This document shows positions 1 to 59,029 of a stretch of 59,029 nt of DNA, in pieces. The notes beneath the pieces were generated by a model, which made no database searches, had not been told where the DNA came from, and saw only the letters and a list, made by a program, of their open reading frames with translations. Source of the DNA: a virus (lineage: Duplodnaviria; Caudoviricetes); IMG/VR virus record IMGVR_UViG_3300021963_000146, positions 1 through 59,029 of that record, one strand, 5' to 3'. Numbering within the stretch: the first letter of the stretch is position 1; each line of letters begins with the position of its first letter. Both the position numbers and the translations under genes were made by a program.

Positions 1-2
1 AC

Positions 3-134
3 ATTCTTAAATTTGTCCACCTATGTAAAAAACATAACATTGACATTCCTATCATCGAGTTTGGTGTAGACGATATTGTTCGTTCAGACATCGTTGCTAG
101 AATTGTTAGGATGCTTATGGAGGAGAAACTTTAA
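3..134 (+). CDS. C-terminal fragment of a PhoH-like protein (5' truncated)
   Basis: The frame from nt 3 reads ILKFVHLCKKHNIDIPIIEFGVDDIVRSDIVARIVRMLMEEKL*. The F..DDIVRS.IV..I pattern resembles the PhoH C-terminus. The TAA overlaps the portal ATG (TAATG). Confidence 0.6.
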   Translation: MLKFVHLCKKHNIDIPIIEFGVDDIVRSDIVARIVRMLMEEKL

Positions 135-1765
135 TGGCAAACCTAACAACGACACCTTCAAAGGCTAAGACAAAGAGCCTAGGTGATCCTAATGCTGCAT
201 ACGAGTCTATGCGTCCCTTATGGGAGCGAGCTAGAGCAGTATTAAACGGTCAAACACATGCACGAGCATATGATGATACGATTGACTTAGTAACATATAA
301 CAATTTGTTGCTCCCTTTCTCTCCTACAATGAGTCCTCAACAGTACAACTTCTATCGTGCTGAGGGTGAGTTGCCTGGTTTGACTGCACAGTACGCTAAA
401 GTACTTGTGGGTGGATTGCTACGTAAGCAAGCTAGCATGGAGATCCCAGACAATATGTTTCCTGAAGGAACTGAAGACTGGATCCGTAATTCTTTTGGCT
501 CTGATGGTACTTCATTACATGGCTTCTTAGATGCTGCTATTTGGGAAGAGCTTCAAAGCTCACGAGCATGGTGTCTAGTAGACTACCCTACAGTAGCTAA
601 TCCAGATGCTCTCACTATGGAAGAGGCTAAAGCCTTGTCACCATATGTGATGCTTATTCAGGCAGAGAACATTATTAATTGGCGTAGAGGTCAAGACCGT
701 AATACTAATAAACAAGTACTTACAAGTCTTTTATTCCGCTACTACATGGAAGACTACACTAAAAATGAATTCCATCCAGACTATGTAGATACAGTTACAC
801 ACTACTACCTTGATGAGTCAGGATTGTTAGTAGTAGACACATACACAAAAGATACTAATGAGAGCATTAACGTTATTAATGGTAACGTAACCTCTAAGTA
901 TCAAGTAGACAATGCTAATGCAGCATGGACAAAGACACGTACAGAAGTACCATTAATGAATGGTGAACGTATGAACTTTATTCCAGCATATCCATTAAAT
1001 GGTCAGATTGATCCTGTAGAACCTATTCTGCAGTCTTTAATTGATCGTGAGATTGCTTTGTATAATAAAATCAGCCGTCGTAATCACTTGCTTTATGGTG
1101 CTGCTACTTACACTCCAGTAGTCATGTCAGATATGACTGATGAGGAGTTTGATACTATTGTTTCAGCTGGCTTAGGCTCATGGATTAAGCTTCGTGCTGG
1201 AGACGATATTAAAGCACTAGATACACCTACAGGTGCATTAAAAGATATGGAGGCAAGTATTGCCGCTACTATCGAAGAGATGGCTCGTATGGGCATTCGT
1301 ATGCTTTCACCTGAGGGTTCTTCAGGAGAGTCTGGTGTTAGCTTAGAGATCCGTAATGCTGCTCAAACAGCACAACTCGGTATGCTCAATACTCGTATCT
1401 CAGAGACAATGAGACAGATTATTGCTGTAATGCTTAAGTGGAAATACAACGTAGATATTCTTCCAACTGATATTAATTTCACACTCAGTGCTGACTTTAA
1501 TCCTACACCAGTAGGCGCAGACTGGATGAGGCTCGTTACAGAGTGGTACCAACAAGGTATTATTCCACGTTCAACATTTATATCTATTGCTAAGTTCAAT
1601 GACGTATTACCTTCAGAGTACAACGATGAAGATGGCGTAGCAGAAATCCAGAGTGATCCGCTTGTAGACACAAAAGCTATGAGCATCGATTCTTCTATCT
1701 CTGATACTGACAATTTACGTCCTGACAACAATAGAGACGACAATAACGATAACCAAGCCGTATAA
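134..1765 (+). CDS. Portal protein (DUF4055-like siphophage portal)
   Basis: 543 aa with a GGAGG RBS. Motifs AENIINWR and ESGVSLEIR, an acidic C-tail, and position ahead of the MuF, scaffold and capsid genes. Confidence 0.85.
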   Translation: MANLTTTPSKAKTKSLGDPNAAYESMRPLWERARAVLNGQTHARAYDDTIDLVTYNNLLLPFSPTMSPQQYNFYRAEGELPGLTAQYAKVLVGGLLRKQASMEIPDNMFPEGTEDWIRNSFGSDGTSLHGFLDAAIWEELQSSRAWCLVDYPTVANPDALTMEEAKALSPYVMLIQAENIINWRRGQDRNTNKQVLTSLLFRYYMEDYTKNEFHPDYVDTVTHYYLDESGLLVVDTYTKDTNESINVINGNVTSKYQVDNANAAWTKTRTEVPLMNGERMNFIPAYPLNGQIDPVEPILQSLIDREIALYNKISRRNHLLYGAATYTPVVMSDMTDEEFDTIVSAGLGSWIKLRAGDDIKALDTPTGALKDMEASIAATIEEMARMGIRMLSPEGSSGESGVSLEIRNAAQTAQLGMLNTRISETMRQIIAVMLKWKYNVDILPTDINFTLSADFNPTPVGADWMRLVTEWYQQGIIPRSTFISIAKFNDVLPSEYNDEDGVAEIQSDPLVDTKAMSIDSSISDTDNLRPDNNRDDNNDNQAV

Positions 1766-1795
1766 CAGGGACATCCTTGATGTAGTTGTTATGCG
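1759..1795 (+). promoter_or_regulatory. Intergenic stem-loop with an internal loop upstream of the MuF-RNAP RBS
   Basis: CGTATAACA pairs with TGTTATGCG (one G-U). The inner ACATC/GATGT stem closes a CTT loop. There is no U-tract. Confidence 0.5.
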
Positions 1796-1811
1796 ACATT
1801 AAGGAGTTCAA

Positions 1812-4800
1812 ATGCCCACACCAATTAATACTGATCTCTATGATCGTATTATTCAGCACTTAGCTGATACAAGGCTATATGAATTAGAGACATCAACGAA
1901 TGTTTCAAGAGGTATCCGTAGGCATCAAAAGAGGCTTAGGGATATCCTAAAATCAAATATTAAAGCAGACGTTAAACCAGAGATAACAAGGGCTACTCGT
2001 GAATTACACATGATTGTGGATAATTCAGTTACTGACTATGCAGGAGCCGCAGTAAACTTTCATACTAATAACTTAGATAAGAGTACTGGGTCTTTCTTTA
2101 GAGTTCAACGACCAAAGGCTAGTGATGCTATTCCAAATTTAATTGGACCTAACATTACTGCATCTAAAACTCTTAGACAACACTTTGATGCTATTGGCAG
2201 TGGAGAGTTAGCTAGGATAGATGGAAAAGTAAAGTCTGGTTTAGCTGATGGAAAGTCAACTAATCAAATTCTAGATGAAGTCATTCGTACTACTGCACTT
2301 ACTGAAGTACAGGCTAAAGTTCTAGTAAGAACCGCTATTACAAATACACAGTCCACTGCAATGAATATTGTAATGAACCGTAATAACGAAATTCTTGCTG
2401 GATACCGCTTTACTGCTGTGTTAGACAATCGTACATCACCTATTTGTGCGCACCATGATGGTGAAATCTATAAGATTGATGATCTAAGGTTTCGTCCACC
2501 ATTGCATTGGAATTGCCGTAGCTCAATGGTTCCTATTCTAAAGAATAAAGAACAACTACTAAAGTCTTTAGAGGAAACTCCAGACAGTAGACTTAAGGCT
2601 AACAAGCTTAAAGAGGCTAATCCCATTGCTCTTGATGGTGGTGCTCCTCCAGTAGAGACTTACAGTATTTGGCTTAAACGTCAACCTATGGCTGTTCAAG
2701 TTAAACACCTTGGTAGTGAAGAAAAGGCTGGATTGCTACAAAAGGGTGCTTTAGATGTTAAAGCATTTACTACTACAAAAGGTAATCAGCTTAGTATTGC
2801 GGCATTAAGGAAACTTGATAACGCTAGAACACTATGGTTTCCTACTAGACAGACTGTTGTTAGTAAAGCTGAGGAAAACTTATTCCAGCTAAACGTAGCC
2901 AGACCAAATGAATTGTTACGAAATACAGAGGCTCAAAGGCAACTTAGAGAAATGTATATTGCTGACTCAGATAATGTGGCTCAGGCTATCTCATTAACAG
3001 ACTATCGTGGTACTACACTTGCAGGAAAAAGATCTGTACGTGTTCGATCTAACAATGAGTTTGATGAACGTAATAACAGCTTTGACCCCTTTACAGGAGA
3101 GCAGAGTTCTACGTTATTATATGATCCTGACTACATTACATTACAAGAGCGACTTGATTTTGTTAAGAACTCAAAGGTTCTCTCTCAAGATCAAAAGATA
3201 TGGATTAGAGACTTTGTAGAAAGCTTAGATGAGTCAGTCTCTGTTAATCAACAGACTGCTGTAGCTGAGAACTTGCGTGTTGTATTTGAACGATACAATA
3301 ACGATAAGCAACCTTGGGTTAACTTCATGAATGTTGTTCGTGGAGAAATGCAATACTCTGTAGTCAATACTAGTCGTATTCTTGATCGTAGATCTAGGGC
3401 TAGGTCGCAATTGTTTGACAATTATGGCGTTGCTGGAGAGCCAGCTAAGGTTCAGATCTTTGGTAAATACTATTCATTTGATGAGATAGTTAACAAGACA
3501 TTAGAGAATCAACGATATACAGATGCTTGGTCAGAGAGACATGGAAGGCCGCTAGCTAGGAAGATATTGTATACAGGTAGAACTCCTCTATACACTTGGT
3601 TTAAAGGACCTCTAACAAGAGACTCAAAATCATTTAGTAAGAAGTTAGAGACATTTGTAAGAGAAGAAATTCCTGGTGGTGCTTTATGGCTAGACAGAAA
3701 TAAACCTAAAGAGGGTTTAATAGAAAAATATATTAGAGAGAAGAGAGAAGATCTTCGGAAAATTCTAGATCTTGAGTTTCTTTATCGTGGTAATAAACAA
3801 AGCTATACACAACAATTTATTGAGTCTAGGACTAACGATAAATTTGTTATTGATTCTTTGTCAAGAGTGTTATCAGTAGTGGCAGATGGAAAATCTACTG
3901 ACTATGATACACTAGCTATTAACATTGGTAAAGAATTAAGAAGTAACTGGAAGTATCCAGAATTTCCTTTCTTTAAATCAACATTAAAGGACTATCACTC
4001 AGATGGTTCAGAGATTCTTACTGCACTGAAAGATTCAGGCTACATTCGTGTAGTTAAACGTGGTAAGACCAGACGTTCAGTTGTTGACCTTGAAACAGGT
4101 CGTGCAAGTGGACCTTGGAGAGATACAATTAGTCGTGAGGTTCAAATCCTAGACAAGGATATGCTTGATCTTCAAAGAACTAATAGAGCATTGATTGTAA
4201 GTCAACGAATTGGTATTAACAACAATAGAGACAAACTCTATGTTAGACCAGGCGAGAAAACTTATTTTGATGCTAGAGGTAAGAATACAGGAATTACTGT
4301 TATTACTCGTAGGGCTAATGCTAACTACGATAAACTATTAATTGATAAAGATTTTGCTGATATGCTTAATCACACTATGTCAGTTCAATATGAAGTTGAC
4401 AATGAGTTTGCTGGATTCATGGAAGATGTTGTACGCTTTAGAGATCCCCGTGGGAACGTAAAGAAGTATGATGACTTAAATGACTTTAGAAAACTTATCT
4501 TGACTCGTGGAGATCAAGGATACAGTTTGATTCAGACAGTAAAGTATCATAGGGATACAGGTAAACCATTTAGTGTAGTTGCTAATATCGATGGTCGTGG
4601 ACGTGTCTACTACCAAGGATTCTTAACACCCACAGGTGGTGAAGTTGTTCGTCCATTCTTAAATACCGCTAAGGCAGAGGTTGCTACACCTGAGATTGTT
4701 CAGGAGTTAATGATTCAAACTGGTTCTATGTTAGGTCCAGCAACAGAGGCATTAACACAAGCAGGTCGAATGGAAATCTTTATGAGGAATCAGAAGGATG

Positions 4801-6233
4801 TACTAAGCTTAGGTAGACTCATGAGAGAAACTACACAGCGTGACAGACGTATTAGGGACTTCTTAGAACACCCTATTGTTCGTTCGCAAGAGGCTGAAGA
4901 GATTCCAAAGATTGCTAGATTAGCTATTGAGTATGCTCGGATATACGATCATGTCAATGGTGACTTTACTAACTTGAAAAAGTTATCAACATATAAAACA
5001 AAATTGATGATTGAGAATGATGCTTCATCCTCAGGTGCTCAGATCATTGGATTGAGTACAGGAGATAGAAGTATTTCAATCAACTCGAATGTGTTACCTA
5101 CACTACAGAAGAATCGATTGTATGACTTAGTTGCTATGGATACAGTGTCTGATCCAGAGTTCCAAAAGATACAAGGATTAAGAGAAGCTAATATTCAGTG
5201 GACAGACTTACAGAAGGCTGCTAAAGCACAGAATATGGTGTCATTCTATGGTGCTGGTAAAGCAACACAGGCGGCTAATATTGAGGCTAAATTTGCTTCA
5301 GTGTTAGAGACAAAAGGATATACTGTTGTTACTCGTGAAGAACTTCGTGGAGTAACTAATATTATAGATGCAAAGATTAAAGACGCAGATAGGCTAGGAG
5401 CCGATAATGTCGTGTTTGGTCTGAAACAATTAAAACGTGAGTTGAATGAGGTAGTTGAAGGTGAAACCCCTGTGGGGCAAGAACTTTTAGCTCATGCTCG
5501 TGATTCTCACCCAGACGTAGAAGCGTTTGTCGATAAGTTAATGAATGCTCGTAAGGGACTAATTGGTCCTCAAGACTTTAAAGCTGTATCTGAGATCATG
5601 TCTCAGAAACTAGCTGAACGAGCACCAGTAACACAAAAATTCGTACAATTCTGGAAAGTAGCTGCTAAAGCTTACGTTGATGAAACTCAGAAGGTCGATG
5701 TACCTTGGGTAACATTTGATGGTAAGACTTTATACCAGAGATACAGACCTAAAATCCAAACTAGCATTGAGTTCTATGACAAAGAGGCTGGTAGGATGGT
5801 CCGTAACATTTACGAAGATCGAGCAGAAGATGCTTCACTTCTAGGAAAATCAAGCTTGATGAGAGCTGGTATTGGCATGGGGGTTAATGGTAACCACATG
5901 AATGATGCCTCTATTGTTAGAAGATTCCATTTATGGGGTCGTAAAAACGGTATTGAAACCGCTACGATTCATGATGCTTTCTTCACAAACATCGGACTTG
6001 CAGCTAAGTCAAAGGTAGCCCTTAGAGAAATTTATGCGGATGCCCTTGAAGGTGATACAATAGAAAAAACTTTACTTGCTCTCAGAGAAGAAGGGTTGTC
6101 GAAAGCAACCTATAATTCTTTAAGACAAAAGGCTATTGAGGATGGCTTAATAAATCCTCGAAACAAAATTACGAGAAAAGATATACTAGCTCCTATTCCG
6201 AAGGGAATGGATTGGTATGGCATTGGACCGTAA
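1812..6233 (+). CDS. MuF (SPP1 gp7-like) head morphogenesis domain fused to a T7-family single-subunit RNA polymerase; putative virion RNAP
   Basis: N-terminus: AKVLVRT...FTAVLDNRTSPICAHHDG...PPLHWNCRS (MuF signature). C-terminus: DGRGR (aa 927), motif A ENDASSSGAQ (D1070), motif B KAQNMVSFYG (K1138/Y1146), NGNHMND, and motif C TIHDAF (H1387/D1388). One uninterrupted ORF with an AAGGAG RBS. Confidence 0.92.
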   Translation: MPTPINTDLYDRIIQHLADTRLYELETSTNVSRGIRRHQKRLRDILKSNIKADVKPEITRATRELHMIVDNSVTDYAGAAVNFHTNNLDKSTGSFFRVQRPKASDAIPNLIGPNITASKTLRQHFDAIGSGELARIDGKVKSGLADGKSTNQILDEVIRTTALTEVQAKVLVRTAITNTQSTAMNIVMNRNNEILAGYRFTAVLDNRTSPICAHHDGEIYKIDDLRFRPPLHWNCRSSMVPILKNKEQLLKSLEETPDSRLKANKLKEANPIALDGGAPPVETYSIWLKRQPMAVQVKHLGSEEKAGLLQKGALDVKAFTTTKGNQLSIAALRKLDNARTLWFPTRQTVVSKAEENLFQLNVARPNELLRNTEAQRQLREMYIADSDNVAQAISLTDYRGTTLAGKRSVRVRSNNEFDERNNSFDPFTGEQSSTLLYDPDYITLQERLDFVKNSKVLSQDQKIWIRDFVESLDESVSVNQQTAVAENLRVVFERYNNDKQPWVNFMNVVRGEMQYSVVNTSRILDRRSRARSQLFDNYGVAGEPAKVQIFGKYYSFDEIVNKTLENQRYTDAWSERHGRPLARKILYTGRTPLYTWFKGPLTRDSKSFSKKLETFVREEIPGGALWLDRNKPKEGLIEKYIREKREDLRKILDLEFLYRGNKQSYTQQFIESRTNDKFVIDSLSRVLSVVADGKSTDYDTLAINIGKELRSNWKYPEFPFFKSTLKDYHSDGSEILTALKDSGYIRVVKRGKTRRSVVDLETGRASGPWRDTISREVQILDKDMLDLQRTNRALIVSQRIGINNNRDKLYVRPGEKTYFDARGKNTGITVITRRANANYDKLLIDKDFADMLNHTMSVQYEVDNEFAGFMEDVVRFRDPRGNVKKYDDLNDFRKLILTRGDQGYSLIQTVKYHRDTGKPFSVVANIDGRGRVYYQGFLTPTGGEVVRPFLNTAKAEVATPEIVQELMIQTGSMLGPATEALTQAGRMEIFMRNQKDVLSLGRLMRETTQRDRRIRDFLEHPIVRSQEAEEIPKIARLAIEYARIYDHVNGDFTNLKKLSTYKTKLMIENDASSSGAQIIGLSTGDRSISINSNVLPTLQKNRLYDLVAMDTVSDPEFQKIQGLREANIQWTDLQKAAKAQNMVSFYGAGKATQAANIEAKFASVLETKGYTVVTREELRGVTNIIDAKIKDADRLGADNVVFGLKQLKRELNEVVEGETPVGQELLAHARDSHPDVEAFVDKLMNARKGLIGPQDFKAVSEIMSQKLAERAPVTQKFVQFWKVAAKAYVDETQKVDVPWVTFDGKTLYQRYRPKIQTSIEFYDKEAGRMVRNIYEDRAEDASLLGKSSLMRAGIGMGVNGNHMNDASIVRRFHLWGRKNGIETATIHDAFFTNIGLAAKSKVALREIYADALEGDTIEKTLLALREEGLSKATYNSLRQKAIEDGLINPRNKITRKDILAPIPKGMDWYGIGP

Positions 6234-6299
6234 GAGTTTAAGTTTGTAACTAAACCCTAATAAATTAAAATTAAATGGCTGTGCCAAAGGAAAATAAAG

Positions 6300-6995
6300 A
6301 TGAAAGTAGATAAGTTCGGAAACAAAGAGTTCCTCGATGATGGCAACACACCCAACCCAGAGTTTAAAGCTGATGAGGTTGATAATGGTGGTGGAGGTGC
6401 TAACAATAAAGATACAGAAGACATGATCAATCGTATGGTTGAAGAGCGTCTCTCTAAAATCAAACTAAGTTTAGATAAAGCTTACCAAGAGCGAGACAAT
6501 GCTGTTAAAGAGCGTGTCCGACTGGAAGACGAAGCTAAACAACGTAAGATGAAATCTTTGGAGGACGAAGGTAAGCATAAAGAAGTTGCTGAGATGAAGC
6601 TCGCAGAACTCACTGAAAAGCTTGCGTTAGCCGAAGGCAAAGTAACTGAACTCACTCGAGATGGTGCGGTTCGTAATGCATTAACTGGTCTTGATTTCCG
6701 TAATGACCGATCTGGCCAAATGGCCTATCGTGATATTATCGATCAACTCATCCAAGATCCAGAGACTGGTGCATGGATTCACAAATCTGGTGTATCAATC
6801 AAGGATTTTGTAGGACAATATGTAAAGAATGAAGATAATTCTTTCCTATTTAAACCTAAATCTAATTCAGGGGGTGGTAGTAACAATATGAACGGTACTC
6901 CCAAACTCGATCCCAACAAGAAGATTACTGACATGACTACTGAAGAAGTGCTTGCACTTGCTGCAGGAGGCAAACTAGGTAACTTCACCCTTTAA
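6300..6995 (+). CDS. Capsid scaffolding protein
   Basis: Charged coiled-coil protein with FLFKPKSNSGGGS near the C-terminus, directly before the capsid gene. Confidence 0.75.
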   Translation: MKVDKFGNKEFLDDGNTPNPEFKADEVDNGGGGANNKDTEDMINRMVEERLSKIKLSLDKAYQERDNAVKERVRLEDEAKQRKMKSLEDEGKHKEVAEMKLAELTEKLALAEGKVTELTRDGAVRNALTGLDFRNDRSGQMAYRDIIDQLIQDPETGAWIHKSGVSIKDFVGQYVKNEDNSFLFKPKSNSGGGSNNMNGTPKLDPNKKITDMTTEEVLALAAGGKLGNFTL

Positions 6996-7015
6996 AATCA
7001 TAGGAGATTTTTTAA

Positions 7016-8110
7016 ATGATTAATCATACAATGTTCCAAAACGTAGCTATTGCTATTTCTGCATACGCTGATGAAATGTACACAAACGCCAAGAAGCTTA
7101 ACAGCACTGGTATTGTTGGTACAGATGCCCGTATCGACCCAACAGGCGAGAGCTTCATTGGTCAAATGCGCTGGTACAAACCTTTGGCAGCTAACATTAA
7201 CGTTGCTAGCTTGTCTGTTTCTAACGCTGGTAATTACACTGACGTGTCTACCGAAATTGCTGACTACATTAAAACAGTCCGTACCTTTGGTTCACAACAA
7301 GTTAACCTCCAGCAAATCGTCTCTCAACAAGATGGTCTGTCTAAGATTGCCCGTGACTTCTCTGAAGTTCGTAGCCAAGACGAATCTGACGCTATTGTGT
7401 CTACACTCAAAGGTGTAGCCGCTTACGAAGTTTCTCGTGGCGCTGGTATTGTTGACTACACCACAGACGCTGATGGCGCTGGTGTTGGTAACTTCGTTGA
7501 CATTAACGCTGCTGGTACCTTTGGTGCTGCTGCTGCTACGTCTGCATCTGATCAGCGTAAACTGTTTGATGCTACAGCTATTGGTGCTGCCCGTGGTCAA
7601 CGCTTGTTCCAAGCTCTTGGCATGGCATTCAAGGACTATGAGCCTGACTTCATGTACATGATCACTTCTCCAGAAGTTTTGGCTGAACTCCGTGCCGCTA
7701 ACTTGGTTGACGTGACAACTGTTACCGATGGTAACTTGACATTCCAAACCGTGTTCGGTGGTAAATTCCGTTTGATCTTGAGCCGTGTTGCTCAAGGCGA
7801 CTTGTCTGCTTCTGCTAACGTGAATGATCGTTCTACAAAGACTACATTCATCTGCAAACCAGGTGCTATCAGCTTTACAAACATTGCTGTTCCTACACCT
7901 GTTGAAGTTGACCGTGATGCGGCTTCTTACACTGGTGGTGGCTCTACCTCTATTTGGTATCGTTATGGCTTCGTGGCTCACCCAATGGGCTATGACTGGG
8001 CTGGCGCTACTAACGCATTCGCTACTAATGCCAACTTTGCAACCGCTGGTTCATGGGCACGTAAGATGAGTGCATTGAATTTGGGTATTCTGCCTATTCT
8101 CCACGCTTAA
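7016..8110 (+). CDS. Major capsid protein
   Basis: 364 aa after the scaffold with an AGGAG RBS and highly biased codon usage. The C-terminal PVEVDRDA...GGGST...HPMGYDW pattern is typical of siphophage coat proteins. Confidence 0.85.
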   Translation: MINHTMFQNVAIAISAYADEMYTNAKKLNSTGIVGTDARIDPTGESFIGQMRWYKPLAANINVASLSVSNAGNYTDVSTEIADYIKTVRTFGSQQVNLQQIVSQQDGLSKIARDFSEVRSQDESDAIVSTLKGVAAYEVSRGAGIVDYTTDADGAGVGNFVDINAAGTFGAAAATSASDQRKLFDATAIGAARGQRLFQALGMAFKDYEPDFMYMITSPEVLAELRAANLVDVTTVTDGNLTFQTVFGGKFRLILSRVAQGDLSASANVNDRSTKTTFICKPGAISFTNIAVPTPVEVDRDAASYTGGGSTSIWYRYGFVAHPMGYDWAGATNAFATNANFATAGSWARKMSALNLGILPILHA

Positions 8111-8127
8111 TCCATTAGGAGGAACTG

Positions 8128-8625
8128 ATGGCACTAGTCCTAGGTACAAACACATATGTAACTATGGTCGAGGCTGACGCATACTTTGATACTCGCATTG
8201 ATGCGGGTGCATGGTTAAATGCAGATGACGATGACCAAGAGTCAGCATTAGTGACTGCAACTCTTTTACTTGATGAAAATCAATTTATTGGTGTTGCTGT
8301 CAGTTCCACACAGAGTCTTGCGTGGCCTCGTAAAGGGGCTTCAACTTTTGATCCCCGATTGGGACAATCGATTACTTACGGTGAATCTGAAATTCCAAAA
8401 AGAATGAAGAGTGCTGTGCTAGAAATGGCATATCATTTATTGTCTAATGAAAACTTGTTAGATAACAAATCTCAAAACTTTGAAGAAATTTCAATCGGTA
8501 CTATTACATTGAAAGATAGTAATAACGACACTACTAGAACACCTATGGTGCCTAGTCTTGTTAAGAAGTACTTAAAACCACTATTAATTAATCAGGGTTC
8601 ATCCCAGTGGTGGAGGGCAAATTAA
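8128..8625 (+). CDS. Head-tail adaptor (DnaT-like phage family)
   Basis: NTYVTMVEADAYF and QSLAWPR motifs; first gene after the capsid. Confidence 0.75.
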   Translation: MALVLGTNTYVTMVEADAYFDTRIDAGAWLNADDDDQESALVTATLLLDENQFIGVAVSSTQSLAWPRKGASTFDPRLGQSITYGESEIPKRMKSAVLEMAYHLLSNENLLDNKSQNFEEISIGTITLKDSNNDTTRTPMVPSLVKKYLKPLLINQGSSQWWRAN

Positions 8626-8970
8626 ATGTCTCTCAAATCAAAAGTGCAACAATCCGTAGATACTGCCTTTACTAAACTAAAGGATCTTTCGGTAACAGCT
8701 ACTTTTGACAATAAGATCGTCAGTGGTTTTAATTTTGCCACTGGTTCGATTACGAAAACAGATCAAGCATATACGACACAAGGTTTTCTTACCGCAAGTA
8801 AGAGCTATGAGTCTGGTATTCCTGTGACTACAACAACACTCACAATTAAAAATAATGCTACAATAAACTTTAGTAGATACTCTAGGGTAACTATTAATTC
8901 CGTTGAATACGGATGTAACATTGTCTCTAAGGATGATTTCATTGTTGTACTATCTTTAGCAGGAGTATGA
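8626..8970 (+). CDS. Putative head-closure protein
   Basis: 114-aa beta-rich ORF; call rests on synteny only. Confidence 0.5.
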   Translation: MSLKSKVQQSVDTAFTKLKDLSVTATFDNKIVSGFNFATGSITKTDQAYTTQGFLTASKSYESGIPVTTTTLTIKNNATINFSRYSRVTINSVEYGCNIVSKDDFIVVLSLAGV

Positions 8971-8971
8971 T

Positions 8972-9379
8972 ATGAATATGTATAGTAATTTAAAGTCAGA
9001 CATATATGGGGTATTTGCCTCAAGCACATGGACAGCTACGGGATATAAAGCATATCCTTCAAACTACAGTGGAGAGATAAACTCTACTAGTTCTTTTATT
9101 AGGATTAGTATTTTACCAGGAAACGGTACAGTAGAAAGTCATGGGCTTAAGAAAAAATTCTCAGGTATGTTAATACTATCGATCTTTGTCAAGGCAGGTA
9201 ATGGTGATTCGGAATTGTTCACTATTGCCGATACTATAGATTCTTTCTTTCAAGGTAAGACTTTGACAAATGGAACTCAATTTGGCGCAAGCACGCTTAT
9301 GCAGCTTGGCCCTGACCTCGCAGATAAATCACTTTATCGTGGGGACTATTCAATAAATTTTAAAGCTTATGGAGATTAA
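8972..9379 (+). CDS. Putative tail terminator/completion protein
   Basis: GMLILSIFVKAGNG...ADTIDSFF pattern; lies just before the tail tube gene. Confidence 0.6.
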   Translation: MNMYSNLKSDIYGVFASSTWTATGYKAYPSNYSGEINSTSSFIRISILPGNGTVESHGLKKKFSGMLILSIFVKAGNGDSELFTIADTIDSFFQGKTLTNGTQFGASTLMQLGPDLADKSLYRGDYSINFKAYGD

Positions 9380-9384
9380 AACAC

Positions 9385-9936
9385 ATGGCACATATTACAT
9401 CTATTGGCGCTGGTATTTATTCTGCTCTCGCAGTTAATACTACCGCTATTACTAACATCACTTCTGCTGACACATTAGCAGAATTGGTAGCTCTTTTTGC
9501 TGATGACACATCGTTCAAAGAAGTTAAGAACGTTCGTGAATTCCCACAAATTGGTACACCCGCTAACATTGTTAACGTACCTGTTTATGGTTCAGCAACC
9601 TCACAACAAATCCAAGGTCAATCTGACGCTCCTAACCTCGAAATCACGATTAACTACGTGCCTTCCGAGTGGGACCCTACTGTTGTAGGCGGTTTGGGCG
9701 GTAAAATTGGTGATGGTAAGCAATACGCTTTCCAATTCTCTTTGCTCAACTCTAAGCCTGCAAGTTTGGAAACAAACGCAACTGGTTTGGGTGCTGGCGC
9801 TAACTCTAACTTCTACTTCGTTGGTAAGTTGGAAGCTTTGTTGGTCAGCCCACAGTTGACAGATGCTAACCAAGCAACATTGACTTTGTCTGTTCAGAGT
9901 CAGTTCTACGGTCCTGCTACTGTAGCTGCGGTCTAA
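9385..9936 (+). CDS. Major tail (tube) protein
   Basis: NVREFPQIGTPANIVNVPVYG...QIQGQSDAP motif, high-expression codon bias and synteny. Confidence 0.8.
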   Translation: MAHITSIGAGIYSALAVNTTAITNITSADTLAELVALFADDTSFKEVKNVREFPQIGTPANIVNVPVYGSATSQQIQGQSDAPNLEITINYVPSEWDPTVVGGLGGKIGDGKQYAFQFSLLNSKPASLETNATGLGAGANSNFYFVGKLEALLVSPQLTDANQATLTLSVQSQFYGPATVAAV

Positions 9937-9941
9937 GAACT

Positions 9942-9961
9942 AGGGGTCTCGTACCCCTTTT
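9942..9961 (+). terminator. Probable intrinsic terminator after the tail tube gene
   Basis: AGGGGT-CTCGT-ACCCCT followed by a short T run. Confidence 0.55.
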
Positions 9962-9983
9962 ACCAGGGGACGCTAAAGAGAGA
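9959..9983 (+). promoter_or_regulatory. Putative phage RNAP promoter, class B, copy 1
   Basis: TTTACCAGGGGACGCTAAAGAGAGA is identical to 26254-26278, is intergenic, and resembles the SP6 promoter core (AGGTGACACTATAG). Confidence 0.75.
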
Positions 9984-10030
9984 TCTCTCCGAGGCTCCCC
10001 TAGGTATTTATAAGTATTATAAGGATAATT

Positions 10031-10270
10031 ATGGTTAATGATGATAAACCACCATTCAGTAAAGCATTTGTAATGAAGACTACATTCCGTCATATGAGAC
10101 GTAGTGTTGATATTAGTATTCGTAAATCATTTGAAAGGTTTCAAGACTTTGATAAAGATAGCGAAGCAGGTAAAGAGATCATGGAAACATTGTCTGTTCT
10201 TCATACAGTACGAAAAGTACTAGATGATTTTCAAGAAAATAATAAACATCTATTCAGTGATAATAAGTAA
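10031..10270 (+). CDS. Hypothetical protein
   Basis: 79 aa with an AAGGA RBS, directly downstream of the class B promoter. Confidence 0.7.
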   Translation: MVNDDKPPFSKAFVMKTTFRHMRRSVDISIRKSFERFQDFDKDSEAGKEIMETLSVLHTVRKVLDDFQENNKHLFSDNK

Positions 10271-10281
10271 AAGGAAATATA

Positions 10282-10572
10282 ATGAAACATTTAGTTGGTA
10301 AAAAGATTAGTAAAAAAGTTGACTTCATGGGCGATAAAGTTGAGATTAAAAAGCTCACAGTAAATGAAGTTCTAAAAATCCAAGAGGCTACAAAGAACAC
10401 CTCTGAGGAAGACCAGATTAACACTCTTCGTGTGATTTTGCGTTCAGCAGTAGTTGGCGCAGATGAATTGTCAGACGAGGATATTGCAACATTCCCATTG
10501 GAAGAGTTGACATCGCTATCTGCTGAAATTGTTAAATATTCCGGTATGGTAGGTGCAACTGAGGGAAACTAA
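10282..10572 (+). CDS. Tail assembly chaperone (gpG-like)
   Basis: Position between the tube and tape measure genes; ends in the slippery sequence G GGA AAC TAA. Confidence 0.8.
   Translation: MKHLVGKKISKKVDFMGDKVEIKKLTVNEVLKIQEATKNTSEEDQINTLRVILRSAVVGADELSDEDIATFPLEELTSLSAEIVKYSGMVGATEGN
10563..10569 (+). other. Programmed -1 ribosomal frameshift site (GGGAAAC)
   Basis: X XXY YYZ heptamer in the correct phase. The -1 frame stays open from 10563 into ORF 10611..10883. Confidence 0.85.
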
Positions 10573-10883
10573 CGCCTGAAGAACTGACAGTCTATGAACT
10601 AGCATATCACTTGCATATGCCAGTTTATACAATCTTAGATGAAATGCCTTATGAGGAATTCATCGGATGGAATCAGTTCTTCGCTTCTAGACCTGTTGGT
10701 TGGAGAGAAGACTATCGTACTTCTTTGTTACTTAGTGCCCAAGGCGTTAAGAAGAGGGGATCAGAGATTTTTGAATCTTTACGAGCAATCGAAAAGACTA
10801 GTAAAGCTCGGATTACACCTGAATTCTTTAGCCTACTTAAAGGTGCTAAGGGAGCAGAGGAGTGGAACCCAACTATCGAATGA
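10563..10883 (+). CDS. gpT-like frameshift extension of the tail chaperone (gpGT)
   Basis: The -1 frame reads ..LTPEELTVYELAYHLHMPVYTILDEMPYEEFIGW.., a typical GT-type sequence. No clear RBS of its own. Confidence 0.75.
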   Translation, partial: GKLTPEELTVYELAYHLHMPVYTILDEMPYEEFIGWNQFFASRPVGWREDYRTSLLLSAQGVKKRGSEIFESLRAIEKTSKARITPEFFSLLKGAKGAEEWNPTIE

Positions 10884-10890
10884 GGTGACT

Positions 10891-11229
10891 ATGTCAATAA
10901 GCGTAAAAGTAAATTTTGATAAAGAAATTAAAAGAATCCAGAAGGAGGCCGCTACTATAGCAGAGGCATCAATTCAGGAACGAACAGAATTCACTACAGA
11001 AGCTTTAAGATCAGTTACACCAGTAGATACAGGTTACGCAGCTAGTAGGTGGAAATACAAGATGATCACGATTAATGGAGAGCTTGTTGGTAAAATAGAT
11101 AATGATGCGCCATACATTGGTATTTTGAATACAGGTTATTCGAAACAAGCGCCACCATTTTTCATTGAGCAAGTACTACTTACTATTGGTGAAGTTTCCG
11201 CACCAGTAAAATTTAGCGAGAATAAATAA
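10891..11229 (+). CDS. HK97 gp10-like tail/neck protein
   Basis: TPVDTG, NDAPYI..LN.G.S.QAP motifs. The start is re-called to ATG 10891 (GAGGTG RBS) instead of 10639. Confidence 0.7.
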   Translation: MSISVKVNFDKEIKRIQKEAATIAEASIQERTEFTTEALRSVTPVDTGYAASRWKYKMITINGELVGKIDNDAPYIGILNTGYSKQAPPFFIEQVLLTIGEVSAPVKFSENK

Positions 11230-11232
11230 TAT

Positions 11233-11280
11233 AGCCCTAAGATGGCCTCTAATAATGAGGATTCATTTTAGGGCTTTTTT
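11233..11280 (+). terminator. Long hairpin plus T-tract before the tape measure gene
   Basis: AGCCCTAAGATG pairs with CATTTTAGGGCT, with an inner CCTC/GAGG stem, followed by TTTTT. Confidence 0.65.
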
Positions 11281-11297
11281 ATTATGGAGAACAAAAT

Positions 11298-14200
11298 ATG
11301 TCAGTAGAAATTAAAGTCACGGCAGACACGAGAAAGGCATCTGAAGACATAGATAGACTACGGGGTCTACTAAAGAAGGTACAAGATGAAGCTACTAAGG
11401 GTAGCAAAAAGACAAAGATTATTGATGTTAATGAAGACCAATTAAAGATTCTTCAGTTAAATAAAACAATTCAAGATCTAAATGCTAAGTTGCAAAAGAT
11501 GCCTAAACATAAGGTATTTGATAGTCGTTCATTAAATGACGCTATCTCGCAGACTCAGCAAATTAACAATAATGTTAATAGAATAAATACCAGCGCAGTT
11601 AAGCTGGGTAACACGTTCAAATCTGTTTTTGCATTAGGTGCAGTAACTCTATTCGGTAATTCTATATTACGTACAGCACAAACATTTGAAGGTTTAAGAA
11701 CAAGACTTAATGTAGCCACAGGCTCATTAAACAAAGCTCAACGAGCATTCTCTGATATCCAAACATTTGCAGCGCAAACTAAGTTTAGTGTAGATGCACT
11801 CACTGATTCATATGCTCGATTAGCAAATACAGGTAGTGATTTACTTAGCACAAATGGTGATATCTTAAACGGTATTGAAGCTATTGCTAACGCTGTTACA
11901 GCTGTTGGTGGTGGTGATTACGAGATTCAACGAGTTGCTGAAGCATTCGCTAGGATGGCGGCTGAGGGTCGTGTAACTTATGAACGATTAGAGCCTCTTA
12001 CAACTGCAGGTATCAGCCTTCAAAAGGTTGCAGCAGCAGCTGGTAAGTCATGGAATCAGTGGTCTGATAAAATGGCTCAAGGTAATCTTACCTTTGAAGA
12101 AGTATACGCTGCATTCAATAAACTTGCAATGTCTACGCAAGGCTTTGGTGGAATAGCTCGTAAGCAAACAAATAGTTTGTCTGGTGCATTCTCTAACTTG
12201 GGTGATGCAATCAAAGGCTTCCAAGACTCAGTTATTAATAGCACTGGTATTAAAGATGTTATTATTGCAGTTACAAACTCAATAACTTCAAGTATTAATA
12301 CTCTAACTAGATTTGTTAGGAATGACCTTACTGTAGCGATTACACAATTTAAACGATTTGTATTAGAACTACAAATAGGATTCTTAAAGTCTAGAAATGT
12401 AATTCAAGATTTTGTTGCTACAGTAACTAAGTTTGATTTTACTAGTTGGATTCCTGACTTTTCTAAATATCGTTTAGATCTAGGTGACTATTTACCTGAT
12501 CTAGCAAAAGTTCAAAAGACAGTTTACAACTTCGGTAAGTTTGTAAAGAAAGTATTCTATGATGTATGGGATGCCGTTGTTGGTAACTCATATTGGCCTG
12601 ATACAATTAAAGGTATTGCTGATTGGTCAAATCAGTTGTATGCTTTAGCTGCCCCTGGTGTTAATCGCTTTAGTAATTATATGTCAGATGTGTTCCTCGA
12701 TATTCGAGATGCATTTGATATGTGGAAAGAAAAGATTAATATTGAAGTTCAAGTAATCAAGGATGTAGGTGCCCTGGCATATATCCAAAACTTCTTTAGC
12801 TCAATAGTTAAAACAATAAAGGATGTAGCTAGCTCAGGTATAGATTCTTTTGCTAATGCAATTGATAGAGCATTAGTAAAAATGGGCAATGCAATTAAAA
12901 GTTTTGCAGAATACGCTAAAACAGTAGATGCTACTATCTTCTTTGACATGATCGAAGTTATTAGTAGATTCATGAAGATGCTAGCGCCTAATTTAGGTGA
13001 GCTTACAGGGCTCTCAGCCAAACTACAAAAGGCATTCGCAAAATTTGATATTCCTAATTTTGAAATTAAATTAGGTAAATTTAGAATTGATGTATCTGAA
13101 ACAATACGTAAATTCTCTTTAGACTACATTAAAGAAAATTTTATTGAAATCATGGAGGATGCTGTTGCAGTATTCCGAAATGGTATTGCAGATACAAAAG
13201 TGTTTCAATCTATTTTCACTTCTATTGGTGAAACTTTCGGTAGGATTATAACTAGGGCTTTAACGGATGACTTAAAGACTACATTTGCTCAAGATATCCA
13301 AGATATTGTTATTGCAGCATTCTTAGTTGCATTTAATTCTGGCTTCAGACAAATTGCTCTTGCTACATTAGTATTCAAGATTGCTTTTGGTGATGATGCA
13401 AGCTTTACAGATGGTTTACTTAAACTTAAGAAAATCATAACTGACTTTGGTAACTCTATTTTACAAGGCTTAGGTCTTGAAGGTTTCGCACCGAGCTCTG
13501 GTGGTTTTATTGTAGGATTGTTATTTGGTACAGCCGCATTAGCAATTGCATCAGGTAAAATGACATCACTCATTGGTGTTGTTGCAAAAGAATTAATTAA
13601 TTTCTTTATTCTCTCCAAGATATTTGGTGGACCTCAGCAACAGCAAGCAGCTCCAGCAGCACAATCAGCTGGTGGATTCTTAGGCAAAGCATTTAAAGTT
13701 GGCTTTACTGCCTTTGCAGGTATTGCTGCATTATTTGTTGGTTTGCATATTGGTGATGCCATTGCAGAATCACTCGATGTAGAAAACACATTCTATCATC
13801 TTGGTATTACTGCTGGCGCTGTTTTCCTTTCTGGATGGGCTATTACTGCTGGTGCAGGTGTATTCGGTACATGGATATCTACTGTTGTTGGTCCTGCAAT
13901 TATTTTAGGACTTAAACGATTGGCTATTGCAGCTGTATTCTCAGCTTCAATGTTCCCAGCTGGTGCCGCTATTATTTCTGCTATTACTGGCATTGTTGCT
14001 ACTATAGCTGCATTCTTTACTTTACCTGTTCTATTAGGTGCATTAGGTATTGCTGCAGGTAGTTCATTAATCTATTACGCATTGTTTGGTGACAAAGATG
14101 CTAAAGGTATTGAGGGTAAAGTAACTAGATTCTCATTATGGTTGAAAGACTCAATCAAGAGCATGATTGTTGGAACATACGATCTATTTGTAGATATCTT

Positions 14201-17200
14201 TAAAGGTATTGGAAATATTCTTGTTTCAACATTTGACTCGCTACGTAATACTGTTAAAGACCTAAAGAACTTCCTATTTGAAGGTTCATTTAAACAACCA
14301 ACACAACAAGTTAATCCTCAACAGCGTAGGGCTAATGGTGGTAGAATTAGTGGTCCAGGTACAGGCAGATCAGACTCTATTTTGGCTAGACTATCTAATG
14401 GTGAGTTTGTTGTTAATGCTAAAGCAACAGCACAAAACTTACCTCTGTTAAGAAGTATTAACAGTGGCATGCCAGCATTCCAGAATGGTGGACTAGTAGA
14501 TTATTCTTTCATTCGACAAATGGAAAATGGTACTGATAGTACACCTAAGACAAAAGGATATATACCTACTAATAAGAAAGGTATGCCAATTGATTCTTCT
14601 GGTGTAACTATTGCCTCTGGATTAGACTTAGGTTCTAAAGATGTTGCATGGTTAAAAGACCTTGGATTACCAGATAATCTGATTGATAGATTCAAACCGT
14701 ACTTAGGTAAGAAAAGAGTTGCTGCTCAAATCGCATTAAAGAGAAAACCACTTTATATTACTAGTGCTGAGGCTGACTTAATTGATTCTAAAGTAATTCC
14801 TTTGTTTGCAAAGGGTGCTGCAAGAGAATATACAGGTCTTTCTGCTAGGGATAGCAAGATATCATTTGAGCAATTACCACAAGAGGTAAGAACTGCTCTT
14901 ACATCTGCAAGGTATCAGTATGGCTCCTTAACTGCAAGGGGCTGGCTAGCTGAAGCTACTCATTTAGCATCACTTGGTCATTATGATAAAGCTGCAGAGA
15001 AATTTGAAACCTCTGGTGATAAATATGCTTCACGTAGAAAAGCAGAAGCTAATCTAATTAAGACAGCAGCGATTAAGAGCAAGCCTCCTATTCTAGCGGC
15101 TGTACCAGAATCAAGAAGAAGTACATTAGACGATATTCTAGACTTGTTTAGATCTAGTGATTTGAATGTTGCACCTTCTGTAGCAGAAGCAAATGAAAAA
15201 GCGCTTGAAGATGCTATCAATCAAAACAATGATGATCCTAAAACTAAGAAACGTATTGCAAGAACACTAATAGGTAGATTGCTTGGATTGCCATCTTATG
15301 CTGATGGTACTGAAGATCCTATTAATTTTATTAAGACTCCTACAATTGAAGATGCTGGTTTAAATATCGGTAAATTCAATGGTGCATCCTTTATTAAGAA
15401 TGAAACATTCTCTAAACAATTAACAACCGATGAAAAGTTGTTGTTGGGTTCTAAAGAGATGCGTCGTGAATTAACACGACATCTAACAGAAAATATCAAA
15501 AATAATATTAGTACTTATTTCCCTACGGATAATGATTCTGTACTTACTACTTCTGATGCTGTAACTAAAGGTGCTTTAGAGGGTGTTAACCTTGATTTAT
15601 TTGGTGGTAAATTAAAAGGTCGTATTAAGAAAGACGGATTCAAAGTTTTATTTACTAAGCAATTTGCTAATGGTGGTAAAATTAGTGGTCCTGGAAATGG
15701 TCGTTCAGACTCAATTCTTGCTAGACTTTCAAATGGTGAATTTGTAGTTAATGCTAAAGCAACAGCTCAAAATTTACCTTTGTTACAAAGCATTAATAAG
15801 GGGATGCCTGGATTTGCTAATGGTACTCAAAGTCCAATTGGAAATGCAGTATCTCAGATTAATCCTGCACAATCTAGACAAAAGTTAAAAGTTAAGGGTA
15901 AAGAATTCAATATTGATCTTGAAGAGTTTTTTAATACTCTTCTTAAATTAAAAGTTGAAAATAAAGATCTTGCCGAAAATTCAGAAGAATTAGCAATTTC
16001 ATTTAAAAAGTCTTTAGACACAATTGATAATTGGACAATTAGACTTGCTCTTAATACTGTTAGTATAAAAGAACTATCTGAAAATATTAAACCACTTTCT
16101 GGTGATTTAGGTAAGTTAGCTACTGATGTTAAGACTGCAAGACTTCAAGGTAAGAATCAACAATTCAAAACAAATGGTGCTGGAGATATTGATCCGGAAA
16201 CATTTGCGAGAATTAAAAATCTTTTAGTGCAAGGTCTTGGTGCTGACCCAAGTAAAAATGCGTTGTTTGATCAAGAACTCAAACTCAATTTATTAAAGAA
16301 TCTTGATGTTCTTTCTACATTAAATAGTCTTCAAGCCCAAATAACAGCTGCATTAGCTTCTACTGAAAATACTACACCTGATGGTAAGAAATTTGTAGAT
16401 AACTTTATTGCTGGAGTTACCGACAGAATTCGTGAAAGACTTAATGAGATAGCTCCTAGTGAATCTGGAACAAGAAGCCCTCGTGGATTTATTCAACCAG
16501 CATCAGCAGAAGCAGGACGAAATGCATCCCAAGCTTTTGTTGGAGACTTTAAATCAGGATTAGCAGAAACATTAAAGGGAACAAAGACAGGGAAAGAATT
16601 TGGTGAATTTGTAGTAAATTCATTTACAAGCAAAGTTGTAGATTCTTTTGCTAGTCGTTTAACCGATACTGTGTTTAGTGGAGATTTCTTTGCTAAGATT
16701 TTTGGTGGCACTGCACAAATAGGTGAAGGCACAGGTGGACTATTAAACTTCCTGTTACCTAGTTCTGCACCAGCACAACAAGATTTAAATAAACCTGATA
16801 ATTTATTAGATGTACTCAGCGTTAAACCAAAAGCACCAATACCAGTTGTTGTTGTCCCAGGTACTGATAGTGTATTTAAATCAGTCTCAGGTGGTTCTAG
16901 TGGTGGTGGTTTGTTTGGCGGTCTTGGTGATACCTTTGGTAAAATAAAGGATGGCTTCGGAGATTTCTTTAGTAAGGGTTTCTCTGGTATTAGTTCTTTA
17001 TTTAGCTTCTTGCCTGGATTTGCTTCAGGTGGTGTAATCCCTGGTCAAATGGGAAGTGCAACTCCAGTACTTGCGCATGCAGGCGAAATCATTCTAAATG
17101 AATCTCAGCAATCTAGAGTAGCAGCTGCTATGAGTAATTCAAATCAACAAGTAGTTAATGTAAACATTACAGGTGATATTAGTCGCCAAACAAAATCGGA

Positions 17201-17270
17201 AATTTATAGAATGCTCCCATCTATTGCTGAGGGTGTAAACTCACACAATAGAGAGAAAGGTTTAAGGTAA
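11298..17270 (+). CDS. Tape measure protein with an internal pesticin-like muramidase domain
   Basis: 1990 aa with an N-terminal tape-measure domain (FARMAAEGRVTYERL), a hydrophobic mid-region, duplicated GG.ISGPG.GRSDSILARLSNGEFVVNA modules, and a GYIP...SGVTIASGLDLG motif. Confidence 0.88.
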   Translation: MSVEIKVTADTRKASEDIDRLRGLLKKVQDEATKGSKKTKIIDVNEDQLKILQLNKTIQDLNAKLQKMPKHKVFDSRSLNDAISQTQQINNNVNRINTSAVKLGNTFKSVFALGAVTLFGNSILRTAQTFEGLRTRLNVATGSLNKAQRAFSDIQTFAAQTKFSVDALTDSYARLANTGSDLLSTNGDILNGIEAIANAVTAVGGGDYEIQRVAEAFARMAAEGRVTYERLEPLTTAGISLQKVAAAAGKSWNQWSDKMAQGNLTFEEVYAAFNKLAMSTQGFGGIARKQTNSLSGAFSNLGDAIKGFQDSVINSTGIKDVIIAVTNSITSSINTLTRFVRNDLTVAITQFKRFVLELQIGFLKSRNVIQDFVATVTKFDFTSWIPDFSKYRLDLGDYLPDLAKVQKTVYNFGKFVKKVFYDVWDAVVGNSYWPDTIKGIADWSNQLYALAAPGVNRFSNYMSDVFLDIRDAFDMWKEKINIEVQVIKDVGALAYIQNFFSSIVKTIKDVASSGIDSFANAIDRALVKMGNAIKSFAEYAKTVDATIFFDMIEVISRFMKMLAPNLGELTGLSAKLQKAFAKFDIPNFEIKLGKFRIDVSETIRKFSLDYIKENFIEIMEDAVAVFRNGIADTKVFQSIFTSIGETFGRIITRALTDDLKTTFAQDIQDIVIAAFLVAFNSGFRQIALATLVFKIAFGDDASFTDGLLKLKKIITDFGNSILQGLGLEGFAPSSGGFIVGLLFGTAALAIASGKMTSLIGVVAKELINFFILSKIFGGPQQQQAAPAAQSAGGFLGKAFKVGFTAFAGIAALFVGLHIGDAIAESLDVENTFYHLGITAGAVFLSGWAITAGAGVFGTWISTVVGPAIILGLKRLAIAAVFSASMFPAGAAIISAITGIVATIAAFFTLPVLLGALGIAAGSSLIYYALFGDKDAKGIEGKVTRFSLWLKDSIKSMIVGTYDLFVDIFKGIGNILVSTFDSLRNTVKDLKNFLFEGSFKQPTQQVNPQQRRANGGRISGPGTGRSDSILARLSNGEFVVNAKATAQNLPLLRSINSGMPAFQNGGLVDYSFIRQMENGTDSTPKTKGYIPTNKKGMPIDSSGVTIASGLDLGSKDVAWLKDLGLPDNLIDRFKPYLGKKRVAAQIALKRKPLYITSAEADLIDSKVIPLFAKGAAREYTGLSARDSKISFEQLPQEVRTALTSARYQYGSLTARGWLAEATHLASLGHYDKAAEKFETSGDKYASRRKAEANLIKTAAIKSKPPILAAVPESRRSTLDDILDLFRSSDLNVAPSVAEANEKALEDAINQNNDDPKTKKRIARTLIGRLLGLPSYADGTEDPINFIKTPTIEDAGLNIGKFNGASFIKNETFSKQLTTDEKLLLGSKEMRRELTRHLTENIKNNISTYFPTDNDSVLTTSDAVTKGALEGVNLDLFGGKLKGRIKKDGFKVLFTKQFANGGKISGPGNGRSDSILARLSNGEFVVNAKATAQNLPLLQSINKGMPGFANGTQSPIGNAVSQINPAQSRQKLKVKGKEFNIDLEEFFNTLLKLKVENKDLAENSEELAISFKKSLDTIDNWTIRLALNTVSIKELSENIKPLSGDLGKLATDVKTARLQGKNQQFKTNGAGDIDPETFARIKNLLVQGLGADPSKNALFDQELKLNLLKNLDVLSTLNSLQAQITAALASTENTTPDGKKFVDNFIAGVTDRIRERLNEIAPSESGTRSPRGFIQPASAEAGRNASQAFVGDFKSGLAETLKGTKTGKEFGEFVVNSFTSKVVDSFASRLTDTVFSGDFFAKIFGGTAQIGEGTGGLLNFLLPSSAPAQQDLNKPDNLLDVLSVKPKAPIPVVVVPGTDSVFKSVSGGSSGGGLFGGLGDTFGKIKDGFGDFFSKGFSGISSLFSFLPGFASGGVIPGQMGSATPVLAHAGEIILNESQQSRVAAAMSNSNQQVVNVNITGDISRQTKSEIYRMLPSIAEGVNSHNREKGLR

Positions 17271-17274
17271 TAAT

Positions 17275-17874
17275 ATGTATGGTATCTATGAAAATGGAGA
17301 GGTGATTGCACAGTTTGCAGCACCGCTGACTATTCGGAGTAATCAACCAGTCTTCACTTCAGATACCTTATCACTAAAAAGATTTATTAGCCGCAGAAGT
17401 GCCCAGAGATGGGAGATAGATACTGGACTTGTTCCAAAGTCAAATTCTGCACAAGATCTAATGGTTAACTTAGTGACTAAGGGTTATTCTGAAGCAGTTA
17501 CAGTTATTGTTCCTCAAAACTATGGAGTTATAAAGTCTAGGACTGCAACAGGCACAGCAACAGCAACAGGTACTGCAGGTAGCAGTGTAGCCACTGTGTC
17601 TGGGCTTATTGGATTAATTCCAAAAGGCACATTTGTAAAGTTTTCAAATCACTCAAAGATTTATATGACAACTACAAATGTAACTTTTGTTACTGGTGTA
17701 AGTAATACAATTAATGTATTTCCTGCATTAGTGTCTTCTGCTTCAGGAACTATGACTTATAGTGATGATGTACAAATGCAATGTTTATATGATACGGATG
17801 TAGTATCAGGTATGGTATATTCTGATGGTATCCTTATGGATCCTGGTCAGGTTAGATTAGTGGAGAAATTATGA
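17275..17874 (+). CDS. Putative distal tail protein
   Basis: First gene after the tape measure; 199 aa, beta-rich. Confidence 0.55.
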   Translation: MYGIYENGEVIAQFAAPLTIRSNQPVFTSDTLSLKRFISRRSAQRWEIDTGLVPKSNSAQDLMVNLVTKGYSEAVTVIVPQNYGVIKSRTATGTATATGTAGSSVATVSGLIGLIPKGTFVKFSNHSKIYMTTTNVTFVTGVSNTINVFPALVSSASGTMTYSDDVQMQCLYDTDVVSGMVYSDGILMDPGQVRLVEKL

Positions 17875-18446
17875 TAGAATTTAGTTCAACTGTTGTTCAG
17901 ATACTTTCTAATCCAACTATTGAAGGTTTTTACTTAGTAGACCTTCAAAGTGGATTGTATCGGACTACCTCTTATTTTAGAGATATTACGCTTAGTAATG
18001 GAGTAACTTACCCTAATGATGGTAAGCTTCTTACTTTAGATCCACCACAACTTTCTAGTGTGGTTGATAGAGAAATTTATAAGATTAGTTTTGCAGATCC
18101 AGACTTTACAAATGGTCCTGCTGCAGATTACGGACTTGTAGGTAAGACAGTTGAAGTTAGGTTAGGCTTTGTTAATCCAACTACAAAGCTACCTGAGTTA
18201 GATGTTTCAAACACTATTCTTATTTATAGTGGAACAGTGGATGGGACAAGTTATAGCATTAGTACTGGAGAAATAGGTACTGCAGTTCTTAATGTAACTT
18301 GTTCTAGTCCTATGGGTGATCTAGACTTCCGTAGACCTCTTTACACAACTAAAGATTCTATGCGTAGTCGTGATCCTTCTGATACTTCATGTGATCAGAT
18401 CTATGAAGGTTCAGGGCAGTTACAGATTAAATGGGGGAAAGTATAA
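17871..18446 (+). CDS. Putative tail tip/hub protein
   Basis: Synteny; ends in IKWGK as many siphophage minor tail proteins do. Confidence 0.55.
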   Translation: MIEFSSTVVQILSNPTIEGFYLVDLQSGLYRTTSYFRDITLSNGVTYPNDGKLLTLDPPQLSSVVDREIYKISFADPDFTNGPAADYGLVGKTVEVRLGFVNPTTKLPELDVSNTILIYSGTVDGTSYSISTGEIGTAVLNVTCSSPMGDLDFRRPLYTTKDSMRSRDPSDTSCDQIYEGSGQLQIKWGKV

Positions 18447-21400
18447 TGGGAATAGAAATTGCTATTTTAGGTTATTCAGTTGCTTTAAGCACTATTATAA
18501 CTGTTGCATCTATTGCATATCAAATCTCTCAAGCAAGAAAGATGCGAAAGGCTGCCGCTGCTGCAGCTGAAGCAAGAAAAGGTTTTGAGTTAGTAGTTGA
18601 AGGTGAAGCTGTTCATTTGCCATTAATATATGGTCGGGCTAAAGTTGGTGGTGTTAGGGTTTATCATAACATTGCAAACAATTTCAACTACGTTACTCCT
18701 AACTCTAACAAAGCTATCTTTACAGAGGGCTTTAATGGGAATTTAACTGGTGAGAAAAATGAATATCTTTTCTTCCAACAAGCTCTTTGTCAAGGGCCAA
18801 TCAATGCAGTATATGATGTTGCATTTGAAGAATCTAGATATATAAATGATTCAGATATTGGAAATTCAGTATCAGTAACTTATGATGCTGGTTCTGGTGA
18901 TGAAGCCACTTGGGTTTCTGATATACAGACTAGAACAGATATAAAGTCAGGTGTACGCATTGATTTGCATTATGGTAACACACCTACAGCTGACAATATT
19001 ATGAGTGCTAACTTTAGTGATCGTAAAGACGCTAGATTTACAGTTAAGAAAAATGAAGTTGGTCTTGCATACGCCTCTGTTGTTGTTAAACTTAATAGAG
19101 ACCAACCACAATTTAATGGTGTACCTTTAACTCAATTCTTTATTGAAGGAAGAAAAGTTAAAACAATTGTACGTACAGGTACAGCACCTAACTATAGTTA
19201 TGAATTAAGTTCAACTAGACAGTATTCAAATAATCCAGCATTATGCTTATTAGACTATTTAACAGATAGTGTGTCTGGTAAATCATTGCCTACTACTAAG
19301 CTAGACCTAAAGTCTTTTTATGATGCTGTAACAATTTGTAATACAACAGTACAGTCTAATATTTTAGTTGGTGGTAAAATCTGGCAAAATACAGATGGTT
19401 CTAGAAATATAAATACACGTACATTACCTCTGTATGAATGTAATATTATTGTAGATACAGAAAAACCAGTGCGTGAGAACGTAGAAAGTATTTTATCTAC
19501 AATGGGTGATGCTAGACTTGTTTGGTCTGGTGGTAAATACAAATTAAATCTACAATACCCAAGCTCTAATGAGTCTGTTGTTGTAGCAACTACATTGACA
19601 GATGATGATTTAGTTTTAGATGATGACGTTCAAATTAATTGGCCAAGTTCAAGCGAAAGACTTAACCACTGCACTGTTAGATTCCACAATGAATCTGAAA
19701 ACTTTAAAGAAGATACAGTATCATGGCCACCTAAAACAGCTGGTACCTCATTAAGGGGTATTGGTGGATTTAAGTATCCTGTAAAGGGTAATTTTGAAAC
19801 AGATACTGATGGTGGAAAATTATTAAATAGCTATGCCGTATGGTCTGGTAATTTAAGCTCTACAACATTAAACTATAAGTTTGTTGTAAAAGAGAGTGGT
19901 GTATACACTCTCAGTTATACTGCTGATGATAACGTTGCAGTAACAATTACAAATACAAGTAATAGTTCTATAGTATTAAACACTGGTGTTCAAGGAGATT
20001 TAGGCTCTGTTAAAACAGCTAATATCTCTTTAACTGCAGATACGATTTACGCTATACAATTAATTGGTGGAGATACTGGTGGTGAGAAGGGTGTTGCCGC
20101 TAAATTAGTTAAGGATAACTTTATTGTATGGACTACTAAGAGTGATGCCTATACAGACTTTATAAACACTACTACTACATCTTCTATTTACGATACAATG
20201 AAGTCAGAGGATGGTGGACTAGAATTTGAGACTGATCTATTTGCTGAAGGTGTTACCGATTACTATCATGCATTAGCTAAAGCAGAGGAACTTGTAAGAA
20301 CAAGCCGTACTGCATTTGGTATTACATTTAAATATATTGTAAAGAATAACTTCTTAGAGCCAGGTGATTTTATTAGGCTTAATAGTAAAACATTAAGGCT
20401 TGGTGAAACAACACCCTTGTATTTACGAGTGAATCAAGTTAAAGTCTCAGAAGAATCTACTTGTGAAGTAACTGCTACTCGATTTGATTATACTCAACTT
20501 GCTTGGAATGTTAAAGACGATGAGTATTTAAAGCCAGCCAATATTTATAACTTTACAGTTGATCAACCTAGAAACTTAGTGTTTACACCTGAGTCAGTTA
20601 ATTTGTTAAGCTCAGTTGGTTCATTAAACTGGGATGATAGTACTTCCTCTGAGTTTGCTTCATATATTATTTATATGTACAAGCCAGGAAATGTTCTTCC
20701 AGATGGAACTATTCTTTGGACAGAACTAGGTCGTTCTAGTGAGTCTCAGTTTACACTTCCTGCATTGACTCTTGAGTCAGCAATGTTTGGTGTTCGTACA
20801 TTAACAAAGCAAGGTAAACTCTCAGAGATTACACATACAGGCTTAATTACTTTAACTCCAGCTACAGCAGCTACAGCTTATATCTTGTCATTATCTAACG
20901 ACTCGATTAGCTTAACTTGTGATAAGGATGGAATTCCAGTAGCAGGTCAGTTACCTAAAACTGTAACAATAAAAGTTACTAAAGGTGAAACAGTTTATAA
21001 TACTGGTGTTTTGTATGCAATTACACCTACAGGTTGTACTGCAACACTAAGCGGGACTACTATATCTATAACTGCAATTGCAAGTCAATTCGCAAAAATA
21101 ATTGTTACTGCTACTATTGGTACATTAATATTAACTAAAGAAGTTAGTATCTCTAAATCTACAGCTGGTTTATCTGCTGTTACAGGTTCTCTTACAAATG
21201 AGTCTACTACAGTTGCTGCTGACTCTGCTGGTGTAGTAACTAGCTTTACAGGCACTGGGGGTACATTTAAAGTATTTGATGGTACAACTGATAAAACAGG
21301 TGATGCATTAGTAAATTATTCAGTTAACACTTCCTCAGGAGTAACTATTAGTATTGCCTCTACTGGTGTATATACTATTAGTGCTATGAGTGCTGATACT

Positions 21401-22555
21401 GGTACAGCTACCTTAAGAGCAGTATATAATGGAGTTACAATAGATAAAATTTATTCTATTGCTAAAACTAAAGCAGGTGCTCCTGGAACTGCTGGAAATA
21501 AAACAGTAAGTGTTTACTTATATCAATGGTCTACTACTCAGCCAGGGGCTACTTCTGGTTCAACTACATATGATTGGACTACACTAAGTAATTCATCTTA
21601 TACAGGTGGAAATAATTGGGAAGTTTCTGTCCCTACAAATCCAGGAACACCATTAATTAAACTTTGGGTTGCAAGTAAAACAATTAGTGTTGTCTCTACT
21701 GAAACTAGCACTAATGTATCTTGGACTACTGGAGTTAGTATTTCTACATTTAGTCAGAATGGATCTAATGGAACTCCAGGAACTCCAGGCTTAAACGTAG
21801 CCAGACCTAGCCTTTATCAAGCTGGATTTACTATCCCAACTCCACCAGCAGGTACTTCTACTTATACTTGGGGTGCAGTATACCCTACTCCTAACTTTTC
21901 TTATGGTGGAGCTAATGGGTGGTCTACAAGCCCTCCCGCCTCTAGTACTGGTTTGCTTGGACAAACATTGTGGGTTGCAACTGTAAACTTAAGTGATTCT
22001 GCGTCTAATCCTACTAGTACAATAAATTGGGTTACAGCCTCAATTACTGCAGAAAGTTATTATGGGACTAATGGTCAACCAGGAACACCATCTACAACTC
22101 CTGGACCTTCTGGTGCTAGTGCAAGGGTAGCTTATGCTGTTACTACAACTACACCAAACGGTAACCCTAGTAGTTTAACTGTTGCAGGAGATAATTTACC
22201 TACTACAGTAGGTGGGGTAATACCTTGGTTTAGTGGAGTTACTTGGCTTACTAATCCACCTGCCTTATTAACCGAAGGTCAATTCTTATATCAAGTTGAT
22301 GGTCTTTATGATCCTGCTACAGGTGTTAATTCAACTACATGGAAAGGTATTCCATATTTAAGTTCACTTAAGGTTGGTAATTTAGCCGCTATTACAGCTA
22401 ATACAGGTCAATTAACAGTAACAGATACAATTAAAGTAGGTACAACAATAAGTCAAAATCCAAATGGTACGTATACTAATGGTGTTGTTATTACAACTAA
22501 TGGTATTGAAATTTGGAATGATAGTGTAAGACGAGTTAAATTAGGATTATTATAA
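18446..22555 (+). CDS. Tail tip / central fibre (host-specificity, gpJ-like) protein
   Basis: LPLIYGRAKVGG, NNPALCLLDYL, LEPGDFI and C-terminal RVKLG motifs. The start is probably ATG 18446, overlapping the upstream stop. Confidence 0.8.
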   Translation: MGIEIAILGYSVALSTIITVASIAYQISQARKMRKAAAAAAEARKGFELVVEGEAVHLPLIYGRAKVGGVRVYHNIANNFNYVTPNSNKAIFTEGFNGNLTGEKNEYLFFQQALCQGPINAVYDVAFEESRYINDSDIGNSVSVTYDAGSGDEATWVSDIQTRTDIKSGVRIDLHYGNTPTADNIMSANFSDRKDARFTVKKNEVGLAYASVVVKLNRDQPQFNGVPLTQFFIEGRKVKTIVRTGTAPNYSYELSSTRQYSNNPALCLLDYLTDSVSGKSLPTTKLDLKSFYDAVTICNTTVQSNILVGGKIWQNTDGSRNINTRTLPLYECNIIVDTEKPVRENVESILSTMGDARLVWSGGKYKLNLQYPSSNESVVVATTLTDDDLVLDDDVQINWPSSSERLNHCTVRFHNESENFKEDTVSWPPKTAGTSLRGIGGFKYPVKGNFETDTDGGKLLNSYAVWSGNLSSTTLNYKFVVKESGVYTLSYTADDNVAVTITNTSNSSIVLNTGVQGDLGSVKTANISLTADTIYAIQLIGGDTGGEKGVAAKLVKDNFIVWTTKSDAYTDFINTTTTSSIYDTMKSEDGGLEFETDLFAEGVTDYYHALAKAEELVRTSRTAFGITFKYIVKNNFLEPGDFIRLNSKTLRLGETTPLYLRVNQVKVSEESTCEVTATRFDYTQLAWNVKDDEYLKPANIYNFTVDQPRNLVFTPESVNLLSSVGSLNWDDSTSSEFASYIIYMYKPGNVLPDGTILWTELGRSSESQFTLPALTLESAMFGVRTLTKQGKLSEITHTGLITLTPATAATAYILSLSNDSISLTCDKDGIPVAGQLPKTVTIKVTKGETVYNTGVLYAITPTGCTATLSGTTISITAIASQFAKIIVTATIGTLILTKEVSISKSTAGLSAVTGSLTNESTTVAADSAGVVTSFTGTGGTFKVFDGTTDKTGDALVNYSVNTSSGVTISIASTGVYTISAMSADTGTATLRAVYNGVTIDKIYSIAKTKAGAPGTAGNKTVSVYLYQWSTTQPGATSGSTTYDWTTLSNSSYTGGNNWEVSVPTNPGTPLIKLWVASKTISVVSTETSTNVSWTTGVSISTFSQNGSNGTPGTPGLNVARPSLYQAGFTIPTPPAGTSTYTWGAVYPTPNFSYGGANGWSTSPPASSTGLLGQTLWVATVNLSDSASNPTSTINWVTASITAESYYGTNGQPGTPSTTPGPSGASARVAYAVTTTTPNGNPSSLTVAGDNLPTTVGGVIPWFSGVTWLTNPPALLTEGQFLYQVDGLYDPATGVNSTTWKGIPYLSSLKVGNLAAITANTGQLTVTDTIKVGTTISQNPNGTYTNGVVITTNGIEIWNDSVRRVKLGLL

Positions 22556-22556
22556 A

Positions 22557-22871
22557 ATGAGTTATGGATTAACAACATATAAGGCTGATGGCACTACAGT
22601 AGTTTTGCAACCATCTACAAAGAGTGGAGTTTTTGGACAAGCATACACTATAAGTAAAAGTGGTACGGCAGGACTACAAACAATTGTAGAATTTCCACAG
22701 TATACAGGTAGAAGCATTAGACCAATGCAACTTAGACCTGGTGGGCATGTTTGGTATGTTGGAGTAGTAAACAATATTCCAAGAATAACTTTTACTGAAA
22801 ATAGTGCTATTGGTGTTACTAGTGCAAGTTTTTATTATGATGATACAGTTGTATACATCTTTGTTAAATAA
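22557..22871 (+). CDS. Small tail-tip accessory protein
   Basis: MSYGL.TY..DG N-terminus typical of genes following gpJ-like proteins. Confidence 0.5.
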   Translation: MSYGLTTYKADGTTVVLQPSTKSGVFGQAYTISKSGTAGLQTIVEFPQYTGRSIRPMQLRPGGHVWYVGVVNNIPRITFTENSAIGVTSASFYYDDTVVYIFVK

Positions 22872-22879
22872 GGATAATT

Positions 22880-25800
22880 ATGACTTTTGGGTTACAAATA
22901 ATAAACGATGATTTAGAGTTGTTAATTGATAGTGAATATCTTAATCCTACATTTGTACAAAAATTAGAATTTGATACAACTCCTTATTATACAGAAGCTG
23001 CAAGTGGTTTTATACATCCAGGATATATTAAAAGAGAATATAGAACTATTAATACTATTTCTTTAGGTGTAGCTGGAATGGCTTATATAGTAATGTGGAC
23101 TTTGCCGAATAATGGTGATAATGATATTTACTATAACTTTAATAGTTCTATAGCTTATTTAAATGAAAAACTTACTTGTTTTGTTTATTCAAACTCTACA
23201 GGTAGTCCTTTAACTTACACATTACCTACTGCATATGTTTTTGCAGTAACTCCAGAAGGTATCAATAGTCTAACTTCAACAGGACCAGCATTACGAATGT
23301 ATAATAGTGCTAACCCACAACAAAAGACTTTTGATAGTAACTTAGTACAATTAGCACCTTATAGTATCACTGATACATTTGCATTTTCAATATCTGGTAC
23401 AAATCCAAATAACTATGGAACTACTCCAGTTTCTATTGCTTTAACTATACCTACTACTCCTATATTTATGCTGCCTGATTTCCATGCATTAAGGATAAAT
23501 AAAGGGCCTGTAGGTAGTCTTGCTCACCAAGAGTATTTGTATGAAACTGCATTTAGAAGAGTCAGTAATACACTGTATACAAGATTATATGTTGTAGACT
23601 ACTATAACGAAGATTATGCTTGGCCATTAACACAAACAACTTTTACTAGTGGTAATAATAATCAATTATCCGTTATTGTAGCAGATTCTAATTTGTATGA
23701 AGCTAGCTCTCCTGGTGGAGGAGGTGGAACTAACCCTACTTACACTTTATCTTCAAATTTTAGTTCAAGAGATGAAGGCACTACTGTTGTGGTAACTTTA
23801 AATACTACTTTAGTAGCTGATGGAACAGAATTCTTTTATACTGTTACTGGAATTGCTGCAGCAGATTTAAGTTCAGGAAGTGTAACTGGTAAATTCATAA
23901 TGCTTAATAATACAGCAAGTGCTAGTTTTACTTTTGCAAATGATTTATTAACAGAGGGCACAGAGACATTTATTTTAAGTTTAGATGGATTATCACAATC
24001 AGTAAGTGTAACAGTTAATGATACTAGCAGAGCTGGTACATTTAGTTGGAGTACTCCTGGAAATGTAAATGAAGGATCAACAGGTTTCACTACATTTAAC
24101 GCTACTAATGCTAATGGTAAATTTGTAGTATTTAGTGTAATAGCGCCTAGCACAGGTACAAGTATTTCTGGACCAAGTGATGGTGCATTGTTAACAGGTA
24201 ATTGGACAGTTAGTGGTGATGCTCCAACTTCTATAAATGTACAATATTCAGCAGTAGCAGATAATACTACTGAAGGTCCAGAGGGATTTAGACTGATCGC
24301 TACTGTAGATGGAGTTACATATACAAGTAATGATATTATTGTAAATGATACTAGTAAGACTGTTGGATACTCAATTTCAGCAGCTGATAATTGGGATGAA
24401 TCTGGTACTTATCCTGTAACTATTAGCGCTAATAGCGTAAATGGTACTACACTATATTTGACTACAGATAACGCAATTGTAACACCAAGTTCAAGTACAG
24501 TATTAGTAAATTCAGATACATTTACTACTAATATAAATTATACTGCTGGAATTGTAACTACAAATACAACTGTAAGGCTACATTTACGTACAGGTAGTGC
24601 AGTCGGGACAATACAAGCTTATAAAGATATTGTTGTAAATAACGTTGCATCATCTTATAGTTTTGGAGCTACGTCTGCTTTTAATGAAGGAAGTTCAGGC
24701 TCAGTACAGTTTAACTATAGTTATGCTGCTAATAAATCTGTATCTTTTTCAGTAGTTGCTCCAACTAGTGGTACAAGCGGAGTATCTGATGTTACATTAA
24801 ATACTACTAGCTTTGCTATTGGCGCAACAAATGCTTCTGGTAATGTGAGTGTTACATATTCAGCTGCTGCTGATTTAACCACTGAAGGGCCAGAATATTT
24901 TAGAATTGCAGCAACAGTTGATGGTGTTACATATTATAGTAACAATATAACTATTAATGACACTTCTGTAGCTCCTACTCCAACTTATAGTTTAACAAGA
25001 TCAGTTACAAGTGTAAACGAAGGAGGTAGTTTTAGTATAACTTTTGCTACTAATCAGGCAGGTAGCTTTGGATATACTATTACTGGAGTTAGTTCAGCAG
25101 ATATTAATGGAGCTAGTTTAACTGGAACTATAAGCAATGGTAGTACACTAAACTATTCAGTAACAGCTGATACTACTACTGAAGGGGCAGAAACATTTAA
25201 TATTTCGTTAGATAATGGACAAGCATCTACAAGTGTAACAATTAATGATACTTCAATAACACCTGCACCAACTTATAGTTTAACACGTTCTGCTGCAAGT
25301 GTAAATGAAGGTGGTAGTTTTACTATAAGTTTTTCTACTAATCAAGCAGGTAGTTTTGCCTACACAATTTCAGGAGTTAGTTCTTCGGATATTGGGGGTG
25401 CAAGCTTAACTGGATCGGTTAGTAATGGAAGTGTATTAAGCTATAGTGTAACAGCTGATAGTACTACCGAAGGTACGGAAACTTTTAGCATTTCGTTAAA
25501 CAATGGGCAAGCTTCTACTACTGTAACAATTAATGACACGTCATTAACTCCCCCAAGTTATAGTTTAGGAAATACTTGGAATGGTCAAACCATAGCAAAT
25601 GGTACAATTCTTTTCTTTTATTTACGTTCAACAAATGCCAGTGGTGTACCTGTAACTGTTAGCAAGAGTGGAACAGGAGCTTCTCGTGTTACTATTGATC
25701 CTACTAACTTTACAATTGCTAGTAATGGACAAACAGATACCTATATACAAGTAACTACAAGCAACCCTTCTAGTCCTGTTGCTGAACAGAGTGTAACAAT

Positions 25801-26236
25801 TAGTTTAAGCACAGGTCAATCCTTTTTCTTTTATATACAAGCCGTTACAGCACAGGCACCATTAGTAAGCTCAGTTGTAGATAGCATGAGTAATCCTATT
25901 TACTATAATGGCGAAACTATTACCTATAATATTAATATGGCAGGTCCAATAACTTCAGATACTTATGTTCGTGTTAGTGTATGGCTAAATGTAACTGCAA
26001 GTGGTACGGGTGGATCTGAAGCAGGATATAATATTTTCCAAGGTGGTCAATCTATTAGTGGTGTTTATGGCTTTTTTCCGTTAGGCGCTAATTCAGGCTA
26101 CTATACTACTGTTCCAAATCCTGGATTAAATACAAGAGTGGTAGTTAAAGCTAGAGCACTTACTTCAGGTGGTGCAGATAGGCAATCAGATGTGGTTGGT
26201 ACTGTAAGATTATTAAGTAGTGCAGCACCTCCATAA
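22880..26236 (+). CDS. Virion protein with tandem Calx-beta/Ig-like repeats
   Basis: Repeated (V/F)NEG...AD..TEG.E.F...V.INDTS units; 1118 aa, Ser/Thr-rich. Confidence 0.7.
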   Translation: MTFGLQIINDDLELLIDSEYLNPTFVQKLEFDTTPYYTEAASGFIHPGYIKREYRTINTISLGVAGMAYIVMWTLPNNGDNDIYYNFNSSIAYLNEKLTCFVYSNSTGSPLTYTLPTAYVFAVTPEGINSLTSTGPALRMYNSANPQQKTFDSNLVQLAPYSITDTFAFSISGTNPNNYGTTPVSIALTIPTTPIFMLPDFHALRINKGPVGSLAHQEYLYETAFRRVSNTLYTRLYVVDYYNEDYAWPLTQTTFTSGNNNQLSVIVADSNLYEASSPGGGGGTNPTYTLSSNFSSRDEGTTVVVTLNTTLVADGTEFFYTVTGIAAADLSSGSVTGKFIMLNNTASASFTFANDLLTEGTETFILSLDGLSQSVSVTVNDTSRAGTFSWSTPGNVNEGSTGFTTFNATNANGKFVVFSVIAPSTGTSISGPSDGALLTGNWTVSGDAPTSINVQYSAVADNTTEGPEGFRLIATVDGVTYTSNDIIVNDTSKTVGYSISAADNWDESGTYPVTISANSVNGTTLYLTTDNAIVTPSSSTVLVNSDTFTTNINYTAGIVTTNTTVRLHLRTGSAVGTIQAYKDIVVNNVASSYSFGATSAFNEGSSGSVQFNYSYAANKSVSFSVVAPTSGTSGVSDVTLNTTSFAIGATNASGNVSVTYSAAADLTTEGPEYFRIAATVDGVTYYSNNITINDTSVAPTPTYSLTRSVTSVNEGGSFSITFATNQAGSFGYTITGVSSADINGASLTGTISNGSTLNYSVTADTTTEGAETFNISLDNGQASTSVTINDTSITPAPTYSLTRSAASVNEGGSFTISFSTNQAGSFAYTISGVSSSDIGGASLTGSVSNGSVLSYSVTADSTTEGTETFSISLNNGQASTTVTINDTSLTPPSYSLGNTWNGQTIANGTILFFYLRSTNASGVPVTVSKSGTGASRVTIDPTNFTIASNGQTDTYIQVTTSNPSSPVAEQSVTISLSTGQSFFFYIQAVTAQAPLVSSVVDSMSNPIYYNGETITYNINMAGPITSDTYVRVSVWLNVTASGTGGSEAGYNIFQGGQSISGVYGFFPLGANSGYYTTVPNPGLNTRVVVKARALTSGGADRQSDVVGTVRLLSSAAPP

Positions 26237-26253
26237 TTAATAAAAGTATTACA

Positions 26254-26278
26254 TTTACCAGGGGACGCTAAAGAGAGA
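26254..26278 (+). promoter_or_regulatory. Putative phage RNAP promoter, class B, copy 2
   Basis: Exact 25-nt match to 9959-9983, with continued partial similarity downstream; intergenic. Confidence 0.75.
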
Positions 26279-26306
26279 ACCTCCCAAGCCTCCCTTGGTT
26301 ATTATT

Positions 26307-26765
26307 ATGATAGAAATAGATAAAATAAAAACATCAGAAGAATTAAATGAATGTTTCAAATTATCGATAGATTATTTTTCAGAGTATGAATCTGTTGAAG
26401 TTTCAATAGATGAAGATTTATGTAAGGCTAATTTGTTTTCATTAGCTAGACGAGGAGACTTCTTTAGAGTAGTAAAAGATGACTCTAAAGTAGTAGGTTG
26501 GATTGCAGCTAAGATTATTAGACCTTATTTGCATTCTAGACAGACAGCATTATATCAGCTTTATTATCATTGTAGTTTATCAGGATATAAAGCAGCAAAG
26601 GCTTTAATCTTAGTGCATGAAGCAATGATTGAAGCAGCTAAAGATAAAAGAACAGATCTAGTAATAACGTCAAGTGATTTAGATAATAGTGATTCATTCA
26701 ATAGAATCTTAATAAAACAGGGATGGATAAAAAGGAATAAAAGCCTAATCTATCCAATTAATTAA
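26307..26765 (+). CDS. Putative GNAT-fold acetyltransferase-like protein
   Basis: VVKDDSKVVGWIAA strand, AAKALI...MIEAAK helix and terminal L.KQGW pattern resemble GNAT topology. Start re-called to ATG 26307. Confidence 0.5.
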   Translation: MIEIDKIKTSEELNECFKLSIDYFSEYESVEVSIDEDLCKANLFSLARRGDFFRVVKDDSKVVGWIAAKIIRPYLHSRQTALYQLYYHCSLSGYKAAKALILVHEAMIEAAKDKRTDLVITSSDLDNSDSFNRILIKQGWIKRNKSLIYPIN

Positions 26766-26801
26766 CCTTAGCTCCATCCGAGGATCGAGAGAGGAAACAA
26801 A

Positions 26802-27239
26802 ATGGCACGAAGTAAAATTACGTCTGCATCAAAAGATTTGATATCTGATGATGGTGCAGTATTAGTATCTATCATCAAAGGTGAACAGATACATTTAAAT
26901 TTAACATTAGCTTGGCTAACTAACATTGCAGATTATGAAATCTTTAGCAAAGTAGTCGAAGCAAATAATGATAGTAGTGGATCAATTCCAGAGACAGTAC
27001 GCCCAGGTGGTGTAACTGTTACTATTCCTTTATTGGATACATCAGACACAAACAATCAATTTATTATGGTTATTCCAGAGACATTGATCACTGGTTGGAC
27101 CGTACAGCCTACCCCAAATAAACCTGTATATGGTTTTATTGATCTTGAAATCCGTGATACTGGCGTAGGTAATCGTAAACAAGTGTGGAAACCATTTCGA
27201 GGTTTGGTCGAAGTAAGATACTCTCCAACGGAGGTGTAA
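26802..27239 (+). CDS. Virion structural protein (possible fibre-attachment/baseplate upper domain)
   Basis: GAGG RBS, YGFIDLEIRD...RGLVEV pattern, and position directly before the long fibre gene. Confidence 0.5.
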   Translation: MARSKITSASKDLISDDGAVLVSIIKGEQIHLNLTLAWLTNIADYEIFSKVVEANNDSSGSIPETVRPGGVTVTIPLLDTSDTNNQFIMVIPETLITGWTVQPTPNKPVYGFIDLEIRDTGVGNRKQVWKPFRGLVEVRYSPTEV

Positions 27240-27240
27240 T

Positions 27241-30200
27241 ATGGCAACCCTAGGTTTAACCACCCAAGAGAACATTATTAATGTACAGACAGTAGACTAT
27301 GTTCTTTCACTGTCTCGTACAGGTGGTCAAGGTGCACAAGGTTATAGTGCATACGACATTGCAGTCCAGAATGGCTATACTGGCACTGCTCAACAATTTG
27401 CTACTGAGTTAACAACTTTAACTCTTAAGGTTACTCAAGCTGCTGCTAGTGCAACTCAAGCCGCAAACTCAGCTACTGCCGCAAGTGGATCTGCTACTAA
27501 CTCTTTAAACAGTGCTAATGCTGCTGCTTTAAGTGCCACAACAGCAACTACACAAGCAACTGCCGCATCTCAGAGTGCGGTTAACTCTGCCGCAAGTGCT
27601 GCTCAATCTAGCACCTTTGCTGACAACTCAGAGGACAGTGCTACAGACTCTCAACTTGCCGCTGCTGATGCTGCAGCTAGTGAAGATGCCGCTGCTAGCT
27701 CCGAAGCTAATGCTTTGTTATATAAGAATGCTGCTCAAGCCTCTGCTACAACTGCTAGTAATGCCGCTACATCGGCTACTAACTCAGCAACTTCAGCAAC
27801 CAACTCAGCTACTGCAGCTGCATTAAGCGCTACTGCTTCGGCTAATAGTGCCTCTGATGCTGATTTGTCTGAGGCTAACGCTTTAGCTAGTGCAACAACA
27901 GCAACTCAACAAGCTGTTATTTCAACAACACAAGCTGGCATAGCAACTACAAAAGCCACTGAAGCTTCTGGTTCTGCTACTACTGCTAGCAATGCAGCTA
28001 CAACTGCAACCACTCAAGCTGGTATTGCCACAACTAAAGCAAGTGAAGCATCTACTTCAGCTACTACGGCAACCACTCAAGCTGGTATTGCAACTACTCA
28101 GGCTACTACGGCAACTACTCAAGCGGGTATTGCTACAACACAAGCTACTACGGCAACTACTCAAGCGGGTATTGCTACGACTAAAGCTGCTGAGGCCGCT
28201 ATTAGTGCTGCTAATGCTGCAGCTGCTAAGTCTTCTGTAGACGCTAGTCTTGCTTCTTTTCGTAGAACTTATTTAGGTGAGTTACCTAGTGATCCTACCT
28301 TAGATGGTAACGGTGATCCAGTAATTATTGGTGCTGAATACTTTAATAGTACTGCACAAAAGCTTAAGGTTTATACCTCTACTGGTTGGCAATTCTATGA
28401 TGCAACTGCTCAAACAGCTTCTCAGAATGCTGCATTGAGTGCTTCTCAAGCTGCTGGTAGTGCTGCTACTGCTAATACATATGCAGTTACAGCAATTAAT
28501 AAAGCTGCTGAGGCTGATACATCTGCTCAGAATGCCGCTATAAGTGCTACTAGTGCTTTGGCAAGTAAAAATTCTGCAGCTACTTCAGAATTGAATGCTA
28601 GTACTTCAGCAAACTATGCATTGAACTATAAGAATGCCGCTGAAGCAAGCGCTACATTAGCTTCTTCAAAGGCTTCTGAAGCTGCTACTAGTGCAACTAA
28701 TGCCGCTACCTCAGCAACTACTGCTGGAACAGGTGCAACAACAGCTACGACTCAAGCAGGTATTGCGACAACCCAAGCGGGAATCGCCACTACACAGGCT
28801 GGCATTGCTACAACTAAAGCAGGTGAAGCTGCAACAAGCGCTACTAACGCTTTAGCATCTGAAACTAGTGCATCTACAAGTGCCGCTACTGCAACTACTC
28901 AAGCTACTAATGCTGGTAACAGTGCAACATCAGCTAGCACATCTGCTACTAATGCGGCCACTAGTGCTACTAACGCTTTAGCATCTGAGACAAGTGCTTC
29001 AACAAGCGCTTCAACTGCTACAACTCAAGCTGGTATTGCAACAACTCAAGCAACTAGTGCTAGTGGATCTGCTACAACTGCAACAACACAGGCAGGAATA
29101 GCGACTACTCAAGCTGGAATTGCAACGAATAAAGCAGGTGAGGCATCTACAAGTGCAACTAATGCTGCAACATCTGCAACGACTGCTACTACACAGGCTA
29201 CTAATGCGGCCTCTAGTGCAACAGCCGCAGGTACTTCTGCAACTAACGCTGCAACAAGCGCTACAAATGCTTTGGCTTCTGAGACTGCATCTTCTGCTAA
29301 TGCTGCAACATCTACAACTCAGGCGGGTATTGCAACTACTCAGGCAGGACTTGCTTCAGCCTCTGCAACAACTGCAACTACTCAAGCTGGCATAGCAACA
29401 ACTGCTGCAACTACTGCAACAACACAGGCTGGTTTGGCATCTACAAGTGCTACTAATGCAGCTACATCTGAGACTAATGCAGCCTCAAGTGCCTCTGCAG
29501 CACAAGCCGCTAGAGATCAAGCCCTAGCTGCTTTTGATAATTTTGATGATAAGTATTTAGGTGAGAAAGCTTCTGATCCTTCATTAGACAATGATGGTAA
29601 TGCTCTTGTAACTGGTGCATTGTATTACAATTCCACAATTCCTGGAATGAAAGTTTACAATGGTACTGCATGGGTTGCCGCATATATCTCTGGTGCTGGT
29701 TATGTGCTTGCATCAAACAATCTTTCAGATTTAACTAATGCAGCAACTGCAAGAACAAACTTAGGTTTAGGTACTGCAGCTACTACTGCTAGTACTGCAT
29801 ATGCTACTGCTGCTCAAGGTACTCTTGCAGATAACGCTGTAAGCAACCTTACATCAACAGATGGTAGTGTTAGTATTACAACAACAGGAACTGTTAAGGA
29901 TCTTAGTGTTGGTATTGCAGGTAGTACAGGTGTACTGATTGCACAAGTTCGTAATGAAACTGGAGCACCTCTTACTAAGGGTACTTTGGTTTATGTTAGC
30001 GGTGCATCAAGCAACAAAGCTCTTGTTTCAAAGGCTATAGCAACAGGAGATACTACTTCTGCACAAACATTTGGTATGGTGCGGGAAGATATTCCTCACA
30101 ATCAAAATGGTTATGTAGTTGTTAGCGGATCATTAACTGGTTTAAACACCCTTGCATACCCTAATGGAACTCAACTATATTTGAGTAGTACTGTTGCTGG

Positions 30201-30936
30201 TGAATATACTAGCACTAAACAGTATGCTCCTGCTCATCTAGTATATGCTGGTGTTGTTACATACAGCCATGCTAACCAAGGCGCTATTGAAGTTAGAATC
30301 CAAAATGGTTACGAGATGGATGAACTCCATAATGTATCTGCTAGGAATGCTACTAATGGTCAAACACTATTGTATAACGAGACTACAGGTCTATGGCAAA
30401 AGGCTAACTTAACAGCTGGCACTGGTGTCTCTGTTACTAATGCTGCAGGATCAGTTACTATTGCTAATACAGGCGTATTGTCTGTTGCTGGTACTACTGA
30501 TGAGATTGATGTTGCTACCTCTAGTGGTGTTGTTACATTAAGTTTACCTGCTACTATCAATGCTAATACAACAGGTAATGCTGCAACGGCTACTAATGTT
30601 GCCTATACAGGTTTAACTGGAACTGTTCCTACATGGAATCAAGATACTACAGGTAATGCAGCTACGGCTACTAATGTTGCCTACTCAGGTTTAACTGGTA
30701 CAGTACCTACTTGGAATCAAAATACAACGGGAACTGCTGCAGGTTTATCTGCTACCTTAGCTATTGGTTCAGGTGGTACAGGTCAAACAACTGCAACAGC
30801 TGCATTTAATGCTCTTGCACCAGATCAATCAGGTAACACAGGTAAAGTGCTTTCAACAAATGGTACAACTACCTCATGGGTAACAATCACAGATCCGACT
30901 GATATTGCTATCAGTATGGCTATTGCTTTAGGCTAA
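27241..30936 (+). CDS. Long tail fibre with Ala/Thr/Ser heptad repeats
   Basis: Extensive ATTQAGI/ATTATTQ repeats, two YLG...DP.LD..G....GA.Y.NST modules, and an NNLSDL..AATARTNLGLG motif. Confidence 0.8.
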   Translation: MATLGLTTQENIINVQTVDYVLSLSRTGGQGAQGYSAYDIAVQNGYTGTAQQFATELTTLTLKVTQAAASATQAANSATAASGSATNSLNSANAAALSATTATTQATAASQSAVNSAASAAQSSTFADNSEDSATDSQLAAADAAASEDAAASSEANALLYKNAAQASATTASNAATSATNSATSATNSATAAALSATASANSASDADLSEANALASATTATQQAVISTTQAGIATTKATEASGSATTASNAATTATTQAGIATTKASEASTSATTATTQAGIATTQATTATTQAGIATTQATTATTQAGIATTKAAEAAISAANAAAAKSSVDASLASFRRTYLGELPSDPTLDGNGDPVIIGAEYFNSTAQKLKVYTSTGWQFYDATAQTASQNAALSASQAAGSAATANTYAVTAINKAAEADTSAQNAAISATSALASKNSAATSELNASTSANYALNYKNAAEASATLASSKASEAATSATNAATSATTAGTGATTATTQAGIATTQAGIATTQAGIATTKAGEAATSATNALASETSASTSAATATTQATNAGNSATSASTSATNAATSATNALASETSASTSASTATTQAGIATTQATSASGSATTATTQAGIATTQAGIATNKAGEASTSATNAATSATTATTQATNAASSATAAGTSATNAATSATNALASETASSANAATSTTQAGIATTQAGLASASATTATTQAGIATTAATTATTQAGLASTSATNAATSETNAASSASAAQAARDQALAAFDNFDDKYLGEKASDPSLDNDGNALVTGALYYNSTIPGMKVYNGTAWVAAYISGAGYVLASNNLSDLTNAATARTNLGLGTAATTASTAYATAAQGTLADNAVSNLTSTDGSVSITTTGTVKDLSVGIAGSTGVLIAQVRNETGAPLTKGTLVYVSGASSNKALVSKAIATGDTTSAQTFGMVREDIPHNQNGYVVVSGSLTGLNTLAYPNGTQLYLSSTVAGEYTSTKQYAPAHLVYAGVVTYSHANQGAIEVRIQNGYEMDELHNVSARNATNGQTLLYNETTGLWQKANLTAGTGVSVTNAAGSVTIANTGVLSVAGTTDEIDVATSSGVVTLSLPATINANTTGNAATATNVAYTGLTGTVPTWNQDTTGNAATATNVAYSGLTGTVPTWNQNTTGTAAGLSATLAIGSGGTGQTTATAAFNALAPDQSGNTGKVLSTNGTTTSWVTITDPTDIAISMAIALG
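28060..28185 (+). repeat. About three tandem 42-bp coding repeats (ATTATTQAGIATTQ)
   Basis: gctactacggcaactactcaagcgggtattgc units repeat with a 42-nt period. Confidence 0.75.
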
Positions 30937-30945
30937 GGAAATAAT

Positions 30946-31272
30946 ATGGCAAATTCATTTAAGAATTCAGCAGTAGCAAACATCGGAACTACTGCATCAA
31001 CGGTGTATACTACACCAAGTGCAACAACAAGTACTGTAATTGGTCTTACTGTTGCTAATACAAGTAACTCACCAGTCACTGTAGGTATTTACCTTACAAT
31101 TGGCGGTACAGATTATTACCTGCTTAAAAATGCAGTAGTACCTGTAGGTGGTGCTATTGTACCAATTGGTGGTGAGCAAAAGGTTGTGTTACAAACAGGC
31201 AACCTAGTTAAAGTTGTGTCTAGCGCTGCTACTTCAGTAGACGCTATTCTTTCTGTATTGGAGATCTCATAA
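30946..31272 (+). CDS. Small virion/fibre-associated protein
   Basis: MANSFKN...VYTTPSATTSTVIGL; similar in style to 35803..36177. Confidence 0.6.
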   Translation: MANSFKNSAVANIGTTASTVYTTPSATTSTVIGLTVANTSNSPVTVGIYLTIGGTDYYLLKNAVVPVGGAIVPIGGEQKVVLQTGNLVKVVSSAATSVDAILSVLEIS

Positions 31273-31784
31273 TGGCATACATTGGTGCATCCCCAGCACC
31301 TAAGATGCCTGAACTTGACGATAACACAGTTGAAACCAGCGATATCAAGGATGGTGCGGTTACTGCCGCTAAACTTGCTGCTGGTGCAGCTGTGCCTAGT
31401 CAAACAGGTAACTCAGGTAAATTTTTAAAGACAGACGGAAGTACAGCATCATGGCAAACTGTTGATGCTCTTCCTTCTCAAACAAGTCAGTCAGGTAAAT
31501 ATTTAAAGACAGATGGTACAGTAGCTACATGGGATACTGTTACTACACTGCCAACTCAAACAGGTAACTCTGGAGAGTATTTAACAACTGACGGAACAAC
31601 TGCCTCATGGGCACCTCTTACAAGTCCATCTAAAGCAGGTGGAACTATTAATGTTAACTCAACAACTGCTACAGAGAGCTACACATTTCCCTCTGGTACT
31701 AATGGCTTATCAGTTGGTCCAATTACACTTGCGGATGGTGTATCCGTGACTGTAGCTAGTGGACAACGATGGGTAATTATTTAA
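31272..31784 (+). CDS. Fibre-associated protein with three PSQTGNSGKYL.TDG..ASW repeats
   Basis: The repeats are visible in the translation. Confidence 0.65.
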   Translation: MAYIGASPAPKMPELDDNTVETSDIKDGAVTAAKLAAGAAVPSQTGNSGKFLKTDGSTASWQTVDALPSQTSQSGKYLKTDGTVATWDTVTTLPTQTGNSGEYLTTDGTTASWAPLTSPSKAGGTINVNSTTATESYTFPSGTNGLSVGPITLADGVSVTVASGQRWVII

Positions 31785-31794
31785 GGAGAAATAT

Positions 31795-32871
31795 ATGAGT
31801 GAAATTAGAGCTGGTACTACAAGTACCACAGCACTAACAAATACAGGTGATACTACTGGTAACTTAGTATTGACTCCTGATAGTGGTATCATGACTGTTA
31901 ATGCTACTGGTGCTTTAACTATTCCAACTGGAACTACTGCACAAAGACCTTCAAGCCCTGTAATTGGTCAACAAAGATGGAATACAACTACTAATTCAAT
32001 GGAAACTTATAATGGTAGTGGATGGGTTCCTTTTTCCCTTTCTTCTTATTCTTACAGTATTGATTTTCTAGTTATTGCTGGAGGAGGAGGGGGTGGTAAT
32101 CTTCGAGGCGGTGGAGGTGGAGCTGGTGGTTATAGAACTTCTGCTGGAACTTCTGGAGGTGGAGCTGCCGCTGAATCAGCAATAAATGTTGGTGGTGGTG
32201 TAACTTACACAGTAACTGTTGGTGCAGGCGGTGCTGGTTCAACAGATTCAACTCTTAAAGGGTTAAGTGGATCTAATTCTGTGTTTTCAACAATTACTTC
32301 ACTTGGTGGTGGTGGCGGGGGTTCTAATAGCAATCAAAATGGAATTTCTGGAGGTTCTGGGGGTGGTGGTAGCCAGTCTAGTGCGTCTCCGGCTGGCACT
32401 GGGACTTCAGGTCAAGGATATGCGGGTGGTGTAGGCTATGACGGTGGTGGTTCAAATGAAGGTGGAGGCGGTGGAGGTGGAGCAGGTGGTGCAGGCGGCA
32501 ATCGTGCAGGCTCAAGTCGTGCAGGAGCTGGTGGTGCTGGCGTTAGTTCTTCAATTACTGGGACTGCTGTTTCTCGAGCCGGAGGTGGAGGTGGTGGAGA
32601 AAATGGTTTCCTTCGTGGTCTTGCTACTGATGGTGGAGGAAATGGAGCTTCTACTTTTGAATCGGTATCAGCGGTTAATGGCACAGCAAACACTGGTGGC
32701 GGTGGAGGCGGTGGTGGACAAACAGGTACTTATGTATCAGGTGCGCAAGGCGGTAGTGGTGTTGTAATCATTCGTTATTTAGGTTCTCAAAAAGGAACTG
32801 GTGGAGTTGTTACTACAGCTAATGGTTACACAATTCACACATTCACATCTTCAGGTACATACATCGCATAA
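31795..32871 (+). CDS. Glycine-rich domain protein, paralog 1
   Basis: DFLVIAGGGGG ... GGSGVVIIRY ... HTFTSSGT framework. Confidence 0.75.
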   Translation: MSEIRAGTTSTTALTNTGDTTGNLVLTPDSGIMTVNATGALTIPTGTTAQRPSSPVIGQQRWNTTTNSMETYNGSGWVPFSLSSYSYSIDFLVIAGGGGGGNLRGGGGGAGGYRTSAGTSGGGAAAESAINVGGGVTYTVTVGAGGAGSTDSTLKGLSGSNSVFSTITSLGGGGGGSNSNQNGISGGSGGGGSQSSASPAGTGTSGQGYAGGVGYDGGGSNEGGGGGGGAGGAGGNRAGSSRAGAGGAGVSSSITGTAVSRAGGGGGGENGFLRGLATDGGGNGASTFESVSAVNGTANTGGGGGGGGQTGTYVSGAQGGSGVVIIRYLGSQKGTGGVVTTANGYTIHTFTSSGTYIA

Positions 32872-32880
32872 GGACATAAC

Positions 32881-33975
32881 ATGACAACAATAATTAATGC
32901 CGATAACGGTGTTGTGTCCGGTTCTGCAGGACTTAAAACAAGTGCAGACTCTAGTGGTGTCTTGGCATTACAGACTAATGGGACTACTGCAGTTACTGTT
33001 GATACAGATCAAAATGTAACTCTTAATTCTACTGGTGCCTTAGGTATTCCAGTTGGCACTACTGCACAAAGACCTAGTAGCCCATTAGCGGGTCAAACCA
33101 GATATAATACTACTACGTCAAACATCGAAATTTACAACGGAAGTCAATGGGCAACGGTAACACCAACAACAACGTATACAATTGATTATCTTGTTGTTGC
33201 AGGAGGTGGTGCCGGTGGTACTGGTCATGGCGGTGGCGGTGGTGCTGGTGGTTATATCTCTAATACTCTTGTTGTTACCCCACTTTCTACATACACAGCT
33301 ACAATAGGTGCTGGTGGAACAGGCGGTGGGTATGGCTCAAGTATGAGTACCGCTGGTGCAAGTTCTTCTTTTGCTAGTGTTTCTACTGCTATTGGTGGTG
33401 GCTTTGGTGGTGGTCAAAACCAACCAAGCAATGCTAATACTACAGGTGGTAGTGGAGGATCTGGAGGTGGGGGTGGTAACACTACTGCAGGGCTTGGTGC
33501 AGGAGGTGCTGGTACTTCAGGGCAAGGGAATAGCGGTGGCACGGCTCTTTATAATGGTGGCGGTTGGGCATCTGCAGGCGGTGGAGGTGCTGGTGCAGCA
33601 GGTTCTTCTAATACTACTTCCTATATTGGTGGAGCAGGTGGCTCCGGTTTAAATTGGAAATCATTAGGCACTTTTTACGCAGGCGGTGGTGGCGGTGGAG
33701 GTGGTACTGAAAATGACCCAAGCGCTGTTGGAGGCGTTGGTGGTAATGGTGGCGGTGGTAGCGGAACTAAAGGTGGAAGTATACCCGGTATTGCTGGGGC
33801 TGTAAACACAGGCGGTGGTGGAGGTGGCTCTCGTGATGCTAGCGGAGGGAATGGTGGCTCGGGTATTGTTATTATTCGTTATACAGGCGCACAAAGAGGC
33901 ACAGGTGGAACCGTAACTACAAACGATGGATACACTATCCACACCTTTACATCCTCCGGAACATACACAGCATAA
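32881..33975 (+). CDS. Glycine-rich domain protein, paralog 2
   Basis: DYLVVAGGG ... GGSGIVIIRY ... HTFTSSGT; shares GTTAQRPSSP with paralog 1. Confidence 0.75.
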   Translation: MTTIINADNGVVSGSAGLKTSADSSGVLALQTNGTTAVTVDTDQNVTLNSTGALGIPVGTTAQRPSSPLAGQTRYNTTTSNIEIYNGSQWATVTPTTTYTIDYLVVAGGGAGGTGHGGGGGAGGYISNTLVVTPLSTYTATIGAGGTGGGYGSSMSTAGASSSFASVSTAIGGGFGGGQNQPSNANTTGGSGGSGGGGGNTTAGLGAGGAGTSGQGNSGGTALYNGGGWASAGGGGAGAAGSSNTTSYIGGAGGSGLNWKSLGTFYAGGGGGGGGTENDPSAVGGVGGNGGGGSGTKGGSIPGIAGAVNTGGGGGGSRDASGGNGGSGIVIIRYTGAQRGTGGTVTTNDGYTIHTFTSSGTYTA

Positions 33976-33984
33976 GGAAACAAC

Positions 33985-34965
33985 ATGGCAATTATATTAG
34001 ACGGTACAAGGGGTGAAATACCCGCATCTTGGACTACAGCCGGACGCCCATCAAGTCCTAGTGCTGGTCAAATGGGATACAATACAACAACAGGAAATCC
34101 TGAATGGTATTCTTCTTTAGGTTGGACAAATTTTTCTCAATCTACCGCTTATACTTCTGATTTTTTAATTATTGGCGGAGGTGGTGGCGGAGGTAAATAT
34201 TACGGTGGTGGAGGCGGTGCAGGAGGCTACAGAACAAGTTGGACATCTTCTGCTGGAACATCTTCACCAAAAGCTTCTGGTGGAGGTTCTGCTGTTGAGT
34301 CTGCTATTACCTTAACAGCTGGAAGCATCTACACAATTATAGTAGGATCTGGTGGCGCTGGAACTAATACACCTTCAACTTCAGGTTCTACTGGAGTTGG
34401 CTCAAGTATATCAGGATCTAATGTCAGTATCTCTGTTAGCGGAGGAGGTGGTGGTGCTTATGCCACTCTTGCTGGTCTTTCTGGGGGTAGTGGTGGGGGA
34501 TCAGGTGGAGAAGGTGGATCACCACAAGTAGGTGGCTCTGGAACAGCAGGGCAAGGTTTTGCAGGTGGTAATGCATCAAGTACTAACAAAGCAGGTGGTG
34601 GTGGTGGAGCTGGTGAAGCAGGAAATACCGATGGTAGTGCTTTTGGTGGAGATGGTGTTTGGTCTGACATTACTGGTACAAGTATTGAAAGAGCTGGTGG
34701 TGGTCAAGCCTATTCAGATGGCACACAAGGCCAACCAGGATCAGGTGGTGGTGGTGCTGGTAACACAAATGCAACAGTAAATACAGGTAGTGGTGGTGGT
34801 GCAGACACTTCTGGTGGAGCTTCTGGATCTGGAGGTTCTGGTATTGTTGTTTTAAAAATATTAACAGCTAGGTATTCAGGTATTACTACAGGTTCACCAA
34901 CAATTACATCATCGGGTTTGTATACAGTTATTCAATACAACTCTTCGGGTACATATACAGCCTAA
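33985..34965 (+). CDS. Glycine-rich domain protein, paralog 3
   Basis: DFLIIGGGGGG ... GGSGIVVL framework. Confidence 0.75.
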   Translation: MAIILDGTRGEIPASWTTAGRPSSPSAGQMGYNTTTGNPEWYSSLGWTNFSQSTAYTSDFLIIGGGGGGGKYYGGGGGAGGYRTSWTSSAGTSSPKASGGGSAVESAITLTAGSIYTIIVGSGGAGTNTPSTSGSTGVGSSISGSNVSISVSGGGGGAYATLAGLSGGSGGGSGGEGGSPQVGGSGTAGQGFAGGNASSTNKAGGGGGAGEAGNTDGSAFGGDGVWSDITGTSIERAGGGQAYSDGTQGQPGSGGGGAGNTNATVNTGSGGGADTSGGASGSGGSGIVVLKILTARYSGITTGSPTITSSGLYTVIQYNSSGTYTA

Positions 34966-34983
34966 CAAAAAGGAAAATAAAAT

Positions 34984-35514
34984 ATGTCATACTTAGGTAT
35001 TCCACCATTTGGTAGAACAGCTAGAACTGTGACCGAAGTAATCGCTACATCTGGACAGACTACATTCTATCCTAGTGGTGGTTATACTGTAGGCTACATT
35101 GATGTCACACTAAATGGTATTACACTCTTATCAACAGACTATACTGCAACTGATGGTTTGTCTGTTGTTCTCAGCTCAGCCGCAGTACTGAATGATGAAC
35201 TAAAATTCACAACGTATACTGTTAACCTGTATGATGGTATTCCAAATCCATCTGGAAATGCAGGTAAATATTTAAAGACTAATGGTAGTACAAATTCATG
35301 GGAAACTGTAGATGCTCTCCCATCTCAAGCAGACAATGCTAACAAGTATTTAAAGACAGATGGAACTACAGCATCTTGGGCTACACTTACTGTATTGAAT
35401 AATATGCCTGTAACATTAAACAATGGTTCAACAGCATCAGTGTCTGTTGCACAAGGCTACTTACCAGTAATAACAAACACTGGTAGTACAGTAAATGTAT
35501 CTATTACCTCATAA
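34984..35514 (+). CDS. Fibre-associated protein
   Basis: ATSGQTTF...DYTATDG domain plus two GKYLKT.G..SW-type repeats. Confidence 0.6.
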   Translation: MSYLGIPPFGRTARTVTEVIATSGQTTFYPSGGYTVGYIDVTLNGITLLSTDYTATDGLSVVLSSAAVLNDELKFTTYTVNLYDGIPNPSGNAGKYLKTNGSTNSWETVDALPSQADNANKYLKTDGTTASWATLTVLNNMPVTLNNGSTASVSVAQGYLPVITNTGSTVNVSITS

Positions 35515-35523
35515 GGATTTTAA

Positions 35524-35793
35524 ATGGCAACCAAATATTCTCTAACAATTAATGGAACCCAGATTCAAGAGTTACAAAATGGTGACTCTCTATTGGGTTC
35601 TATTGCTAGCTTAACTGGTGGAACTGCTGGTAGCATTCCTTGGCAGAGTGCAGCAAGTACAACTGGATTTACCTCTGCAGGTACATCTGGTCAATTTTTA
35701 CAATCAAATGGTACTAGTGCACCTAGTTGGGTGACACCTACGTACGCATCAACTGGCAAGGCAATAGCCATGTCTCTCATTTTCGGATTTTAA
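35524..35793 (+). CDS. Small fibre-associated protein
   Basis: GQFLQSNGTSAPSW repeat. The C-terminal KAIAMSLIFG resembles the fibre C-terminus AISMAIALG. Confidence 0.55.
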   Translation: MATKYSLTINGTQIQELQNGDSLLGSIASLTGGTAGSIPWQSAASTTGFTSAGTSGQFLQSNGTSAPSWVTPTYASTGKAIAMSLIFGF

Positions 35794-35802
35794 GGAGTAA
35801 GC

Positions 35803-36177
35803 ATGGCTAACCCAAATATCGTTGGCGTAACAGCTATTTATGGCGCTACGTCTTATCTCGTACCTACAGGTACATCGGCTACTGCTTGGACAGCATTGAC
35901 TCCAGCAGTTGGCTCAGTAAATAAAGTAGGCTCTATTGTTGCGTCTAACGTAACAGCATCAGCCGCTAACATTACAGTGTCAGTCAATAGTGCTGTTTCA
36001 GGTGGTGGTACAGCATATCGTATTGCATATCAAATTAGTGTTCCTCCAAATGCCTCTCTTATTATTACAGATAAGACTACAGCATTCTATGTTGGTGAAG
36101 CACAGTCTGTAGTAGTAACTTCAGGCACAACAAACGCTATTGAACTTGTTGCTAGTTACGAAACAATAACAGCTTAA
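35803..36177 (+). CDS. Small virion/fibre-associated protein
   Basis: AAGGAG RBS; MANPNIVGVT...SYETIT. Confidence 0.6.
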   Translation: MANPNIVGVTAIYGATSYLVPTGTSATAWTALTPAVGSVNKVGSIVASNVTASAANITVSVNSAVSGGGTAYRIAYQISVPPNASLIITDKTTAFYVGEAQSVVVTSGTTNAIELVASYETITA

Positions 36178-36188
36178 GGAGGCACAAT

Positions 36189-37088
36189 ATGTCTCTAAGA
36201 TATACAGGTAATGTATTGTCTGCAAGTGTAGATGGAATTAGAACAGTTACTCCCAGTGTTGAGTACCTTGTTGTAGCTGGAGGTGGTGGTGCAGCTAATT
36301 CTTACGGCTCCGGAGGCGGTGCAGGTGGCCTTTTATCAGCAACAGGATACGCAGTTACTGCTGGCTCAAGTATTACTGTAACTGTTGGTTCTGGTGGTGC
36401 TGGTGGTGCTACTGGTTCAGGTGGTAATAACGGCTCTCAAGGTTCTAGCTCTGTTTTTGGATCTATAACAACCGTTGGAGGCGGTGGTGGAGTTTATGGA
36501 AACTATGGTGCCGGAGGTAATGGTGGATCAGGAGGAGGTGGTGCTGGCTACAGTGGAAGTGCTGGGGGTTTAGGAACTGCCAATCAAGGTTACGCTGGGG
36601 GTGCTGGTGCAGGTAGTCTTATAAAAGCTGGTGGAGGTGGAGGTGGAGCTGGAGGTGCTGGTGGTAATGGCAGTACTTCTGGAAAATATTCTGGTAGTGG
36701 TGGAACAGGCATTTGCTCTACTATTTCAGGTACACAAGTTTTTTATGCTGGGGGTGGGGCTGGAGGCGCTGAATCAGAAGGTGCTTCTGGTTATTCTGCT
36801 GGACTTGGTGGTGCTGGTGGTGGGGGTAATGGAACCGTAGGAAATTTTAATACTGGAGGCGGCTCTGGTACAACTTTTGTTGGTAACGCTGGTTTACCAA
36901 ATACAGGTGGCGGAGGCGGTGGTGCATGGCAATATACTGGTGGTGGAAATGGTGGCTCTGGTATAGTTATTCTCCGCTATCCATCTATTTATTTACCAGC
37001 AAAATCAACAACAGGTTCTCCTGAGACATATATTATAGGCGCATGGCGTGTATACAAATTTATTGCCTCAGGCACAATTACATTTTAA
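36189..37088 (+). CDS. Glycine-rich domain protein, paralog 4
   Basis: VEYLVVAGGGG ... GGSGIVILRYP ... SGTITF. Confidence 0.75.
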   Translation: MSLRYTGNVLSASVDGIRTVTPSVEYLVVAGGGGAANSYGSGGGAGGLLSATGYAVTAGSSITVTVGSGGAGGATGSGGNNGSQGSSSVFGSITTVGGGGGVYGNYGAGGNGGSGGGGAGYSGSAGGLGTANQGYAGGAGAGSLIKAGGGGGGAGGAGGNGSTSGKYSGSGGTGICSTISGTQVFYAGGGAGGAESEGASGYSAGLGGAGGGGNGTVGNFNTGGGSGTTFVGNAGLPNTGGGGGGAWQYTGGGNGGSGIVILRYPSIYLPAKSTTGSPETYIIGAWRVYKFIASGTITF

Positions 37089-37097
37089 GGAGTAGAT

Positions 37098-40000
37098 ATG
37101 GCAAGTGGATTATTTACACTTAAACAAGTAAATCAAGCTGTTCAACAAGGCGGCTGGTCAGGGTATAGTGCCCCTAAATGGGTTGAGTATCTTGTTGTCG
37201 CTGGAGGGGGTGGTGGTGGAACAGAAAATTCTGGTGGGGGCGGTGCAGGTGGTTTATTAACAGGTATTGCTACTGTAACTGCTGGATCTTCTTATACTAT
37301 AACTGTAGGTGCTGGTGGGGTTGGTACATCAACTAGTACTGCAACTGGATCAATAGGTTCAAATTCTGCATTTAATACTATAACTACTTTAGGTGGTGGA
37401 GGTGGTGGTTCCAGATTTTCAACAACTTCAATGTCTGGTGGTTCAGGAGGTGGAGCTGGTCAAAATAATGGAGGTAATTCTTCTTCCCCAAGATATGGTG
37501 GAGAAGGTACTCTTAACCAAGGTAATAGTGGTGGAACATATCTCAGCGATTCTCCAAGATGGGCAGGTGCAGGTGGTGGCGGTGCTGGAACGGCTGGAAC
37601 TGGTAGTACTACTTCAATTGCAGGTAATGGTGGTTCTGGCATATCTTCTAGCATTACTGGAGTAATAAAAACTTATGCAGGGGGTGGAGGCGGTGGTACT
37701 AGAGATGGTCTTATTCCTGGTTATGGTGGAATAGGTGGTGGAGGTACAGGTGCTAGTTCTAGCAGTGCAACTGGATCAAATGGATTAGTAAATACAGGCG
37801 GTGGTGCTGGTGGAGGTGGTCAAGGGTACTCTGGAGGAACAGGTGGTTCTGGTGTTGTTGTAGTTCGTTATCCAGGCAACGTACAATTTTACACTGGCGG
37901 TGCAATTACTTATGCTAACGGCTACATTGTTCACACGTTCGTTGCATCAGGCACATTAGTTCCTACTACACCAACAGTTATCACGACTGACTATCAAATT
38001 AGCCGTTCACTGCGTTTCAATAGCGCTGATTCTACTTATTTAAGTCGTACACCTGCAAGTGCAGGAAATCGTAGAACTTGGACATTAAGTTTTTGGATTA
38101 AGAAAACAGTTAATGGTGCAAGTTATACAAACATTTTTGGTGCAGGAAATAGTGCATCTAATAGGGCAGATATTCTTTGGCATCCAAGTGATTATTTACG
38201 TTATTATGACTATAATAATGCTTATAGTTGGTTTGCAGGAAGTTCCGCAGGAGGTTCTTGGAATCTTTACCGAGATACATCTGCTTGGTATCATATTGTT
38301 ATTGCAGTAGATACTACACAAGTAAATAATGCAGATAGGGTAAAAGGTTATATTAACGGATCATTTGTTCCAAATGGAAGTACTGATACATATACACAAA
38401 ATGCTGAAACAGCAATTAATTCTACGATTGCACATACATTAGGTTCTCATGCTGTATATGGCCAATATATGAATGCATACCTAACAGAAGTAAACTTTAT
38501 TGATGGCCAGCAATTAGCCGCCTCATCATTTGGAGAATTTAATACTAACACAAATGTATGGAAACCTAAATCTTATTCGGGTACATATGGCACTAATGGT
38601 TTTTATCTAAACTTTTCAGACAACTCATCTACAAGCTCAACAGGTATTGGTAAAGATTATTCGGGTAATTCAAATAATTGGACACCTAATAACTTCAGCG
38701 TGACTGCTGGTGTTGGCAATGACTCGGTAGTTGATGTTCCTACAAGCTATGGCACTGATTACGGTTTTGGTGGTACTGTTCGTGGTAACTATGCTACGCT
38801 AAACCCATTAAATGCTGGTAATTCTGCATTTATAACAAATGGCAATTTGGATATGACAGCCAATACAGTTGCTGAATGGAGGAGTGGTGTTAGTACAATT
38901 GCTATGTCTAGTGGGAAATGGTATGCAGAAGTAACTGTAAATAACAATTCAATGGTAGCAGGTATTGCAAAAGCAGATACTAATTTTACTGGAACAACTA
39001 CTTTTGTTGGTGGTAATTCTACTAGTTGGGGCGTATTAGTATCTACTGGTCAAGTATATAACAACTCAGGGATTCAATTTAATAATTTAAGTTATGCTGC
39101 TGGAGATGTAATTGGTTTTGCATTTGATGCAGATATAGGAACAATGACTTGGTATAAAAATGGCGTTGCTGCAGGCAATACTGTAACAAACCTAATATCA
39201 GGACCATATGTTTTTGGATTTTCAGTTTCTAGTAGTGGTTCAGGAAGTATAAATTTTGGCCAACGAGCATGGGCGTACACACCACCTGCTGGATTTAAAG
39301 CACTTTGCACACAAAATTTATCAGCCCCAACAATTGGATCAAGCCCAACAACTTTGGCGACAAATTATTTTAATTCTGTTTTATACACAGGCAATGGCTC
39401 TGCTCGTTCAATTACAGGTGTTGGGTTTCAGCCTGATTTTACTTGGATTAAAGCCAGAAGTGTTGCTTATTCACATCGCCTTGCAGATTCTGTTCGTGGT
39501 GCTGGTAAGGAACTTTATTCAGACGACACAGCCGCTGAGACAACAAATAGTGCAAATGGCTATGTAACATCATTTAACTCAGATGGATTTTCTTTAAGTA
39601 CTGGTATTGGCGTTAATGCTAATACTCAAACATTTGTTGCATGGAACTGGAAAGCCAATGGTTCAGGCTCAACCAACACAGCAGGATCAATTACTTCAAC
39701 AGTAAGTGCAAACTCTACAAGTGGATTTAGTGTGGTAACTTATACAGGCAACGGAACATCAGGTGCTACTGTTGGTCACGGCCTTGGTGTTACTCCGTCA
39801 ATGGTAATTTTAAAATCAAGAAGTGGTGGAACGTACGATTGGCGTGTTTATCATTCTGGGCTTACAGCAGGGTACAACATTGCTCTAAATACAGCTGCGG
39901 TACAATACCAAGGAAGTTCAGGAAATGCAGGTTACATAAGTGCTGTTGCATCTACCACTTACACTTTGACGCAATCAAACGCAAATCTTGATGCGGTTAA

Positions 40001-40385
40001 TGCAAGCGGCTCTACTTATGTCGCCTACTGTTTTGCAGAAGTAACAGGGTATAGCAAGTTTGGCTCTTACACAGGCAATGGTTCTGCTGATGGACCTTTT
40101 GTGTTTTGTGGTTTTAGACCCGCATATTTCTTAGCAAGAAATGCTTCAGGTGGTGGGAACTGGAATCTTTACGATAACACTCGTGGGTCATACAACTTAG
40201 ATACGCCATTTTTAATGCCTAATTCAAGTGCCGCAGAGTACACAGGCGGAATTGATTTGTTTTCCAATGGTGTAAAAATCAGAACAAATGATTCACCAGC
40301 GGGTTCTAATGTTAACCAAAGTGGACAAACTTACATTTTCATGGCATTTGCCGAGTCCCCATTCAAGTATTCTTTAGCGAGGTAA
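37098..40385 (+). CDS. Glycine-rich domain protein, paralog 5, with LamG/SPRY-like and repeated C-terminal domains
   Basis: Gly-rich N-terminus, then SLRFN...TWTLSFW..WYHIV (LamG-like), SGKWYAEV...GDVIGFAFD (SPRY-like), and repeated YTGNG motifs. Confidence 0.7.
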   Translation: MASGLFTLKQVNQAVQQGGWSGYSAPKWVEYLVVAGGGGGGTENSGGGGAGGLLTGIATVTAGSSYTITVGAGGVGTSTSTATGSIGSNSAFNTITTLGGGGGGSRFSTTSMSGGSGGGAGQNNGGNSSSPRYGGEGTLNQGNSGGTYLSDSPRWAGAGGGGAGTAGTGSTTSIAGNGGSGISSSITGVIKTYAGGGGGGTRDGLIPGYGGIGGGGTGASSSSATGSNGLVNTGGGAGGGGQGYSGGTGGSGVVVVRYPGNVQFYTGGAITYANGYIVHTFVASGTLVPTTPTVITTDYQISRSLRFNSADSTYLSRTPASAGNRRTWTLSFWIKKTVNGASYTNIFGAGNSASNRADILWHPSDYLRYYDYNNAYSWFAGSSAGGSWNLYRDTSAWYHIVIAVDTTQVNNADRVKGYINGSFVPNGSTDTYTQNAETAINSTIAHTLGSHAVYGQYMNAYLTEVNFIDGQQLAASSFGEFNTNTNVWKPKSYSGTYGTNGFYLNFSDNSSTSSTGIGKDYSGNSNNWTPNNFSVTAGVGNDSVVDVPTSYGTDYGFGGTVRGNYATLNPLNAGNSAFITNGNLDMTANTVAEWRSGVSTIAMSSGKWYAEVTVNNNSMVAGIAKADTNFTGTTTFVGGNSTSWGVLVSTGQVYNNSGIQFNNLSYAAGDVIGFAFDADIGTMTWYKNGVAAGNTVTNLISGPYVFGFSVSSSGSGSINFGQRAWAYTPPAGFKALCTQNLSAPTIGSSPTTLATNYFNSVLYTGNGSARSITGVGFQPDFTWIKARSVAYSHRLADSVRGAGKELYSDDTAAETTNSANGYVTSFNSDGFSLSTGIGVNANTQTFVAWNWKANGSGSTNTAGSITSTVSANSTSGFSVVTYTGNGTSGATVGHGLGVTPSMVILKSRSGGTYDWRVYHSGLTAGYNIALNTAAVQYQGSSGNAGYISAVASTTYTLTQSNANLDAVNASGSTYVAYCFAEVTGYSKFGSYTGNGSADGPFVFCGFRPAYFLARNASGGGNWNLYDNTRGSYNLDTPFLMPNSSAAEYTGGIDLFSNGVKIRTNDSPAGSNVNQSGQTYIFMAFAESPFKYSLAR

Positions 40386-40388
40386 CTA

Positions 40389-40886
40389 ATGTACGCATTA
40401 ATTTCAAATAATCAAATCACCGAGATAGGTGAATTACAAAAGTTGTTTCCTAATGAAATTCAACCAACTCATTTGTATGCTATTCAACATGGGGCTTTAC
40501 CCATTGTTGATGGTAACAGAGAAGATGAAAGATTTTATTGGGTTACATTCGACAAATATATCATAGAGGCTGACTCTGTTAAACGTAACTACGTTAATAC
40601 ACCAAAAGCTCTTGATGATGTCATTGAAGGTGAAAATACAACTAAAGGTTTAAAGTCACAATACACTACTCAATTTAAACACATAGCTAACTCACTGTTA
40701 GCAAGTACTGATTGGATGGTAATTCGAAAAGCAGAACGTAATGTAGCTATTCCAAATAATGTAGCAACAAAACGTTTAGCGATTCTTAATGAGTGTGACA
40801 GGCTTATTGCAGCAGTAAATTCTGCCCAAGATATGCCAACTTTTATTACAGCAGTTCAATCTGCAAACTGGGGAACAAATGAGTAA
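40389..40886 (+). CDS. Putative tail fibre assembly chaperone-like protein
   Basis: LLASTDWMVIR motif; located among fibre genes. Confidence 0.5.
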   Translation: MYALISNNQITEIGELQKLFPNEIQPTHLYAIQHGALPIVDGNREDERFYWVTFDKYIIEADSVKRNYVNTPKALDDVIEGENTTKGLKSQYTTQFKHIANSLLASTDWMVIRKAERNVAIPNNVATKRLAILNECDRLIAAVNSAQDMPTFITAVQSANWGTNE

Positions 40887-41763
40887 TCAATTAGGTGGTA
40901 TTATATCAGCCACCTATAATCCTCTTGCAGGATCTCCCTCCACTGTTGAATACCTTGTGGTTGCAGGTGGAGGTGGGGGTGGTGGTTATCGTGGAGGTGG
41001 TGGCGGTGCTGGTGGTTTGCTTACTGCTGCTTCTTTTTCTGTTTCTACAGGTTCTGCTTTAACTATAATTGTTGGTTCTGGTGGTGCAGGACAATTAAAT
41101 ACTGGTTATGGAACAAACGGCTCTAATTCAGTATTTAGCTCTATTACCGCAACAGGTGGTGGTGGCGGTTATGGCAATGGTGGTGGCGTTCCAAATGGCG
41201 CTGTAGGTTCAAATGGCGGTTCTGGAGGTGGTGGCGGTGGCAATGCCTCTAGTGCAAATTCTGGTTTTGCAGGTGGTACTGGTGTTTCTGGACAAGGCTA
41301 CGCTGGAGGCGGGTCATATTCCGACAATTCTAATTACACAGGTGCTGGTGGTGGTGGTGGCTCTGGTTCAATTGGAATTACTGCTTCTACTATGAAGTCA
41401 GGTAATGGTGGTACAGGCACTTGTTCAACAATTACTGGTCAACAAGTGTTTTACGCTGGTGGCGGTGGCGGTGGTGCTGATGGTGGTGCATCTGTTGGAT
41501 TGGGTTCTGCTGGCGGTGGTATGGGTTCTAATGCTACTCCGGGAAATGGCACTCCGGCATTAGCAAATAGCGGCTCTGGTGGCGGTGGAGGCGGCGGTTA
41601 TTCGTCAGGAAGTACAGGCGGCAACGGAGGCTCAGGAATCGTAATTATTCGTTATCCTGCTACAGCATCTCTTCCAGTAGCTATTACAGGCAATCCACAA
41701 ATCCGTTATGCAAACGGTTATCAGATATATATTTGGACCTCAAGTGGTTCAGTAACATTTTAA
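40879..41763 (+). CDS. Glycine-rich domain protein, paralog 6
   Basis: VEYLVVAGGGGG ... GGSGIVIIRYP ... SSGSVTF. Confidence 0.75.
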   Translation: MSNQLGGIISATYNPLAGSPSTVEYLVVAGGGGGGGYRGGGGGAGGLLTAASFSVSTGSALTIIVGSGGAGQLNTGYGTNGSNSVFSSITATGGGGGYGNGGGVPNGAVGSNGGSGGGGGGNASSANSGFAGGTGVSGQGYAGGGSYSDNSNYTGAGGGGGSGSIGITASTMKSGNGGTGTCSTITGQQVFYAGGGGGGADGGASVGLGSAGGGMGSNATPGNGTPALANSGSGGGGGGGYSSGSTGGNGGSGIVIIRYPATASLPVAITGNPQIRYANGYQIYIWTSSGSVTF

Positions 41764-41774
41764 GGAAATTAGAT

Positions 41775-42134
41775 ATGGCACATTATGCAAAAGTAACAGA
41801 TGGTAAAGTAACACAAGTAATCGTTGCTGAACCAGATTTTTTCGACACATTTGTAGACTCTAGTCCAGGTCAATGGATTCAAACAAGCTATAATACTCAT
41901 GGTGGTCAGCATCCTGAAGGACGACCATTGCGCAAGAACTATGCAGGAATCGGCTACACTTATGATGCACAACGAGATGCATTTATCCCTCCTAAGCCAT
42001 TCCCATCATGGACGCTTAGTGAAGAAACCTGCTTGTGGTCTGCACCAGTTGCAATGCCTACAGACGATAAGATGTATACATGGGATGAACCAACAACAGC
42101 ATGGGTTGAAGTAACACCACCTACAGGAGCTTAA
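41775..42134 (+). CDS. Phage hypothetical protein associated with glycine-rich fibre clusters
   Basis: MAHYAKV...WIQTSYNT...RKNYAGIGYTYD...AFIPPKPFPSW. Start re-called to ATG 41775 (AAGGA RBS). Confidence 0.65.
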   Translation: MAHYAKVTDGKVTQVIVAEPDFFDTFVDSSPGQWIQTSYNTHGGQHPEGRPLRKNYAGIGYTYDAQRDAFIPPKPFPSWTLSEETCLWSAPVAMPTDDKMYTWDEPTTAWVEVTPPTGA

Positions 42135-42135
42135 T

Positions 42136-43023
42136 ATGCCACAATACTCAGGCATTTGGACGTTAAGTCAGGCAAGCCAAGCTATCAAAGATAACAATTG
42201 GACTGGAATTCCTCCACAGAATGTCGAGTATTTAGTTGTAGCTGGAGGTGGTTCTGGTGGAGGTGCTCCATCTACAGGTTCTAATGGCGCTGGAGGAGGT
42301 GGCGCAGGCGGCTTGCTTGCTGGATTCTCTGGCATTACTGCTGGATCATCAATCACAGTAACTGTAGGCGCTGGTGGAACAGGTACAACCACAGTCGGTG
42401 CAAACGGAAATAACTCTGTATTTGGAAGCATTACCGCAACTGGCGGTGGTAAAGGGGGTTATTCCAATAGTACTGATAGTGGAGTAGGTAGTTCTGGCGG
42501 CTCGGGAGGTGGTGGTTCTTCATACACTTCTAATGGCGCTGGAGGATCAGGAACATCTGGTCAAGGTAATGCAGGTGGAACAGGTAGTTCTACTGGTAGC
42601 GCATACGGTGGGGCTGGTGGAGGTGGTGCAGGGACTATTGGACTAAATGGTTCTGGCAGTAACGCTGGAAATGGCGGTGCTGGAGTTGCATCTTCTATAT
42701 CTGGAGCAGTAACTACTTACGCTGGTGGTGGTGGTGGTGGCTCCTATATAAGTCCCGGTAATACTGGCGCAGGTGGTGTTGGTGGAGGTGGCGCAGGAAA
42801 TCACAACGCTAATGGAACTTCTGGAACAGCCAATACAGGCGGTGGTGGTGGTGGCGTTGGTTTAGGCGCATATAGCGGTGGTAACGGCGGTTCAGGCATT
42901 GTTATTATCCGCTACCCAGACACATTCTCTCCAGCAGTCTCAACCACAGGCTCTCCAACAATAACAACAACAGGTGGCTTCAGGATTTACAAGTGGACTT
43001 CCTCAGGGTCTATAACATTTTAA
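42136..43023 (+). CDS. Glycine-rich domain protein, paralog 7
   Basis: VEYLVVAGGG ... GGSGIVIIRYP ... SSGSITF. Confidence 0.75.
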   Translation: MPQYSGIWTLSQASQAIKDNNWTGIPPQNVEYLVVAGGGSGGGAPSTGSNGAGGGGAGGLLAGFSGITAGSSITVTVGAGGTGTTTVGANGNNSVFGSITATGGGKGGYSNSTDSGVGSSGGSGGGGSSYTSNGAGGSGTSGQGNAGGTGSSTGSAYGGAGGGGAGTIGLNGSGSNAGNGGAGVASSISGAVTTYAGGGGGGSYISPGNTGAGGVGGGGAGNHNANGTSGTANTGGGGGGVGLGAYSGGNGGSGIVIIRYPDTFSPAVSTTGSPTITTTGGFRIYKWTSSGSITF

Positions 43024-43032
43024 GGAACGAAT

Positions 43033-44562
43033 ATGGGATTTTCAAGAAATCTTTCTAAGCTAGCGGATGATGTAGATTCAACAGGAAAGCTATTACCTAC
43101 TGCTGGTGGGTTACCAACTCAAACAAGTCAATCAGGTAAATTTTTAACAACAGATGGCACAAGCCCTACATGGTCTACTGTTGATAGTTTACCCTCACAA
43201 ACTAGTAACTCAGGTAAGTATCTGACAACTAATGGTAGTGCGGCATCTTGGGGTACTATTAGTAATCTCAGTATTAGTGGCATTGTATATCCAGGAGATG
43301 ATACAGCAGCAAACCCTAGTGGTGGTCAAACACTAAACATGACAGGAACAGGTTTCCAAGGTACTCCAACTGTATATGTAGGTGGTACATTAGCTTCCTC
43401 TGTAAGTTTTATTAGTTCTGGTTTATTGACATTTACAGCTCCAGCTAAAACTGCAGGAACTTATGATATCTATGTTGTAAACCCTGGTGGTGCAACTGCA
43501 ATTAGTGTACTTGGAATAAGCTATTCAGGGGTTCCTACTTGGTCAACTGCTGCTGGTAGTCTTGGTACTGCCAATGTTTCCACTAGTTTTAGTACTACCT
43601 TAAGTGCAAGTAGTAATAGCACTGTTACATATTCAATAGTAAGTGGCGCATTGCCAAATGGATTAAGTTTAAATAGTAGTACAGGAGTTATTTCTGGTAC
43701 TACGCCTAGTCCTGATAATACTACTACGTATAGTTTTACTGTTAGAGCTACAGATGCAGAAAATCAGGATACGGATAGAAGTTTTAGTATAGAGATATTT
43801 GTAAATAGTTTTGGCACGTACACGACTACAGATTTGTTTATGCATTATGATTTTTCCAATACTACATCTTATAGTGGTTCTGGATCAACAATAACAGACT
43901 TACAAGGTACTCGAAATGGTACAGTTACTGGAGCAACTTTTGGTGGCACAGGAACAGCTAAATATTTTGATTTTGAAGCGGATAGTATCAACTACATAGC
44001 TTTTGGTTCAACGATACCAAGTGGACAATCTACAAGTGCTTTATCTATGGAGGCATGGATCTTTACAGAGAGTTTAGCTGGTACATATGTCGGTGAAGGT
44101 ATTGGAGCCGTATGGTCTTCTCAAAATGATAGTGGACAATCTGGAGCTAGTATAAACACTGATACTCGTAGCGCACACGGTGGCGGACCTAATGGATGGC
44201 ATCCACAAATTGGCGGAGTAAATGCAAGTTTTGCAACCAATTCGATAAATACTAATACACCTAGCGGAACTGCTAGTGTAAGTAATCGTTGGGATCACGT
44301 TGTAATGGTTTGGAGTAATGGAACTTCAATCGATGTTTATAAAAATGGCACCAACATAAGTACTAATACTACTGGTTGGTCAGCAACAATTAACTGGTCA
44401 AATACGTGGTGGGCGCTTGGAGCGCAACAATCCAATACTGCATCAGGTTCTAGACGTGCTTATGATGGTAAAATTGCTATTGCAAGAATATATAATCGTA
44501 GATTAACTTCCACAGAAATATTAGCTAACTACAACGGTCAAAAGTCAAGGTTTGGTTTATAA
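43033..44562 (+). CDS. Adhesin-like protein (IPT/TIG, Ig-like and LamG/concanavalin-like domains)
   Basis: GGQTL.MTGTGF...YDIYVVNP (TIG), GALPNGLSLNSSTGVISGT (Ig-like), and GKIAIARIYNRRLTSTEI..NYN (LamG). Confidence 0.7.
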   Translation: MGFSRNLSKLADDVDSTGKLLPTAGGLPTQTSQSGKFLTTDGTSPTWSTVDSLPSQTSNSGKYLTTNGSAASWGTISNLSISGIVYPGDDTAANPSGGQTLNMTGTGFQGTPTVYVGGTLASSVSFISSGLLTFTAPAKTAGTYDIYVVNPGGATAISVLGISYSGVPTWSTAAGSLGTANVSTSFSTTLSASSNSTVTYSIVSGALPNGLSLNSSTGVISGTTPSPDNTTTYSFTVRATDAENQDTDRSFSIEIFVNSFGTYTTTDLFMHYDFSNTTSYSGSGSTITDLQGTRNGTVTGATFGGTGTAKYFDFEADSINYIAFGSTIPSGQSTSALSMEAWIFTESLAGTYVGEGIGAVWSSQNDSGQSGASINTDTRSAHGGGPNGWHPQIGGVNASFATNSINTNTPSGTASVSNRWDHVVMVWSNGTSIDVYKNGTNISTNTTGWSATINWSNTWWALGAQQSNTASGSRRAYDGKIAIARIYNRRLTSTEILANYNGQKSRFGL

Positions 44563-44573
44563 TAGTAATAAAT

Positions 44574-44603
44574 GGTCACCCTGTAAAAAGGGTGGCCTTT
44601 TTT
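44574..44603 (+). terminator. Intrinsic terminator ending the structural operon
   Basis: GGTCACCCT-GTAAAA-AGGGTGGCC followed by TTTTTT. Confidence 0.85.
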
Positions 44604-44608
44604 ATCAA

Positions 44609-44681
44609 AAAAGTGAGAAAAATGACGTATCTATAATGAAGAAATATCATTTAGATAGAGTACTCAAAATTAAATAAACTC
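44609..44681 (+). repeat. Direct repeat copy 1; putative class A (early) promoter
   Basis: The 41 nt AAAAGTGAGAAAAATGACGTATCTATAATGAAGAAATATCA are identical to 44878-44918, followed by a shared AGATAGAGTACTCAAA. Confidence 0.8.
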
Positions 44682-44697
44682 TTTAAAAGGTAATATC

Positions 44698-44922
44698 ATG
44701 AGCTATGAAATTGATGTTTTGTTTAACAAAGTATTCGATTCTGAGAAAATGAGAAACTTCGGACATGTGCCACACGAAAGTTTAACCCCACAAGCAGTAC
44801 ACCGCATTACTCGCTCTATGGGTGAATATAAATCTTTTGATGATGTCTGGGCTGAAACATTTGCAAAAAGTTACTTTAAAAGTGAGAAAAATGACGTATC
44901 TATAATGAAGAAATATCAATAA
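44698..44922 (+). CDS. Hypothetical early protein
   Basis: 74 aa with an AAAGGT RBS; its 3' end is encoded by repeat copy 2. Confidence 0.65.
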   Translation: MSYEIDVLFNKVFDSEKMRNFGHVPHESLTPQAVHRITRSMGEYKSFDDVWAETFAKSYFKSEKNDVSIMKKYQ

Positions 44923-44948
44923 AGATAGAGTACTCAAATTAATAACTC
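44878..44948 (+). repeat. Direct repeat copy 2; putative class A (early) promoter
   Basis: Matches copy 1 and is followed by an AAGGAG RBS and ATG 44961. Confidence 0.8.
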
Positions 44949-44960
44949 AAGGAGAGTAAA

Positions 44961-45245
44961 ATGAAAAAGATAGTATTTGCAACAGCGTTAGTATTGCTTT
45001 CTAGCTCAGTGTTTGCTAATAGACCTTTAATGGTTGAAATGGTTAATGCAGAGAGCTATGTTGATAATCTTATAAAGGATGATGTGATTAAAGCCAAAGA
45101 TAGAGCATATTATGTATGTCAAGCTAAAGCTTTACTAAAGGCTGGAGATGATCTTGTAAAAGAGATTGACAATAGTCCTAATCCGCTTAAAACTGTTAAA
45201 CCAATGGATCCTGAAAAAATCATGAAACATTGTAAACACAACTGA
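44961..45245 (+). CDS. Hypothetical secreted protein
   Basis: Sec-type signal peptide MKKIVFATALVLLSSSVFA. Confidence 0.7.
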   Translation: MKKIVFATALVLLSSSVFANRPLMVEMVNAESYVDNLIKDDVIKAKDRAYYVCQAKALLKAGDDLVKEIDNSPNPLKTVKPMDPEKIMKHCKHN

Positions 45246-45287
45246 TGAGTCTTTATTAGACGAAACCGCTGAGAAGCGGTCTTGTGT
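45236..45287 (+). ncRNA. Type I hammerhead ribozyme
   Basis: Stem I ACACAA/TTGTGT, core CTGATGA, stem II GTCT/AGAC, GAAA, stem III CCGCT/AGCGG with a GAGA tetraloop, and a GTC cleavage triplet at 45279-45281. Confidence 0.92.
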
Positions 45288-45313
45288 ATTTCCCTTTAAC
45301 TATGGAGTTTAAA

Positions 45314-45724
45314 ATGAAAAAGTTCTTTATTGTGTTGACTTTGTGTGTAGCAAGCGTTTCTTCTTTTGCAGAGGAAGCCTTCTGTAAGCCAAAGGAGACC
45401 TTGAAGGTTGGTACTTATGGTGCTTTAGCAGGTGCTGCTGCAGCCTTGTTAATCCCTGGAGCTGGTCCTGTTCTTGCTACAAGTATTGTTACAGGTACTT
45501 TGGCAACTACAACAAATGTAGCAGTATGTGCATTTGATGAGAAAGATCGTAAGGATAAGTTAGCCTTGTTCAACGAAGCTAACAAACCTACAGCCTTTGA
45601 AAAAGCTGTTGTTACACCAGTAGAAGATCGTAGCATTAAGGATAAAGCAGTAATTGGCTTAACTTTAGGTTACGCAAAAGCTCACGAAGGTGTTTCTAAA
45701 GTGTACGATAACCTTACTAAATAA
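45314..45724 (+). CDS. Hypothetical secreted/membrane protein with a glycine-zipper-like segment
   Basis: Signal peptide MKKFFIVLTLCVASVSSFA and GALAGAAAALLIPGAG. Start re-called to ATG 45314 (GGAG RBS). Confidence 0.7.
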   Translation: MKKFFIVLTLCVASVSSFAEEAFCKPKETLKVGTYGALAGAAAALLIPGAGPVLATSIVTGTLATTTNVAVCAFDEKDRKDKLALFNEANKPTAFEKAVVTPVEDRSIKDKAVIGLTLGYAKAHEGVSKVYDNLTK

Positions 45725-45732
45725 GAGGATAT

Positions 45733-45828
45733 ATGTTAGAAGAAATTCTTAGCATTGGTTTAGCGGCTATAATTGCAGTAGCTTTGGTAGTTGCGTTGGT
45801 CAATAGCATTACCCTTTTAATTCAATAA
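45733..45828 (+). CDS. 31-aa single-pass membrane peptide (not in the ORF track)
   Basis: GAGG RBS; MLEEILSIGLAAIIAVALVVALVNSITLLIQ. Confidence 0.6.
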   Translation: MLEEILSIGLAAIIAVALVVALVNSITLLIQ

Positions 45829-45837
45829 GGTTTTAAA

Positions 45838-45948
45838 ATGAGAAAGTTTTTTGAATCAGAAACATTTATAAACATTGTAACTGCTATTGCTATTGGTTTA
45901 GGCCTTTGTGCATTAGTGTTACATGGTCTTGATGCTTTAGTTCAATAA
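45838..45948 (+). CDS. 36-aa single-pass membrane peptide (not in the ORF track)
   Basis: TAAGG RBS; MRKFFESETFINIVTAIAIGLGLCALVLHGLDALVQ. Confidence 0.6.
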   Translation: MRKFFESETFINIVTAIAIGLGLCALVLHGLDALVQ

Positions 45949-45957
45949 GGATTTAAA

Positions 45958-46071
45958 ATGATTTATTTTGTATATAACAAAGCCACTGGTAGTTTAATTA
46001 CAACCGTTGCATACATAGAAGACTTAAAACAGTTTAATCCTGAACTTGTAAGTGTAGTAACTTACATGTAA
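45958..46071 (+). CDS. 37-aa small protein (not in the ORF track)
   Basis: TAAGGA RBS; MIYFVYNKATGSLITTVAYIEDLKQFNPELVSVVTYM. Confidence 0.6.
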   Translation: MIYFVYNKATGSLITTVAYIEDLKQFNPELVSVVTYM

Positions 46072-46074
46072 TCC

Positions 46075-46150
46075 TTCTCGGATAGAGAGACCCTCTAGGG
46101 TATGTACTAGACTTTCTCAGCAGAGAGACCTCTTGGGGTAAGTACCAAGT
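46075..46150 (+). ncRNA. Tandem pair of hairpin plus H-type pseudoknot units (unknown structured element)
   Basis: Two units of about 38 nt. Each has a TCTC/GAGA hairpin and an ACC/GGT stem. The second stem is TCTAG/CTAGA in one copy and CTTGG/CCAAG in the other. Confidence 0.6.
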
Positions 46151-46172
46151 TCTTTTAATTTTGGAGTTTAAA

Positions 46173-46418
46173 ATGAGTAAATTTCTTTTGTTAAATCCGT
46201 TGTATGGCGATAACTTTGGTTGTACAGCACAAGAGATAATTGAATCACTAGAAGAATTTGGTCTTACCTACATATTCTCAAATGACACTAAAGGAATACC
46301 AGCAATTTATGCTACAAGTACTTCTAAAGAGTTGATTGAGAGAATGTGCACTGAAGTTGAGCTTGATGGTTCTATCATCGAGTTTACTTCAATCTATGAT
46401 CAAGTGATCGAGGATTAA
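46173..46418 (+). CDS. Hypothetical acidic protein
   Basis: GGAG RBS; start re-called to ATG 46173. Confidence 0.65.
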   Translation: MSKFLLLNPLYGDNFGCTAQEIIESLEEFGLTYIFSNDTKGIPAIYATSTSKELIERMCTEVELDGSIIEFTSIYDQVIED

Positions 46419-46420
46419 TT

Positions 46421-46675
46421 ATGTCTATATTAACTTTAAAGGCGGGTGACTATACTATTGAAGCAATTCAAGATGGTCCCTTTGATTCAGTTAGAGTTAC
46501 TGTCTATGATGATTATCTTCAGACTATAGTTCATCCTTCTTTGTATGATGTTAATTCAGCATACATGGTTGGGGAAACTGTAGCCTCAGTTATTACAGAG
46601 TCTGCGGAAGATTTCCGTAGAATCTTTAAGGCTGTAGAAGATTTAATGCTTGTAGATAAAAAGTTAGGAGTTTAA
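46421..46675 (+). CDS. Hypothetical protein
   Basis: GAGGA RBS; tightly packed with neighbours. Confidence 0.65.
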   Translation: MSILTLKAGDYTIEAIQDGPFDSVRVTVYDDYLQTIVHPSLYDVNSAYMVGETVASVITESAEDFRRIFKAVEDLMLVDKKLGV

Positions 46676-46676
46676 G

Positions 46677-46922
46677 ATGTGTAAAAAATGTCTTTTTAAT
46701 CCATCACCTGTTAATATTTCTGATGAAGAAGGTTATGTGTACCAAGTAGGAAAGGAGATCTACAACTATGTTCGTGCTCGTCATGAACCTCATAGTTTAG
46801 ACTTCTTTAATGCTGTTGGTCAAGAACTGGATCTTTGGAAAGTTAATCCATTAGCAAATTTAAATCAACGATTTAAGAGAATTGGTCATGTCAACACAAT
46901 CAGGAACAGTAAACAAGTCTAA
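46677..46922 (+). CDS. Hypothetical protein
   Basis: AGGAG RBS; N-terminal CxxC. Confidence 0.6.
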   Translation: MCKKCLFNPSPVNISDEEGYVYQVGKEIYNYVRARHEPHSLDFFNAVGQELDLWKVNPLANLNQRFKRIGHVNTIRNSKQV

Positions 46923-47085
46923 GAAATATAACACTTTTCAAATTTTATTTGTTGAGTGGTTTTTGTACTTTGTTATACTAGTATTATTAGATGGTGGTCA
47001 CAACAGTATTGAAGATTCCGCAGGGGGTGCTTTAATGTTGTTGTCTATTATCAGAATTTTTCTATTCTTCAAGAAGACAAAATAA
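46888..47085 (+). CDS. Hypothetical two-pass membrane protein
   Basis: Two hydrophobic segments. Confidence 0.55.
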   Translation: MSTQSGTVNKSKKYNTFQILFVEWFLYFVILVLLDGGHNSIEDSAGGALMLLSIIRIFLFFKKTK

Positions 47086-47089
47086 TACG

Positions 47090-47122
47090 ACTCCCTGCCA
47101 GCGGGAGTATAATCTAGCTGGC
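47090..47122 (+). promoter_or_regulatory. H-type pseudoknot upstream of the RNAP2 operon
   Basis: Stem 1 ACTCCC/GGGAGT, 1-nt loop, stem 2 GCCAGC/GCTGGC, 8-nt loop. Followed by TTTTCTT and an (AAT)n run. Confidence 0.7.
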
Positions 47123-47159
47123 TTTTCTTATCAAAAATAATAATAATAATAAGGACTCT

Positions 47160-47258
47160 ATGAACGTTTGGAAAGCATGCCTAATTGTAGGTTTGGTTTA
47201 TTTAGCAAGAAAAGTTGTAAACCATATGGAGGAAGCTGAAATAGAAATGAAGGAATAA
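47160..47258 (+). CDS. 32-aa peptide (not in the ORF track)
   Basis: AAGGA RBS; MNVWKACLIVGLVYLARKVVNHMEEAEIEMKE. Confidence 0.55.
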   Translation: MNVWKACLIVGLVYLARKVVNHMEEAEIEMKE

Positions 47259-47261
47259 TAG

Positions 47262-49436
47262 ATGGATAATAATATTCTTGATAAATTAGTATTAGACTTA
47301 AATAAGCGACAGTCTGTATTAAGGGCTGATCGTAATATTTATACCCACTATTTAAAAGATATTGATTCTAAACTTTTAGTTGATATATCTTATCCTCATA
47401 TTCTCCGTGGACTAGAACGTAATGGTACTCTCGTAGATATTATTGCTACTATTGGTCGTAGAGTTAGACAATCTTTGGATTTACCTAACGATACAATCTC
47501 TGATGCACAAGTTGGCTGGTTTATTTGTATTGCCTATATTGAATGTAATATATTAAGTTTCAAACTTAAATATACATACAAGAATGGTAAGAAAAGTAAA
47601 TACCAGGCTTACTTCTTCCAGATTAAAGACTGGAAAGCAATTAAAGAACTCTGGGGTTTAATTGATCAAACTAAGGTTGATATATTCCCATTGAGAGAAG
47701 CACCTCAGCCATGGTCAACAGCTTACAACAATTTAGGCGTACCTATTATTAAGAAAGGGCATTCAACAGCTTTAGCTCAATTTAAGGAAGATGATAAGCA
47801 AATGCTTTATGATATCCTGAACAAGCTACAAGCAACCGGATGGAGAATTAATAACGATATTCTTCCTGTCTATAAGTACTTCTTACATAAGAATACTACA
47901 CCTAGCCCATTCAAGATCCACACTGAGATTGATGAAGAGAAAAAGAAATCACTGATTATTGAAGCAGATGCTATTGAGCAGCTTGCTGAGAGTCATAAGG
48001 ATAATGCTTTTTATCATGTATATAACTTTGACTTCCGTGGTCGTGTATATGTGAATACTGCATTTCTTCATGAACAGTCTAGTGATAATGCCAAAGGTTT
48101 ACTCTTACTAGATCAAGCTACACCACTAGGTGAGAATGGTTTGTTCTGGTTAAAAGTTCACACAGCAAACTCTTTCGGAAACGACAAGGTGACGCTAAAG
48201 CAGAGAGCCGAGTTTGTAGATGAAAATATTAATTTGTTTTTATCTTATGCAGAGAAACCAACTATTAATCAAGGTTGGATTGATACTGATGCTCCTTTCT
48301 CTTTCTTAGCCGCTTGTAATGAACTTAGGAAAATTAAAGAATGGCTTATGCAAGGTAATCAGTTAGCAGACTATGAATGTCCTCTACCTGTTTATATTGA
48401 TGGTTCTAATAACGGTGTTCAGCATCTAGTGGCTATGTCGCAAGATGAAGATATTGCACCACTAGTTAACCTAGTACCACAAGAACTTCCTGGTGATGTA
48501 TACATGTATATTGCAAAATATGTATGGCAGAATTTACAGGAATTAGCAGATAAGCTTACTCAAGAAGAGCGAGATCAGTTTGATGAGGTCTATAATACGG
48601 CTAAGTCACTCCAGAAAGCTTACTTTGATGCTCCAGAAAAGACAGAGCAAAAGGCACTAGCCTATGCTGCTGCTCAAGAATGGAGAAATAAGAATCGTGC
48701 TATTAGAGAGAAATTGTTTCCTATTTACTGGCTTAAGATTGATAGCCCTAAAGATCAACGTAAAGTAGTAAAGAGAAACGTTATGACTCTTGGCTATGGC
48801 GGTACAGCCTATGGTATGGGTCAGCAAATCATAGATGATACACGAGATATGTCAGAGTATCTGCGTGATAAAGAACATCTCTGGGGTGCTATGTTGGGTG
48901 ATCTGGTGTTTGAGACTTGTTACGAAAAACTCAAAGGACCAGCTACAATGCTTCGTATGTTTCAAGATCTTGCACAAAGATCTAACAACAAAGATGTATT
49001 CCTTAAGTGGACAACACCTGTAACTAACTTTCCAGTTGTACAGGCATATCGTAAGCCATCTATTGTTCGTACCAAACTAAAGTACGGTGAAGAAGAATTA
49101 AAGATTCAACTTCAAACTTGGGAGGAGGCCACTATTAACAAAGACTCTCAAAAGACAGGTGCTGCACCAAATATCGTGCATAGCTTTGATGCTGCTCACC
49201 TAACAATGACTGTTGTATCTGCACCCTATGAAATGACTGTTGTTCATGATTCCTTTGGCACATTGCCTGGACGTATGGATGATTTGTTTTATAGAGTTAG
49301 AGAACAGTTTGTAGAGTTCTACAAGAGTAAACCTCTGGAAAAATTATTGTCTGAACTTGAATGTGAAGACCTAATTCCAAATAGGGGTAAGCTTGATGTA
49401 GGACAAATTGTGTACTCTGATTATGCTTTTTGTTAA
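47262..49436 (+). CDS. T7-family single-subunit DNA-directed RNA polymerase (RNAP2)
   Basis: DFRGRVY, motif A IDGSNNGVQH, motif B RKVVKRNVMTLGYG, PNIVHSFDAAH, motif C VHDSFG, and C-terminal YAFC. Confidence 0.96.
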   Translation: MDNNILDKLVLDLNKRQSVLRADRNIYTHYLKDIDSKLLVDISYPHILRGLERNGTLVDIIATIGRRVRQSLDLPNDTISDAQVGWFICIAYIECNILSFKLKYTYKNGKKSKYQAYFFQIKDWKAIKELWGLIDQTKVDIFPLREAPQPWSTAYNNLGVPIIKKGHSTALAQFKEDDKQMLYDILNKLQATGWRINNDILPVYKYFLHKNTTPSPFKIHTEIDEEKKKSLIIEADAIEQLAESHKDNAFYHVYNFDFRGRVYVNTAFLHEQSSDNAKGLLLLDQATPLGENGLFWLKVHTANSFGNDKVTLKQRAEFVDENINLFLSYAEKPTINQGWIDTDAPFSFLAACNELRKIKEWLMQGNQLADYECPLPVYIDGSNNGVQHLVAMSQDEDIAPLVNLVPQELPGDVYMYIAKYVWQNLQELADKLTQEERDQFDEVYNTAKSLQKAYFDAPEKTEQKALAYAAAQEWRNKNRAIREKLFPIYWLKIDSPKDQRKVVKRNVMTLGYGGTAYGMGQQIIDDTRDMSEYLRDKEHLWGAMLGDLVFETCYEKLKGPATMLRMFQDLAQRSNNKDVFLKWTTPVTNFPVVQAYRKPSIVRTKLKYGEEELKIQLQTWEEATINKDSQKTGAAPNIVHSFDAAHLTMTVVSAPYEMTVVHDSFGTLPGRMDDLFYRVREQFVEFYKSKPLEKLLSELECEDLIPNRGKLDVGQIVYSDYAFC

Positions 49437-49438
49437 GT

Positions 49439-49498
49439 TTTACCAGGGTACGCTAAAGCACTAAGGTATGCAAAACTACCAAGTGACACTAAAGCAGA
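49439..49498 (+). promoter_or_regulatory. Tandem class B promoters (copies 3 and 4) directly after RNAP2
   Basis: TTTACCAGGGTACGCTAAAG at 49439-49458 and TACCAAGTGACACTAAAG at 49477-49494, each followed by CA...AGGTATGCA. Confidence 0.75.
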
Positions 49499-49569
49499 AT
49501 AGGTATGCATCTTTAGATATGTATACCTTTTATTAAATTGGAAACTAAAAAGTAAGGAACTAAAAAGCT

Positions 49570-50079
49570 ATGGCTATTTTAAAAAATGTTGAGTTGTTCT
49601 ATCCACGTCTTGATCCCAAGAAACCTAATGCTAAGTTCAATAAAGAACAGCCTACATGGGAAGTACAGATTCGTACTCGTGATAAGAAGGTAAAAGCAGA
49701 GTGGGCAGCACTTAACTTGAAGCCAAAGACTGTTGAAGATAATGATGGTAAAGTATTTTACTCTGTTACTCTTCGTAAGAAGTCTAAGAAGAAGGATGGT
49801 GAAGTCAATCAGCCTGTGAAGGTTATTGATGGTGGATTGAATGATCTTAATCCAATGAGCATCGGTAATGGCTCTATTGGTAATGTTCGTATCTTTCAAT
49901 ATGAGTATGGTGACGAAGGCAAGATTGCATCAATGTTGATGGCAGTACAGATCACTAAACTTAATGAGTACATTCCGAAGGCATCTGATGATGACTTTGA
50001 GATGACTGAAACAGAAATTGTTCGTGTCGCAGATGCGGATGGTGGTGGCGATGACGATGGGGACGATAGTCCTTATTAA
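49570..50079 (+). CDS. Single-stranded DNA-binding protein (T7 gp2.5-like)
   Basis: IGNGSIGNV and AVQITKL motifs; acidic tail ending in an aromatic residue (DDGDDSPY). Confidence 0.8.
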   Translation: MAILKNVELFYPRLDPKKPNAKFNKEQPTWEVQIRTRDKKVKAEWAALNLKPKTVEDNDGKVFYSVTLRKKSKKKDGEVNQPVKVIDGGLNDLNPMSIGNGSIGNVRIFQYEYGDEGKIASMLMAVQITKLNEYIPKASDDDFEMTETEIVRVADADGGGDDDGDDSPY

Positions 50080-50086
50080 TTAAATT

Positions 50087-50110
50087 TAGGGGACTTCGGT
50101 CTCCTATTTT
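50087..50110 (+). terminator. Intrinsic terminator with a UUCG tetraloop
   Basis: TAGGGGAC-TTCG-GTCTCCTA followed by TTTT. Confidence 0.8.
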
Positions 50111-50132
50111 ATCATCATTATTGAAAGAGAAT

Positions 50133-50312
50133 ATGAAAGAAATTACTACTGGTCTTTTAGGGTTAGCACTTATTACTGCTGCAGCTGTAGGCTGGGTACT
50201 AAACGTTATTGCTATCTTTGCTATGACTGATGCCACACCTCTTGGTTGGGTTATTGGTCGTATCCTAGGTGTATTTGTACCCTTCATTGGAGCTATAAGT
50301 GGTTACTTCTGA
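50133..50312 (+). CDS. Hypothetical membrane protein
   Basis: Two hydrophobic segments; GWVLNVI...GRILGVFVPFIGAI. Confidence 0.6.
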   Translation: MKEITTGLLGLALITAAAVGWVLNVIAIFAMTDATPLGWVIGRILGVFVPFIGAISGYF

Positions 50313-50544
50313 ATACACATTAACATTTGAAGAATCTATTAGTGAATTTGAAATGTTACTTATTTGTAGGCTAGGTACAGACTTTTCCTATAACGAAGAT
50401 TTTACATTTTGTACTGTAGAATCTGATCTAACTACTCGTGAGTTTTTAACAGAGATTGCACAACTTACTGATGTAGAGAATATTGGTTTAATTAAACACA
50501 TTATAACACTAGAACCAGACTGGTTAAATTATCACGCACAATGA
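50299..50544 (+). CDS. Hypothetical protein
   Basis: GGAG RBS, GTG start, overlapping neighbours. Confidence 0.55.
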   Translation: MVTSEYTLTFEESISEFEMLLICRLGTDFSYNEDFTFCTVESDLTTREFLTEIAQLTDVENIGLIKHIITLEPDWLNYHAQ

Positions 50545-50840
50545 TTGCATACAAATTATTTCGTAAACGTAAAGATGGTACTTATGGTCCATTATTTATT
50601 AATCGTAAACAGAAGTTAGAAACAGGAGTATGGTATCCCGCTGAAGATCATAAAACAAAAGGTTATGCTCATCGTCCAGGGTGGCATGCTTGTGCTCAAC
50701 CAGTAGCACCTCATCTATCTAAGAAAGATCGTGTATGGTGTAAAGTAATTATCAATGATCTTGTACGTCATCAACGACCTGAATCTCAAGGTGGTTTATG
50801 GTTTACAGCTAATGTATTAAAGATTGTAAAAGAATTATGA
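50541..50840 (+). CDS. Phage hypothetical protein
   Basis: AYKLFR...GYAHRPGWHAC...SQGGLWF; ATGA coupling to neighbours. Confidence 0.65.
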   Translation: MIAYKLFRKRKDGTYGPLFINRKQKLETGVWYPAEDHKTKGYAHRPGWHACAQPVAPHLSKKDRVWCKVIINDLVRHQRPESQGGLWFTANVLKIVKEL

Positions 50841-51250
50841 AACAGAGAACTATTTATCTTGCAGGTCCAATGGAACATGTATCATTAGATGACGCTAAAG
50901 GTTGGAGAGACATAGCTACTAATCATCTTATATTGGCTGATCAGAAAGTATTAGACCCTACACGAAGAGTTCATGACTTCCAACCAAAGTTTATGAAACG
51001 AATCTTTGAGTTAGATTTGAGAGACATCCAAGAAGCTGATTTGCTACTAGTTAATCTAGACAATCCCACAGTAGCTAAACATGGTACTGCAATGGAAGTA
51101 TTCTATGCTTCTTATGTATTACGTAAACCAGTTATTGCATTTAAACAAGATGCATCAACTATCCATCCATTCTTTGAATCATTAGTAACAGAGTGGAGAT
51201 CAACAGTAGATAAAGCATGCGAAACAATTATTACGGAGTACATTGATTAA
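50837..51250 (+). CDS. Nucleoside 2-deoxyribosyltransferase-like protein
   Basis: IYLAGPM ... DL.DIQEAD ... GTAMEVFYA ... KPVI motif set. Confidence 0.75.
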   Translation: MKQRTIYLAGPMEHVSLDDAKGWRDIATNHLILADQKVLDPTRRVHDFQPKFMKRIFELDLRDIQEADLLLVNLDNPTVAKHGTAMEVFYASYVLRKPVIAFKQDASTIHPFFESLVTEWRSTVDKACETIITEYID

Positions 51251-51513
51251 TGCCATATATTCGACAAGACTTTAAACAATTCCTACATACAAAGAGTGTA
51301 GCGGAAGTAGGCGACCTATGTACTACCCCAGGTGAATTAAACTTTGTTATTACATCCATTGTTCGAGATTATTTTAATCGTTCAGATAAAGGTAACTACC
51401 AAGCTATTAACGATATTGTAGGTGCTCTTGAAGGCGCTAAGATTGAATTTTATAGACGAGTAGCAGCACCTTATGAAGATACAAAGATTAAAGAAAATGG
51501 AGATGTCTACTAA
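51250..51513 (+). CDS. Phage hypothetical protein
   Basis: MPYI...GELNFVIT...EFYRRVAAPYED.KI.ENGDVY. Confidence 0.7.
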   Translation: MPYIRQDFKQFLHTKSVAEVGDLCTTPGELNFVITSIVRDYFNRSDKGNYQAINDIVGALEGAKIEFYRRVAAPYEDTKIKENGDVY

Positions 51514-51701
51514 TGAAGTTTACTGTTCATACTATCTCAGAAAATGAAGATGGTAGCGCAAATGTAGTATTAGACCTAGACAATGAAGCAAGAGAATATC
51601 TTATGAACTATGCGTTTATTCGAATGTTAAAAGATGCTATTGCAGAGGGAAACTTGTATAAAGCAGGAGAGGAAACAATAGATGTACGTGCCGATTTATG
51701 A
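51513..51701 (+). CDS. Hypothetical protein
   Basis: ENEDGSA motif; TAATG coupling. Confidence 0.6.
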   Translation: MKFTVHTISENEDGSANVVLDLDNEAREYLMNYAFIRMLKDAIAEGNLYKAGEETIDVRADL

Positions 51702-52272
51702 AATATACTCATATGGCAAAAACCGTGGTATAGTAGCAACCTATAATGACTTTGAACATGCTGTCACTGCATGGAAAGACAATATGGATTTCTTTACTAT
51801 TAAATGTGTTTGGCCTACCAGTGTTAAAAATCGTTCTAAGGAATTAAATCATATTAATTCTATAAATGAATATCGTAACTTACTAAAGCATTGGGCAATT
51901 GAAGATGGCGATGATGAATGGGAAGTAGATCAACTTATGAAATACTTAAAAGAGAATCCAGAACCAGTAGAGACTAATACTCTTAATCCTAACTACCAGA
52001 GTGCTATTAACCCTAGCCACTATCAGAGTTATGTAATGGATTTACAATGGCTAGAGACTATGCAGTATCTCCCTAGCTTCCGTGACCCTATTTGTTTTAA
52101 AGCAGCTGTAGAGTTACAAGTACGAAAGTATCTAGACCGCTTAGGTGGTAAAGATGCTGAACAACAAGAACTTGGTAAGGCATTATGGTATTTAAAATTC
52201 CTTCTTGCCTATACTAAGAACAATAATCAACCAATCCGAATTAAAGATATTGAAAAAATTTTAAATGAGTAA
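51682..52272 (+). CDS. DUF3310-like protein with an N-terminal extension
   Basis: AINPSHY ... KYLDRLGGKD..QELGKALWYL. Confidence 0.65.
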   Translation: MYVPIYEIYSYGKNRGIVATYNDFEHAVTAWKDNMDFFTIKCVWPTSVKNRSKELNHINSINEYRNLLKHWAIEDGDDEWEVDQLMKYLKENPEPVETNTLNPNYQSAINPSHYQSYVMDLQWLETMQYLPSFRDPICFKAAVELQVRKYLDRLGGKDAEQQELGKALWYLKFLLAYTKNNNQPIRIKDIEKILNE

Positions 52273-54142
52273 TCTAGTATTTGACATCGAAAGTGATGGT
52301 CTACTAGACACCGTAAGCAAAGTCTGGATGATTGTGACTAATGATACTGTAACTGGTGAAGAGTTAATCTTTACTGACTACAATCCACAATATCCAAGCT
52401 TAGCGCAAGGCTTACAATACCTATCGAAAGCAACAAGTTTAATTGGCCATAATATTATTGGTTATGACTTACTTGTTCTCCGAAAACTATACAATTGGGT
52501 TCCTAATAAAGAAACGAAATTATATGATACTATGCTGTTATCACAGGTAGTAGACTATGATCGATTCAACGGGAAACATTCTCTAGCTGTATGGGGTGAG
52601 TACCTTGGGCATAGTAAAGTTGAACATGAAGACTGGAGTCAGTATTCAGAAGACATGCTACATCGGTGTAGAGAAGACGTAAAGATCAACGTAAAAGTCT
52701 TTAAACGACTTAACAAGGAAATTAAAACTCTAACAGAGAAAAAACCTTATTTAAAAAATTCTATTAAGAATGAGCATATTACCGCACAATTTTGTGCTGA
52801 TGCAGAATACGTGGGGTGGCAATTTGATAAAGAATCCGCAACAAACCTTCTTGCTAAGATGGAAGCTCAAATGGCTGAAGTTCAAGCTATCATTGAGCCA
52901 AGGCTTAGTGTTGAAACTAAAGTTATTGATCGAGACCCTAAGCTACCAAAGTGGATTAAGAACGGTAATTATGATGCCGTTACTGCTCGATATTTTAATA
53001 TTGATCCTACTAATGGCAGGGATGTTCGTCTGGTAGAAGGTCCATATCAAAGGTTTGAGTATGTTCAACCTGACTTAGGTAATATTGATTCTGTCAAACT
53101 TTATCTAAAGAAAATTGGTTGGGTGCCAGATGACTGGAACTGGAAGAAGCAAGGAAATGAGTTTATTAAAGTATCTGAAAAGCTAACTACTAGCTCACTT
53201 GAAAAGTTAGGTGATGTTGGTATGCTAATCGATAAGTATTATACAACTCGTTCACGACATTCTATTCTATCAGGATGGATGGAGTCACTAGATGAGAATA
53301 ATCGATTACATGGTAGTTGTTTTACTATCTCTACTCCAACTGGTCGTGCTAGACATAGTGGTATTGTCAATGTTCCAGGTGCTGACTCAGAGTGGGGCGC
53401 TGATATTCGCAAATTATTTGTGGCCAGTCCTGGCTATACAATTATTGGCGCTGATTCTTCTGGTAATCAATTTAGGGCGTTATGCCATTATTTGAAGAAT
53501 GAAGAATATACAAACGAAGTTTTAAATGGAGATGTACATCAGAAGAATGCAGATGTATTAACTGCTGTAATGGCTGAGGAACAGTCTAACTTTCCTAAAA
53601 TCATTAAAGACCCTACTATTTCTCGTAAGTTAGCTAAGCCATTCATTTATGCTTATTTGTTTGGTGCTGGCGGTGAGAAAGTCTCATTGATTCTTACAGG
53701 TGTTCGTAATGCTAAACTAGGCAATAAAATTAAAGCTGAGTTTGCAAAACGTATTCCTGGATTAGCACCACTAATCAAGAGAATTAATGCAGTGTACAAT
53801 CAAACAGAAAACCATGGTAACCCTTGGATTCCTGCATTAGATGGTAGAAAGATACCTTGTGAGTCTGCTCATAAGTCTCTAAACTATCTGCTACAAAGCT
53901 GCGAAGCTATTACATGCAAGGCTGCTACAGCTGTTGCTTATACCCGACTACAACAGGAAGGTATCCCATTCAATCCTTTGATATTTTATCATGACGAGAT
54001 TGAATTTGAAGTTCCACATGAGTATGCTGAAAAAGCTGCTCTAATTGCAAAGGAAGCTTTCCGTGATGCACCTAAGGAGTTTGGTGTAATGATCATGGAT
54101 GGCGAAGCTAAAACAGGTAAAGATTGGTACGATGTCCATTGA
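52265..54142 (+). CDS. DNA polymerase family A with a 3'-5' exonuclease domain
   Basis: FDIESDGL, GHNIIGYD, TGRARH, motif A GADSSGNQFR, motif B RKLAKPFIYAYLFG, motif C HDE. Confidence 0.95.
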   Translation: MSNLVFDIESDGLLDTVSKVWMIVTNDTVTGEELIFTDYNPQYPSLAQGLQYLSKATSLIGHNIIGYDLLVLRKLYNWVPNKETKLYDTMLLSQVVDYDRFNGKHSLAVWGEYLGHSKVEHEDWSQYSEDMLHRCREDVKINVKVFKRLNKEIKTLTEKKPYLKNSIKNEHITAQFCADAEYVGWQFDKESATNLLAKMEAQMAEVQAIIEPRLSVETKVIDRDPKLPKWIKNGNYDAVTARYFNIDPTNGRDVRLVEGPYQRFEYVQPDLGNIDSVKLYLKKIGWVPDDWNWKKQGNEFIKVSEKLTTSSLEKLGDVGMLIDKYYTTRSRHSILSGWMESLDENNRLHGSCFTISTPTGRARHSGIVNVPGADSEWGADIRKLFVASPGYTIIGADSSGNQFRALCHYLKNEEYTNEVLNGDVHQKNADVLTAVMAEEQSNFPKIIKDPTISRKLAKPFIYAYLFGAGGEKVSLILTGVRNAKLGNKIKAEFAKRIPGLAPLIKRINAVYNQTENHGNPWIPALDGRKIPCESAHKSLNYLLQSCEAITCKAATAVAYTRLQQEGIPFNPLIFYHDEIEFEVPHEYAEKAALIAKEAFRDAPKEFGVMIMDGEAKTGKDWYDVH

Positions 54143-54773
54143 ACTAAACGAGAGAATTAAACAAGCGTTTTTAGATCACTTAACTTTAAATGACACTCAC
54201 ATGAAAAAGAAAACTATTGAATCCCAAATGAATTGTGCAAATGCAGTATTAAGAATGTTGCACATGGTTGATCCTGGTTCTTGTATTCTTGGTGGAGCGC
54301 CACGAGACTGGGCATTGGGTAATCCTGCAAAGGATCTTGATGTCTATGTCCAAGGTTATCCTTATGAACCTCGTAATAGTATTTTAAATCGAGTAGCACA
54401 ATCATTAGAGCTTCAGTTAAATGAGATTGAAGATGTAACTAATGATTCCTACTATATGCAGACTAAAGACAATGGTGTATTAGGTGTACTCAATATTAAG
54501 AATTGTGCTATGCCTATTCAAATTGTTATTTGTGATCGAGACCCGATCAGGATGCTAGATACTTTCCATGGTAGTCTTTCAAAGGTATCCTATGTACGTG
54601 GTACGTTCTGGCATTACTTAACAAATAACGATGACTTTGATCTTAGAACTAGTATTGAATTTGATATTAGTAAACAGTTCAAGGTACACCTTATTAAGAA
54701 GTCTGATGATCCAAGATATATCTCTAAGATTCAACAGAAGTATCCAAAGTTTACACCAGTATACGAATCATGA
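54132..54773 (+). CDS. Nucleotidyltransferase (CCA/poly(A) polymerase head-like)
   Basis: ILGGAPRD.......KDLDVYV signature. Start re-called to ATG 54132. Confidence 0.7.
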   Translation: MSIELNERIKQAFLDHLTLNDTHMKKKTIESQMNCANAVLRMLHMVDPGSCILGGAPRDWALGNPAKDLDVYVQGYPYEPRNSILNRVAQSLELQLNEIEDVTNDSYYMQTKDNGVLGVLNIKNCAMPIQIVICDRDPIRMLDTFHGSLSKVSYVRGTFWHYLTNNDDFDLRTSIEFDISKQFKVHLIKKSDDPRYISKIQQKYPKFTPVYES

Positions 54774-55261
54774 ATGTTTTCTTCTTAGATCGTGATCCTG
54801 AAAAATGTGCCAGAGATCACTACGATACTCATGTAGTAAAGATGATTCTGGAGTCTGCTCAACTATTGTCGACTGCTCATCACTTATGTGGTGATGGTGG
54901 ACCGTACAAAGTAACTCATCAGAATCATCCTTCAGCTGTCTGGGTTAGAGAAACTGTGGCTCACTATAACTGGCTTTATTTACTGATGATACAGTTAGGT
55001 AAAGAGTACACACATCGCTTTGGCAAAGAACACAAGACTATCCGTGAGCATAAGGATTCTTTGTTCAATACGCCAAGGGACATTAAAGCACTAGGGTGGC
55101 AAGACCCACCACAAGCTATGCCTGATCATTGCCGTAGGGATGATGCAGTAGAGGCATATAGAAACTATTATACAACAGAGAAAATAAATTTAATGAGGTA
55201 TACAAACAGGAATGCTCCTTCATGGATCCAAAAACAGATCGCTATGATTCCCTCTATTTAG
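54770..55261 (+). CDS. Pyrimidine dimer DNA glycosylase-like protein
   Basis: MNVFFLD..P..CA..H.D.HVVKMILESAQLLSTAH ... H.NHPSAVW ... EY..RFGK.H. Confidence 0.75.
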   Translation: MNVFFLDRDPEKCARDHYDTHVVKMILESAQLLSTAHHLCGDGGPYKVTHQNHPSAVWVRETVAHYNWLYLLMIQLGKEYTHRFGKEHKTIREHKDSLFNTPRDIKALGWQDPPQAMPDHCRRDDAVEAYRNYYTTEKINLMRYTNRNAPSWIQKQIAMIPSI

Positions 55262-55635
55262 ATCTAGCGAAAAGAATTGCACTTATGTCTTATGCTGAGA
55301 AGCGTAAAGTAGGTGCAATTGCAGTAAAGAACAACAATATTCTTAGTTTCGGATTTAATGGAACCCCAAAAGGTTTTCCTAATAAATGCGAGAACGATCA
55401 GAATAAAACACTATCGTATGTAATTCATGCTGAAGCTAATTTAGTTTCTAAAGCAGCTGCAGAAGGTTTAAGCCTACGTGGTTCAACAGTATATGTAACA
55501 ACTGCTCCTTGTGACAATTGTTCACTATTACTAATACAATCGGGTATCGAGAGAGTTGTCTTCTCAGATCCCTATAAAACAGACTCAGGTATTTTAACAT
55601 TAATCCATAGTAACATAAGAGTTCAACAAAAATGA
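55222..55635 (+). CDS. dCMP deaminase
   Basis: KVGA, GFNGTP, HAEAN and PCDNC zinc-binding motifs. Confidence 0.9.
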   Translation: MDPKTDRYDSLYLDLAKRIALMSYAEKRKVGAIAVKNNNILSFGFNGTPKGFPNKCENDQNKTLSYVIHAEANLVSKAAAEGLSLRGSTVYVTTAPCDNCSLLLIQSGIERVVFSDPYKTDSGILTLIHSNIRVQQK

Positions 55636-55820
55636 AAAGAGCACTAGTATATCAAGTCCCCTCAGCAACATACACTTATCCTCGTGGTGATAAGTATTTG
55701 TATCTCAGCTTTGTAGATCGTCCTACAATTATTAAATACAAGGTACGTAATAAAGTAGGTCAAAAGCTTCTTGCTCGTGTTAAGAAGTATGGCTACGAGA
55801 AAGTAACCTACCCAGTATGA
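55632..55820 (+). CDS. Hypothetical basic protein
   Basis: ATGA-coupled on both sides. Confidence 0.55.
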   Translation: MKRALVYQVPSATYTYPRGDKYLYLSFVDRPTIIKYKVRNKVGQKLLARVKKYGYEKVTYPV

Positions 55821-56515
55821 TTGCATTAGTAGACGGAGACGTTCTACTATATCAGGCAATTTGGGGTACTGAAGACGTAGAAGAAGCTAAAATAAAATTA
55901 GACGAGGTTCTTCAAGCTGTTATTGAAAACACCTTTTGCAGTGACTATATCATTGCAATTGGTGGTCCTAACAATTGGAGGGAAGAGTTCTTTCCTGAAT
56001 ATAAAAAGAGTAAAGCAAGGTTAGCATCTAAGAAGAATAGAGCAGAACACTTTGATGCTTTAAAGGAATGGTTTTGTAATCAACCTAATACAGTAGTTGC
56101 TCACGGATTTGAGGCAGATGACTTAATCCGAATCTGGGCACTCGAAGCTATTAGAGATGGTGATCCTTATATTGTATGTACAATTGATAAGGACTTGGAT
56201 TGTATTCCAGGAAAGCATTTCAAACCAGGACGGGATGAGTATTACGAAGTAAATGAAGATACAGCAGATATCCACTACTGGCGACAGATTCTTATGGGCG
56301 ATGCGGTAGATAATATTCCTGGACTTAGTAAAGTAGGTCCAGTGAAAGCCAATAAGATCTTAGAGGGCTGTGATAATAATAATAAAAGAAAGGCAGCAGT
56401 AATAAATGCATACAAAGAACATTATGGTGACCAGTGGAAACCTTATTTACTTGCCAATGGCAGGTTAATCCACATCTGGCGTCACATTAATGACCACTTC
56501 CAAGTCAAAGAATAA
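55817..56515 (+). CDS. 5'-3' exonuclease / RNase H (T7 gp6-like)
   Basis: DGDVLLY, EADD, DKDL and GDAVDNIPG motifs. Confidence 0.9.
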   Translation: MIALVDGDVLLYQAIWGTEDVEEAKIKLDEVLQAVIENTFCSDYIIAIGGPNNWREEFFPEYKKSKARLASKKNRAEHFDALKEWFCNQPNTVVAHGFEADDLIRIWALEAIRDGDPYIVCTIDKDLDCIPGKHFKPGRDEYYEVNEDTADIHYWRQILMGDAVDNIPGLSKVGPVKANKILEGCDNNNKRKAAVINAYKEHYGDQWKPYLLANGRLIHIWRHINDHFQVKE

Positions 56516-56936
56516 AGATAACGGACACTGGAGTTTCCCAGAACAACTTGATCATGAGAATGCCTTTGGATTTATCTATCTTATAAAGAATATTAATACT
56601 GGTATGATGTATATTGGTAAAAAGATATTTAGAGGTACAGGTAAGATAAACAAAGGTAAACCAAGCAATTGGAGAGTATACACAAGTTCCTCTAAAGATA
56701 TTAATAATATGATAGAGGAAATAGGTATAGACTCCTTTGAGTTTCATGTACTAGAACAGTATTATACACGAGGTGGTTTGAGTTGGGCAGAAACATGGTC
56801 TCAGTGTTATGTTGAGGTTCCTACTAATAATCACATTTGGTATAATCGTTTTATTGATAAAGTTCAATGGCGATCTTCAGAAGTAGTATCGGCTAGACAC
56901 AGAAAAAGACTAACTAAATTAGCAGGATTAAAATGA
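56490..56936 (+). CDS. GIY-YIG-like nuclease
   Basis: GFIYLIKN..TGMMYIGKK ... W..Y.SSS ... E ... WYN. Confidence 0.7.
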   Translation: MTTSKSKNKDNGHWSFPEQLDHENAFGFIYLIKNINTGMMYIGKKIFRGTGKINKGKPSNWRVYTSSSKDINNMIEEIGIDSFEFHVLEQYYTRGGLSWAETWSQCYVEVPTNNHIWYNRFIDKVQWRSSEVVSARHRKRLTKLAGLK

Positions 56937-57112
56937 AGGCAGTAGGTATCACCTTAGGTTTTTGTGCATTGTTATTGATGTTGTTTCAATCAGTAAGGTT
57001 AATTATCACAATGGAGCCATGGAATTCAGCAGATTTTTTAATTGTATCTGCAACAATGAGTTTCATGTCAACTGTACTTATAACAACAGGAAGATTATTT
57101 AGCGATAAATAA
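56933..57112 (+). CDS. 59-aa two-pass membrane protein (not in the ORF track)
   Basis: AGGA RBS and ATGA overlap; MKAVGITLGFCALLLMLFQ...FLIVSATMSFMSTVLITTGRLFSDK. Confidence 0.6.
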   Translation: MKAVGITLGFCALLLMLFQSVRLIITMEPWNSADFLIVSATMSFMSTVLITTGRLFSDK

Positions 57113-57113
57113 A

Positions 57114-58745
57114 ATGGGAAAAATAGTCGTAAAGAATCAACCTTGTCTTAGTAAAACTTGTGGTAGTAGTGATGCTAGACAAGTTTATGATGAAGGAAAC
57201 TCGTTCTGTTTTTCATGCAGTAGCTGGTTTCCAAAACAAGATGAGGAATTATTTGTGTCAACTAAGAAAGAAAGTTATAATATCGAAACATTAGAAGATA
57301 TTGCAGGTTATGCTATACGTGGCTTTGAAGATCGAAAGATCAAAAAGAAAATCACAGAACACTTTAATGTAAGAGTAACTGTAAATCAGAATGGTGAAAT
57401 AGATTCTCATTATTATCCTTATGGTATAAATGAGATTACTGGTTACAAGAAGAGAACACTACCTAAAGAATTCACTGTAGTAGGTAAGATTAAAAGTTTG
57501 TTCGGTCAAATGCAAGCAGGTAATGGTGGTAAACAATTAGTCATTACTGAAGGCGAAATTGATGCTATGACTGTTACACAAGCTTGGTGTGACAAGTATG
57601 AAAAGATCTATCCAGTAGTTTCTATTCCTTCTGCTAGTCAAACTAGTATCTTGTTAGCTAATCGAGACTGGTTACGTAGCTTTGATTCTGTAGTTATTTG
57701 GTTTGATAATGATGAGCCAGGTAAAGAAGCTGCAGATAAAGCTGCTAAGATTATTGGGTTTGATAAAGTCAAAGTAGTAAAGAACACTAAGTTTAAGGAT
57801 GCAAATGAGCTATATGTAAAAGAAGGTTTCTTAGCAGTACTCTCCGTTATCTGGGATGCACAAGCTTGGAGTCCAGTAGGTATTGTTAACTCAGCAGATA
57901 CTTGGGAGTTATACAAGGCTGAATCTGAAATTGACTATGTACCTTGGCCTGACTTTGCTGTTGACTTAAATAAGAAAATTTATGGTAGATGCTTAGGCTC
58001 TATTACTGTACTTTGTTCAGGTACTGGCATGGGTAAGAGTTCATTCTTAAAGGAAGATCAATATCACCTATTACAAACTACTAAAGAAAAGATTGGCATT
58101 TGTTCGCTAGAGGAAAGTGTATCTGAGACTGTAGAAGGTCTTATGGCACTGCACCTAAACAAGCGTATTCAGCTTCCTGATGTAGATGTTACACCAGAAG
58201 AAGAACGTACTTCATGGGAAGAAACCATGGGTACAGGTCGAGTATTATTCTTAGATCACCAAGGTTCTATGGGAGATGACTCCCTAATTGACAAGATGGA
58301 ATTTATGGCTCTTAGCGGTTGTAAGTTTATTTATCTTGATCACATTACTATTGCTGTATCAGATGCGGAAGATAATGATGTAAATCGTGCTACCGATAAA
58401 CTTATGTCAGACTTGCTTAAGTTAGCAAAGAGACATAGTGTATGGGTAGGTGTTGTTAGCCACTTAAGAAAGACTAATAACAATCAAAAATCATTTGAAG
58501 AAGGTGCAGTTCCTTCAGACGATGATTTAAAAGGCTCTGGTTCTTTGAAACAAATTGGTGCTCAGTTAATTGCTATTAGTAGAAATAAACTTGAGGCTGA
58601 TCCTATTCAAAGACACACTAGTAAACTTTGGGTTTTAAAAGATCGTTGGACTGGTAGAACTGGACCAATGGGTCAATATCGTTTTATAGAGGATACAGGT
58701 CGGCTTGTTAATGCTGGAGATTCATTTGAGGATCTTACAATATGA
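57114..58745 (+). CDS. Primase-helicase (T7 gp4-like)
   Basis: Zn finger (C....CGSSD...CFSC), TOPRIM (TEGEIDA, FDNDEPG, KDANE), Walker A GTGMGKS, LDHI, and DLKGSGSLKQ. Confidence 0.95.
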   Translation: MGKIVVKNQPCLSKTCGSSDARQVYDEGNSFCFSCSSWFPKQDEELFVSTKKESYNIETLEDIAGYAIRGFEDRKIKKKITEHFNVRVTVNQNGEIDSHYYPYGINEITGYKKRTLPKEFTVVGKIKSLFGQMQAGNGGKQLVITEGEIDAMTVTQAWCDKYEKIYPVVSIPSASQTSILLANRDWLRSFDSVVIWFDNDEPGKEAADKAAKIIGFDKVKVVKNTKFKDANELYVKEGFLAVLSVIWDAQAWSPVGIVNSADTWELYKAESEIDYVPWPDFAVDLNKKIYGRCLGSITVLCSGTGMGKSSFLKEDQYHLLQTTKEKIGICSLEESVSETVEGLMALHLNKRIQLPDVDVTPEEERTSWEETMGTGRVLFLDHQGSMGDDSLIDKMEFMALSGCKFIYLDHITIAVSDAEDNDVNRATDKLMSDLLKLAKRHSVWVGVVSHLRKTNNNQKSFEEGAVPSDDDLKGSGSLKQIGAQLIAISRNKLEADPIQRHTSKLWVLKDRWTGRTGPMGQYRFIEDTGRLVNAGDSFEDLTI

Positions 58746-58942
58746 GATATGCCGTATTTGCCTATGATGATGTAATTAATAAATACAATGAATATATTTA
58801 TGATGAATATGCAGAATGTGAAGCAGCTTTAGAGATATTTTACAATAATGATATAGCTGCATTTATATGTGTTTCAGATGAATCGATGGAAGGAAAAATA
58901 GCAGATGTGCTATTACGTCCTGGCACTTGCTTTAATGCTTAA
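58742..58942 (+). CDS. Hypothetical protein
   Basis: GAGG RBS; ATGA coupling. Confidence 0.55.
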   Translation: MRYAVFAYDDVINKYNEYIYDEYAECEAALEIFYNNDIAAFICVSDESMEGKIADVLLRPGTCFNA

Positions 58943-58959
58943 CAATAATAATAAAAATA

Positions 58960-59029
58960 ATGAAATACTACGATATTGAAATTGATCTAGAAAAGGATAA
59001 TCTACTTACAGACTACGCCTTTGACATGG
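58960..59029 (+). CDS. N-terminus of a probable ribonucleotide reductase large subunit (3' truncated)
   Basis: MKYYDIEIDLEKDNLLTDYAFDM resembles the I.ID..RD.LL..F start of ATP-cone-less NrdA proteins. Only 23 codons are visible. Confidence 0.45.
   Translation, partial: MKYYDIEIDLEKDNLLTDYAFDM

Follow-up and report, generated by a model that had tools for sequence, protein, structure and literature searches.

The question raised by this locus is whether a phage head protein of the MuF family has been joined to a complete T7-type RNA polymerase (RNAP), and whether such a fusion would carry its polymerase into the next host. The window, a 59,029-nt stretch (IMG/VR record IMGVR_UViG_3300021963_000146, positions 1 to 59,029), had been read once from the letters alone, without database searches. 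That sequence-only reading placed a single ORF in the MuF slot between the portal and scaffold genes, and this ORF was recovered as described (Table 1). Its MuF signature, claimed at about nt 2300–2540, corresponded to Pfam Phage_Mu_F at aa 136–239 (nt 2217–2528; E = 7.7e-13, 49.6 bits, cut-off 29.6), and PHROGs assigned aa 52–338 to head morphogenesis (phrog_241, 3e-53). The C-terminal part matched Pfam RNA_pol PF00940 at aa 1054–1425 (E = 4.1e-6, 26.3 bits, cut-off 22) and PHROGs RNA polymerase phrog_414 at aa 918–1160 (8.5e-22), so that both domains exceeded the curated Pfam cut-offs; the PHROG N4-like match was marginal (4.8e-4). Within the MuF domain, C212, H232 and C235 were invariant in homolog alignments, and no MuF domain other than that of the fusion was present in the window, in G001 (a complete relative of 76,946 bp) or in the cultured phage DSS3_VP1. 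On this sequence evidence the gene encodes a MuF head protein of the SPP1 gp7 type, the only one of the phage, whose C-terminal side is a complete T7-type RNAP.

Table 1. Features of the window, with positions, strand and basis or remarks.
Feature	Position	Strand	Remarks
Portal protein gene	134..1765	+	Directly 5′ of the fusion gene; Pfam and PHROGs
MuF-RNAP fusion gene	1812..6233	+	One ORF, 1473 aa, without internal stop; full-length homologs known
MuF / SPP1 gp7-like head-morphogenesis domain	1965..2825	+	aa 52–338; Pfam core nt 2217–2528
Linker, MuF to polymerase part	2799..2879	+	aa 330–356; low confidence, pLDDT <50
T7-fold single-subunit RNA polymerase, complete	2889..6230	+	About aa 360–1473; conserved C-terminus DWYGIGP
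DxRGR motif (T7), D927-G-R929-G930-R931	4590..4604	+	HMMER against T7; invariant in 33/33
Motif A catalytic Asp D1070 (T7 D537)	5019..5021	+	Mapped via the phage's canonical RNAP; invariant
Motif B K1138...Y1146-G1147 (T7 K631/Y639/G640)	5223..5252	+	Invariant
Long beta-hairpin at the position of the T7 specificity loop (T7 739–770)	5751..5822	+	aa 1314–1337; HMMER, model DSSP, 8 genomes
Motif C H1387-D1388 (T7 H811/D812)	5970..5975	+	HMMER alignment
Scaffold (6300–6995) and major head protein (7016–8110)	6300..8110	+	3′ of the fusion gene; PHROGs
T7-like promoter motif TACCAGGGGACGCTAAAG	9961..9978	+	Intergenic gap, late region
T7-like promoter motif, identical copy of TACCAGGGGACGCTAAAG	26256..26273	+	Intergenic gap, late region
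Intrinsic-terminator-like hairpin and T run	44574..44597	+	End of the late (structural) gene block
Early promoter-like element, copy 1, GTGAGAAAA-N7-ATCTATAATG	44613..44638	+	5-bp hairpin follows, about 44635–44651
Small-ORF cluster, putative early genes	44698..47258	+	No family match
Early promoter-like element, copy 2	44882..44907	+	Identical 26 nt
Second, canonical T7-like RNA polymerase, 724 aa	47262..49436	+	PF00940, 268 bits; T7 RNAP, E = 4e-61
Two T7-like promoter motifs	49441..49458, 49477..49494	+	Directly 3′ of the canonical RNAP stop codon

An AF2 model of aa 330–1473 (pLDDT 79.9, pTM 0.71) was compared using Foldseek and matched T7 RNAP (E about 1e-18, about 1000 alignment columns), mitochondrial RNAPs (about 1e-16) and, merely at 1e-10 to 1e-13, the N4-type virion RNAPs; matches in BFVD were T7-like phage RNAPs. 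Identity was about 14% to T7 RNAP by structural alignment and 21% to the phage's own canonical RNAP. Because the fold match spans about 1000 columns, the polymerase, including its N-terminal domain, would begin near aa 360; the distance of "about 700 aa" from MuF to polymerase given by the sequence-only reading understated the extent of the domain.

The T7 catalytic motifs were all found in the order claimed. HMMER alignment to T7 RNAP from the PDB paired H1387/D1388 with H811/D812 and IDGRGRVY with T7 DWRGRVY, while the equivalence of K1138/Y1146 with K631/Y639 was taken from the identical K-x7-YG spacing, not from direct alignment. D927, R929, G930, R931, D1070, K1138, Y1146, G1147, H1387 and D1388 were invariant in 33/33 full-length sequences (down to 37% identity), and R931, D1070, K1135, K1138, Y1146, G1147 and D1388 in 15/15 sequences (down to 22%); H1387 varied in the most distant relatives of the latter set. 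The polymerase part could nevertheless have lost its activity and been exapted as a structural or DNA-binding module, as its low Pfam score (26.3 bits) and the Gln at the T7 R627 position might suggest. That Gln, correctly noted before, is Gln1134, four residues ahead of K1138; its position varied across homologs and the adjacent K1135 was invariant. An inactive module is very improbable given the conservation of the motif A and C Asp, the motif B Lys, Tyr and Gly and the DxRGR Arg to 22% identity, the confident prediction of the whole T7 fold, and the one split homolog detected, that of EBPR siphovirus 1, in which a group I intron with an HNH gene lies exactly in motif B and not at the MuF/polymerase junction. 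Group I introns favour conserved sites of functional genes. The fused polymerase is apparently active and catalytically competent. In the partial EBPR siphovirus 1 record, the early element described below had 0 matches at ≤2 mismatches, and no canonical RNAP was found.

Proteins related to the fusion numbered 447 at E ≤ 1e-5. Among the matches listed, PF04233 was present in 114/120, the other 6 being short (817–1257 aa), and an N-terminal MuF domain was found in 6/6 divergent representatives (23–39% identity). A MuF-RNAP relative was encoded by 537 IMG/VR stretches; in the best 80 of these loci, 17 were cut by the sequence end and all 63 uncut loci carried MuF and RNAP in one frame, none being split. 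The portal gene was 5′ of the fusion in 49 of the 80, the remainder being without enough flank. The same single ORF was present in two cultured dU-DNA roseophages, DSS3_VP1 and DSS3_PM1. An assembly chimera or frameshift artefact joining two genes, one of the refutations that the sequence-only reading had proposed along with consistently split homologs, gained no support and is refuted by the two cultured phages, the 63/63 uncut loci, which come from many samples, and 9 further large contigs; its probability is close to nil. The uncut loci refute consistent splitting as well. The observation of a MuF head protein fused to a complete T7-type RNAP is confirmed. A literature search found no description of such a fusion, just as the earlier reading had known of no characterised example.

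The second, canonical RNAP was also encoded by DSS3_VP1 and by 6/10 long relatives, the other 4 being 41–58% complete fragments. The T7-like promoter motif had 6 matches at ≤3 mismatches in the window versus 0.04 expected; 4/6 were on the + strand in intergenic gaps, two of them directly after the canonical RNAP stop, and the copy 3′ of the RNAP gene was conserved in relatives G001, G002 and G003. T7 has the same arrangement, with phi1.1A/B directly after its RNAP gene. These data bear on the proposal that the fusion serves chiefly as a late-phase polymerase within the cell that makes it, any presence in the head being incidental and the polymerase not needed at entry. The gene does sit among late head genes, and ejection is only a step that we infer. 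The proposal is nonetheless improbable: a canonical RNAP with matching late-region promoters already exists, and retention of a sole-MuF fusion in every uncut locus and in all six divergent relatives would be difficult to account for if targeting to the head did not matter to the polymerase.

The early element GTGAGAAAA-N7-ATCTATAATG had exactly 2 copies in each of three sequences, the window, G001 and DSS3_VP1; all lay where the block of small ORFs begins, on the coding strand. Its 19 specified bases were identical between the window and DSS3_VP1 despite 36–49% protein identity and GC contents of 38.7% and 47.7%. An exact-pattern scan of IMG/VR returned 89 stretches, many with 2–4 tandem copies. 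Of 15 contigs that carry the element and reach 34 kb or more, 9 encoded MuF-RNAP; the other 6 had no MuF domain on the fragment, yet the family's canonical RNAP was present. The canonical RNAP gene was found in 44/80 element loci, always downstream and on the same strand (44/44, median 2.4 kb), the other 36 having ≤3.6 kb of sequence downstream.

The element contains a perfect TATAAT, because of which a start by host RNAP is possible. Under such a scheme MuF would still package the protein, host RNAP would read the early element, and the fused polymerase would have another job: it might draw the phage genome into the cell, prime replication or serve another class of promoters. In T7, host RNAP reads the early genes and transcription powers entry of the genome; replication can be primed by RNAPs of both the T7 and the mitochondrial type. 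Further, the specificity-loop region of MuF-RNAP did not exceed the remainder of the protein in conservation (0.48–0.66 identity versus 0.59–0.63 for the core) and behaved like the loop of the canonical RNAP, so that the comparison gave no link between MuF-RNAP and the element. If host RNAP reads the element, the strict conservation of the TATAAT flanks could be due to some factor of the phage or the host that is distinct from MuF-RNAP. Against this, no TTGACA-like −35 was found at a 17-nt spacer from TATAAT, where the sequence reads AAAAGT, and sigma-70 sites were not enriched in the early region (30 found versus 34.5 ± 5.3 expected); 19 invariant bases at such protein divergence and differing GC go beyond the needs of a host −10 box; and no third conserved promoter class was seen in the motif scan.

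The hairpin at the element argues in the same direction. Perfect stems of at least 5 bp followed 51/76 distinct copies (shuffles: mean 10.5, maximum 19 in 300) and stems of at least 6 bp followed 42/76 (mean 3.0, maximum 8), although these shuffle figures overstate independence because the counts use related sequences. Many compensatory variants were present among the stems; in the window's clade the hairpin was weak (copy 1, 5 bp; copy 2, ≤4 bp). The hairpin begins at the TG of TATAATG, and if the RNA is to contain the whole of it, transcription must start at or before this TG. T7-type promoter geometry permits a start there, whereas a sigma-70 start, about 7 nt past the −10 hexamer, does not and would truncate the hairpin. 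Early transcription by host RNAP, with some other task for the fusion, is accordingly judged unlikely, though it deserves to be kept in mind.

We favour an N4-like cascade, with a probability of roughly 55% that covers packaging, ejection, activity and promoter assignment of MuF-RNAP together. Encoded in the head-gene block, the fusion would presumably be made late, and its MuF part would bind the portal such that a few copies enter the procapsid. At infection MuF-RNAP would exit the head together with the DNA or slightly before it and start at the two element copies just past the late-block terminator, which would produce the canonical RNAP of 724 aa together with the small early proteins. 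The canonical RNAP would then read its own promoters, first directly 3′ of its gene and again in the late region. We infer both this middle/late role for the canonical RNAP and which polymerase reads which motif class. The earlier proposal that MuF serves as the delivery tag of a virion RNAP agrees with everything visible in the sequence, but its extension to early transcription is tempered by the TATAAT. If the cascade is correct, a marine phage would arrive in the cell with a polymerase of its own that turns on the first phage genes, and an N4-style succession of virion RNAP and second RNAP would operate in a long-tailed phage through a new MuF delivery module.

Coliphage N4 (Schitoviridae) has a virion RNAP, RNAPII and hairpin-associated early promoters. 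The likeness to N4 gp50 lies in a T7-fold single-subunit polymerase thought to be virion-borne for early transcription, in a second T7-like RNAP for the next gene class (N4 RNAPII) and in a few tandem early promoters with a small hairpin. N4 vRNAP differs in being about 3500 aa long with its own N- and C-terminal domains, in lacking MuF and in belonging to a short-tailed phage, whereas the fusion has 1473 aa, is encoded at the MuF position of a phage that has a tape-measure gene, and resembles T7 and mitochondrial RNAPs more closely in structure than N4-type vRNAPs. With T7 RNAP (Autographiviridae) the fusion shares the fold, catalytic motifs and specificity-loop-like hairpin, and the partner RNAP shares T7-like promoters that begin right after its gene; T7 RNAP is not known to be packaged, whereas the fusion is MuF-linked and a proposed virion protein. 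The facts on N4 come partly from the abstract of PMC13492108 and from passages of PMC5512222.

SPP1 gp7, Mu F proteins and MuF-toxin fusions (Jamet et al., 2017; Iyer et al., 2017) likewise have an N-terminal PF04233 and a gene directly 3′ of portal, and the C-terminal extension here reads as cargo delivered with DNA. Passages of PMC5512222 and PMC5576092 treat MuF fusions as effectors that are delivered. The cargoes described there, toxins or enzymes that modify the host (ART, RelA/SpoT, RNases, PRTase), come mostly from temperate phages that also carry immunity genes; no MuF-RNAP architecture appears in the passages of PMC5512222, and the word "polymerase" occurs 0 times in PMC5576092. The present cargo differs in being an RNAP that would transcribe the phage's own DNA, and the phages that encode it carry replication genes of the T7 type.

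The cultured Naomviridae phages DSS3_VP1 and DSS3_PM1 (Rihtman et al., 2021) share the syntenic head module, second RNAP, early element, T7-like replication genes and a dCMP/dCTP deaminase homolog; the DSS3_VP1 homolog, DSS3VP1_00028, is full-length and 48% identical. The window phage is a distant relative, known from metagenomes only. In the main texts of the DSS3_VP1 papers there is neither a virion proteome nor any reference to RNA polymerase; as a cultured phage, DSS3_VP1 makes the proposal directly testable. In GenBank its homolog is named merely "minor head protein-like protein".

All window genes of note lie on the + strand of the record, which is linear, 59,029 bases long and estimated to be 85% complete. 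Between the portal and scaffold genes (see table), an uninterrupted reading frame of 1473 aa was compared with Pfam and PHROGs profiles. Phage_Mu_F (PF04233) matched aa 136-239 at 49.6 bits (curated cut-off 29.6) and RNA_pol (PF00940) matched aa 1054-1425 at 26.3 bits (curated cut-off 22; 28.2 bits in a six-frame search). Both profiles thus exceed the Pfam curated cut-offs in one ORF, which bears out the sequence-only reading, where a MuF head protein fused to a T7-type RNA polymerase had been proposed. In PHROGs, head-morphogenesis phrog_241 covered aa 52-338 (3e-53); aa 918-1160 matched an RNA-polymerase family (8.5e-22). In layout, the MuF part extends to about aa 340 and is joined by a linker to a complete T7-type enzyme including its N-terminal domain; by profile, position, motif and fold, the protein belongs to both the MuF family and the T7-type RNAP family.

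Coordinates of the principal features in the window
Feature	Position	Strand	Basis or remark
Portal gene	134-1765	+	phrog_145, 2e-58; directly 5′ of fusion
MuF-RNAP fusion	1812-6233	+	N-terminal MuF, C-terminal T7-type RNA polymerase
Scaffold, major head and adaptor genes	6300-8625	+	3′ of fusion; scaffold is the next gene
Class 1 motif (T7-like promoter motif), intergenic copies	9961, 26256, 49441, 49477	+	≤3 mismatches
Terminator-like hairpin ending the late block	44574-44597		just 5′ of early element
Early element (candidate promoter), two copies	44613, 44882	+	intergenic 16-mer comparison
Canonical T7-like RNAP, 724 aa	47262-49436	+	PF00940 268 bits; T7 RNAP E 4e-61
dCMP/dCTP deaminase homolog	55222-55635		PF00383 76 bits; 37% identity to characterised DSS3_VP1 Dcd; syntenic

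For structure prediction, aa 330-1473 were aligned with 29 relatives and folded, giving a mean pLDDT of 79.9 and a pTM of 0.71, with aa 330-356 disordered. In Foldseek searches of the PDB, the top match was T7 RNAP (E about 1e-18, ~1000 aligned columns, TM by target 0.46-0.61), followed by the yeast and human mitochondrial RNAPs (about 1e-16). Among predicted viral structures the DSS3 homolog ranked first (7.6e-99) and T7-like phage RNAPs came next (1e-19 to 1e-15), while N4-type virion RNAPs matched only at 1e-10 to 1e-13. Judged by the predicted model, the polymerase part is more than a palm fragment. Where T7 RNAP has its specificity loop, the protein has a long beta-hairpin (aa 1314-1337), and any link of this hairpin to a promoter is putative.

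Every catalytic residue listed in the sequence-only reading was found in the fusion, and HMMER against PDB sequences aligned aa 1294-1414 with T7 RNAP 722-838, placing H1387/D1388 on H811/D812. D927, R929, G930, R931, D1070, K1138, Y1146, G1147, H1387 and D1388 were invariant in 33/33 full-length sequences (at least 37% identity), and D1070, K1135, K1138, Y1146, G1147, R931 and D1388 in 15/15 sequences of at least 22% identity, a set in which H1387 was not invariant; the MuF residues C212, H232 and C235 were likewise invariant in 15/15 sequences down to 22% identity. The equivalent of T7 R627 is Gln1134, as had been noted; Gln1134 is variable, and the adjacent K1135 is the conserved basic residue. 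The alignments indicate that the active site is under constraint, and promoter-specific DNA-dependent RNA synthesis is the predicted function; that the polymerase part is an inactive module is very improbable.

Homologs of the fusion were collected from several sources. Among 50,697 phage records searched with tblastn, matches of at least 80% coverage were found in 4 records: two of DSS3_VP1 and one of DSS3_PM1, which are cultured roseophages (each 48% identity), and that of EBPR siphovirus 1 (31%). The protein collection yielded 447 clusters at E ≤ 1e-5; among the matches listed, both Pfam domains were precomputed in 95/120 clusters, MuF only in 19/120 and RNA_pol only in 6/120, the last being shorter (817-1257 aa). 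When aa 330-1473 were compared exhaustively by HMMER with 1.84 billion representatives, only 141 matches reached E ≤ 1e-3, the query starting at about residue 325-360 of full-length targets; by this search the MuF-RNAP family is compact and well apart from ordinary T7-like RNAPs. An N-terminal MuF domain was present in 6/6 divergent representatives tested (23-39% identity).

In IMG/VR a relative is encoded on 537 stretches, and the family's habitats are marine, estuarine and freshwater viromes. Among the best 80 loci, 63 are uncut, and in all 63 one open frame spans MuF and the polymerase through to its C-terminus; of the other 17, 15 are cut by the end of the sequence on the 5′ side and 2 on the 3′ side. 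These 80 are the most similar loci (at least 52% identity), and the count is silent on the most distant members. The portal gene precedes the fusion in 49 of the 80 loci, the remainder being without enough flank, and also in DSS3_VP1. Exactly one PF04233 match, the fusion itself, was found in each of the window, DSS3_VP1 and G001, a relative of 76,946 bp that is 100% complete with direct terminal repeats.

The sole apparent split is in EBPR siphovirus 1 (JF412302 about 28901-29761; L002:9170-10030), where the frame breaks within motif B after KAQNMV and resumes directly after an HNH endonuclease gene (gp48). A group I intron model of Rfam matches this break at 40.5 bits (E 1.6e-8), under the gathering score of 50, and in GenBank each exon stands as a protein of its own (gp47 and gp49). 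By its sequence, the interruption is an intron in the catalytic core, leaving MuF and polymerase unseparated. The sequence-only reading had named an assembly chimera and consistently split homologs among the outcomes that would undo it. Neither was found: the same single ORF occurs in cultured phages and IMG/VR loci, none of the 63 uncut loci is split and the one break is an intron. That the ORF is an artefact is hardly credible.

Some members of the family are longer. About 130 extra aa occur near aa 257, just past the MuF core, in the loci L050 and L055 and the proteins P0056, P0064, P0069, P0079 and P0080 (1584-1603 aa); Pfam gave no domain for the insert of P0079. P0129 (1821 aa), P0141 (1890 aa) and P0143 (2073 aa) have 350-600 added residues besides MuF and RNA_pol; these gave no domain by Pfam and may be further cargo or domains.

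The window's second, canonical RNAP is only 21% identical to the fused polymerase. Both enzymes are encoded by DSS3_VP1 and by 6 of 10 long relatives, the 4 with the fusion only being fragments (41-58% complete). The GenBank entry of DSS3_VP1 gives the name 'RNA polymerase' only to the canonical DSS3VP1_00056 (L089:6437-8635), one of the two encoded. The fused homolog is labelled 'minor head protein-like protein' in GenBank (DSS3VP1_00028), and its relatives are labelled 'SPP1 gp7 family putative phage head morphogenesis protein' by JGI.

Promoter motifs were sought by mismatch-tolerant comparison of intergenic 16-mers, which gave two motif classes; exact 12-mer repeats and long direct repeats in the window had brought up no promoters. 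The class 1 motif, TACCAGGGGACGCTAAAG, had 6 matches at ≤3 mismatches against 0.04 expected. The copies at 49441 and 49477 lie directly 3′ of the canonical RNAP stop codon (49436), and a copy behind this gene is kept in G001, G002 and G003; the motif was not found in the more distant G005, G008 and G010. In T7 the promoters phi1.1A/B are placed right behind the RNAP gene, and the class 1 motif was assigned to the canonical RNAP because its placement matches that arrangement. Terminator-like hairpins with T runs at 49501-49528 and 50087-50106, 3′ of the canonical RNAP gene and these promoters, may bound short transcription units. In a DNA run, depth also peaks at about 50.0-50.2 kb, which suggests a further element common to co-occurring relatives.

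The class 2 motif, GTGAGAAAA-N7-ATCTATAATG, is the early element. Small ORFs without family matches lie 3′ of it, followed by the canonical RNAP gene. One or two copies were found at the same place in G001, G002, G003, G005, G008, G010 and DSS3_VP1; at ≤2 mismatches the window, G001 and DSS3_VP1 have exactly two copies each, all on the coding strand, and a reversed-pattern control gave zero matches. In DSS3_VP1 (MN602266) the copies are at 35795 and 36242. The replication proteins of the window and DSS3_VP1 are only 36-49% identical, none of the small ORFs tested is common to the two and their GC contents differ (38.7% vs 47.7%); the early element is therefore conserved beyond any protein of the two. 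An exact-pattern scan of IMG/VR returned 89 stretches with the element, often in 2-4 tandem copies, against a chance expectation of a few at most by rough estimate. Of the contigs of at least 34 kb bearing the element, 9/15 have the MuF-RNAP and 6/15 are fragments without any MuF domain and hence without the head module; the family's canonical RNAP is present in 6/6 of these. The canonical RNAP gene was seen in 44/80 element loci, in 44/44 downstream on the same strand at a median distance of 2.4 kb, and the other 36 have ≤3.6 kb of downstream sequence.

The early elements are embedded in a longer direct repeat of ~65-70 nt (44607-44680 and 44877-44947), whose copies flank a 74-aa ORF (44698-44922), the second overlapping the end of the ORF. 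In sequencing runs, all examined as contigs from which starts, strands and levels are not readable, fractions of 0.85 and 0.80 of the sampled words were present in two marine DNA runs and of 0.08-0.10 in four freshwater metatranscriptome runs. Contigs of a marine DNA run break at the early-element repeats, where word depth is up about 50-fold, and spikes in DNA run X1 cover 44602-44868 and 49141-49674. Spikes and breaks fit a repeat common to many co-occurring genomes and are not independent evidence. In RNA libraries, contigs from relatives match patches in the range 45.8-50.5 kb and leave 43.3-45.7 kb uncovered, the uncovered part proving nothing.

A hairpin follows the early element, its stem starting at the TG of TATAATG. 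Among 76 distinct copies, 51 have a perfect stem of 5 bp or more (300 shuffles gave a mean of 10.5 and a maximum of 19) and 42 have one of 6 bp or more (mean 3.0, maximum 8); the shuffle figures overstate independence, as the copies are mutually related. Stem variants include TGATAC/GTATCA, TGATATA/TATATCA, TGAACT/AGTTCA, TGATAAA/TTTATCA and TGATAGA/TCTATCA, among others, and this compensatory variety is a stronger argument than the shuffle counts. The window clade has only a weak hairpin (5 bp in copy 1, ≤4 bp in copy 2). Most copies have behind them a purine-rich, ribosome-binding-like stretch and, within about 30-60 nt, a start codon. N4-type virion RNAPs read early promoters of hairpin form; here a covarying hairpin adjoins the early element and may act either in the DNA or at the 5′ end of the RNA, with the fused polymerase as a candidate reader. 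Rfam at gathering thresholds gave no match in the window.

The canonical RNAP cannot produce itself, because its gene precedes its own promoters and follows the early element. From this gene order, the time-zero reader of the early element is either the host RNAP or a virion protein, and the MuF-fused enzyme, if packaged, is the only other polymerase candidate at the entry stage, which leads to a virion-polymerase model. The MuF part would carry the polymerase into the head, the fused polymerase would exit the head with the DNA to start transcription at the early element, and control would then pass to the canonical RNAP. We give this reading, in which a MuF-delivered polymerase reads the early element before the canonical RNAP takes over, a probability of about 0.55. 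The main alternative, initiation by host RNAP at the early element with another entry-stage role for the fused enzyme, could draw on the perfect TATAAT inside the element, but no -35-like hexamer lies at 17 +/- 1 nt, sigma-70-like sites are not in excess in the region (30 vs 34.5 +/- 5.3) and strict flank conservation across distant phages exceeds the needs of a -10 box. A sigma-70 start, about 7 nt past the -10 hexamer, would moreover truncate the hairpin, whereas T7-type promoter geometry would set it exactly at the RNA 5′ end. We consider initiation by host RNAP unlikely.

Specificity-loop and whole-protein identities were compared for both polymerases in 8 genomes; the MuF-RNAP loop is less invariant than the early element, and the comparison, which could have tied the element to the fused enzyme, does not discriminate. 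The window clade has T and the other clade C as the last base of the N7 spacer, parallel to two loop variants, a single event that was not counted. Prediction of a complex between the portal and MuF aa 1-345 scored 0.10 and 0.00 against a mark of 0.32, without controls, and speaks neither for nor against binding. According to PMC6316719, SPP1 gp7 attaches to the portal and occurs at low copy number in the capsid, and virions without gp7 are only about 25% infectious. By analogy, portal binding and low-copy capsid presence are predicted for the MuF part of the window protein; that the fused enzyme instead has a late intracellular role is quite improbable.

In PMC5512222 and PMC5576092, MuF C-terminal fusions are regarded as effectors delivered with DNA. 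MuF polymorphic toxins (Jamet et al. 2017), mostly of temperate phages, combine a C-terminal toxin with a neighbouring immunity gene, whereas the C-terminal part of the window protein is a polymerase, its next gene is the scaffold and the genome has T7-type replication genes; the fusion is not a MuF toxin. The likeness to N4 is functional, a virion RNAP followed by a second phage RNAP, for which the window's genes make it a candidate. In contrast to N4 gp50 (Schitoviridae), with about 3500 aa, a central mini-vRNAP and N4-specific flanks, the window protein has 1473 aa and a MuF N-terminus. The N4-like PHROG matched the fusion at E 4.8e-4 only, with no passing stretch, and by size, architecture and fold closeness the protein falls outside the N4-type virion RNAPs.

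To our knowledge, virion-carried RNA polymerases come from few phage groups (N4-like, crAss-like and jumbo phiKZ/AR9-like); each changed views of early infection and escape from host control. A literature search of openly readable full texts gave no description of a MuF-RNAP fusion, which the supplementary gene tables of the DSS3_VP1 paper could still mention; RNA polymerase is unmentioned in the main text of two DSS3_VP1 papers.

In DSS3_VP1 and DSS3_PM1, dT is replaced by dU, and the dTMP phosphatase of the dU pathway has been characterised in DSS3_VP1 (PMC8323127 and PMC12697855 for the former, PMC12697855 for the latter). A search of the window for an HD-hydrolase (PF01966) as dTMP phosphatase gave no match, nor did one of DSS3_VP1, which makes it uninformative. 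The window encodes a nucleoside 2-deoxyribosyltransferase-like protein at 50837-51250, which, with the deaminase homolog, hints that this phage may modify its thymidine pool. Other dU phages, PBS2 and AR9, bring or encode their own RNAPs; by analogy, we conjecture that a self-sufficient transcription start on unusual DNA might be a plausible selective reason.

A portal-binding type of head protein, known as a toxin carrier, thus seems to bear a full T7-type polymerase. We tentatively propose, as a possibility, that in a large family of long-tailed phages, which is spread worldwide and includes cultured dU-DNA roseophages, a promoter-specific T7-type RNAP enters the cell on MuF, recognises the 26-bp GTGAGAAAA-N7-ATCTATAATG on incoming, possibly uracil-containing DNA and makes 5′-hairpin-capped early mRNAs without host RNAP. 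If true, MuF would be a general protein-delivery tag beyond toxins, the start of transcription would be explained in a family with at least two phages of dU-substituted DNA, and beside N4 there would be a second virion system with a single-subunit RNAP, evolved independently, together with a new compact polymerase/promoter pair. Small, self-contained and distinct from T7's, such a pair could serve as a laboratory tool. The early element supplies a concrete candidate promoter, and the model is directly testable with cultured DSS3_VP1 on Ruegeria pomeroyi DSS-3.

Other features of the window were recorded. Two 543-aa ORFs (134 and 57114) had suggested a terminal overlap; no repeat was found, and the second ORF is a primase-helicase. 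A 159-nt direct repeat of 81% identity (14331-14489 and 15666-15824) lies within a 1990-aa ORF (11298-17270) at the position of the DSS3_VP1 tape-measure gene. The Gly_rich_2 domain of Pfam occurs in 8 ORFs between 31795 and 43023, of which seven measure 294-364 aa and the eighth, with SPRY and DUF7483 in addition, 1095 aa; this paralogous run is G+C-richer (to 48%) and strongly GC-skewed, and its products are presumably tail fibre or receptor-binding proteins.

What the first reader, a model, noticed from the sequence alone, without database searches (positions are those of the whole stretch)
1812..49436. Two divergent single-subunit RNAPs in one siphophage: an N4-like cascade built from T7-like parts
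Seen: besides the MuF fusion there is a stand-alone 724-aa RNAP with canonical motifs, at the end of the early region and just before the replication module. The two differ strongly even at conserved motifs (ENDASSSGAQ vs IDGSNNGVQH), so this is not a recent duplication. Established: T7-like phages and the siphophage Xp10 encode one such RNAP and use host RNAP for early genes. Inference: the injected MuF-RNAP transcribes 44.6-49.4 kb including RNAP2, and RNAP2 then transcribes replication and structural genes, possibly without host RNAP. Two separate promoter-like motif classes fit this model.
Basis: partly seen in the sequence, partly recalled or inferred. Interest (0 to 1): 0.9.

Follow-up and report, generated by a model that had tools for sequence, protein, structure and literature searches.

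The report
Head-protein-fused second RNA polymerase in siphophage
This phage carries two very different T7-type RNA polymerases, one of them fused to a head protein that sits by the portal, and each matches its own conserved promoter-like motif, which suggests the phage brings its own enzyme to start transcription.

Summary
ORF 1812-6233 (1473 aa) is a MuF head-protein domain joined to a very divergent T7-type RNA polymerase (RNAP1) with all catalytic motifs. ORF 47262-49436 (724 aa) is a canonical short T7-like polymerase (RNAP2). They share 21% identity and are not a recent duplication.

The window is an 85%-complete relative of the roseophages DSS3_VP1/PM1 (Naomviridae). Both genes are present in 5 of 5 complete related records and in both isolates.

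Two promoter-like motif classes are conserved across 7 genomes:
- Class E (GTGAGAAAA-N5-GYATCTATAAT) has 1-3 copies per genome. They lie only upstream of RNAP2 and on its strand.
- Class L (CCAGGGGACGYTAAAG, T7-like) starts right after RNAP2 and recurs before replication and structural genes.

This fits an N4-style cascade: RNAP1 is delivered from the virion and reads class E, RNAP2 is made, and RNAP2 reads class L. By sequence and fold RNAP1 is T7-like, not N4-like.

Packaging, ejection, which enzyme reads which promoter, and independence from host polymerase are all inferred, not shown. A conserved terminator-like hairpin just before RNAP2 complicates simple read-through. None of the papers I could search describes the fusion's polymerase domain. 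I rate it a new variant of a known strategy, testable in a cultured phage.

The parts
134..1765 (+). Portal protein gene, immediately upstream of the fusion
   Evidence: PHROG 145 portal protein, E 2e-58. Pfam DUF4055.
1812..6233 (+). MuF-RNAP1 fusion gene, 1473 aa
   Evidence: Pfam PF04233 and PF00940. 48% identical over its full length to DSS3_VP1 'head morphogenesis' gp108.
2217..2528 (+). MuF (SPP1 gp7-like) domain, aa 136-239
   Evidence: PF04233, E 7.7e-13. The AF2 model of aa 1-310 has mostly pLDDT above 75.
3669..6230 (+). RNAP1 polymerase module, aa 620-1473. Key residues: DGRGR 927-931, motif A D1070, motif B K1138 and Y1146, motif C H1387-D1388.
   Evidence: These residues are invariant in 18 of 18 aligned homologues. 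AF2 pLDDT 73, pTM 0.70. Foldseek best match is T7 RNAP, E 2e-17. hhalign against T7 RNAP gives probability 95.9%.
9961..9978 (+). Class L promoter-like motif TACCAGGGGACGCTAAAG, after the major tail protein gene
   Evidence: Conserved at the same position in G001 and G002.
26256..26273 (+). Class L promoter-like motif within the tail and fibre gene region
   Evidence: (repeat D14).
44574..44597 (+). Terminator-like hairpin with T-run, closing the late gene block and lying directly upstream of the first class E copy
   Evidence: The same hairpin and T-run sit upstream of class E in 6 of 7 genomes.
44613..44637 (+). Class E promoter-like motif, copy 1 (GTGAGAAAA-N5-GTATCTATAAT)
   Evidence: (repeat D15).
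44882..44906 (+). Class E promoter-like motif, copy 2
44698..47085 (+). Early block of small ORFs with no known function. My ORF caller at a 35-aa minimum found 9 ORFs between the first class E copy and RNAP2.
   Evidence: 7 ORFs of this block were scanned against PHROGs: 0 hits at E <= 0.001, and one hit at E 0.0098 to a family of unknown function.
46074..46130 (+). Two 'class II' elements (CTTCTCGGATAGAGAGACC and a variant). They share the GAGAGAC leader of class L but not its upstream part. Unexplained.
   Evidence: Found only in the window and in G001.
47090..47135 (+). Two alternative hairpins followed by TTTTCTTATCAAA, 130 nt upstream of RNAP2. A terminator or attenuator candidate.
   Evidence: G006 has a compensatory stem change.
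47262..49436 (+). RNAP2, a canonical short T7-like RNA polymerase of 724 aa (motif A D380, motif B K504 and Y512, motif C VVHDSFGT)
49441..49458 (+). Class L motif, 5 nt after the RNAP2 stop codon
   Evidence: Same placement in G001, G002 and G006.
49477..49494 (+). Class L variant TACCAAGTGACACTAAAG
   Evidence: 3 mismatches.
48183..48200 (+). Class L-like motif inside the RNAP2 gene (3 mismatches). Its function is uncertain.
   Evidence: Conserved in G001.

Best explanation
The phage runs a two-polymerase cascade that starts from the virion.

1. The MuF-RNAP1 fusion is built into the head next to the portal, as MuF/SPP1 gp7 proteins are, and leaves the capsid with the DNA (inferred).
2. In the cell its T7-type polymerase module starts at the two class E promoters (44613 and 44882). 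It transcribes the small early genes and, by reading through the hairpin at 47.1 kb, RNAP2 (inferred).
3. RNAP2, a canonical T7-like enzyme, then uses the T7-like class L promoters. The first lies 5 nt after its own stop codon and others lie before replication, packaging and structural genes. RNAP2 therefore expresses the rest of the one-directional genome (inferred from promoter likeness and placement).
4. Host RNA polymerase may not be needed at all.

Shown here: two divergent polymerases with complete motifs, their co-inheritance, and two motif classes conserved across the family with separate territories.
For: 1. Both enzymes look active.
- RNAP1 keeps DxxGR, the motif A Asp, the motif B Lys and Tyr, and the motif C His-Asp in 18 of 18 homologues.
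- Its model matches T7 RNAP over about 850-930 columns, E 2e-17.
- RNAP2 aligns to T7 RNAP through motifs A, B and C.
- The polymerase half of the fusion is better conserved than the N-terminal half: mean column identity 71% against 59%.

2. The fusion gene lies between the portal and scaffold genes and carries a MuF domain. MuF proteins are head components whose fused enzymatic domains are thought to be delivered into the host (PMC5512222, passages).

3. Co-occurrence.
- Both polymerases are in 5 of 5 records rated 100% complete, in DSS3_VP1 and in DSS3_PM1.
- They are in 4 of 8 partial records of 38-86% completeness.
- The RNAP1 and RNAP2 trees have broadly similar branching order.

4. Class E.
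- 13 copies in 7 of 7 genomes, all on the RNAP2 strand and 1.6-13.4 kb upstream of it. No full match occurs elsewhere.
- The motif is kept over about 25 nt between phages with 43-91% RNAP1 identity and 35-55% GC.
- No sigma-70 -35 element is conserved at 16-18 nt, and the window region has no excess of sigma-70-like sites: 24 found against 28.1 expected.

5. Class L.
- Its -5 to +1 segment is CTAAA|G. The annotated T7 promoters phi1.1A and phi1.1B read CTATA|G.
- The strict pattern gives 39 matches in the 7 genomes.
- The first copy directly follows the RNAP2 stop codon in 4 of 7 genomes.
- In G004 class E and class L point in opposite directions from one 50-nt region, towards the early and late arms.

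6. Class E also contains CTATA, as T7 promoters do at -5 to -1.
Against: - There is no direct evidence here that the fusion is in virions or is ejected. I found no virion proteomics in the main text of the DSS3 paper.
- Class E contains a perfect TATAAT preceded by an A-rich tract, so a host sigma-70 enzyme reading it as a -10-only promoter is not excluded.
- A hairpin plus T-run lies upstream of RNAP2 in 6 of 6 genomes examined. RNAP2 synthesis therefore needs read-through, anti-termination or an unrecognised promoter.
- EBPR siphovirus 1, a partial record, has the fusion but no RNAP2 in the 54 kb held, and no recognisable class E or L motif.
- Comparing the RNAP2 specificity-loop region with promoter variation gave no clean covariation.
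- The RNAP1 model is of moderate confidence (pLDDT 73), and the loop that would read the promoter is poorly modelled.
Confidence: 0.57

Rival explanations
1. T7/Xp10-style scheme. Host sigma-70 RNA polymerase reads class E and makes RNAP2, which reads class L. The head-borne RNAP1 has an auxiliary task, such as pulling DNA into the cell, priming replication, or giving class L transcription a head start.
For: - Class E carries a perfect TATAAT with an A-rich upstream tract.
- Hairpin-plus-T-run terminators of the intrinsic type bracket the early block.
- From my own recall, T7 and Xp10 each encode one such polymerase and use host polymerase for early genes.
Against: - No conserved -35 element. 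The hexamer at 16-18 nt varies between genomes, and the only conserved upstream block, GTGAGA, sits 13 nt from TATAAT.
- The same 25-nt motif is kept across phages of very different GC content, including a Ruegeria phage. That is unusual for host promoters.
- This scheme leaves the invariant catalytic site of a head protein without a cognate promoter.
Confidence: 0.25
2. The fusion is not ejected, or not in an active form. It works inside the producing cell as a late-phase polymerase before being built into heads, or it transcribes during packaging.
For: The gene lies in the late structural operon downstream of class L promoters, so the protein is made late. A 1473-aa protein must unfold to pass through a siphovirus tail.
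Against: No third promoter class conserved across the family was found for late genes. The structural region holds only class L. Class E sits only before early-type small ORFs and RNAP2. N4 and P23-45 show that large virion polymerases can be delivered (abstracts listed).
Confidence: 0.1
3. The polymerase module of the fusion is an inactive relic that now serves only as a structural or DNA-binding part of the head.
For: Weak sequence scores: Pfam 26 bits, and the tree puts it on a very long stem of 5.3 changes per column.
Against: All catalytic residues are invariant in 18 of 18 homologues. The module is the better-conserved half of the protein. The family is large, with 190 clusters at 50% identity. 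In G005 an insert with an HNH endonuclease ORF sits exactly at motif B, and the exons on both sides stay intact.
Confidence: 0.04

Closest known systems
Coliphage N4 (Schitoviridae): virion RNAP gp50 plus RNAPII gp15/gp16
   Same: Same strategy. An injected single-subunit-type polymerase reads a few early promoters. The early genes include a second, T7-like polymerase for the next phase (abstracts listed; PMC5512222 passages).
   Different: - RNAP1 has no detectable sequence relation to the N4 mini-vRNAP (hhalign probability 0.3%). No N4 chain appears among the Foldseek matches listed, which run to rank 50.
- It is 1473 aa, against about 3500 for N4 gp50.
- It is fused to MuF. [quoted passage not shown]
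- The phage is a siphophage, not a podophage.
- Class E has no conserved hairpin.
- RNAP2 is one polypeptide and appears to serve late genes too. That N4 uses host polymerase for late genes is my recall.
Thermus phage P23-45: virion RNAP fused to the tape-measure protein, plus a non-virion RNAP
   Same: A siphophage whose virion polymerase is part of a structural protein. That enzyme transcribes pre-early genes, one of which encodes a second polymerase (abstract of 10.1101/2022.12.01.518664, listed).
   Different: The P23-45 enzymes are two-barrel polymerases, whereas both enzymes here are T7-type right-hand polymerases. The carrier is the tape-measure protein there and the portal-side MuF head protein here.
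Roseophages DSS3_VP1 and DSS3_PM1 (Naomviridae)
   Same: Closest isolates. The fusion is 48% and RNAP2 49% identical over the full length. The gene order matches, and 21 of 62 window ORFs have tblastn matches. The same class E motif and a variant class L motif are present.
   Different: - The records name the fusion 'head morphogenesis' or 'minor head protein-like protein' without noting a polymerase domain.
- The main text of the family paper never mentions RNA polymerase (0 occurrences).
- Class L in DSS3_VP1 reads ATAGGKTRCGTTAAAG.
- dU-DNA is shown for the isolates but not for this window.
T7-like phages and Xp10: one T7-type RNAP after host-transcribed early genes
   Same: RNAP2 belongs to this family. 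Class L has the T7 promoter layout, with CTAAA|G against CTATA|G at the start site. RNAP2 sits at the end of an early block.
   Different: A second polymerase is encoded in the head module, and the early promoters do not look like sigma-70 promoters. RNAP2 is shorter than T7 RNAP: 724 aa against 883.
MuF-effector fusions and polyvalent proteins of phages
   Same: A MuF head domain carries an enzymatic module thought to act in the newly infected cell (PMC5512222, passages).
   Different: The passages I saw state that virion RNAP modules occur only in N4-like phages. A MuF-polymerase combination is not mentioned there.

Membership tests
T7-like single-subunit RNA polymerases (Pfam PF00940): RNAP2 | Pfam match above the cut-off, with motifs A, B and C and the DxxGR motif | tested here: met
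   268 bits against a cut-off of 22. Alignment to T7 RNAP covers FDFRGRVY, IDGSNNGVQH, KRNVMTLGYGG and VVHDSFGT.
T7-like single-subunit RNA polymerases (Pfam PF00940): RNAP1 module | Pfam match above the cut-off, catalytic motifs, and the right-hand fold with a T7-type N-terminal domain | tested here: met
   - 26.3 bits against a cut-off of 22.
- D1070, K1138, Y1146, H1387 and D1388 are invariant in 18 of 18 homologues.
- Foldseek against T7 RNAP: E 2e-17, TM 0.44-0.50.
- hhalign probability 95.9%.
The margin is thin on sequence and the model confidence is moderate.
N4-like virion RNAP (Schitoviridae gp50 type) | Homology to the N4 mini-vRNAP polymerase domain | tested here: not met
   hhalign of the 18-sequence profile against N4 gp50 aa 998-2103: probability 0.3%, E 0.24. 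phmmer against the PDB gave no N4 chain.
N4-like virion RNAP (Schitoviridae gp50 type) | Giant protein of about 3500 aa with a metallopeptidase domain | tested here: not met
   The protein is 1473 aa and Pfam finds only MuF and RNA_pol. The architecture of the N4 type is taken from PMC5512222.
N4-like virion RNAP (Schitoviridae gp50 type) | Early promoters are DNA hairpins (recalled feature) | tested here: inconclusive
   The conserved core of class E holds no conserved inverted repeat. Variable inverted repeats lie downstream of it in some copies.
N4-like virion RNAP (Schitoviridae gp50 type) | Packaged in the virion and injected | not testable with these tools
   Only context is available: a MuF domain and a portal-adjacent gene.
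MuF / SPP1 gp7 minor head proteins (PF04233) | MuF domain, with the gene next to the portal gene in the head module | tested here: met
   PF04233, E 7.7e-13. Gene order is portal, fusion, scaffold, major head protein.
Naomviridae | Shared gene content and synteny with DSS3_VP1 | tested here: met
   21 of 62 ORFs have tblastn hits at 22-56% identity, in the same order for the head, tail and replication modules. Family rank was not formally tested.
Naomviridae | dU replaces dT in virion DNA | not testable with these tools
   A deaminase orthologue is present (37% identity). ThyA and ThyX are absent from the complete relative G001. No homologue of the DSS3_VP1 gene annotated 'phosphoesterase', which I took as the likely dTMP phosphatase, was found in the window or in G001.

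The most novel reading that the evidence does not exclude
A third, independent invention of the virion-delivered RNA polymerase. Here a T7-type enzyme rides on the portal-side MuF head protein and makes a large, widespread phage family fully independent of host RNA polymerase. The family holds at least 190 protein clusters at 50% identity and occurs in marine and freshwater samples. It may have arisen because dU-substituted DNA is a poor template for host promoter recognition, in which case class E would be a promoter read in its dU form. From my recall, the other known dU-DNA phages (PBS1/AR9 and phiR1-37) also carry their own virion and non-virion polymerases.
Probability: 0.3. Interest if true: 0.88.

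Novelty: new variant of a known kind. Interest (0 to 1): 0.78.

Why it matters
Virion RNA polymerases are known from N4-like podophages, jumbo phages, crAss-like phages and P23-45. A T7-type enzyme carried by a MuF head protein in ordinary-sized siphophages would add a new carrier and a new polymerase lineage to that list.

The family is large and environmental, and its isolates have dU-DNA, so it could explain how such genomes are first transcribed. It would also supply two new orthogonal polymerase and promoter pairs.

It is directly testable, because DSS3_VP1 and its host Ruegeria pomeroyi DSS-3 are in culture.

Tried and rejected
- Class II motifs (46074 and 46112) as a third promoter class conserved across the family: rejected. 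They occur only in the window and in G001.
- The 11-mer TAATACGACTC at 47083, identical to the start of the T7 promoter, as a functional site: rejected as coincidence, because it is not conserved in G001.
- A sigma-70 reading of class E as ATGACG-17-TATCAT: rejected. That -35 hexamer lies in the variable N5 part of the motif.
- Covariation between the RNAP2 specificity-loop region and class L variation: inconclusive.
- Comparative test with EBPR siphovirus 1 (fusion only, partial record) and Pelagibacter phage Kolga (RNAP2-like only): neither motif class was recognisable in either, so the test is uninformative.
- N-terminal 640 aa: AF2 model with pLDDT 68.8. Foldseek against the PDB gave 0 of 162 matches at E <= 0.001.
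- Sequencing runs. 15 runs hold parts of 44000-51000. Contigs from 4 freshwater metatranscriptome runs of one study, 90-99% alike, lie on pieces of the early block, RNAP2 and the replication genes. Contigs cannot show starts or strand, and carry-over of DNA is not excluded, so I draw no conclusion on expression or start sites. The parts without cover mean nothing.
- Rfam at gathering thresholds gave 0 matches and tRNA search gave 0 genes.
- Literature. Searches found no description of a MuF-polymerase fusion or of two polymerases in Naomviridae. I read passages only of PMC8323127, PMC12697855, PMC12669031, PMC5512222 and 10.1101/2025.10.29.685362. Subscription journals are not covered.

Full report
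**What the window is.** It is a linear IMG/VR virus record of 59,029 bp, rated about 85% complete. Essentially all genes lie on the + strand.
- The order is portal (134-1765), the 1473-aa fusion (1812-6233), scaffold, major head protein, head-tail adaptor, tail terminator and major tail protein.
- Then come a 1990-aa ORF that weakly matches the DSS3_VP1 tape-measure gene, and a long run of glycine-rich fibre-like genes up to 44.56 kb.
- A block of small ORFs of unknown function follows (44.7-47.1 kb), then the 724-aa polymerase (47262-49436).
- Last is a replication and nucleotide module: 2'-deoxyribosyltransferase-like, DUF3310, family A DNA polymerase, dCMP-deaminase-family protein, 5'-3' exonuclease, GIY-YIG endonuclease and primase-helicase.
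- The closest isolates are the roseophages DSS3_VP1 and DSS3_PM1 (Naomviridae). They have a siphovirus morphotype and dU-DNA (PMC8323127, passages).
- 21 of 62 window ORFs have tblastn matches in DSS3_VP1, in matching module order.
- A complete relative, G001 (76,946 bp), is collinear with the window. It shows that about 21 kb is missing from the window, including ribonucleotide reductase, the large terminase and PhoH.

**The two polymerases.** RNAP2 is an ordinary T7-family enzyme.
- PF00940 scores E 1.5e-79 and T7 RNAP chains score E 4e-61, with motifs A, B and C aligned.
- Among phage records, only the DSS3 phages are close (49.5% over 99% of the length). Pelagibacter phage Kolga is next at 28.7%.

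The fusion has a MuF domain at aa 136-239, and its C-terminal 850 aa form a polymerase.
- Pfam is just above its cut-off (26.3 against 22 bits).
- phmmer finds only T7 RNAP in the PDB, around motif C, at E about 1e-4.
- An 18-sequence alignment (50-94% identity to the window) has these residues invariant: D927-G-R-G-R931, D1070, K1138, Y1146, H1387 and D1388.
- The AlphaFold model (pLDDT 73.4, pTM 0.70) matches T7 RNAP best, at E 2e-17 and TM 0.44-0.50 over 850-930 columns. Mitochondrial polymerases come next. No N4 chain appears in the list, which runs to rank 50.
- Profile comparison gives T7 RNAP probability 95.9% (E 6.5e-9), RNAP2 E 1.6e-4, and the N4 mini-vRNAP probability 0.3%.
- So RNAP1 is a very divergent T7-type enzyme and not an N4-type one.

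The two window proteins share 21% identity (E 0.01).
- In a tree of 19 sequences, RNAP1 forms a clade with 100/100 support on a stem of 5.3 changes per column. RNAP2 groups with Kolga at 97/100.
- The position of RNAP1 among the T7-like enzymes is unresolved, and the two are not sisters with support.
- N4 mini-vRNAP, Kolga and phiKMV were flagged as long branches.

**Distribution and co-occurrence.**
- In the 90%-identity collection, 447 proteins match the polymerase part at E <= 0.001, out of 8000 candidates scored. Of the 120 listed, 114 carry PF04233, 101 carry PF00940 and 95 carry both. The 6 without PF04233 are all shorter than 1260 aa.
- In the library clustered at 50% identity, 190 representatives match at E <= 0.001 and 72 at E <= 1e-30. 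In the long ones the module begins near residue 580-930 of proteins of 1400-2070 aa.
- Among phage records, 1015 match the fusion but only 4 cover at least 80% of it: DSS3_VP1 twice, DSS3_PM1 and EBPR siphovirus 1.
- PF00940 searches of whole records that hold the fusion gave these results. Both polymerases are in 5 of 5 records rated 100% complete. They are in 4 of 5 partial records of 58-86% and in 0 of 3 partial records of 38-51%. They are not both in the partial EBPR siphovirus 1 record. Kolga has only the RNAP2 type.

**Promoter-like motifs.** I compared the window with G001, G002, G004, G005, G006 and DSS3_VP1. RNAP1 identity to the window ranges from 91% down to 43%, and GC content from 35.5% to 55%.

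Class E is AAAAGTGAGAAAA-N5-GYATCTATAAT-(A)GAAGAA.
- The window has 2 copies, at 44613 and 44882, identical over 41 nt, against 0.02 expected by chance.
- Across the 7 genomes there are 13 full copies, 1-3 per genome. All lie on the RNAP2 strand, 1.6-13.4 kb upstream of it, with none elsewhere.
- DSS3_VP1 has one further core-only copy at 67795.
- In 6 of 7 genomes the first copy directly follows a hairpin plus T-run that closes the preceding genes.

Class L is CCAGGGGACGYTAAAG. In DSS3_VP1 it reads ATAGGKTRCGTTAAAG.
- The window has copies at 9961, 26256, 49441 and 49477, plus weaker ones at 48183 (inside RNAP2) and 55073. That is 6 matches at up to 3 mismatches, against 0.04 expected.
- The strict pattern gives 39 matches in the 7 genomes.
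- The first copy follows the RNAP2 stop codon within about 25 nt in the window, G001, G002 and G006.
- In G001 two further copies precede the terminase region.
- In G004 the early genes and RNAP2 are inverted, and class E and class L diverge from one spot near 24.35 kb.

Both classes resemble T7 promoters near the start site.
- The annotated T7 promoters phi1.1A and phi1.1B read ...CACTATA|G.
- Class L reads ...CGCTAAA|G followed by a purine run.
- Class E contains ...ATCTATA.
- That class L resembles the T3 and SP6 promoters is my recall only.

The early region shows no excess of sigma-70-like sites, with 24 found against 28.1 +/- 4.9 expected. The hexamer at -35 distance from the class E TATAAT is not conserved.

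**Reading.** The simplest scheme that uses all parts is a cascade.
- The head-borne RNAP1 starts at class E.
- RNAP2 is made and takes over at class L for replication, packaging and structural genes.
- The assignment of class L to RNAP2 rests on promoter likeness and placement.
- The assignment of class E to RNAP1 rests on exclusion. It also rests on the unusual conservation of the motif across phages with different GC content and presumably different hosts, and on the MuF carrier.
- MuF domains are head components whose fused enzymes are thought to be delivered to the host (PMC5512222).
- None of this is shown.

The strongest objection is the perfect TATAAT in class E. The second is a conserved hairpin plus T-run 80-170 nt upstream of RNAP2 in 6 of 6 genomes examined.
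- In the window it has two alternative stems at 47090-47135, and G006 has a compensatory stem change.
- It implies attenuated or regulated read-through into RNAP2.

**Comparison and novelty.** The strategy matches N4, and still more closely Thermus phage P23-45. In P23-45 a virion polymerase is fused to the tape-measure protein and a second polymerase is made early (abstracts listed). The enzyme type, the carrier and the promoters differ.
- The DSS3 records call the fusion 'head morphogenesis' or 'minor head protein-like protein'.
- The family paper's main text has 0 occurrences of 'RNA polymerase'.
- A 2025 paper on Naomiviridae particles also has 0.
- The polyvalent-protein survey states that virion RNAP modules occur only in N4-like phages.
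- My searches found no report of the fusion. Supplements and subscription journals were not visible.
- I therefore rate it a new variant of a known kind.

**dU-DNA.** This window's phage has a deaminase orthologue. G001 has neither ThyA nor ThyX. No homologue of the DSS3_VP1 'phosphoesterase' gene, which I took as the likely dTMP phosphatase, was found. dU-DNA in this phage is therefore possible but open.

Noticed in passing
G005 (loci L109-L112): RNAP1 gene about 49184-54400, RNAP2 gene about 6386-9600: In this complete relative both polymerase genes are interrupted by inserts containing stop codons, at or just after motif B. In RNAP1 the break falls between K-A and QNMVSFYG, and the insert holds an HNH-type endonuclease ORF. 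In RNAP2 the break falls after GYGGTAYGMG. In the representative search many family members end or begin at profile position about 525, so this split site seems common. EBPR siphovirus 1 has an HNH gene between its two halves.
   Followed up: partly
window 47090-47135: Two mutually exclusive hairpins (ACTCCC/GGGAGT and GCCAGC/GCTGGC) are followed by TTTTCTTATCAAA, 130 nt upstream of RNAP2. The element is conserved in G001. In G006 the second stem has a compensatory change (GCTACG/CGTAGC). It is a candidate attenuator controlling entry into RNAP2.
   Followed up: partly
window 46074-46130: Two tandem elements share the GAGAGAC...hairpin...GGTAWGTAC leader seen downstream of class L motifs but have a different upstream part. 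They occur only in the window and its closest relative. They could be an RNA processing or stability element, or a lineage-specific promoter.
   Followed up: partly
window 9979-10010 and 26274-26303: The sequences just downstream of two class L motifs can form stem-loops. The outer stem pairs CCAGGGGA with TCCCCT(A)GG in one copy and with a G-U-compatible variant in the other. The transcript leader may be structured.
   Followed up: no
window 31272-44562: About a dozen consecutive genes encode glycine-rich repeat proteins (GGxGGxGG runs) with repeated N-terminal modules (repeat families D2-D10, D12, D16). This expanded and diversified fibre-like region is much shorter in G001.
   Followed up: no
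window 55222-55635, 50837-51250 and 51682-52272: A dCMP-deaminase-family protein is the orthologue of the DSS3_VP1 enzyme shown to be a dCTP deaminase. A nucleoside 2-deoxyribosyltransferase-like protein and a DUF3310 protein lie nearby. The complete relative has no thymidylate synthase. No homologue of the DSS3_VP1 'phosphoesterase' gene was found. A modified (dU) genome is possible but open.
   Followed up: partly
window 49570-50079: A 169-aa ORF with no Pfam or PHROG match lies directly behind two class L motifs and between terminator-like hairpins (49501-49528 and 50087-50106). It is conserved in DSS3_VP1 (38% identity). It is probably an abundant middle protein of unknown role.
   Followed up: no
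window 47083-47093: An 11-nt match to the first bases of the T7 promoter (TAATACGACTC). It is not conserved in G001 and I judged it coincidental.
   Followed up: yes
RNAP trees: For RNAP1 the window pairs with G001, but for RNAP2 it pairs with G002. This hints at recombination between close relatives.
   Followed up: no

Follow-up and report, generated by a model that had tools for sequence, protein, structure and literature searches.

A type I hammerhead motif at the junction of two small genes, ahead of the RNA polymerase gene in an uncultured T7-like phage

A self-cutting RNA probably cuts the message between two neighbouring cistrons in the phage genome analysed here. On the plus strand, the 52 bases from 45236 to 45287 form a type I hammerhead motif when read base by base, and on the whole we consider it probable that this is a genuine ribozyme which cuts the message between a small upstream gene and a small downstream gene. 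The parts of this reading do not all carry the same weight. That a real hammerhead fold has been kept under selection is very likely, and active self-cleavage in vivo can be predicted with good confidence. Separation of the cistrons, or a differential stability of the resulting pieces, is only slightly favoured as the purpose of the cut.

The window, by which we mean the whole stretch of DNA that was analysed, is an entire viral record of 59,029 bases, classed as linear and estimated to be 85% complete. All of its long ORFs are on the plus strand. Profile matches identify portal, scaffold, major head, tail and tail-fibre-like genes between 134 and 44562, a single-subunit RNA polymerase gene at 47262–49436, a DNA polymerase at 52265–54142 and an exonuclease with a primase/helicase at 55817–58745; judged from these matches, the gene order is a T7-like layout. 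A strong terminator-like hairpin after the last tail-fibre-like gene closes the structural block. The small ORFs that separate it from the RNA polymerase gene match no family, and two of them flank the ribozyme. The preliminary description of this DNA had spoken of an "early operon". A location within a probable early region is indeed plausible, given the succession of terminator, small ORFs and RNA polymerase gene, although this timing follows from gene order and synteny with T7 and not from direct observation. The features surrounding the ribozyme are the following:

44574–44597, plus strand: terminator-like hairpin with a T-run that closes the structural block (terminator scan)
44609–44649 and 44878–44918, plus strand: exact direct repeat of 41 nt, a putative promoter element, with these two copies only in the window
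44961–45245, plus strand: upstream small ORF of 94 amino acids, no family match
45288–45313, plus strand: remainder of the downstream gene's leader, containing GGAG at 45304–45307 (direct reading)
45314–45724, plus strand: downstream small ORF of 136 amino acids, no family match

The two proteins flanking the ribozyme could be assigned to no family in searches of Pfam and PHROGs; by eye, the N-terminus of both is hydrophobic and resembles a signal peptide. A small ORF comes shortly after either copy of the 41-nt repeat. Copy one stands immediately behind the terminator-like hairpin, copy two lies upstream of the ribozyme-bearing transcript, and the repeat is promoter-like by this position and a weak consensus match only. 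In DNA contigs of sequencing run X2, the bins over 44567–44700 reach a summed contig depth of 160–222 compared with about 5–10 nearby, with many contigs branching at the edges. The repeat looks like a regulatory (promoter-like) module common to many phages of the run X2 community.

The ribozyme itself is built from the following elements, where the family means the viral matches to the motif that were aligned in this work:

45235, plus strand: unpaired A on the 5′ side of stem I (family position −7), an A in 48 of the 63 listed distinct members with a 6-bp stem I
45236–45241, plus strand: 5′ strand of stem I, ACACAA, pairing with 45282–45287; covaries in the family
45242–45248, plus strand: catalytic core strand C3 to A9, CUGAUGA (direct reading, ORF list and descriptor)
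45249–45261, plus strand: stem II hairpin, GUCU/AGAC with loop UUAUU and the G10.1–C11.1 closing pair; the fourth pair covaries in the family
45262–45264, plus strand: core nucleotides G12, A13 and A14 (GAA; direct reading)
45265–45280, plus strand: stem III hairpin, the A15.1–U16.1 pair plus CCGCU/AGCGG with loop GAGA; a compensatory change from C-G to U-A in L002 and L013
45281–45282, plus strand: predicted scissile bond, after C17 (45281), from the hammerhead consensus
45282–45287, plus strand: 3′ strand of stem I, UUGUGU, the start of the downstream fragment (direct reading)
45288, plus strand: unpaired A on the 3′ side of stem I (family position +7), an A in 47 of the 63 listed distinct members with a 6-bp stem I

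Every nucleotide of the hammerhead core is present: C3 U4 G5 A6 N7 G8 A9, then G12 A13 A14, the A15.1–U16.1 pair, and at position 17 (H, not G) the C at 45281. This is the core definition as quoted from Perreault et al. (2011; PMC3088659), and it is the one that we used for membership. Around the core stand three helices of 6, 4 and 6 perfect pairs. Stem I, ACACAA against UUGUGU, consists of six Watson–Crick pairs and is open, while stems II and III are closed by loops. In stem II the strands GUCU (45249–45252) and AGAC (45258–45261) form four perfect pairs; stem III has A45265–U45280 as its outer pair, six pairs in all, and a GNRA loop (GAGA, 45271–45274). The TGA stop codon of the upstream ORF (45243–45245) is identical with core nucleotides U4, G5 and A6, and the codons within the 5′ strand of stem I specify the final residues of that ORF, H and N, which are fixed in all relatives. 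Downstream, an ATG at 45314 is preceded by the GGAG, such that a cut after 45281 would leave a leader of 32 nt. The preliminary description had given the core, the three stems, the GNRA loop, the stop codon within the core and the 32-nt leader, all of them correctly according to our direct reading. Its central claim, a canonical type I hammerhead, is strongly supported by the wider family, by covariation, by the score of a covariance model and by comparison of the locus between related contigs.

The sequence of events that we infer is as follows. The ribozyme would be transcribed within a message that covers the small genes ahead of the phage RNA polymerase gene. Self-cutting of the RNA after C45281 most likely follows as soon as stems I to III have folded. 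Hammerheads cleave by leaving a 2′,3′-cyclic phosphate on one product and a 5′-OH on the other; transesterification 3′ of C17 would thus place the cyclic phosphate on the upstream piece and the 5′-OH on the downstream piece. In hammerheads a change at G5, G12 or A14 leaves the core inactive. The upstream fragment would keep its stop codon, 36 nt before the new end, and would finish in the hairpins of stems II and III, the last of which is G+C-rich with a GNRA loop and should slow 3′ exonucleases. Since stem I is only 6 bp long and A/U-rich, the downstream mRNA could leave with a free 32-nt leader; this fragment would begin with the 5′-OH and carry the ribosome-binding site of the gene at 45314–45724. 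The likely use of such a cut is a host-independent split of neighbouring cistrons into units with a stability of their own. A different effect, unmasking of the ribosome-binding site by the cut, finds no support in modelling, in which the unpaired probability of the site is lower after the cut (0.29) than before it (0.52–0.55).

The motif at 45236–45287 is not a product of chance, because a loose type I descriptor matched once in the window, precisely at this position, whereas 300 shuffles of the entire window that preserved dinucleotides, searched on both strands, gave no match. The descriptor required CUGANGA, 3 or more pairs in stem II, GAAA, 4 or more pairs in stem III, U-H and 4 or more pairs in stem I, with G-U pairs allowed. 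Type II hammerhead descriptors matched nowhere in the window. A type III descriptor gave one weak match on the minus strand at about 1302–1369, with stems of 3, 3 and 4 pairs and lying antisense inside the portal gene; it is probably a chance match, at least one such match being found in 5 of 100 shuffled windows.

Comparison with the Rfam hammerhead models, which the preliminary description had proposed as a check, had a divided outcome. At the gathering thresholds there was no match anywhere in the window, but a permissive search of a 251-nt stretch returned Hammerhead_1 (RF00163; type I, clan CL00010) with the model aligned end to end over 45236–45287, the same topology and core, and a score of 25.3 bits against a gathering score of 34 (E 3.1e-4, a value valid for the 251-nt stretch searched). 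With such a score the motif would be missed by routine annotation based on Rfam. The gathering score is a curated cut-off of one model and not a structural feature, and by its defining features of sequence and predicted structure the motif is a type I hammerhead which fails only this score cut-off. A second model, the RAGATH-1 hammerhead (RF03152), aligned partially over 45217–45286 with 26.2 bits against a gathering score of 56.3. We reject this identity on account of the low score and the 4-bp stem II, where the model consensus has a single pair; the additional 5′ hairpin of the model is not convincingly present either.

Support for selection on the locus comes from its relatives. A search with the downstream protein found three related viral contigs (L001–L003), a scan of metagenomes with the same protein one more (L122), and a pattern scan of viral contigs a further independent one (L013). 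The ribozyme is at the same junction in all five. In L001–L003 it is 92–100% identical to that of the window, compared with 56–58% for the DNA and 37–41% for the protein of the upstream ORF, 68–86% for the DNA of the downstream ORF and 71–100% for the remainder of the leader (45288–45313). The window's variant recurs unchanged in L001 and L122. L003 differs from it in a single loop II base, which is G in both L002 and L003. L002 shows four differences: this loop II base, the outer stem I pair changed from A-U to G·U, and a stem III pair in which C-G has been replaced by U-A in a compensatory manner. The same stem III replacement is present in L013. Read from three distinct sequences only, these substitutions are a sign of selection on the fold. 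A BLAST search of 44600–46000 against deposited phage genomes returned no match. As a separate observation, three metatranscriptome runs contain small parts of the window in the form of contigs, and one such contig ends at 45237, which is the start of the ribozyme and not the cut; contig ends are expected at sequences shared between strains.

The same class of ribozyme is found far beyond these relatives. We derived a family pattern from the window's own sequence, in which the core, the GUC and, in stems II and III, the three outer pairs were kept constant while stem I was left free, and found it in at least 117 stretches of viral contigs. Among the 124 matches listed, which come from 121 loci, seven belong to the window's own relatives. 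Although the pattern does not ask for it, stem I has at least 4 bp in 121 of the 124 matches listed, with the lengths distributed as follows:

6 pairs: 92 of the 124 matches listed
5 pairs: 19 of the 124 matches listed
7 pairs: 6 of the 124 matches listed
4 pairs: 4 of the 124 matches listed
3, 1 or 0 pairs: 3 of the 124 matches listed, one of which ends at a contig end

From the matches listed we aligned 78 distinct sequences, the window's relatives being left out. Under the hammerhead structure 97.5% of the cells in this alignment can pair, against 31–40% when the partners are slid by one to three columns. Changes on both sides of a pair occur in all six pairs of stem I, in one pair of stem II and in two pairs of stem III, and the covariation score is 0.615 compared with 0.116 in column shuffles. 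In this respect the outer stem II and stem III pairs, which the search pattern fixes, are uninformative. A covariance model built from the same alignment (R1) and hence without the window's relatives recovered the ribozyme at 45233–45290 with 67.8 bits (E 1.9e-19), and its full-length alignment fits the three-helix layout. Because the pattern was taken from the window, those portions of stems II and III that it fixes contribute to this score in a partly circular way; no such circularity touches stem I, the inner pairs, the sizes of the loops or the flanks. As to further ribozymes in the window, none was found: with its filters off the next best score of R1 was 12.6 bits, and Rfam at gathering thresholds gave nothing.

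In its details the window is a typical member. Among the matches listed stem III usually has 5–6 pairs (6 in the window), and of the 70 distinct sequences listed 33 close it with a GNRA loop and 6 with a UNCG loop, the window having GAGA; such loops fit a stable hairpin at the 3′ end, as predicted for the upstream fragment. The window carries both of the flanking As typical of the family (45235 and 45288). With regard to a tertiary contact between stem I and loop II, of the kind by which hammerheads cleave fast at low Mg, no pairing partner of loop II was established, the 6-bp stem I and the A/A flanks being typical. This A/A-capped form with a 6-bp stem I may represent an abundant, phage-specific sub-class, here scoring below the Rfam gathering threshold. 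Among prokaryotes (185,579 species, one genome each) the pattern was found in just 11 stretches, 10 of them in contigs of metagenome-assembled genomes, which makes the class one mainly of uncultured viruses; the same scan gave no clue to the host. Two contigs of the family show a clustered arrangement, unlike the single copy of the window: within a span of some 3 kb, L058 carries four members of this hammerhead class (3293–6043) and L037 carries two, at two sites, in both cases between small ORFs.

The gene context of the family is regular downstream of the ribozyme. We examined 80 distinct contexts with enough flanking sequence among the matches listed. In 78 of these an ORF of at least 40 codons starts with ATG no more than 200 nt further downstream, the median distance being 35 nt (32 nt in the window), and 48 of the 78 have a Shine–Dalgarno-like word. 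The upstream side is more varied. In 49 of the 80 listed contexts a frame in the sense direction, 60 codons long or longer, ends inside the ribozyme, a frame of this kind is on the other strand in 16, and in 31 no long frame runs in. Counted from C3, the stop codons of the listed contexts lie at −8 (9 cases), −7 (3), −5 (1), −4 (3), −3 (15), +1 (13), +11 (4) and +14 (1), the 13 cases at +1 being those in which the stop is the core TGA, as compared with 15 at −3. Overlap with a stop codon, occurring in 49 of the 80 listed contexts and at many registers, therefore looks ordinary for the class and without fixed geometry, which on the sequences compared would reflect tight packing of genes and not a fixed coupling.

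These registers bear directly on the suggestion made in the preliminary description that terminating ribosomes modulate the core. Cutting of a real hammerhead could in principle be gated by translation if a ribosome terminating at the core UGA unfolded stem I, the core and stem II, and cleavage would then report whether the upstream cistron is translated. The stop codon is within the core in the window, in L001–L003 and in L013, and, as described above, the upstream frame often ends inside the ribozyme. However, the register varies widely, from −8 to +14 across the listed contexts, and 31 of these lack a long incoming frame, a picture that tight packing alone would give. We thus find no support for the earlier suggestion and regard gating by translation as unlikely. 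Its more pointed version, in which the ribozyme is a translation sensor because the terminating ribosome keeps the core unfolded and the message is cut only if the upstream cistron is idle, appears quite unlikely. If it were true, the downstream early gene would be linked to ribosome traffic in its stability or translation.

A real and conserved hammerhead might also have a main role other than the control of expression, either as a selfish or neutral passenger or as a joint at which cassettes of early genes are exchanged between phages. The ribozyme is far better conserved than the gene upstream of it, and its class is very widespread in unrelated viral contigs. In addition, a 268-nt DNA contig of run X2, from another sample, matches 45234–45285 only, with two differences, and then continues in unlike sequence, meaning that the same ribozyme occurs in a different flank in another phage. 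All of this would suit a passenger or a joint. On the other hand, the substitutions at the locus keep the structure, and the covariation across the family indicates selection on the fold and not only on the sequence, as would be sufficient for a recombination patch; moreover, the orientation and the distance to the following start codon are constant, which suggests a function within the mRNA. We therefore consider a passenger or exchange joint quite improbable, and a ribozyme acting on the message that contains it remains the preferred reading.

Whether the particular variant of the window folds well enough to be active is a question raised by the nearest-neighbour model, in which an alternative hairpin between CUGAUGA and the loop II region (−16.8 kcal/mol) is 1.4 kcal/mol better than the hammerhead (−15.4 kcal/mol) and the pairing probability of stem II is only 0.14. 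A core trapped in this hairpin would leave the motif real but slow or inactive. A gap this small falls inside the error of an energy model that also ignores tertiary contacts, the hammerhead fold is the energy minimum in L002 and L003, and the very same variant recurs unchanged in L001 and L122, all of which makes a ribozyme trapped in a slow or inactive state very unlikely, though some loss of speed is conceivable for this variant.

It is scarcely credible that the element is no ribozyme at all and that an intrinsic terminator or 3′ stabiliser hairpin (45265–45280 with a U-rich tail) happens to lie beside a chance core-like sequence: a simple scan does list this hairpin as terminator-like, but its tail (CTTGTGTATT) is interrupted and constitutes a strand of the ribozyme's stem I, one which in the family is variable and not U-rich as a rule, so that a terminator cannot explain the motif, and the absence of the full motif from all 300 shuffles, the structure-preserving changes by which the core and stems I and II are conserved, and the R1 score of 67.8 bits argue further against it. 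A weak additional terminator effect in the window's clade is conceivable beside the cutting by a hammerhead that we favour.

Hammerheads between small genes of phages and prophages have been in print since 2011, and the example of the window is an ordinary one and no new kind of system. In Perreault et al. (2011; PLoS Comput Biol, PMC3088659), hammerheads are reported to flank individual genes or small gene groups in prophages and phages. Clustered examples, including a cluster associated with a prophage, cleave in vitro when carried in fragments, about 2 kb long, of native polycistronic RNAs; one cluster cleaves in E. coli, and the role proposed is processing into gene-length mRNAs. The same text mentions intergenic examples in the lytic phages PaP3 and Bcep176, and a halovirus with a hammerhead in its early region, for which a 5′ end has been mapped within three nucleotides of the cleavage site. 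A review of 2019 (PMC6765202) still treats the purpose of phage hammerheads as open. The hammerhead of the window shares with those of PMC3088659, as described there, the canonical core, the sense orientation and the position between co-directional small genes of unknown function, and host-independent processing of a polycistronic transcript is the hypothesis already published for them. It differs from the clusters in that text by being a single copy of a minimal form of type I, whose open stem I measures 6 bp and in which no pseudoknot is evident, and by its carrier, an uncultured T7-like phage. In open-access articles (text without supplements) we found no report of a hammerhead in the early region of a T7-like phage or of the A-capped sub-class with a 6-bp stem I.

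A processing role for the ribozyme is a plausible prediction. The early mRNA of T7 is processed at RNase III sites, and the hammerhead resembles these sites in its place between what are probably early cistrons of a T7-like phage, as well as in the stable hairpin with which the upstream product would end. The two differ in that the hammerhead is predicted to depend on cleavage by the RNA itself and not by a host enzyme, and would yield a 5′-OH and a cyclic phosphate; the comparison can only be taken as an analogy of effect. What the locus adds is one clean and comparatively supported hammerhead in the early region, as inferred from synteny, of an uncultured T7-like phage. A locus with a single ribozyme between two small genes is also a simple place to test the effect of the cut on the stability and translation of its neighbours. 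For the annotation of viral metagenomes it matters that standard Rfam thresholds miss what may be a very common sub-class of phage ribozymes.

Elsewhere in the window, a 50-nt direct repeat (82% alike) is present in the structural block at 9959–10008 and 26254–26303; by eye it contains an internal inverted repeat, and it might serve the phage as a promoter or a terminator. Three paralogous glycine-rich genes at 36189–37088, 40879–41763 and 42136–43023 match phrog_2295, many families of Gly-codon repeats extend across 32000–43000, and the ORF at 27241–30936 contains tandem repeats rich in Ala, Ser and Thr. The glycine-rich paralogues and the repeats constitute an expanded set of fibre-like proteins.

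Follow-up and report, generated by a model that had tools for sequence, protein, structure and literature searches.

A conserved two-hairpin RNA element between early genes of uncultivated freshwater phages

The window analysed here is a 59-kb phage record from IMG/VR (59,029 nucleotides, IMGVR_UViG_3300021963_000146), in which all large genes lie on the plus strand. It contains, in tandem, two units of a new and strongly conserved two-hairpin RNA element, which is found between early genes of uncultivated freshwater phages. A unit is about 36–46 nt long and consists of a first hairpin, an invariant ACC followed by one or two further linker bases, and a second hairpin. The explanation that we prefer, with a probability of about 0.45, is that this is a dispensable, sequence-specifically recognised element between the cistrons of an early polycistronic mRNA, representing a new RNA family. 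It would then act as RNA and be read by a protein, with an outcome on the message.

Sequence and structure of the units

Both units lie in the 101-nt spacer between the stop of a 37-aa ORF (46071) and the start of the next gene, here called gene a (46173). The initial annotation had described the tandem as TTCTC-loop-GAGAG, ACC, one base, a 5-bp stem, GGTAWGTA and the second strand of that stem, which direct reading of the sequence confirms. Its starts for the two units, 46075 and 46114, are correct, but its ends, 46112 and 46150, are each one base beyond the true ends at 46111 and 46149. The features of this region are as follows.

45958..46071, plus strand: 37-aa ORF, with its stop 3 nt ahead of unit 1; many relatives have a homolog in front of the element
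46075..46111, plus strand: unit 1, scoring 51.5 bits with covariance model R2 (E 2.6e-12)
46075-79 and 46085-89, plus strand: unit 1 hairpin 1, TTCTC paired with GAGAG, loop GGATA
46090-92 and 46093, plus strand: unit 1 linker, ACC followed by C
46094-98 and 46107-111, plus strand: unit 1 hairpin 2, TCTAG paired with CTAGA, loop GGTATGTA at 46099-106
46114..46149, plus strand: unit 2, scoring 55.8 bits with model R2 (E 1.5e-13)
46114-18 and 46123-27, plus strand: unit 2 hairpin 1, TTCTC paired with GAGAG, loop AGCA
46128-30 and 46131, plus strand: unit 2 linker, ACC followed by T
46132-36 and 46145-49, plus strand: unit 2 hairpin 2, CTTGG paired with CCAAG, loop GGTAAGTA at 46137-44
46150..46172, plus strand: T-rich spacer TTCTTTTAATTTT, then GGAG (46163-66), then the ATG of gene a
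46173..46418, plus strand: gene a, encoding an acidic protein of 81 aa (pI 4.05); the conserved downstream neighbour of the element, with homologs in nine of nine genomes compared

Unit 2 has the form that is commonest among units elsewhere, and its minimum-energy structure, when folded alone, is the two-hairpin fold. The minimum-energy fold of the tandem favours pairing across the units; this 11-bp cross-unit fold is impossible in single-copy relatives and is broken in locus L075. Folding energies are not special when compared with shuffled sequences (z 0.27 for 46060–46175, and −0.15 to −1.89 for single units). The pattern GACCN{5,8}GGTAWGTA occurs twice in the window against 0.08 expected, and none of 100 shuffles reaches two. 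The result for a 22-nt pattern with up to three mismatches is weaker, with two matches against 0.39 expected and six of 100 shuffles reaching two. Within the window the repeat is thus modestly beyond chance, and the main evidence is comparative.

The two units had been proposed to form a structured element with compensatory changes, and this is borne out among homologs, where both hairpins covary over 33 distinct units. These 33 units come from 95 matches and were counted in a model-fitted alignment (A6), which leans toward the structure of the model; a MAFFT alignment (A4) misplaced units with long stems and was excluded from counting. Over the whole structure 98.1% of cells are paired against 89.7% in shuffles, with none of 500 shuffles reaching the observed value, and the covariation score is 0.242 against 0.097, with slid controls at 0.039 or below. 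RNAalifold, run de novo on a plain MAFFT alignment of 14 flanked sequences, returns the same two hairpins and no enclosing helix, in agreement with the model-fitted alignment.

The two hairpins differ in how freely they change. The stem of hairpin 1 is fixed as UUCUC/GAGAG or UUCAC/GUGAG; one of its five pairs covaries (pair 4, U-A in 25 units and A-U in eight) and the other four are invariant. Its loop is free in sequence and varies in length from 4 to 14 nt, not in multiples of three, which excludes a coding sequence and a promoter of fixed spacing. In hairpin 2 both sides change in four of five pairs, with 95.2% of cells paired. The stems seen are CTTGG/CCAAG, TCTAG/CTAGA, TCCAG/CTGGA (which replaces the TCTAG/CTAGA of unit 1 in relatives) and a bulged CAGG/CCTG form in which the outer pair switches from GG..CC to AG..CT. 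The 8-nt loop of hairpin 2 reads GGTA, then A, T or G, then G or A, then TA. The sequence directly flanking the element is not conserved.

The initial annotation also suggested an H-type pseudoknot between the ACC of the linker and the GGT of the hairpin-2 loop. The geometry allows this pairing, and the pseudoknot is possible. Both triplets are invariant in 33 of 33 distinct units, so all three pairs are constant. Variants of the ACC were sought in three scans and none was convincing (0 of 30, 0 of 73 and one dubious case of 67 matches); with a loose variable-gap pattern, 11 real units were found among the 120 matches listed, and all have ACC and GGT. The linker lengthens from one to two nucleotides where hairpin 2 is longer, which is compatible with a pseudoknot and does not prove it.

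Two further readings build on this pairing. Hairpin 1 directly followed by A-C-C presumably resembles a tRNA acceptor end with its discriminator base and CC. By analogy, the element might be a new and compact pseudoknotted RNA class in which hairpin 1, the ACC:GGU helix and hairpin 2 are stacked into a helix of about 13 bp, recruiting a tRNA-handling host enzyme such as RNase P to cut the early mRNA, or decoying a defence enzyme that attacks tRNA ends. We regard this as distinctly unlikely; should the pseudoknot or the tRNA-end reading prove correct, a phage would be borrowing an RNA enzyme of its host in a new way. In the second reading the ACC:GGU pseudoknot is the core of a new class of riboswitch or ribozyme, a small RNA that binds a ligand or cleaves itself. 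RNAs of this sort typically combine invariant unpaired bases and an invariant stem with a stem that covaries freely, and the element is compact, intercistronic in phage operons and sometimes tandem. However, known families of ribozymes and riboswitches do not match it, there is no visible conserved expression platform, the terminator-like tail is limited to the tandem group, the pseudoknot is without covariation support and the prior for a new class is low, all of which make this reading most improbable.

That the element belongs to no recognised family, as first noted, agrees with Rfam 15 both at the gathering score and at E<=10. There were no matches at the gathering score in the whole window, and at E<=10 the region 45950–46250 gave two chance matches to snoRNAs (18 and 12.8 bits against gathering scores of 85 and 50). 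A tRNA and tmRNA scan found none, and four 15–16-nt words of the element were not found in the literature text searched.

Several known classes of signal were considered and rejected. The second hairpin of unit 2 with its T-rich tail is terminator-like in the window, but the T-run is not conserved in single-copy relatives and the tail is not T-rich in many relatives, L016, L003 and L001 among them, so an intrinsic terminator was set aside. A promoter for a T7-type RNA polymerase is a conserved sequence of about 20 bp with fixed spacing, present at many sites per genome and matched to its polymerase. The element instead has one or two copies at one locus, variable internal spacing and covarying stems, and the RNA polymerases of its carriers are 25–36% identical, which counts against a polymerase-matched promoter. 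RNase III sites of T7-type early mRNA contain about two turns of double-stranded RNA; the conserved helices here are two of 5 bp only, with no enclosing helix in the RNAalifold analysis, so the element is no canonical RNase III substrate. A mini-ORF, a Shine-Dalgarno mimic and loop-loop kissing each fit some variants and were judged by eye to be unconserved across units.

Distribution and neighbouring genes

The element was sought in IMG/VR with the exact core pattern GAGAGACC-N6-GGTAWGTA. A whole unit is present in 58 of the 63 loci that match, and the other five are chance matches. In a sample that is independent of the motif, consisting of 80 loci picked by the gene a protein (alignment A2), model R2 detects the element in 61, at most 1.2 kb upstream of gene a; it is absent upstream of gene a in 19, one of which (L412) is cut off upstream. 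The 60 distinct contexts comprise 45 with a single copy, eight with a tandem, six with two copies split by one gene and one left unassigned. Genomes have one or two copies, all at one locus.

The core pattern has 71 matches in 185,579 prokaryote species genomes (596 Gb), and none has the full unit. An 18-nt search sequence for hairpin 2 gave five isolated chance matches in the prokaryote genomes, with no arrays and none with an upstream ACC or GAGAG. A DNA search of isolated phages gave no match. On these searches the element is confined to phages within the collections covered.

Roseophage relatives of the window have no copy, and neither do four close relatives (G001–G004, searched as whole records, three of them rated 100% complete). 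At nine loci with 87–90% identical RNA polymerase and intact neighbours, a short unrelated spacer replaces the element. The element is dispensable and its function is not essential, because it is missing in 19 of 80 gene a loci and in these four close relatives. At four element-less loci (L065, L066, L072 and L081, at about 2630–2700) some 50 nt replace the spacer before gene a; read in frame, these could lengthen the N terminus of gene a by 16 codons (MNSNSNRIKELDKGKS-).

Among phages that share proteins at 25–46% identity, higher for a few small proteins, the sequence of the unit is almost unchanged. This near-invariance across distant phages could be due partly to recent exchange between phages rather than to constraint alone.

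The initial annotation listed a decoy for a host defence protein, like a type III antitoxin RNA, among its options. Such an anti-defence RNA would imitate the repeat of a type III antitoxin or of a CRISPR array and thereby sequester a nuclease of the host. The unit size of 36–46 nt resembles such repeats, some phages have the element in tandem, it is dispensable with a patchy distribution, and it lies in the early region among small accessory genes; a mimic would also be expected to have a fixed sequence. The antitoxin-like option does not stand up well, since the element has no counterpart in the prokaryote genomes (a collection that may not include the host), no Rfam match at E<=10 and a single copy in 45 of 60 contexts. 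Neighbouring ORFs have no Pfam hit (no family was found for 45284–45724, 46173–46418, 46421–46675 and 46677–46922), so there is no ToxN-like domain there. We consider a decoy very unlikely.

The element is always intergenic and co-oriented with the flanking genes. The gap between the preceding stop and hairpin 1 is 9–10 nt in 61 of 76 loci and 2–3 nt in nine, which form the tandem group. From the end of the element to the next ATG there are 22–34 nt in 72 of 76 loci, and the sequence that follows the element is A/U-rich.

A homolog of gene a is found just downstream of the element in four of four carrier genomes examined (G009–G012). The protein of gene a was modelled (mean pLDDT 81) as a ferredoxin-like fold of a generic kind. 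No PDB structure matches it at E<=0.001, the best having E 0.015 and a TM of about 0.45, and the model offers no clue to function. PHROG gave nothing above noise for the 11 small early ORFs between 44698 and 47258. A genome comparison was searched for a protein specific to carriers, and none is common to both carrier groups.

The gene order in G011 is 37-aa ORF, element, gene b, element, gene a. The others are element-b-a in G010, element-c-a in G012 and c-element-a in G009, where b and c are distant homologs of one family and gene b encodes a basic protein (pI 8.93). The fuller layout of 37-aa ORF, element, b or c, element and gene a, as found in relatives, is taken to be ancestral. Gene b/c was not found in the window or in G005, the tandem-group genomes examined whole, and the copies are adjacent there. 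Since the copies flank gene b in relatives, the tandem of the window is probably the remnant of two flanking copies left after loss of b/c.

The two copies are unlike in one of their stems in 11 of 11 distinct two-copy arrangements, and paired copies are about 330–360 nt apart when separated by a gene. Unlike copies are expected if every unit must fold independently. Within the tandem group unit 1 has undergone the compensatory change from TCTAG to TCCAG; with b/c gone from the window and G005, this indicates that selection on the unit is independent of b/c.

These arrangements bear on whether the element is a translational operator or leader for the next gene (b/c or a), bound by a phage protein. 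The leader pseudoknot of T4 gene 32, which is bound by gp32, is a system of this kind. The short and regular distance to the next ATG, with its A/U-rich sequence, would suit such a role, as would the 1-nt loop 1 of the proposed pseudoknot, the basic product of gene b and the position of b/c, which are flanked by or adjoin the element. The downstream gene nevertheless varies among carriers (a, b or c), gene a encodes a strongly acidic protein whose modelled fold is generic and has no significant counterpart in the PDB, the ribosome-binding site lies outside the element, and two selected copies persist in the window and G005, genomes from which b/c is missing. An operator is an unlikely explanation.

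Early operon context

The nearest isolated phages to the window are the roseophages DSS3_VP1 and DSS3_PM1 (Naomviridae), with 49.5% identical RNA polymerase. The window also encodes a family-A DNA polymerase and a primase-helicase. The features that bear on transcription are listed below.

1812-6233, plus strand: MuF-RNAP fusion of 1473 aa, with an N-terminal Phage_Mu_F domain and a weak C-terminal RNA_pol domain (Pfam)
44574-44597: strong intrinsic-terminator-like hairpin (nine pairs and a T-run) after the last tail-fibre gene
44609..44668, plus strand: first direct repeat of about 60 nt (AAAAGTGAGAAAAATGACGTATCTATAATGAAGAAATATCA...), with a perfect TATAAT at 44632-37; candidate early promoter
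44878..44937, plus strand: second direct repeat of about 60 nt, with TATAAT at 44901-06; candidate early promoter
47262..49436, plus strand: T7-like single-subunit RNA polymerase (Pfam RNA_pol, E 1.5e-79), 1.1 kb downstream of the element
49501-28 and 50087-106: terminator-like hairpins after the RNA polymerase gene (terminator scan)

The hairpin at 44574–44597 is the border between the late and early blocks, and the element lies about 1.4 kb into the block of small early-type ORFs that starts past it. The direct repeats are likely early promoters. Parts of them are 85–98% identical in L075, L084, L085 and L092, which otherwise share little of 44500–47300, and this conservation seems too high for a plain sigma-70 site. 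With candidate promoters upstream and terminator-like hairpins past the RNA polymerase gene, the region has the predicted layout of a T7-like early operon. RNA-library contigs from two studies contain the element, and one bridges 45838–46198; these are assembled contigs, in which carry-over of DNA is possible, and they document the presence of the sequence in such libraries but carry no information on the starts, ends, strand or level of an RNA. An 83-nt contig that spans the tandem exactly and three contigs that start at 46127 were considered as RNA ends, and are explained by branching of the assembly graph at the variable flanks.

A second repeated intergenic motif, GAGAGCG(A)TCTTGCTCTGT, is present in the same early region of G011 (L181, 7946–7970 and 8231–8250), with a hairpin before each copy. 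It suggests that hairpin elements of several kinds serve to punctuate early messages in these phages.

The early operon also raises the possibility of an RNA that acts on the transcribing RNA polymerase, like HK022 put or lambda nut. The nascent hairpins would bind polymerase or Nus-type factors and cause read-through, for which we think the chances are slight. The later early genes and the phage RNA polymerase gene would be the targets, a proposal of the same slight likelihood. Candidate promoters upstream and terminator-like hairpins downstream (49501–28 and 50087–106) are as expected for antitermination, and so is a pair of neighbouring hairpins whose unpaired bases are fixed. If the target were a conserved component of the host, the identical sequences in distant phages would be accounted for. 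Ten of 14 single-copy sequences have a 5' flank GCTCTT, which we take to resemble the boxA core, but GCTCTT is absent from the window's own units. Antitermination also sits poorly with two copies just 330–360 nt or so apart in one operon, with close relatives that have the same downstream genes and lack the element, and with the stretch between element and RNA polymerase gene, where unit 2 itself is the only terminator-like site on the plus strand.

The MuF-RNAP fusion had led to the suggestion that the tandem forms single-stranded DNA hairpins that serve as its template, as at the promoters of phage N4. The distribution of the two features contradicts this. The fusion is kept at 81–91% identity in the close relatives G001–G004, which have no element; conversely, G009–G012 have the element, only one RNA_pol gene (PF00940) and no MuF-RNAP homolog, and the fusion is absent from this other carrier group. 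With the element absent alongside MuF-RNAP and present without a second RNA polymerase, a MuF-RNAP template is not supported. G009–G012 are a different phage group, which has the replication module and gene a in common with the window at 25–87% identity, together with scattered matches to a few repeat-rich tail-fibre genes.

The broader form of this idea is that the element acts in DNA, as extruded single-strand hairpins that form a virion RNAP promoter or a priming or replication-origin signal. Beyond the presence of the fusion in the window, covariation of the hairpins fits DNA hairpins equally well, and A/T-rich DNA follows the tandem, as at the primary origin of T7. Apart from the mismatch in distribution, the loops of 4–14 and 8 nt differ from those of N4 virion-RNAP promoters, which have a stem of 5–7 bp and a 3-nt loop, and the invariant T·G of hairpin 1 on the coding strand would be C·A on the other. 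Action in DNA is very improbable indeed.

Other features of the window were noted in passing. A basic protein of 99 aa (phrog_12224, 50541–50840) is 70–87% identical across phages, the others being mostly 25–46%, and is the most conserved protein of the shared module. Nucleoside 2-deoxyribosyltransferase-like (50837–51250), dCMP deaminase (55222–55635) and nucleotidyltransferase-like (54099–54773) proteins are also encoded; such nucleotide-metabolism genes, along with kinship to the Naomviridae, hint at modified, possibly dU, DNA. The replication module includes a gene for a SegE-type GIY-YIG endonuclease (56490–56936). The tape-measure protein (11298–17270, 1990 aa) has a Pesticin/lysozyme-like domain. 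Long arrays of 21-nt coding repeats (Ala/Thr-rich) and paralogous glycine-rich genes at 27241–30936 and 31272–43023 probably encode tail fibres; the repeat gene at 27241–30936 and a few genes of 31272–43023 are the only matches to the structural block in the other carrier group. In the part of the Naomviridae paper available (PMC8323127), RNA polymerase, MuF, intergenic regions and terminators are unmentioned, and the sole mention of a promoter concerns an intron.

Proposed function and comparison with known systems

Our preferred reading, a signal between cistrons of the early message, supposes that the element, which lies between the candidate early promoters and the phage RNA polymerase gene, is transcribed in an early polycistronic mRNA. 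There it would act in cis and be recognised by its specific sequence, with a conserved protein of the host or the phage binding or cutting it. In this way it would mark boundaries in the message and so control how stable the transcripts of neighbouring early genes are, or how they are translated.

An RNA-level signal in cis would account for bases that are fixed next to a stem that covaries, for the unchanging orientation and the position between genes, and also for the flanking of a gene cassette, the unlike copies per genome and the dispensability. A stem, linker and loop that are fixed beside a freely covarying stem point to a specific reader, which is most likely a conserved host or phage protein. 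The option of a protein-binding regulator, one of those first put forward for the tandem, therefore remains the best fit, with a protein reader and an outcome that are predictions from sequence.

Support for the element as a new RNA family is good; its carriers are uncultivated freshwater phages, which include relatives of the dU-DNA Naomviridae. Its pattern is unusual, as one stem, a 3-base linker and an 8-base loop are fixed where protein identity is 25–46%, and the other stem covaries freely. It provides a handle on the organisation of early messages in these phages, and its distribution corrects an attractive but wrong link to the virion MuF-RNA polymerase.

Several known systems share features with the element. 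The hairpin promoters of N4 are likewise short and lie in the early region, in a phage with a gene for a virion-type RNA polymerase. Their loop sizes are different, and the element does not co-occur with MuF-RNAP.

Antitoxin RNAs of the ToxI type have a similar unit length and are tandem, like the element in the window, for which a pseudoknot was also proposed. Unlike ToxI, the element has no adjacent ToxN-type gene, Rfam match or host counterpart, and its copies are usually single or separated by a gene.

HK022 put and lambda nut are RNAs that act in cis, with one or two hairpins, in early operons past the early promoters, and they are sequence-specific. The element differs in having no sequence or model match to them and in having two copies within about 350 nt of one operon. 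The first terminator-like sites follow the RNA polymerase gene, and the boxA-like flank is lost in the window.

The RNase III sites of T7 early mRNA (R0.3–R1.3) would be analogous in position and dispensability, and different in structure. They are conserved hairpins that flank the early genes of a polycistronic mRNA, which likewise ends past an RNA polymerase gene; they are individually dispensable and lie a few bases past a stop, ahead of the next ribosome-binding site. A T7 site is one hairpin, about 20 bp long and interrupted by an internal loop, whereas the element has two 5-bp hairpins with fixed loop and linker bases. The T7 sites are cleaved; the element is a candidate cleavage site.

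The REP elements of bacteria are also conserved hairpin repeats of about 35–40 nt, which occur singly or in clusters between cistrons, close behind stops. They are individually dispensable, and they influence mRNA stability and the translation of upstream genes. REP elements are present in hundreds of copies per bacterial genome along with a RAYT transposase, whereas the element described here has one or two copies per phage, at a single locus.
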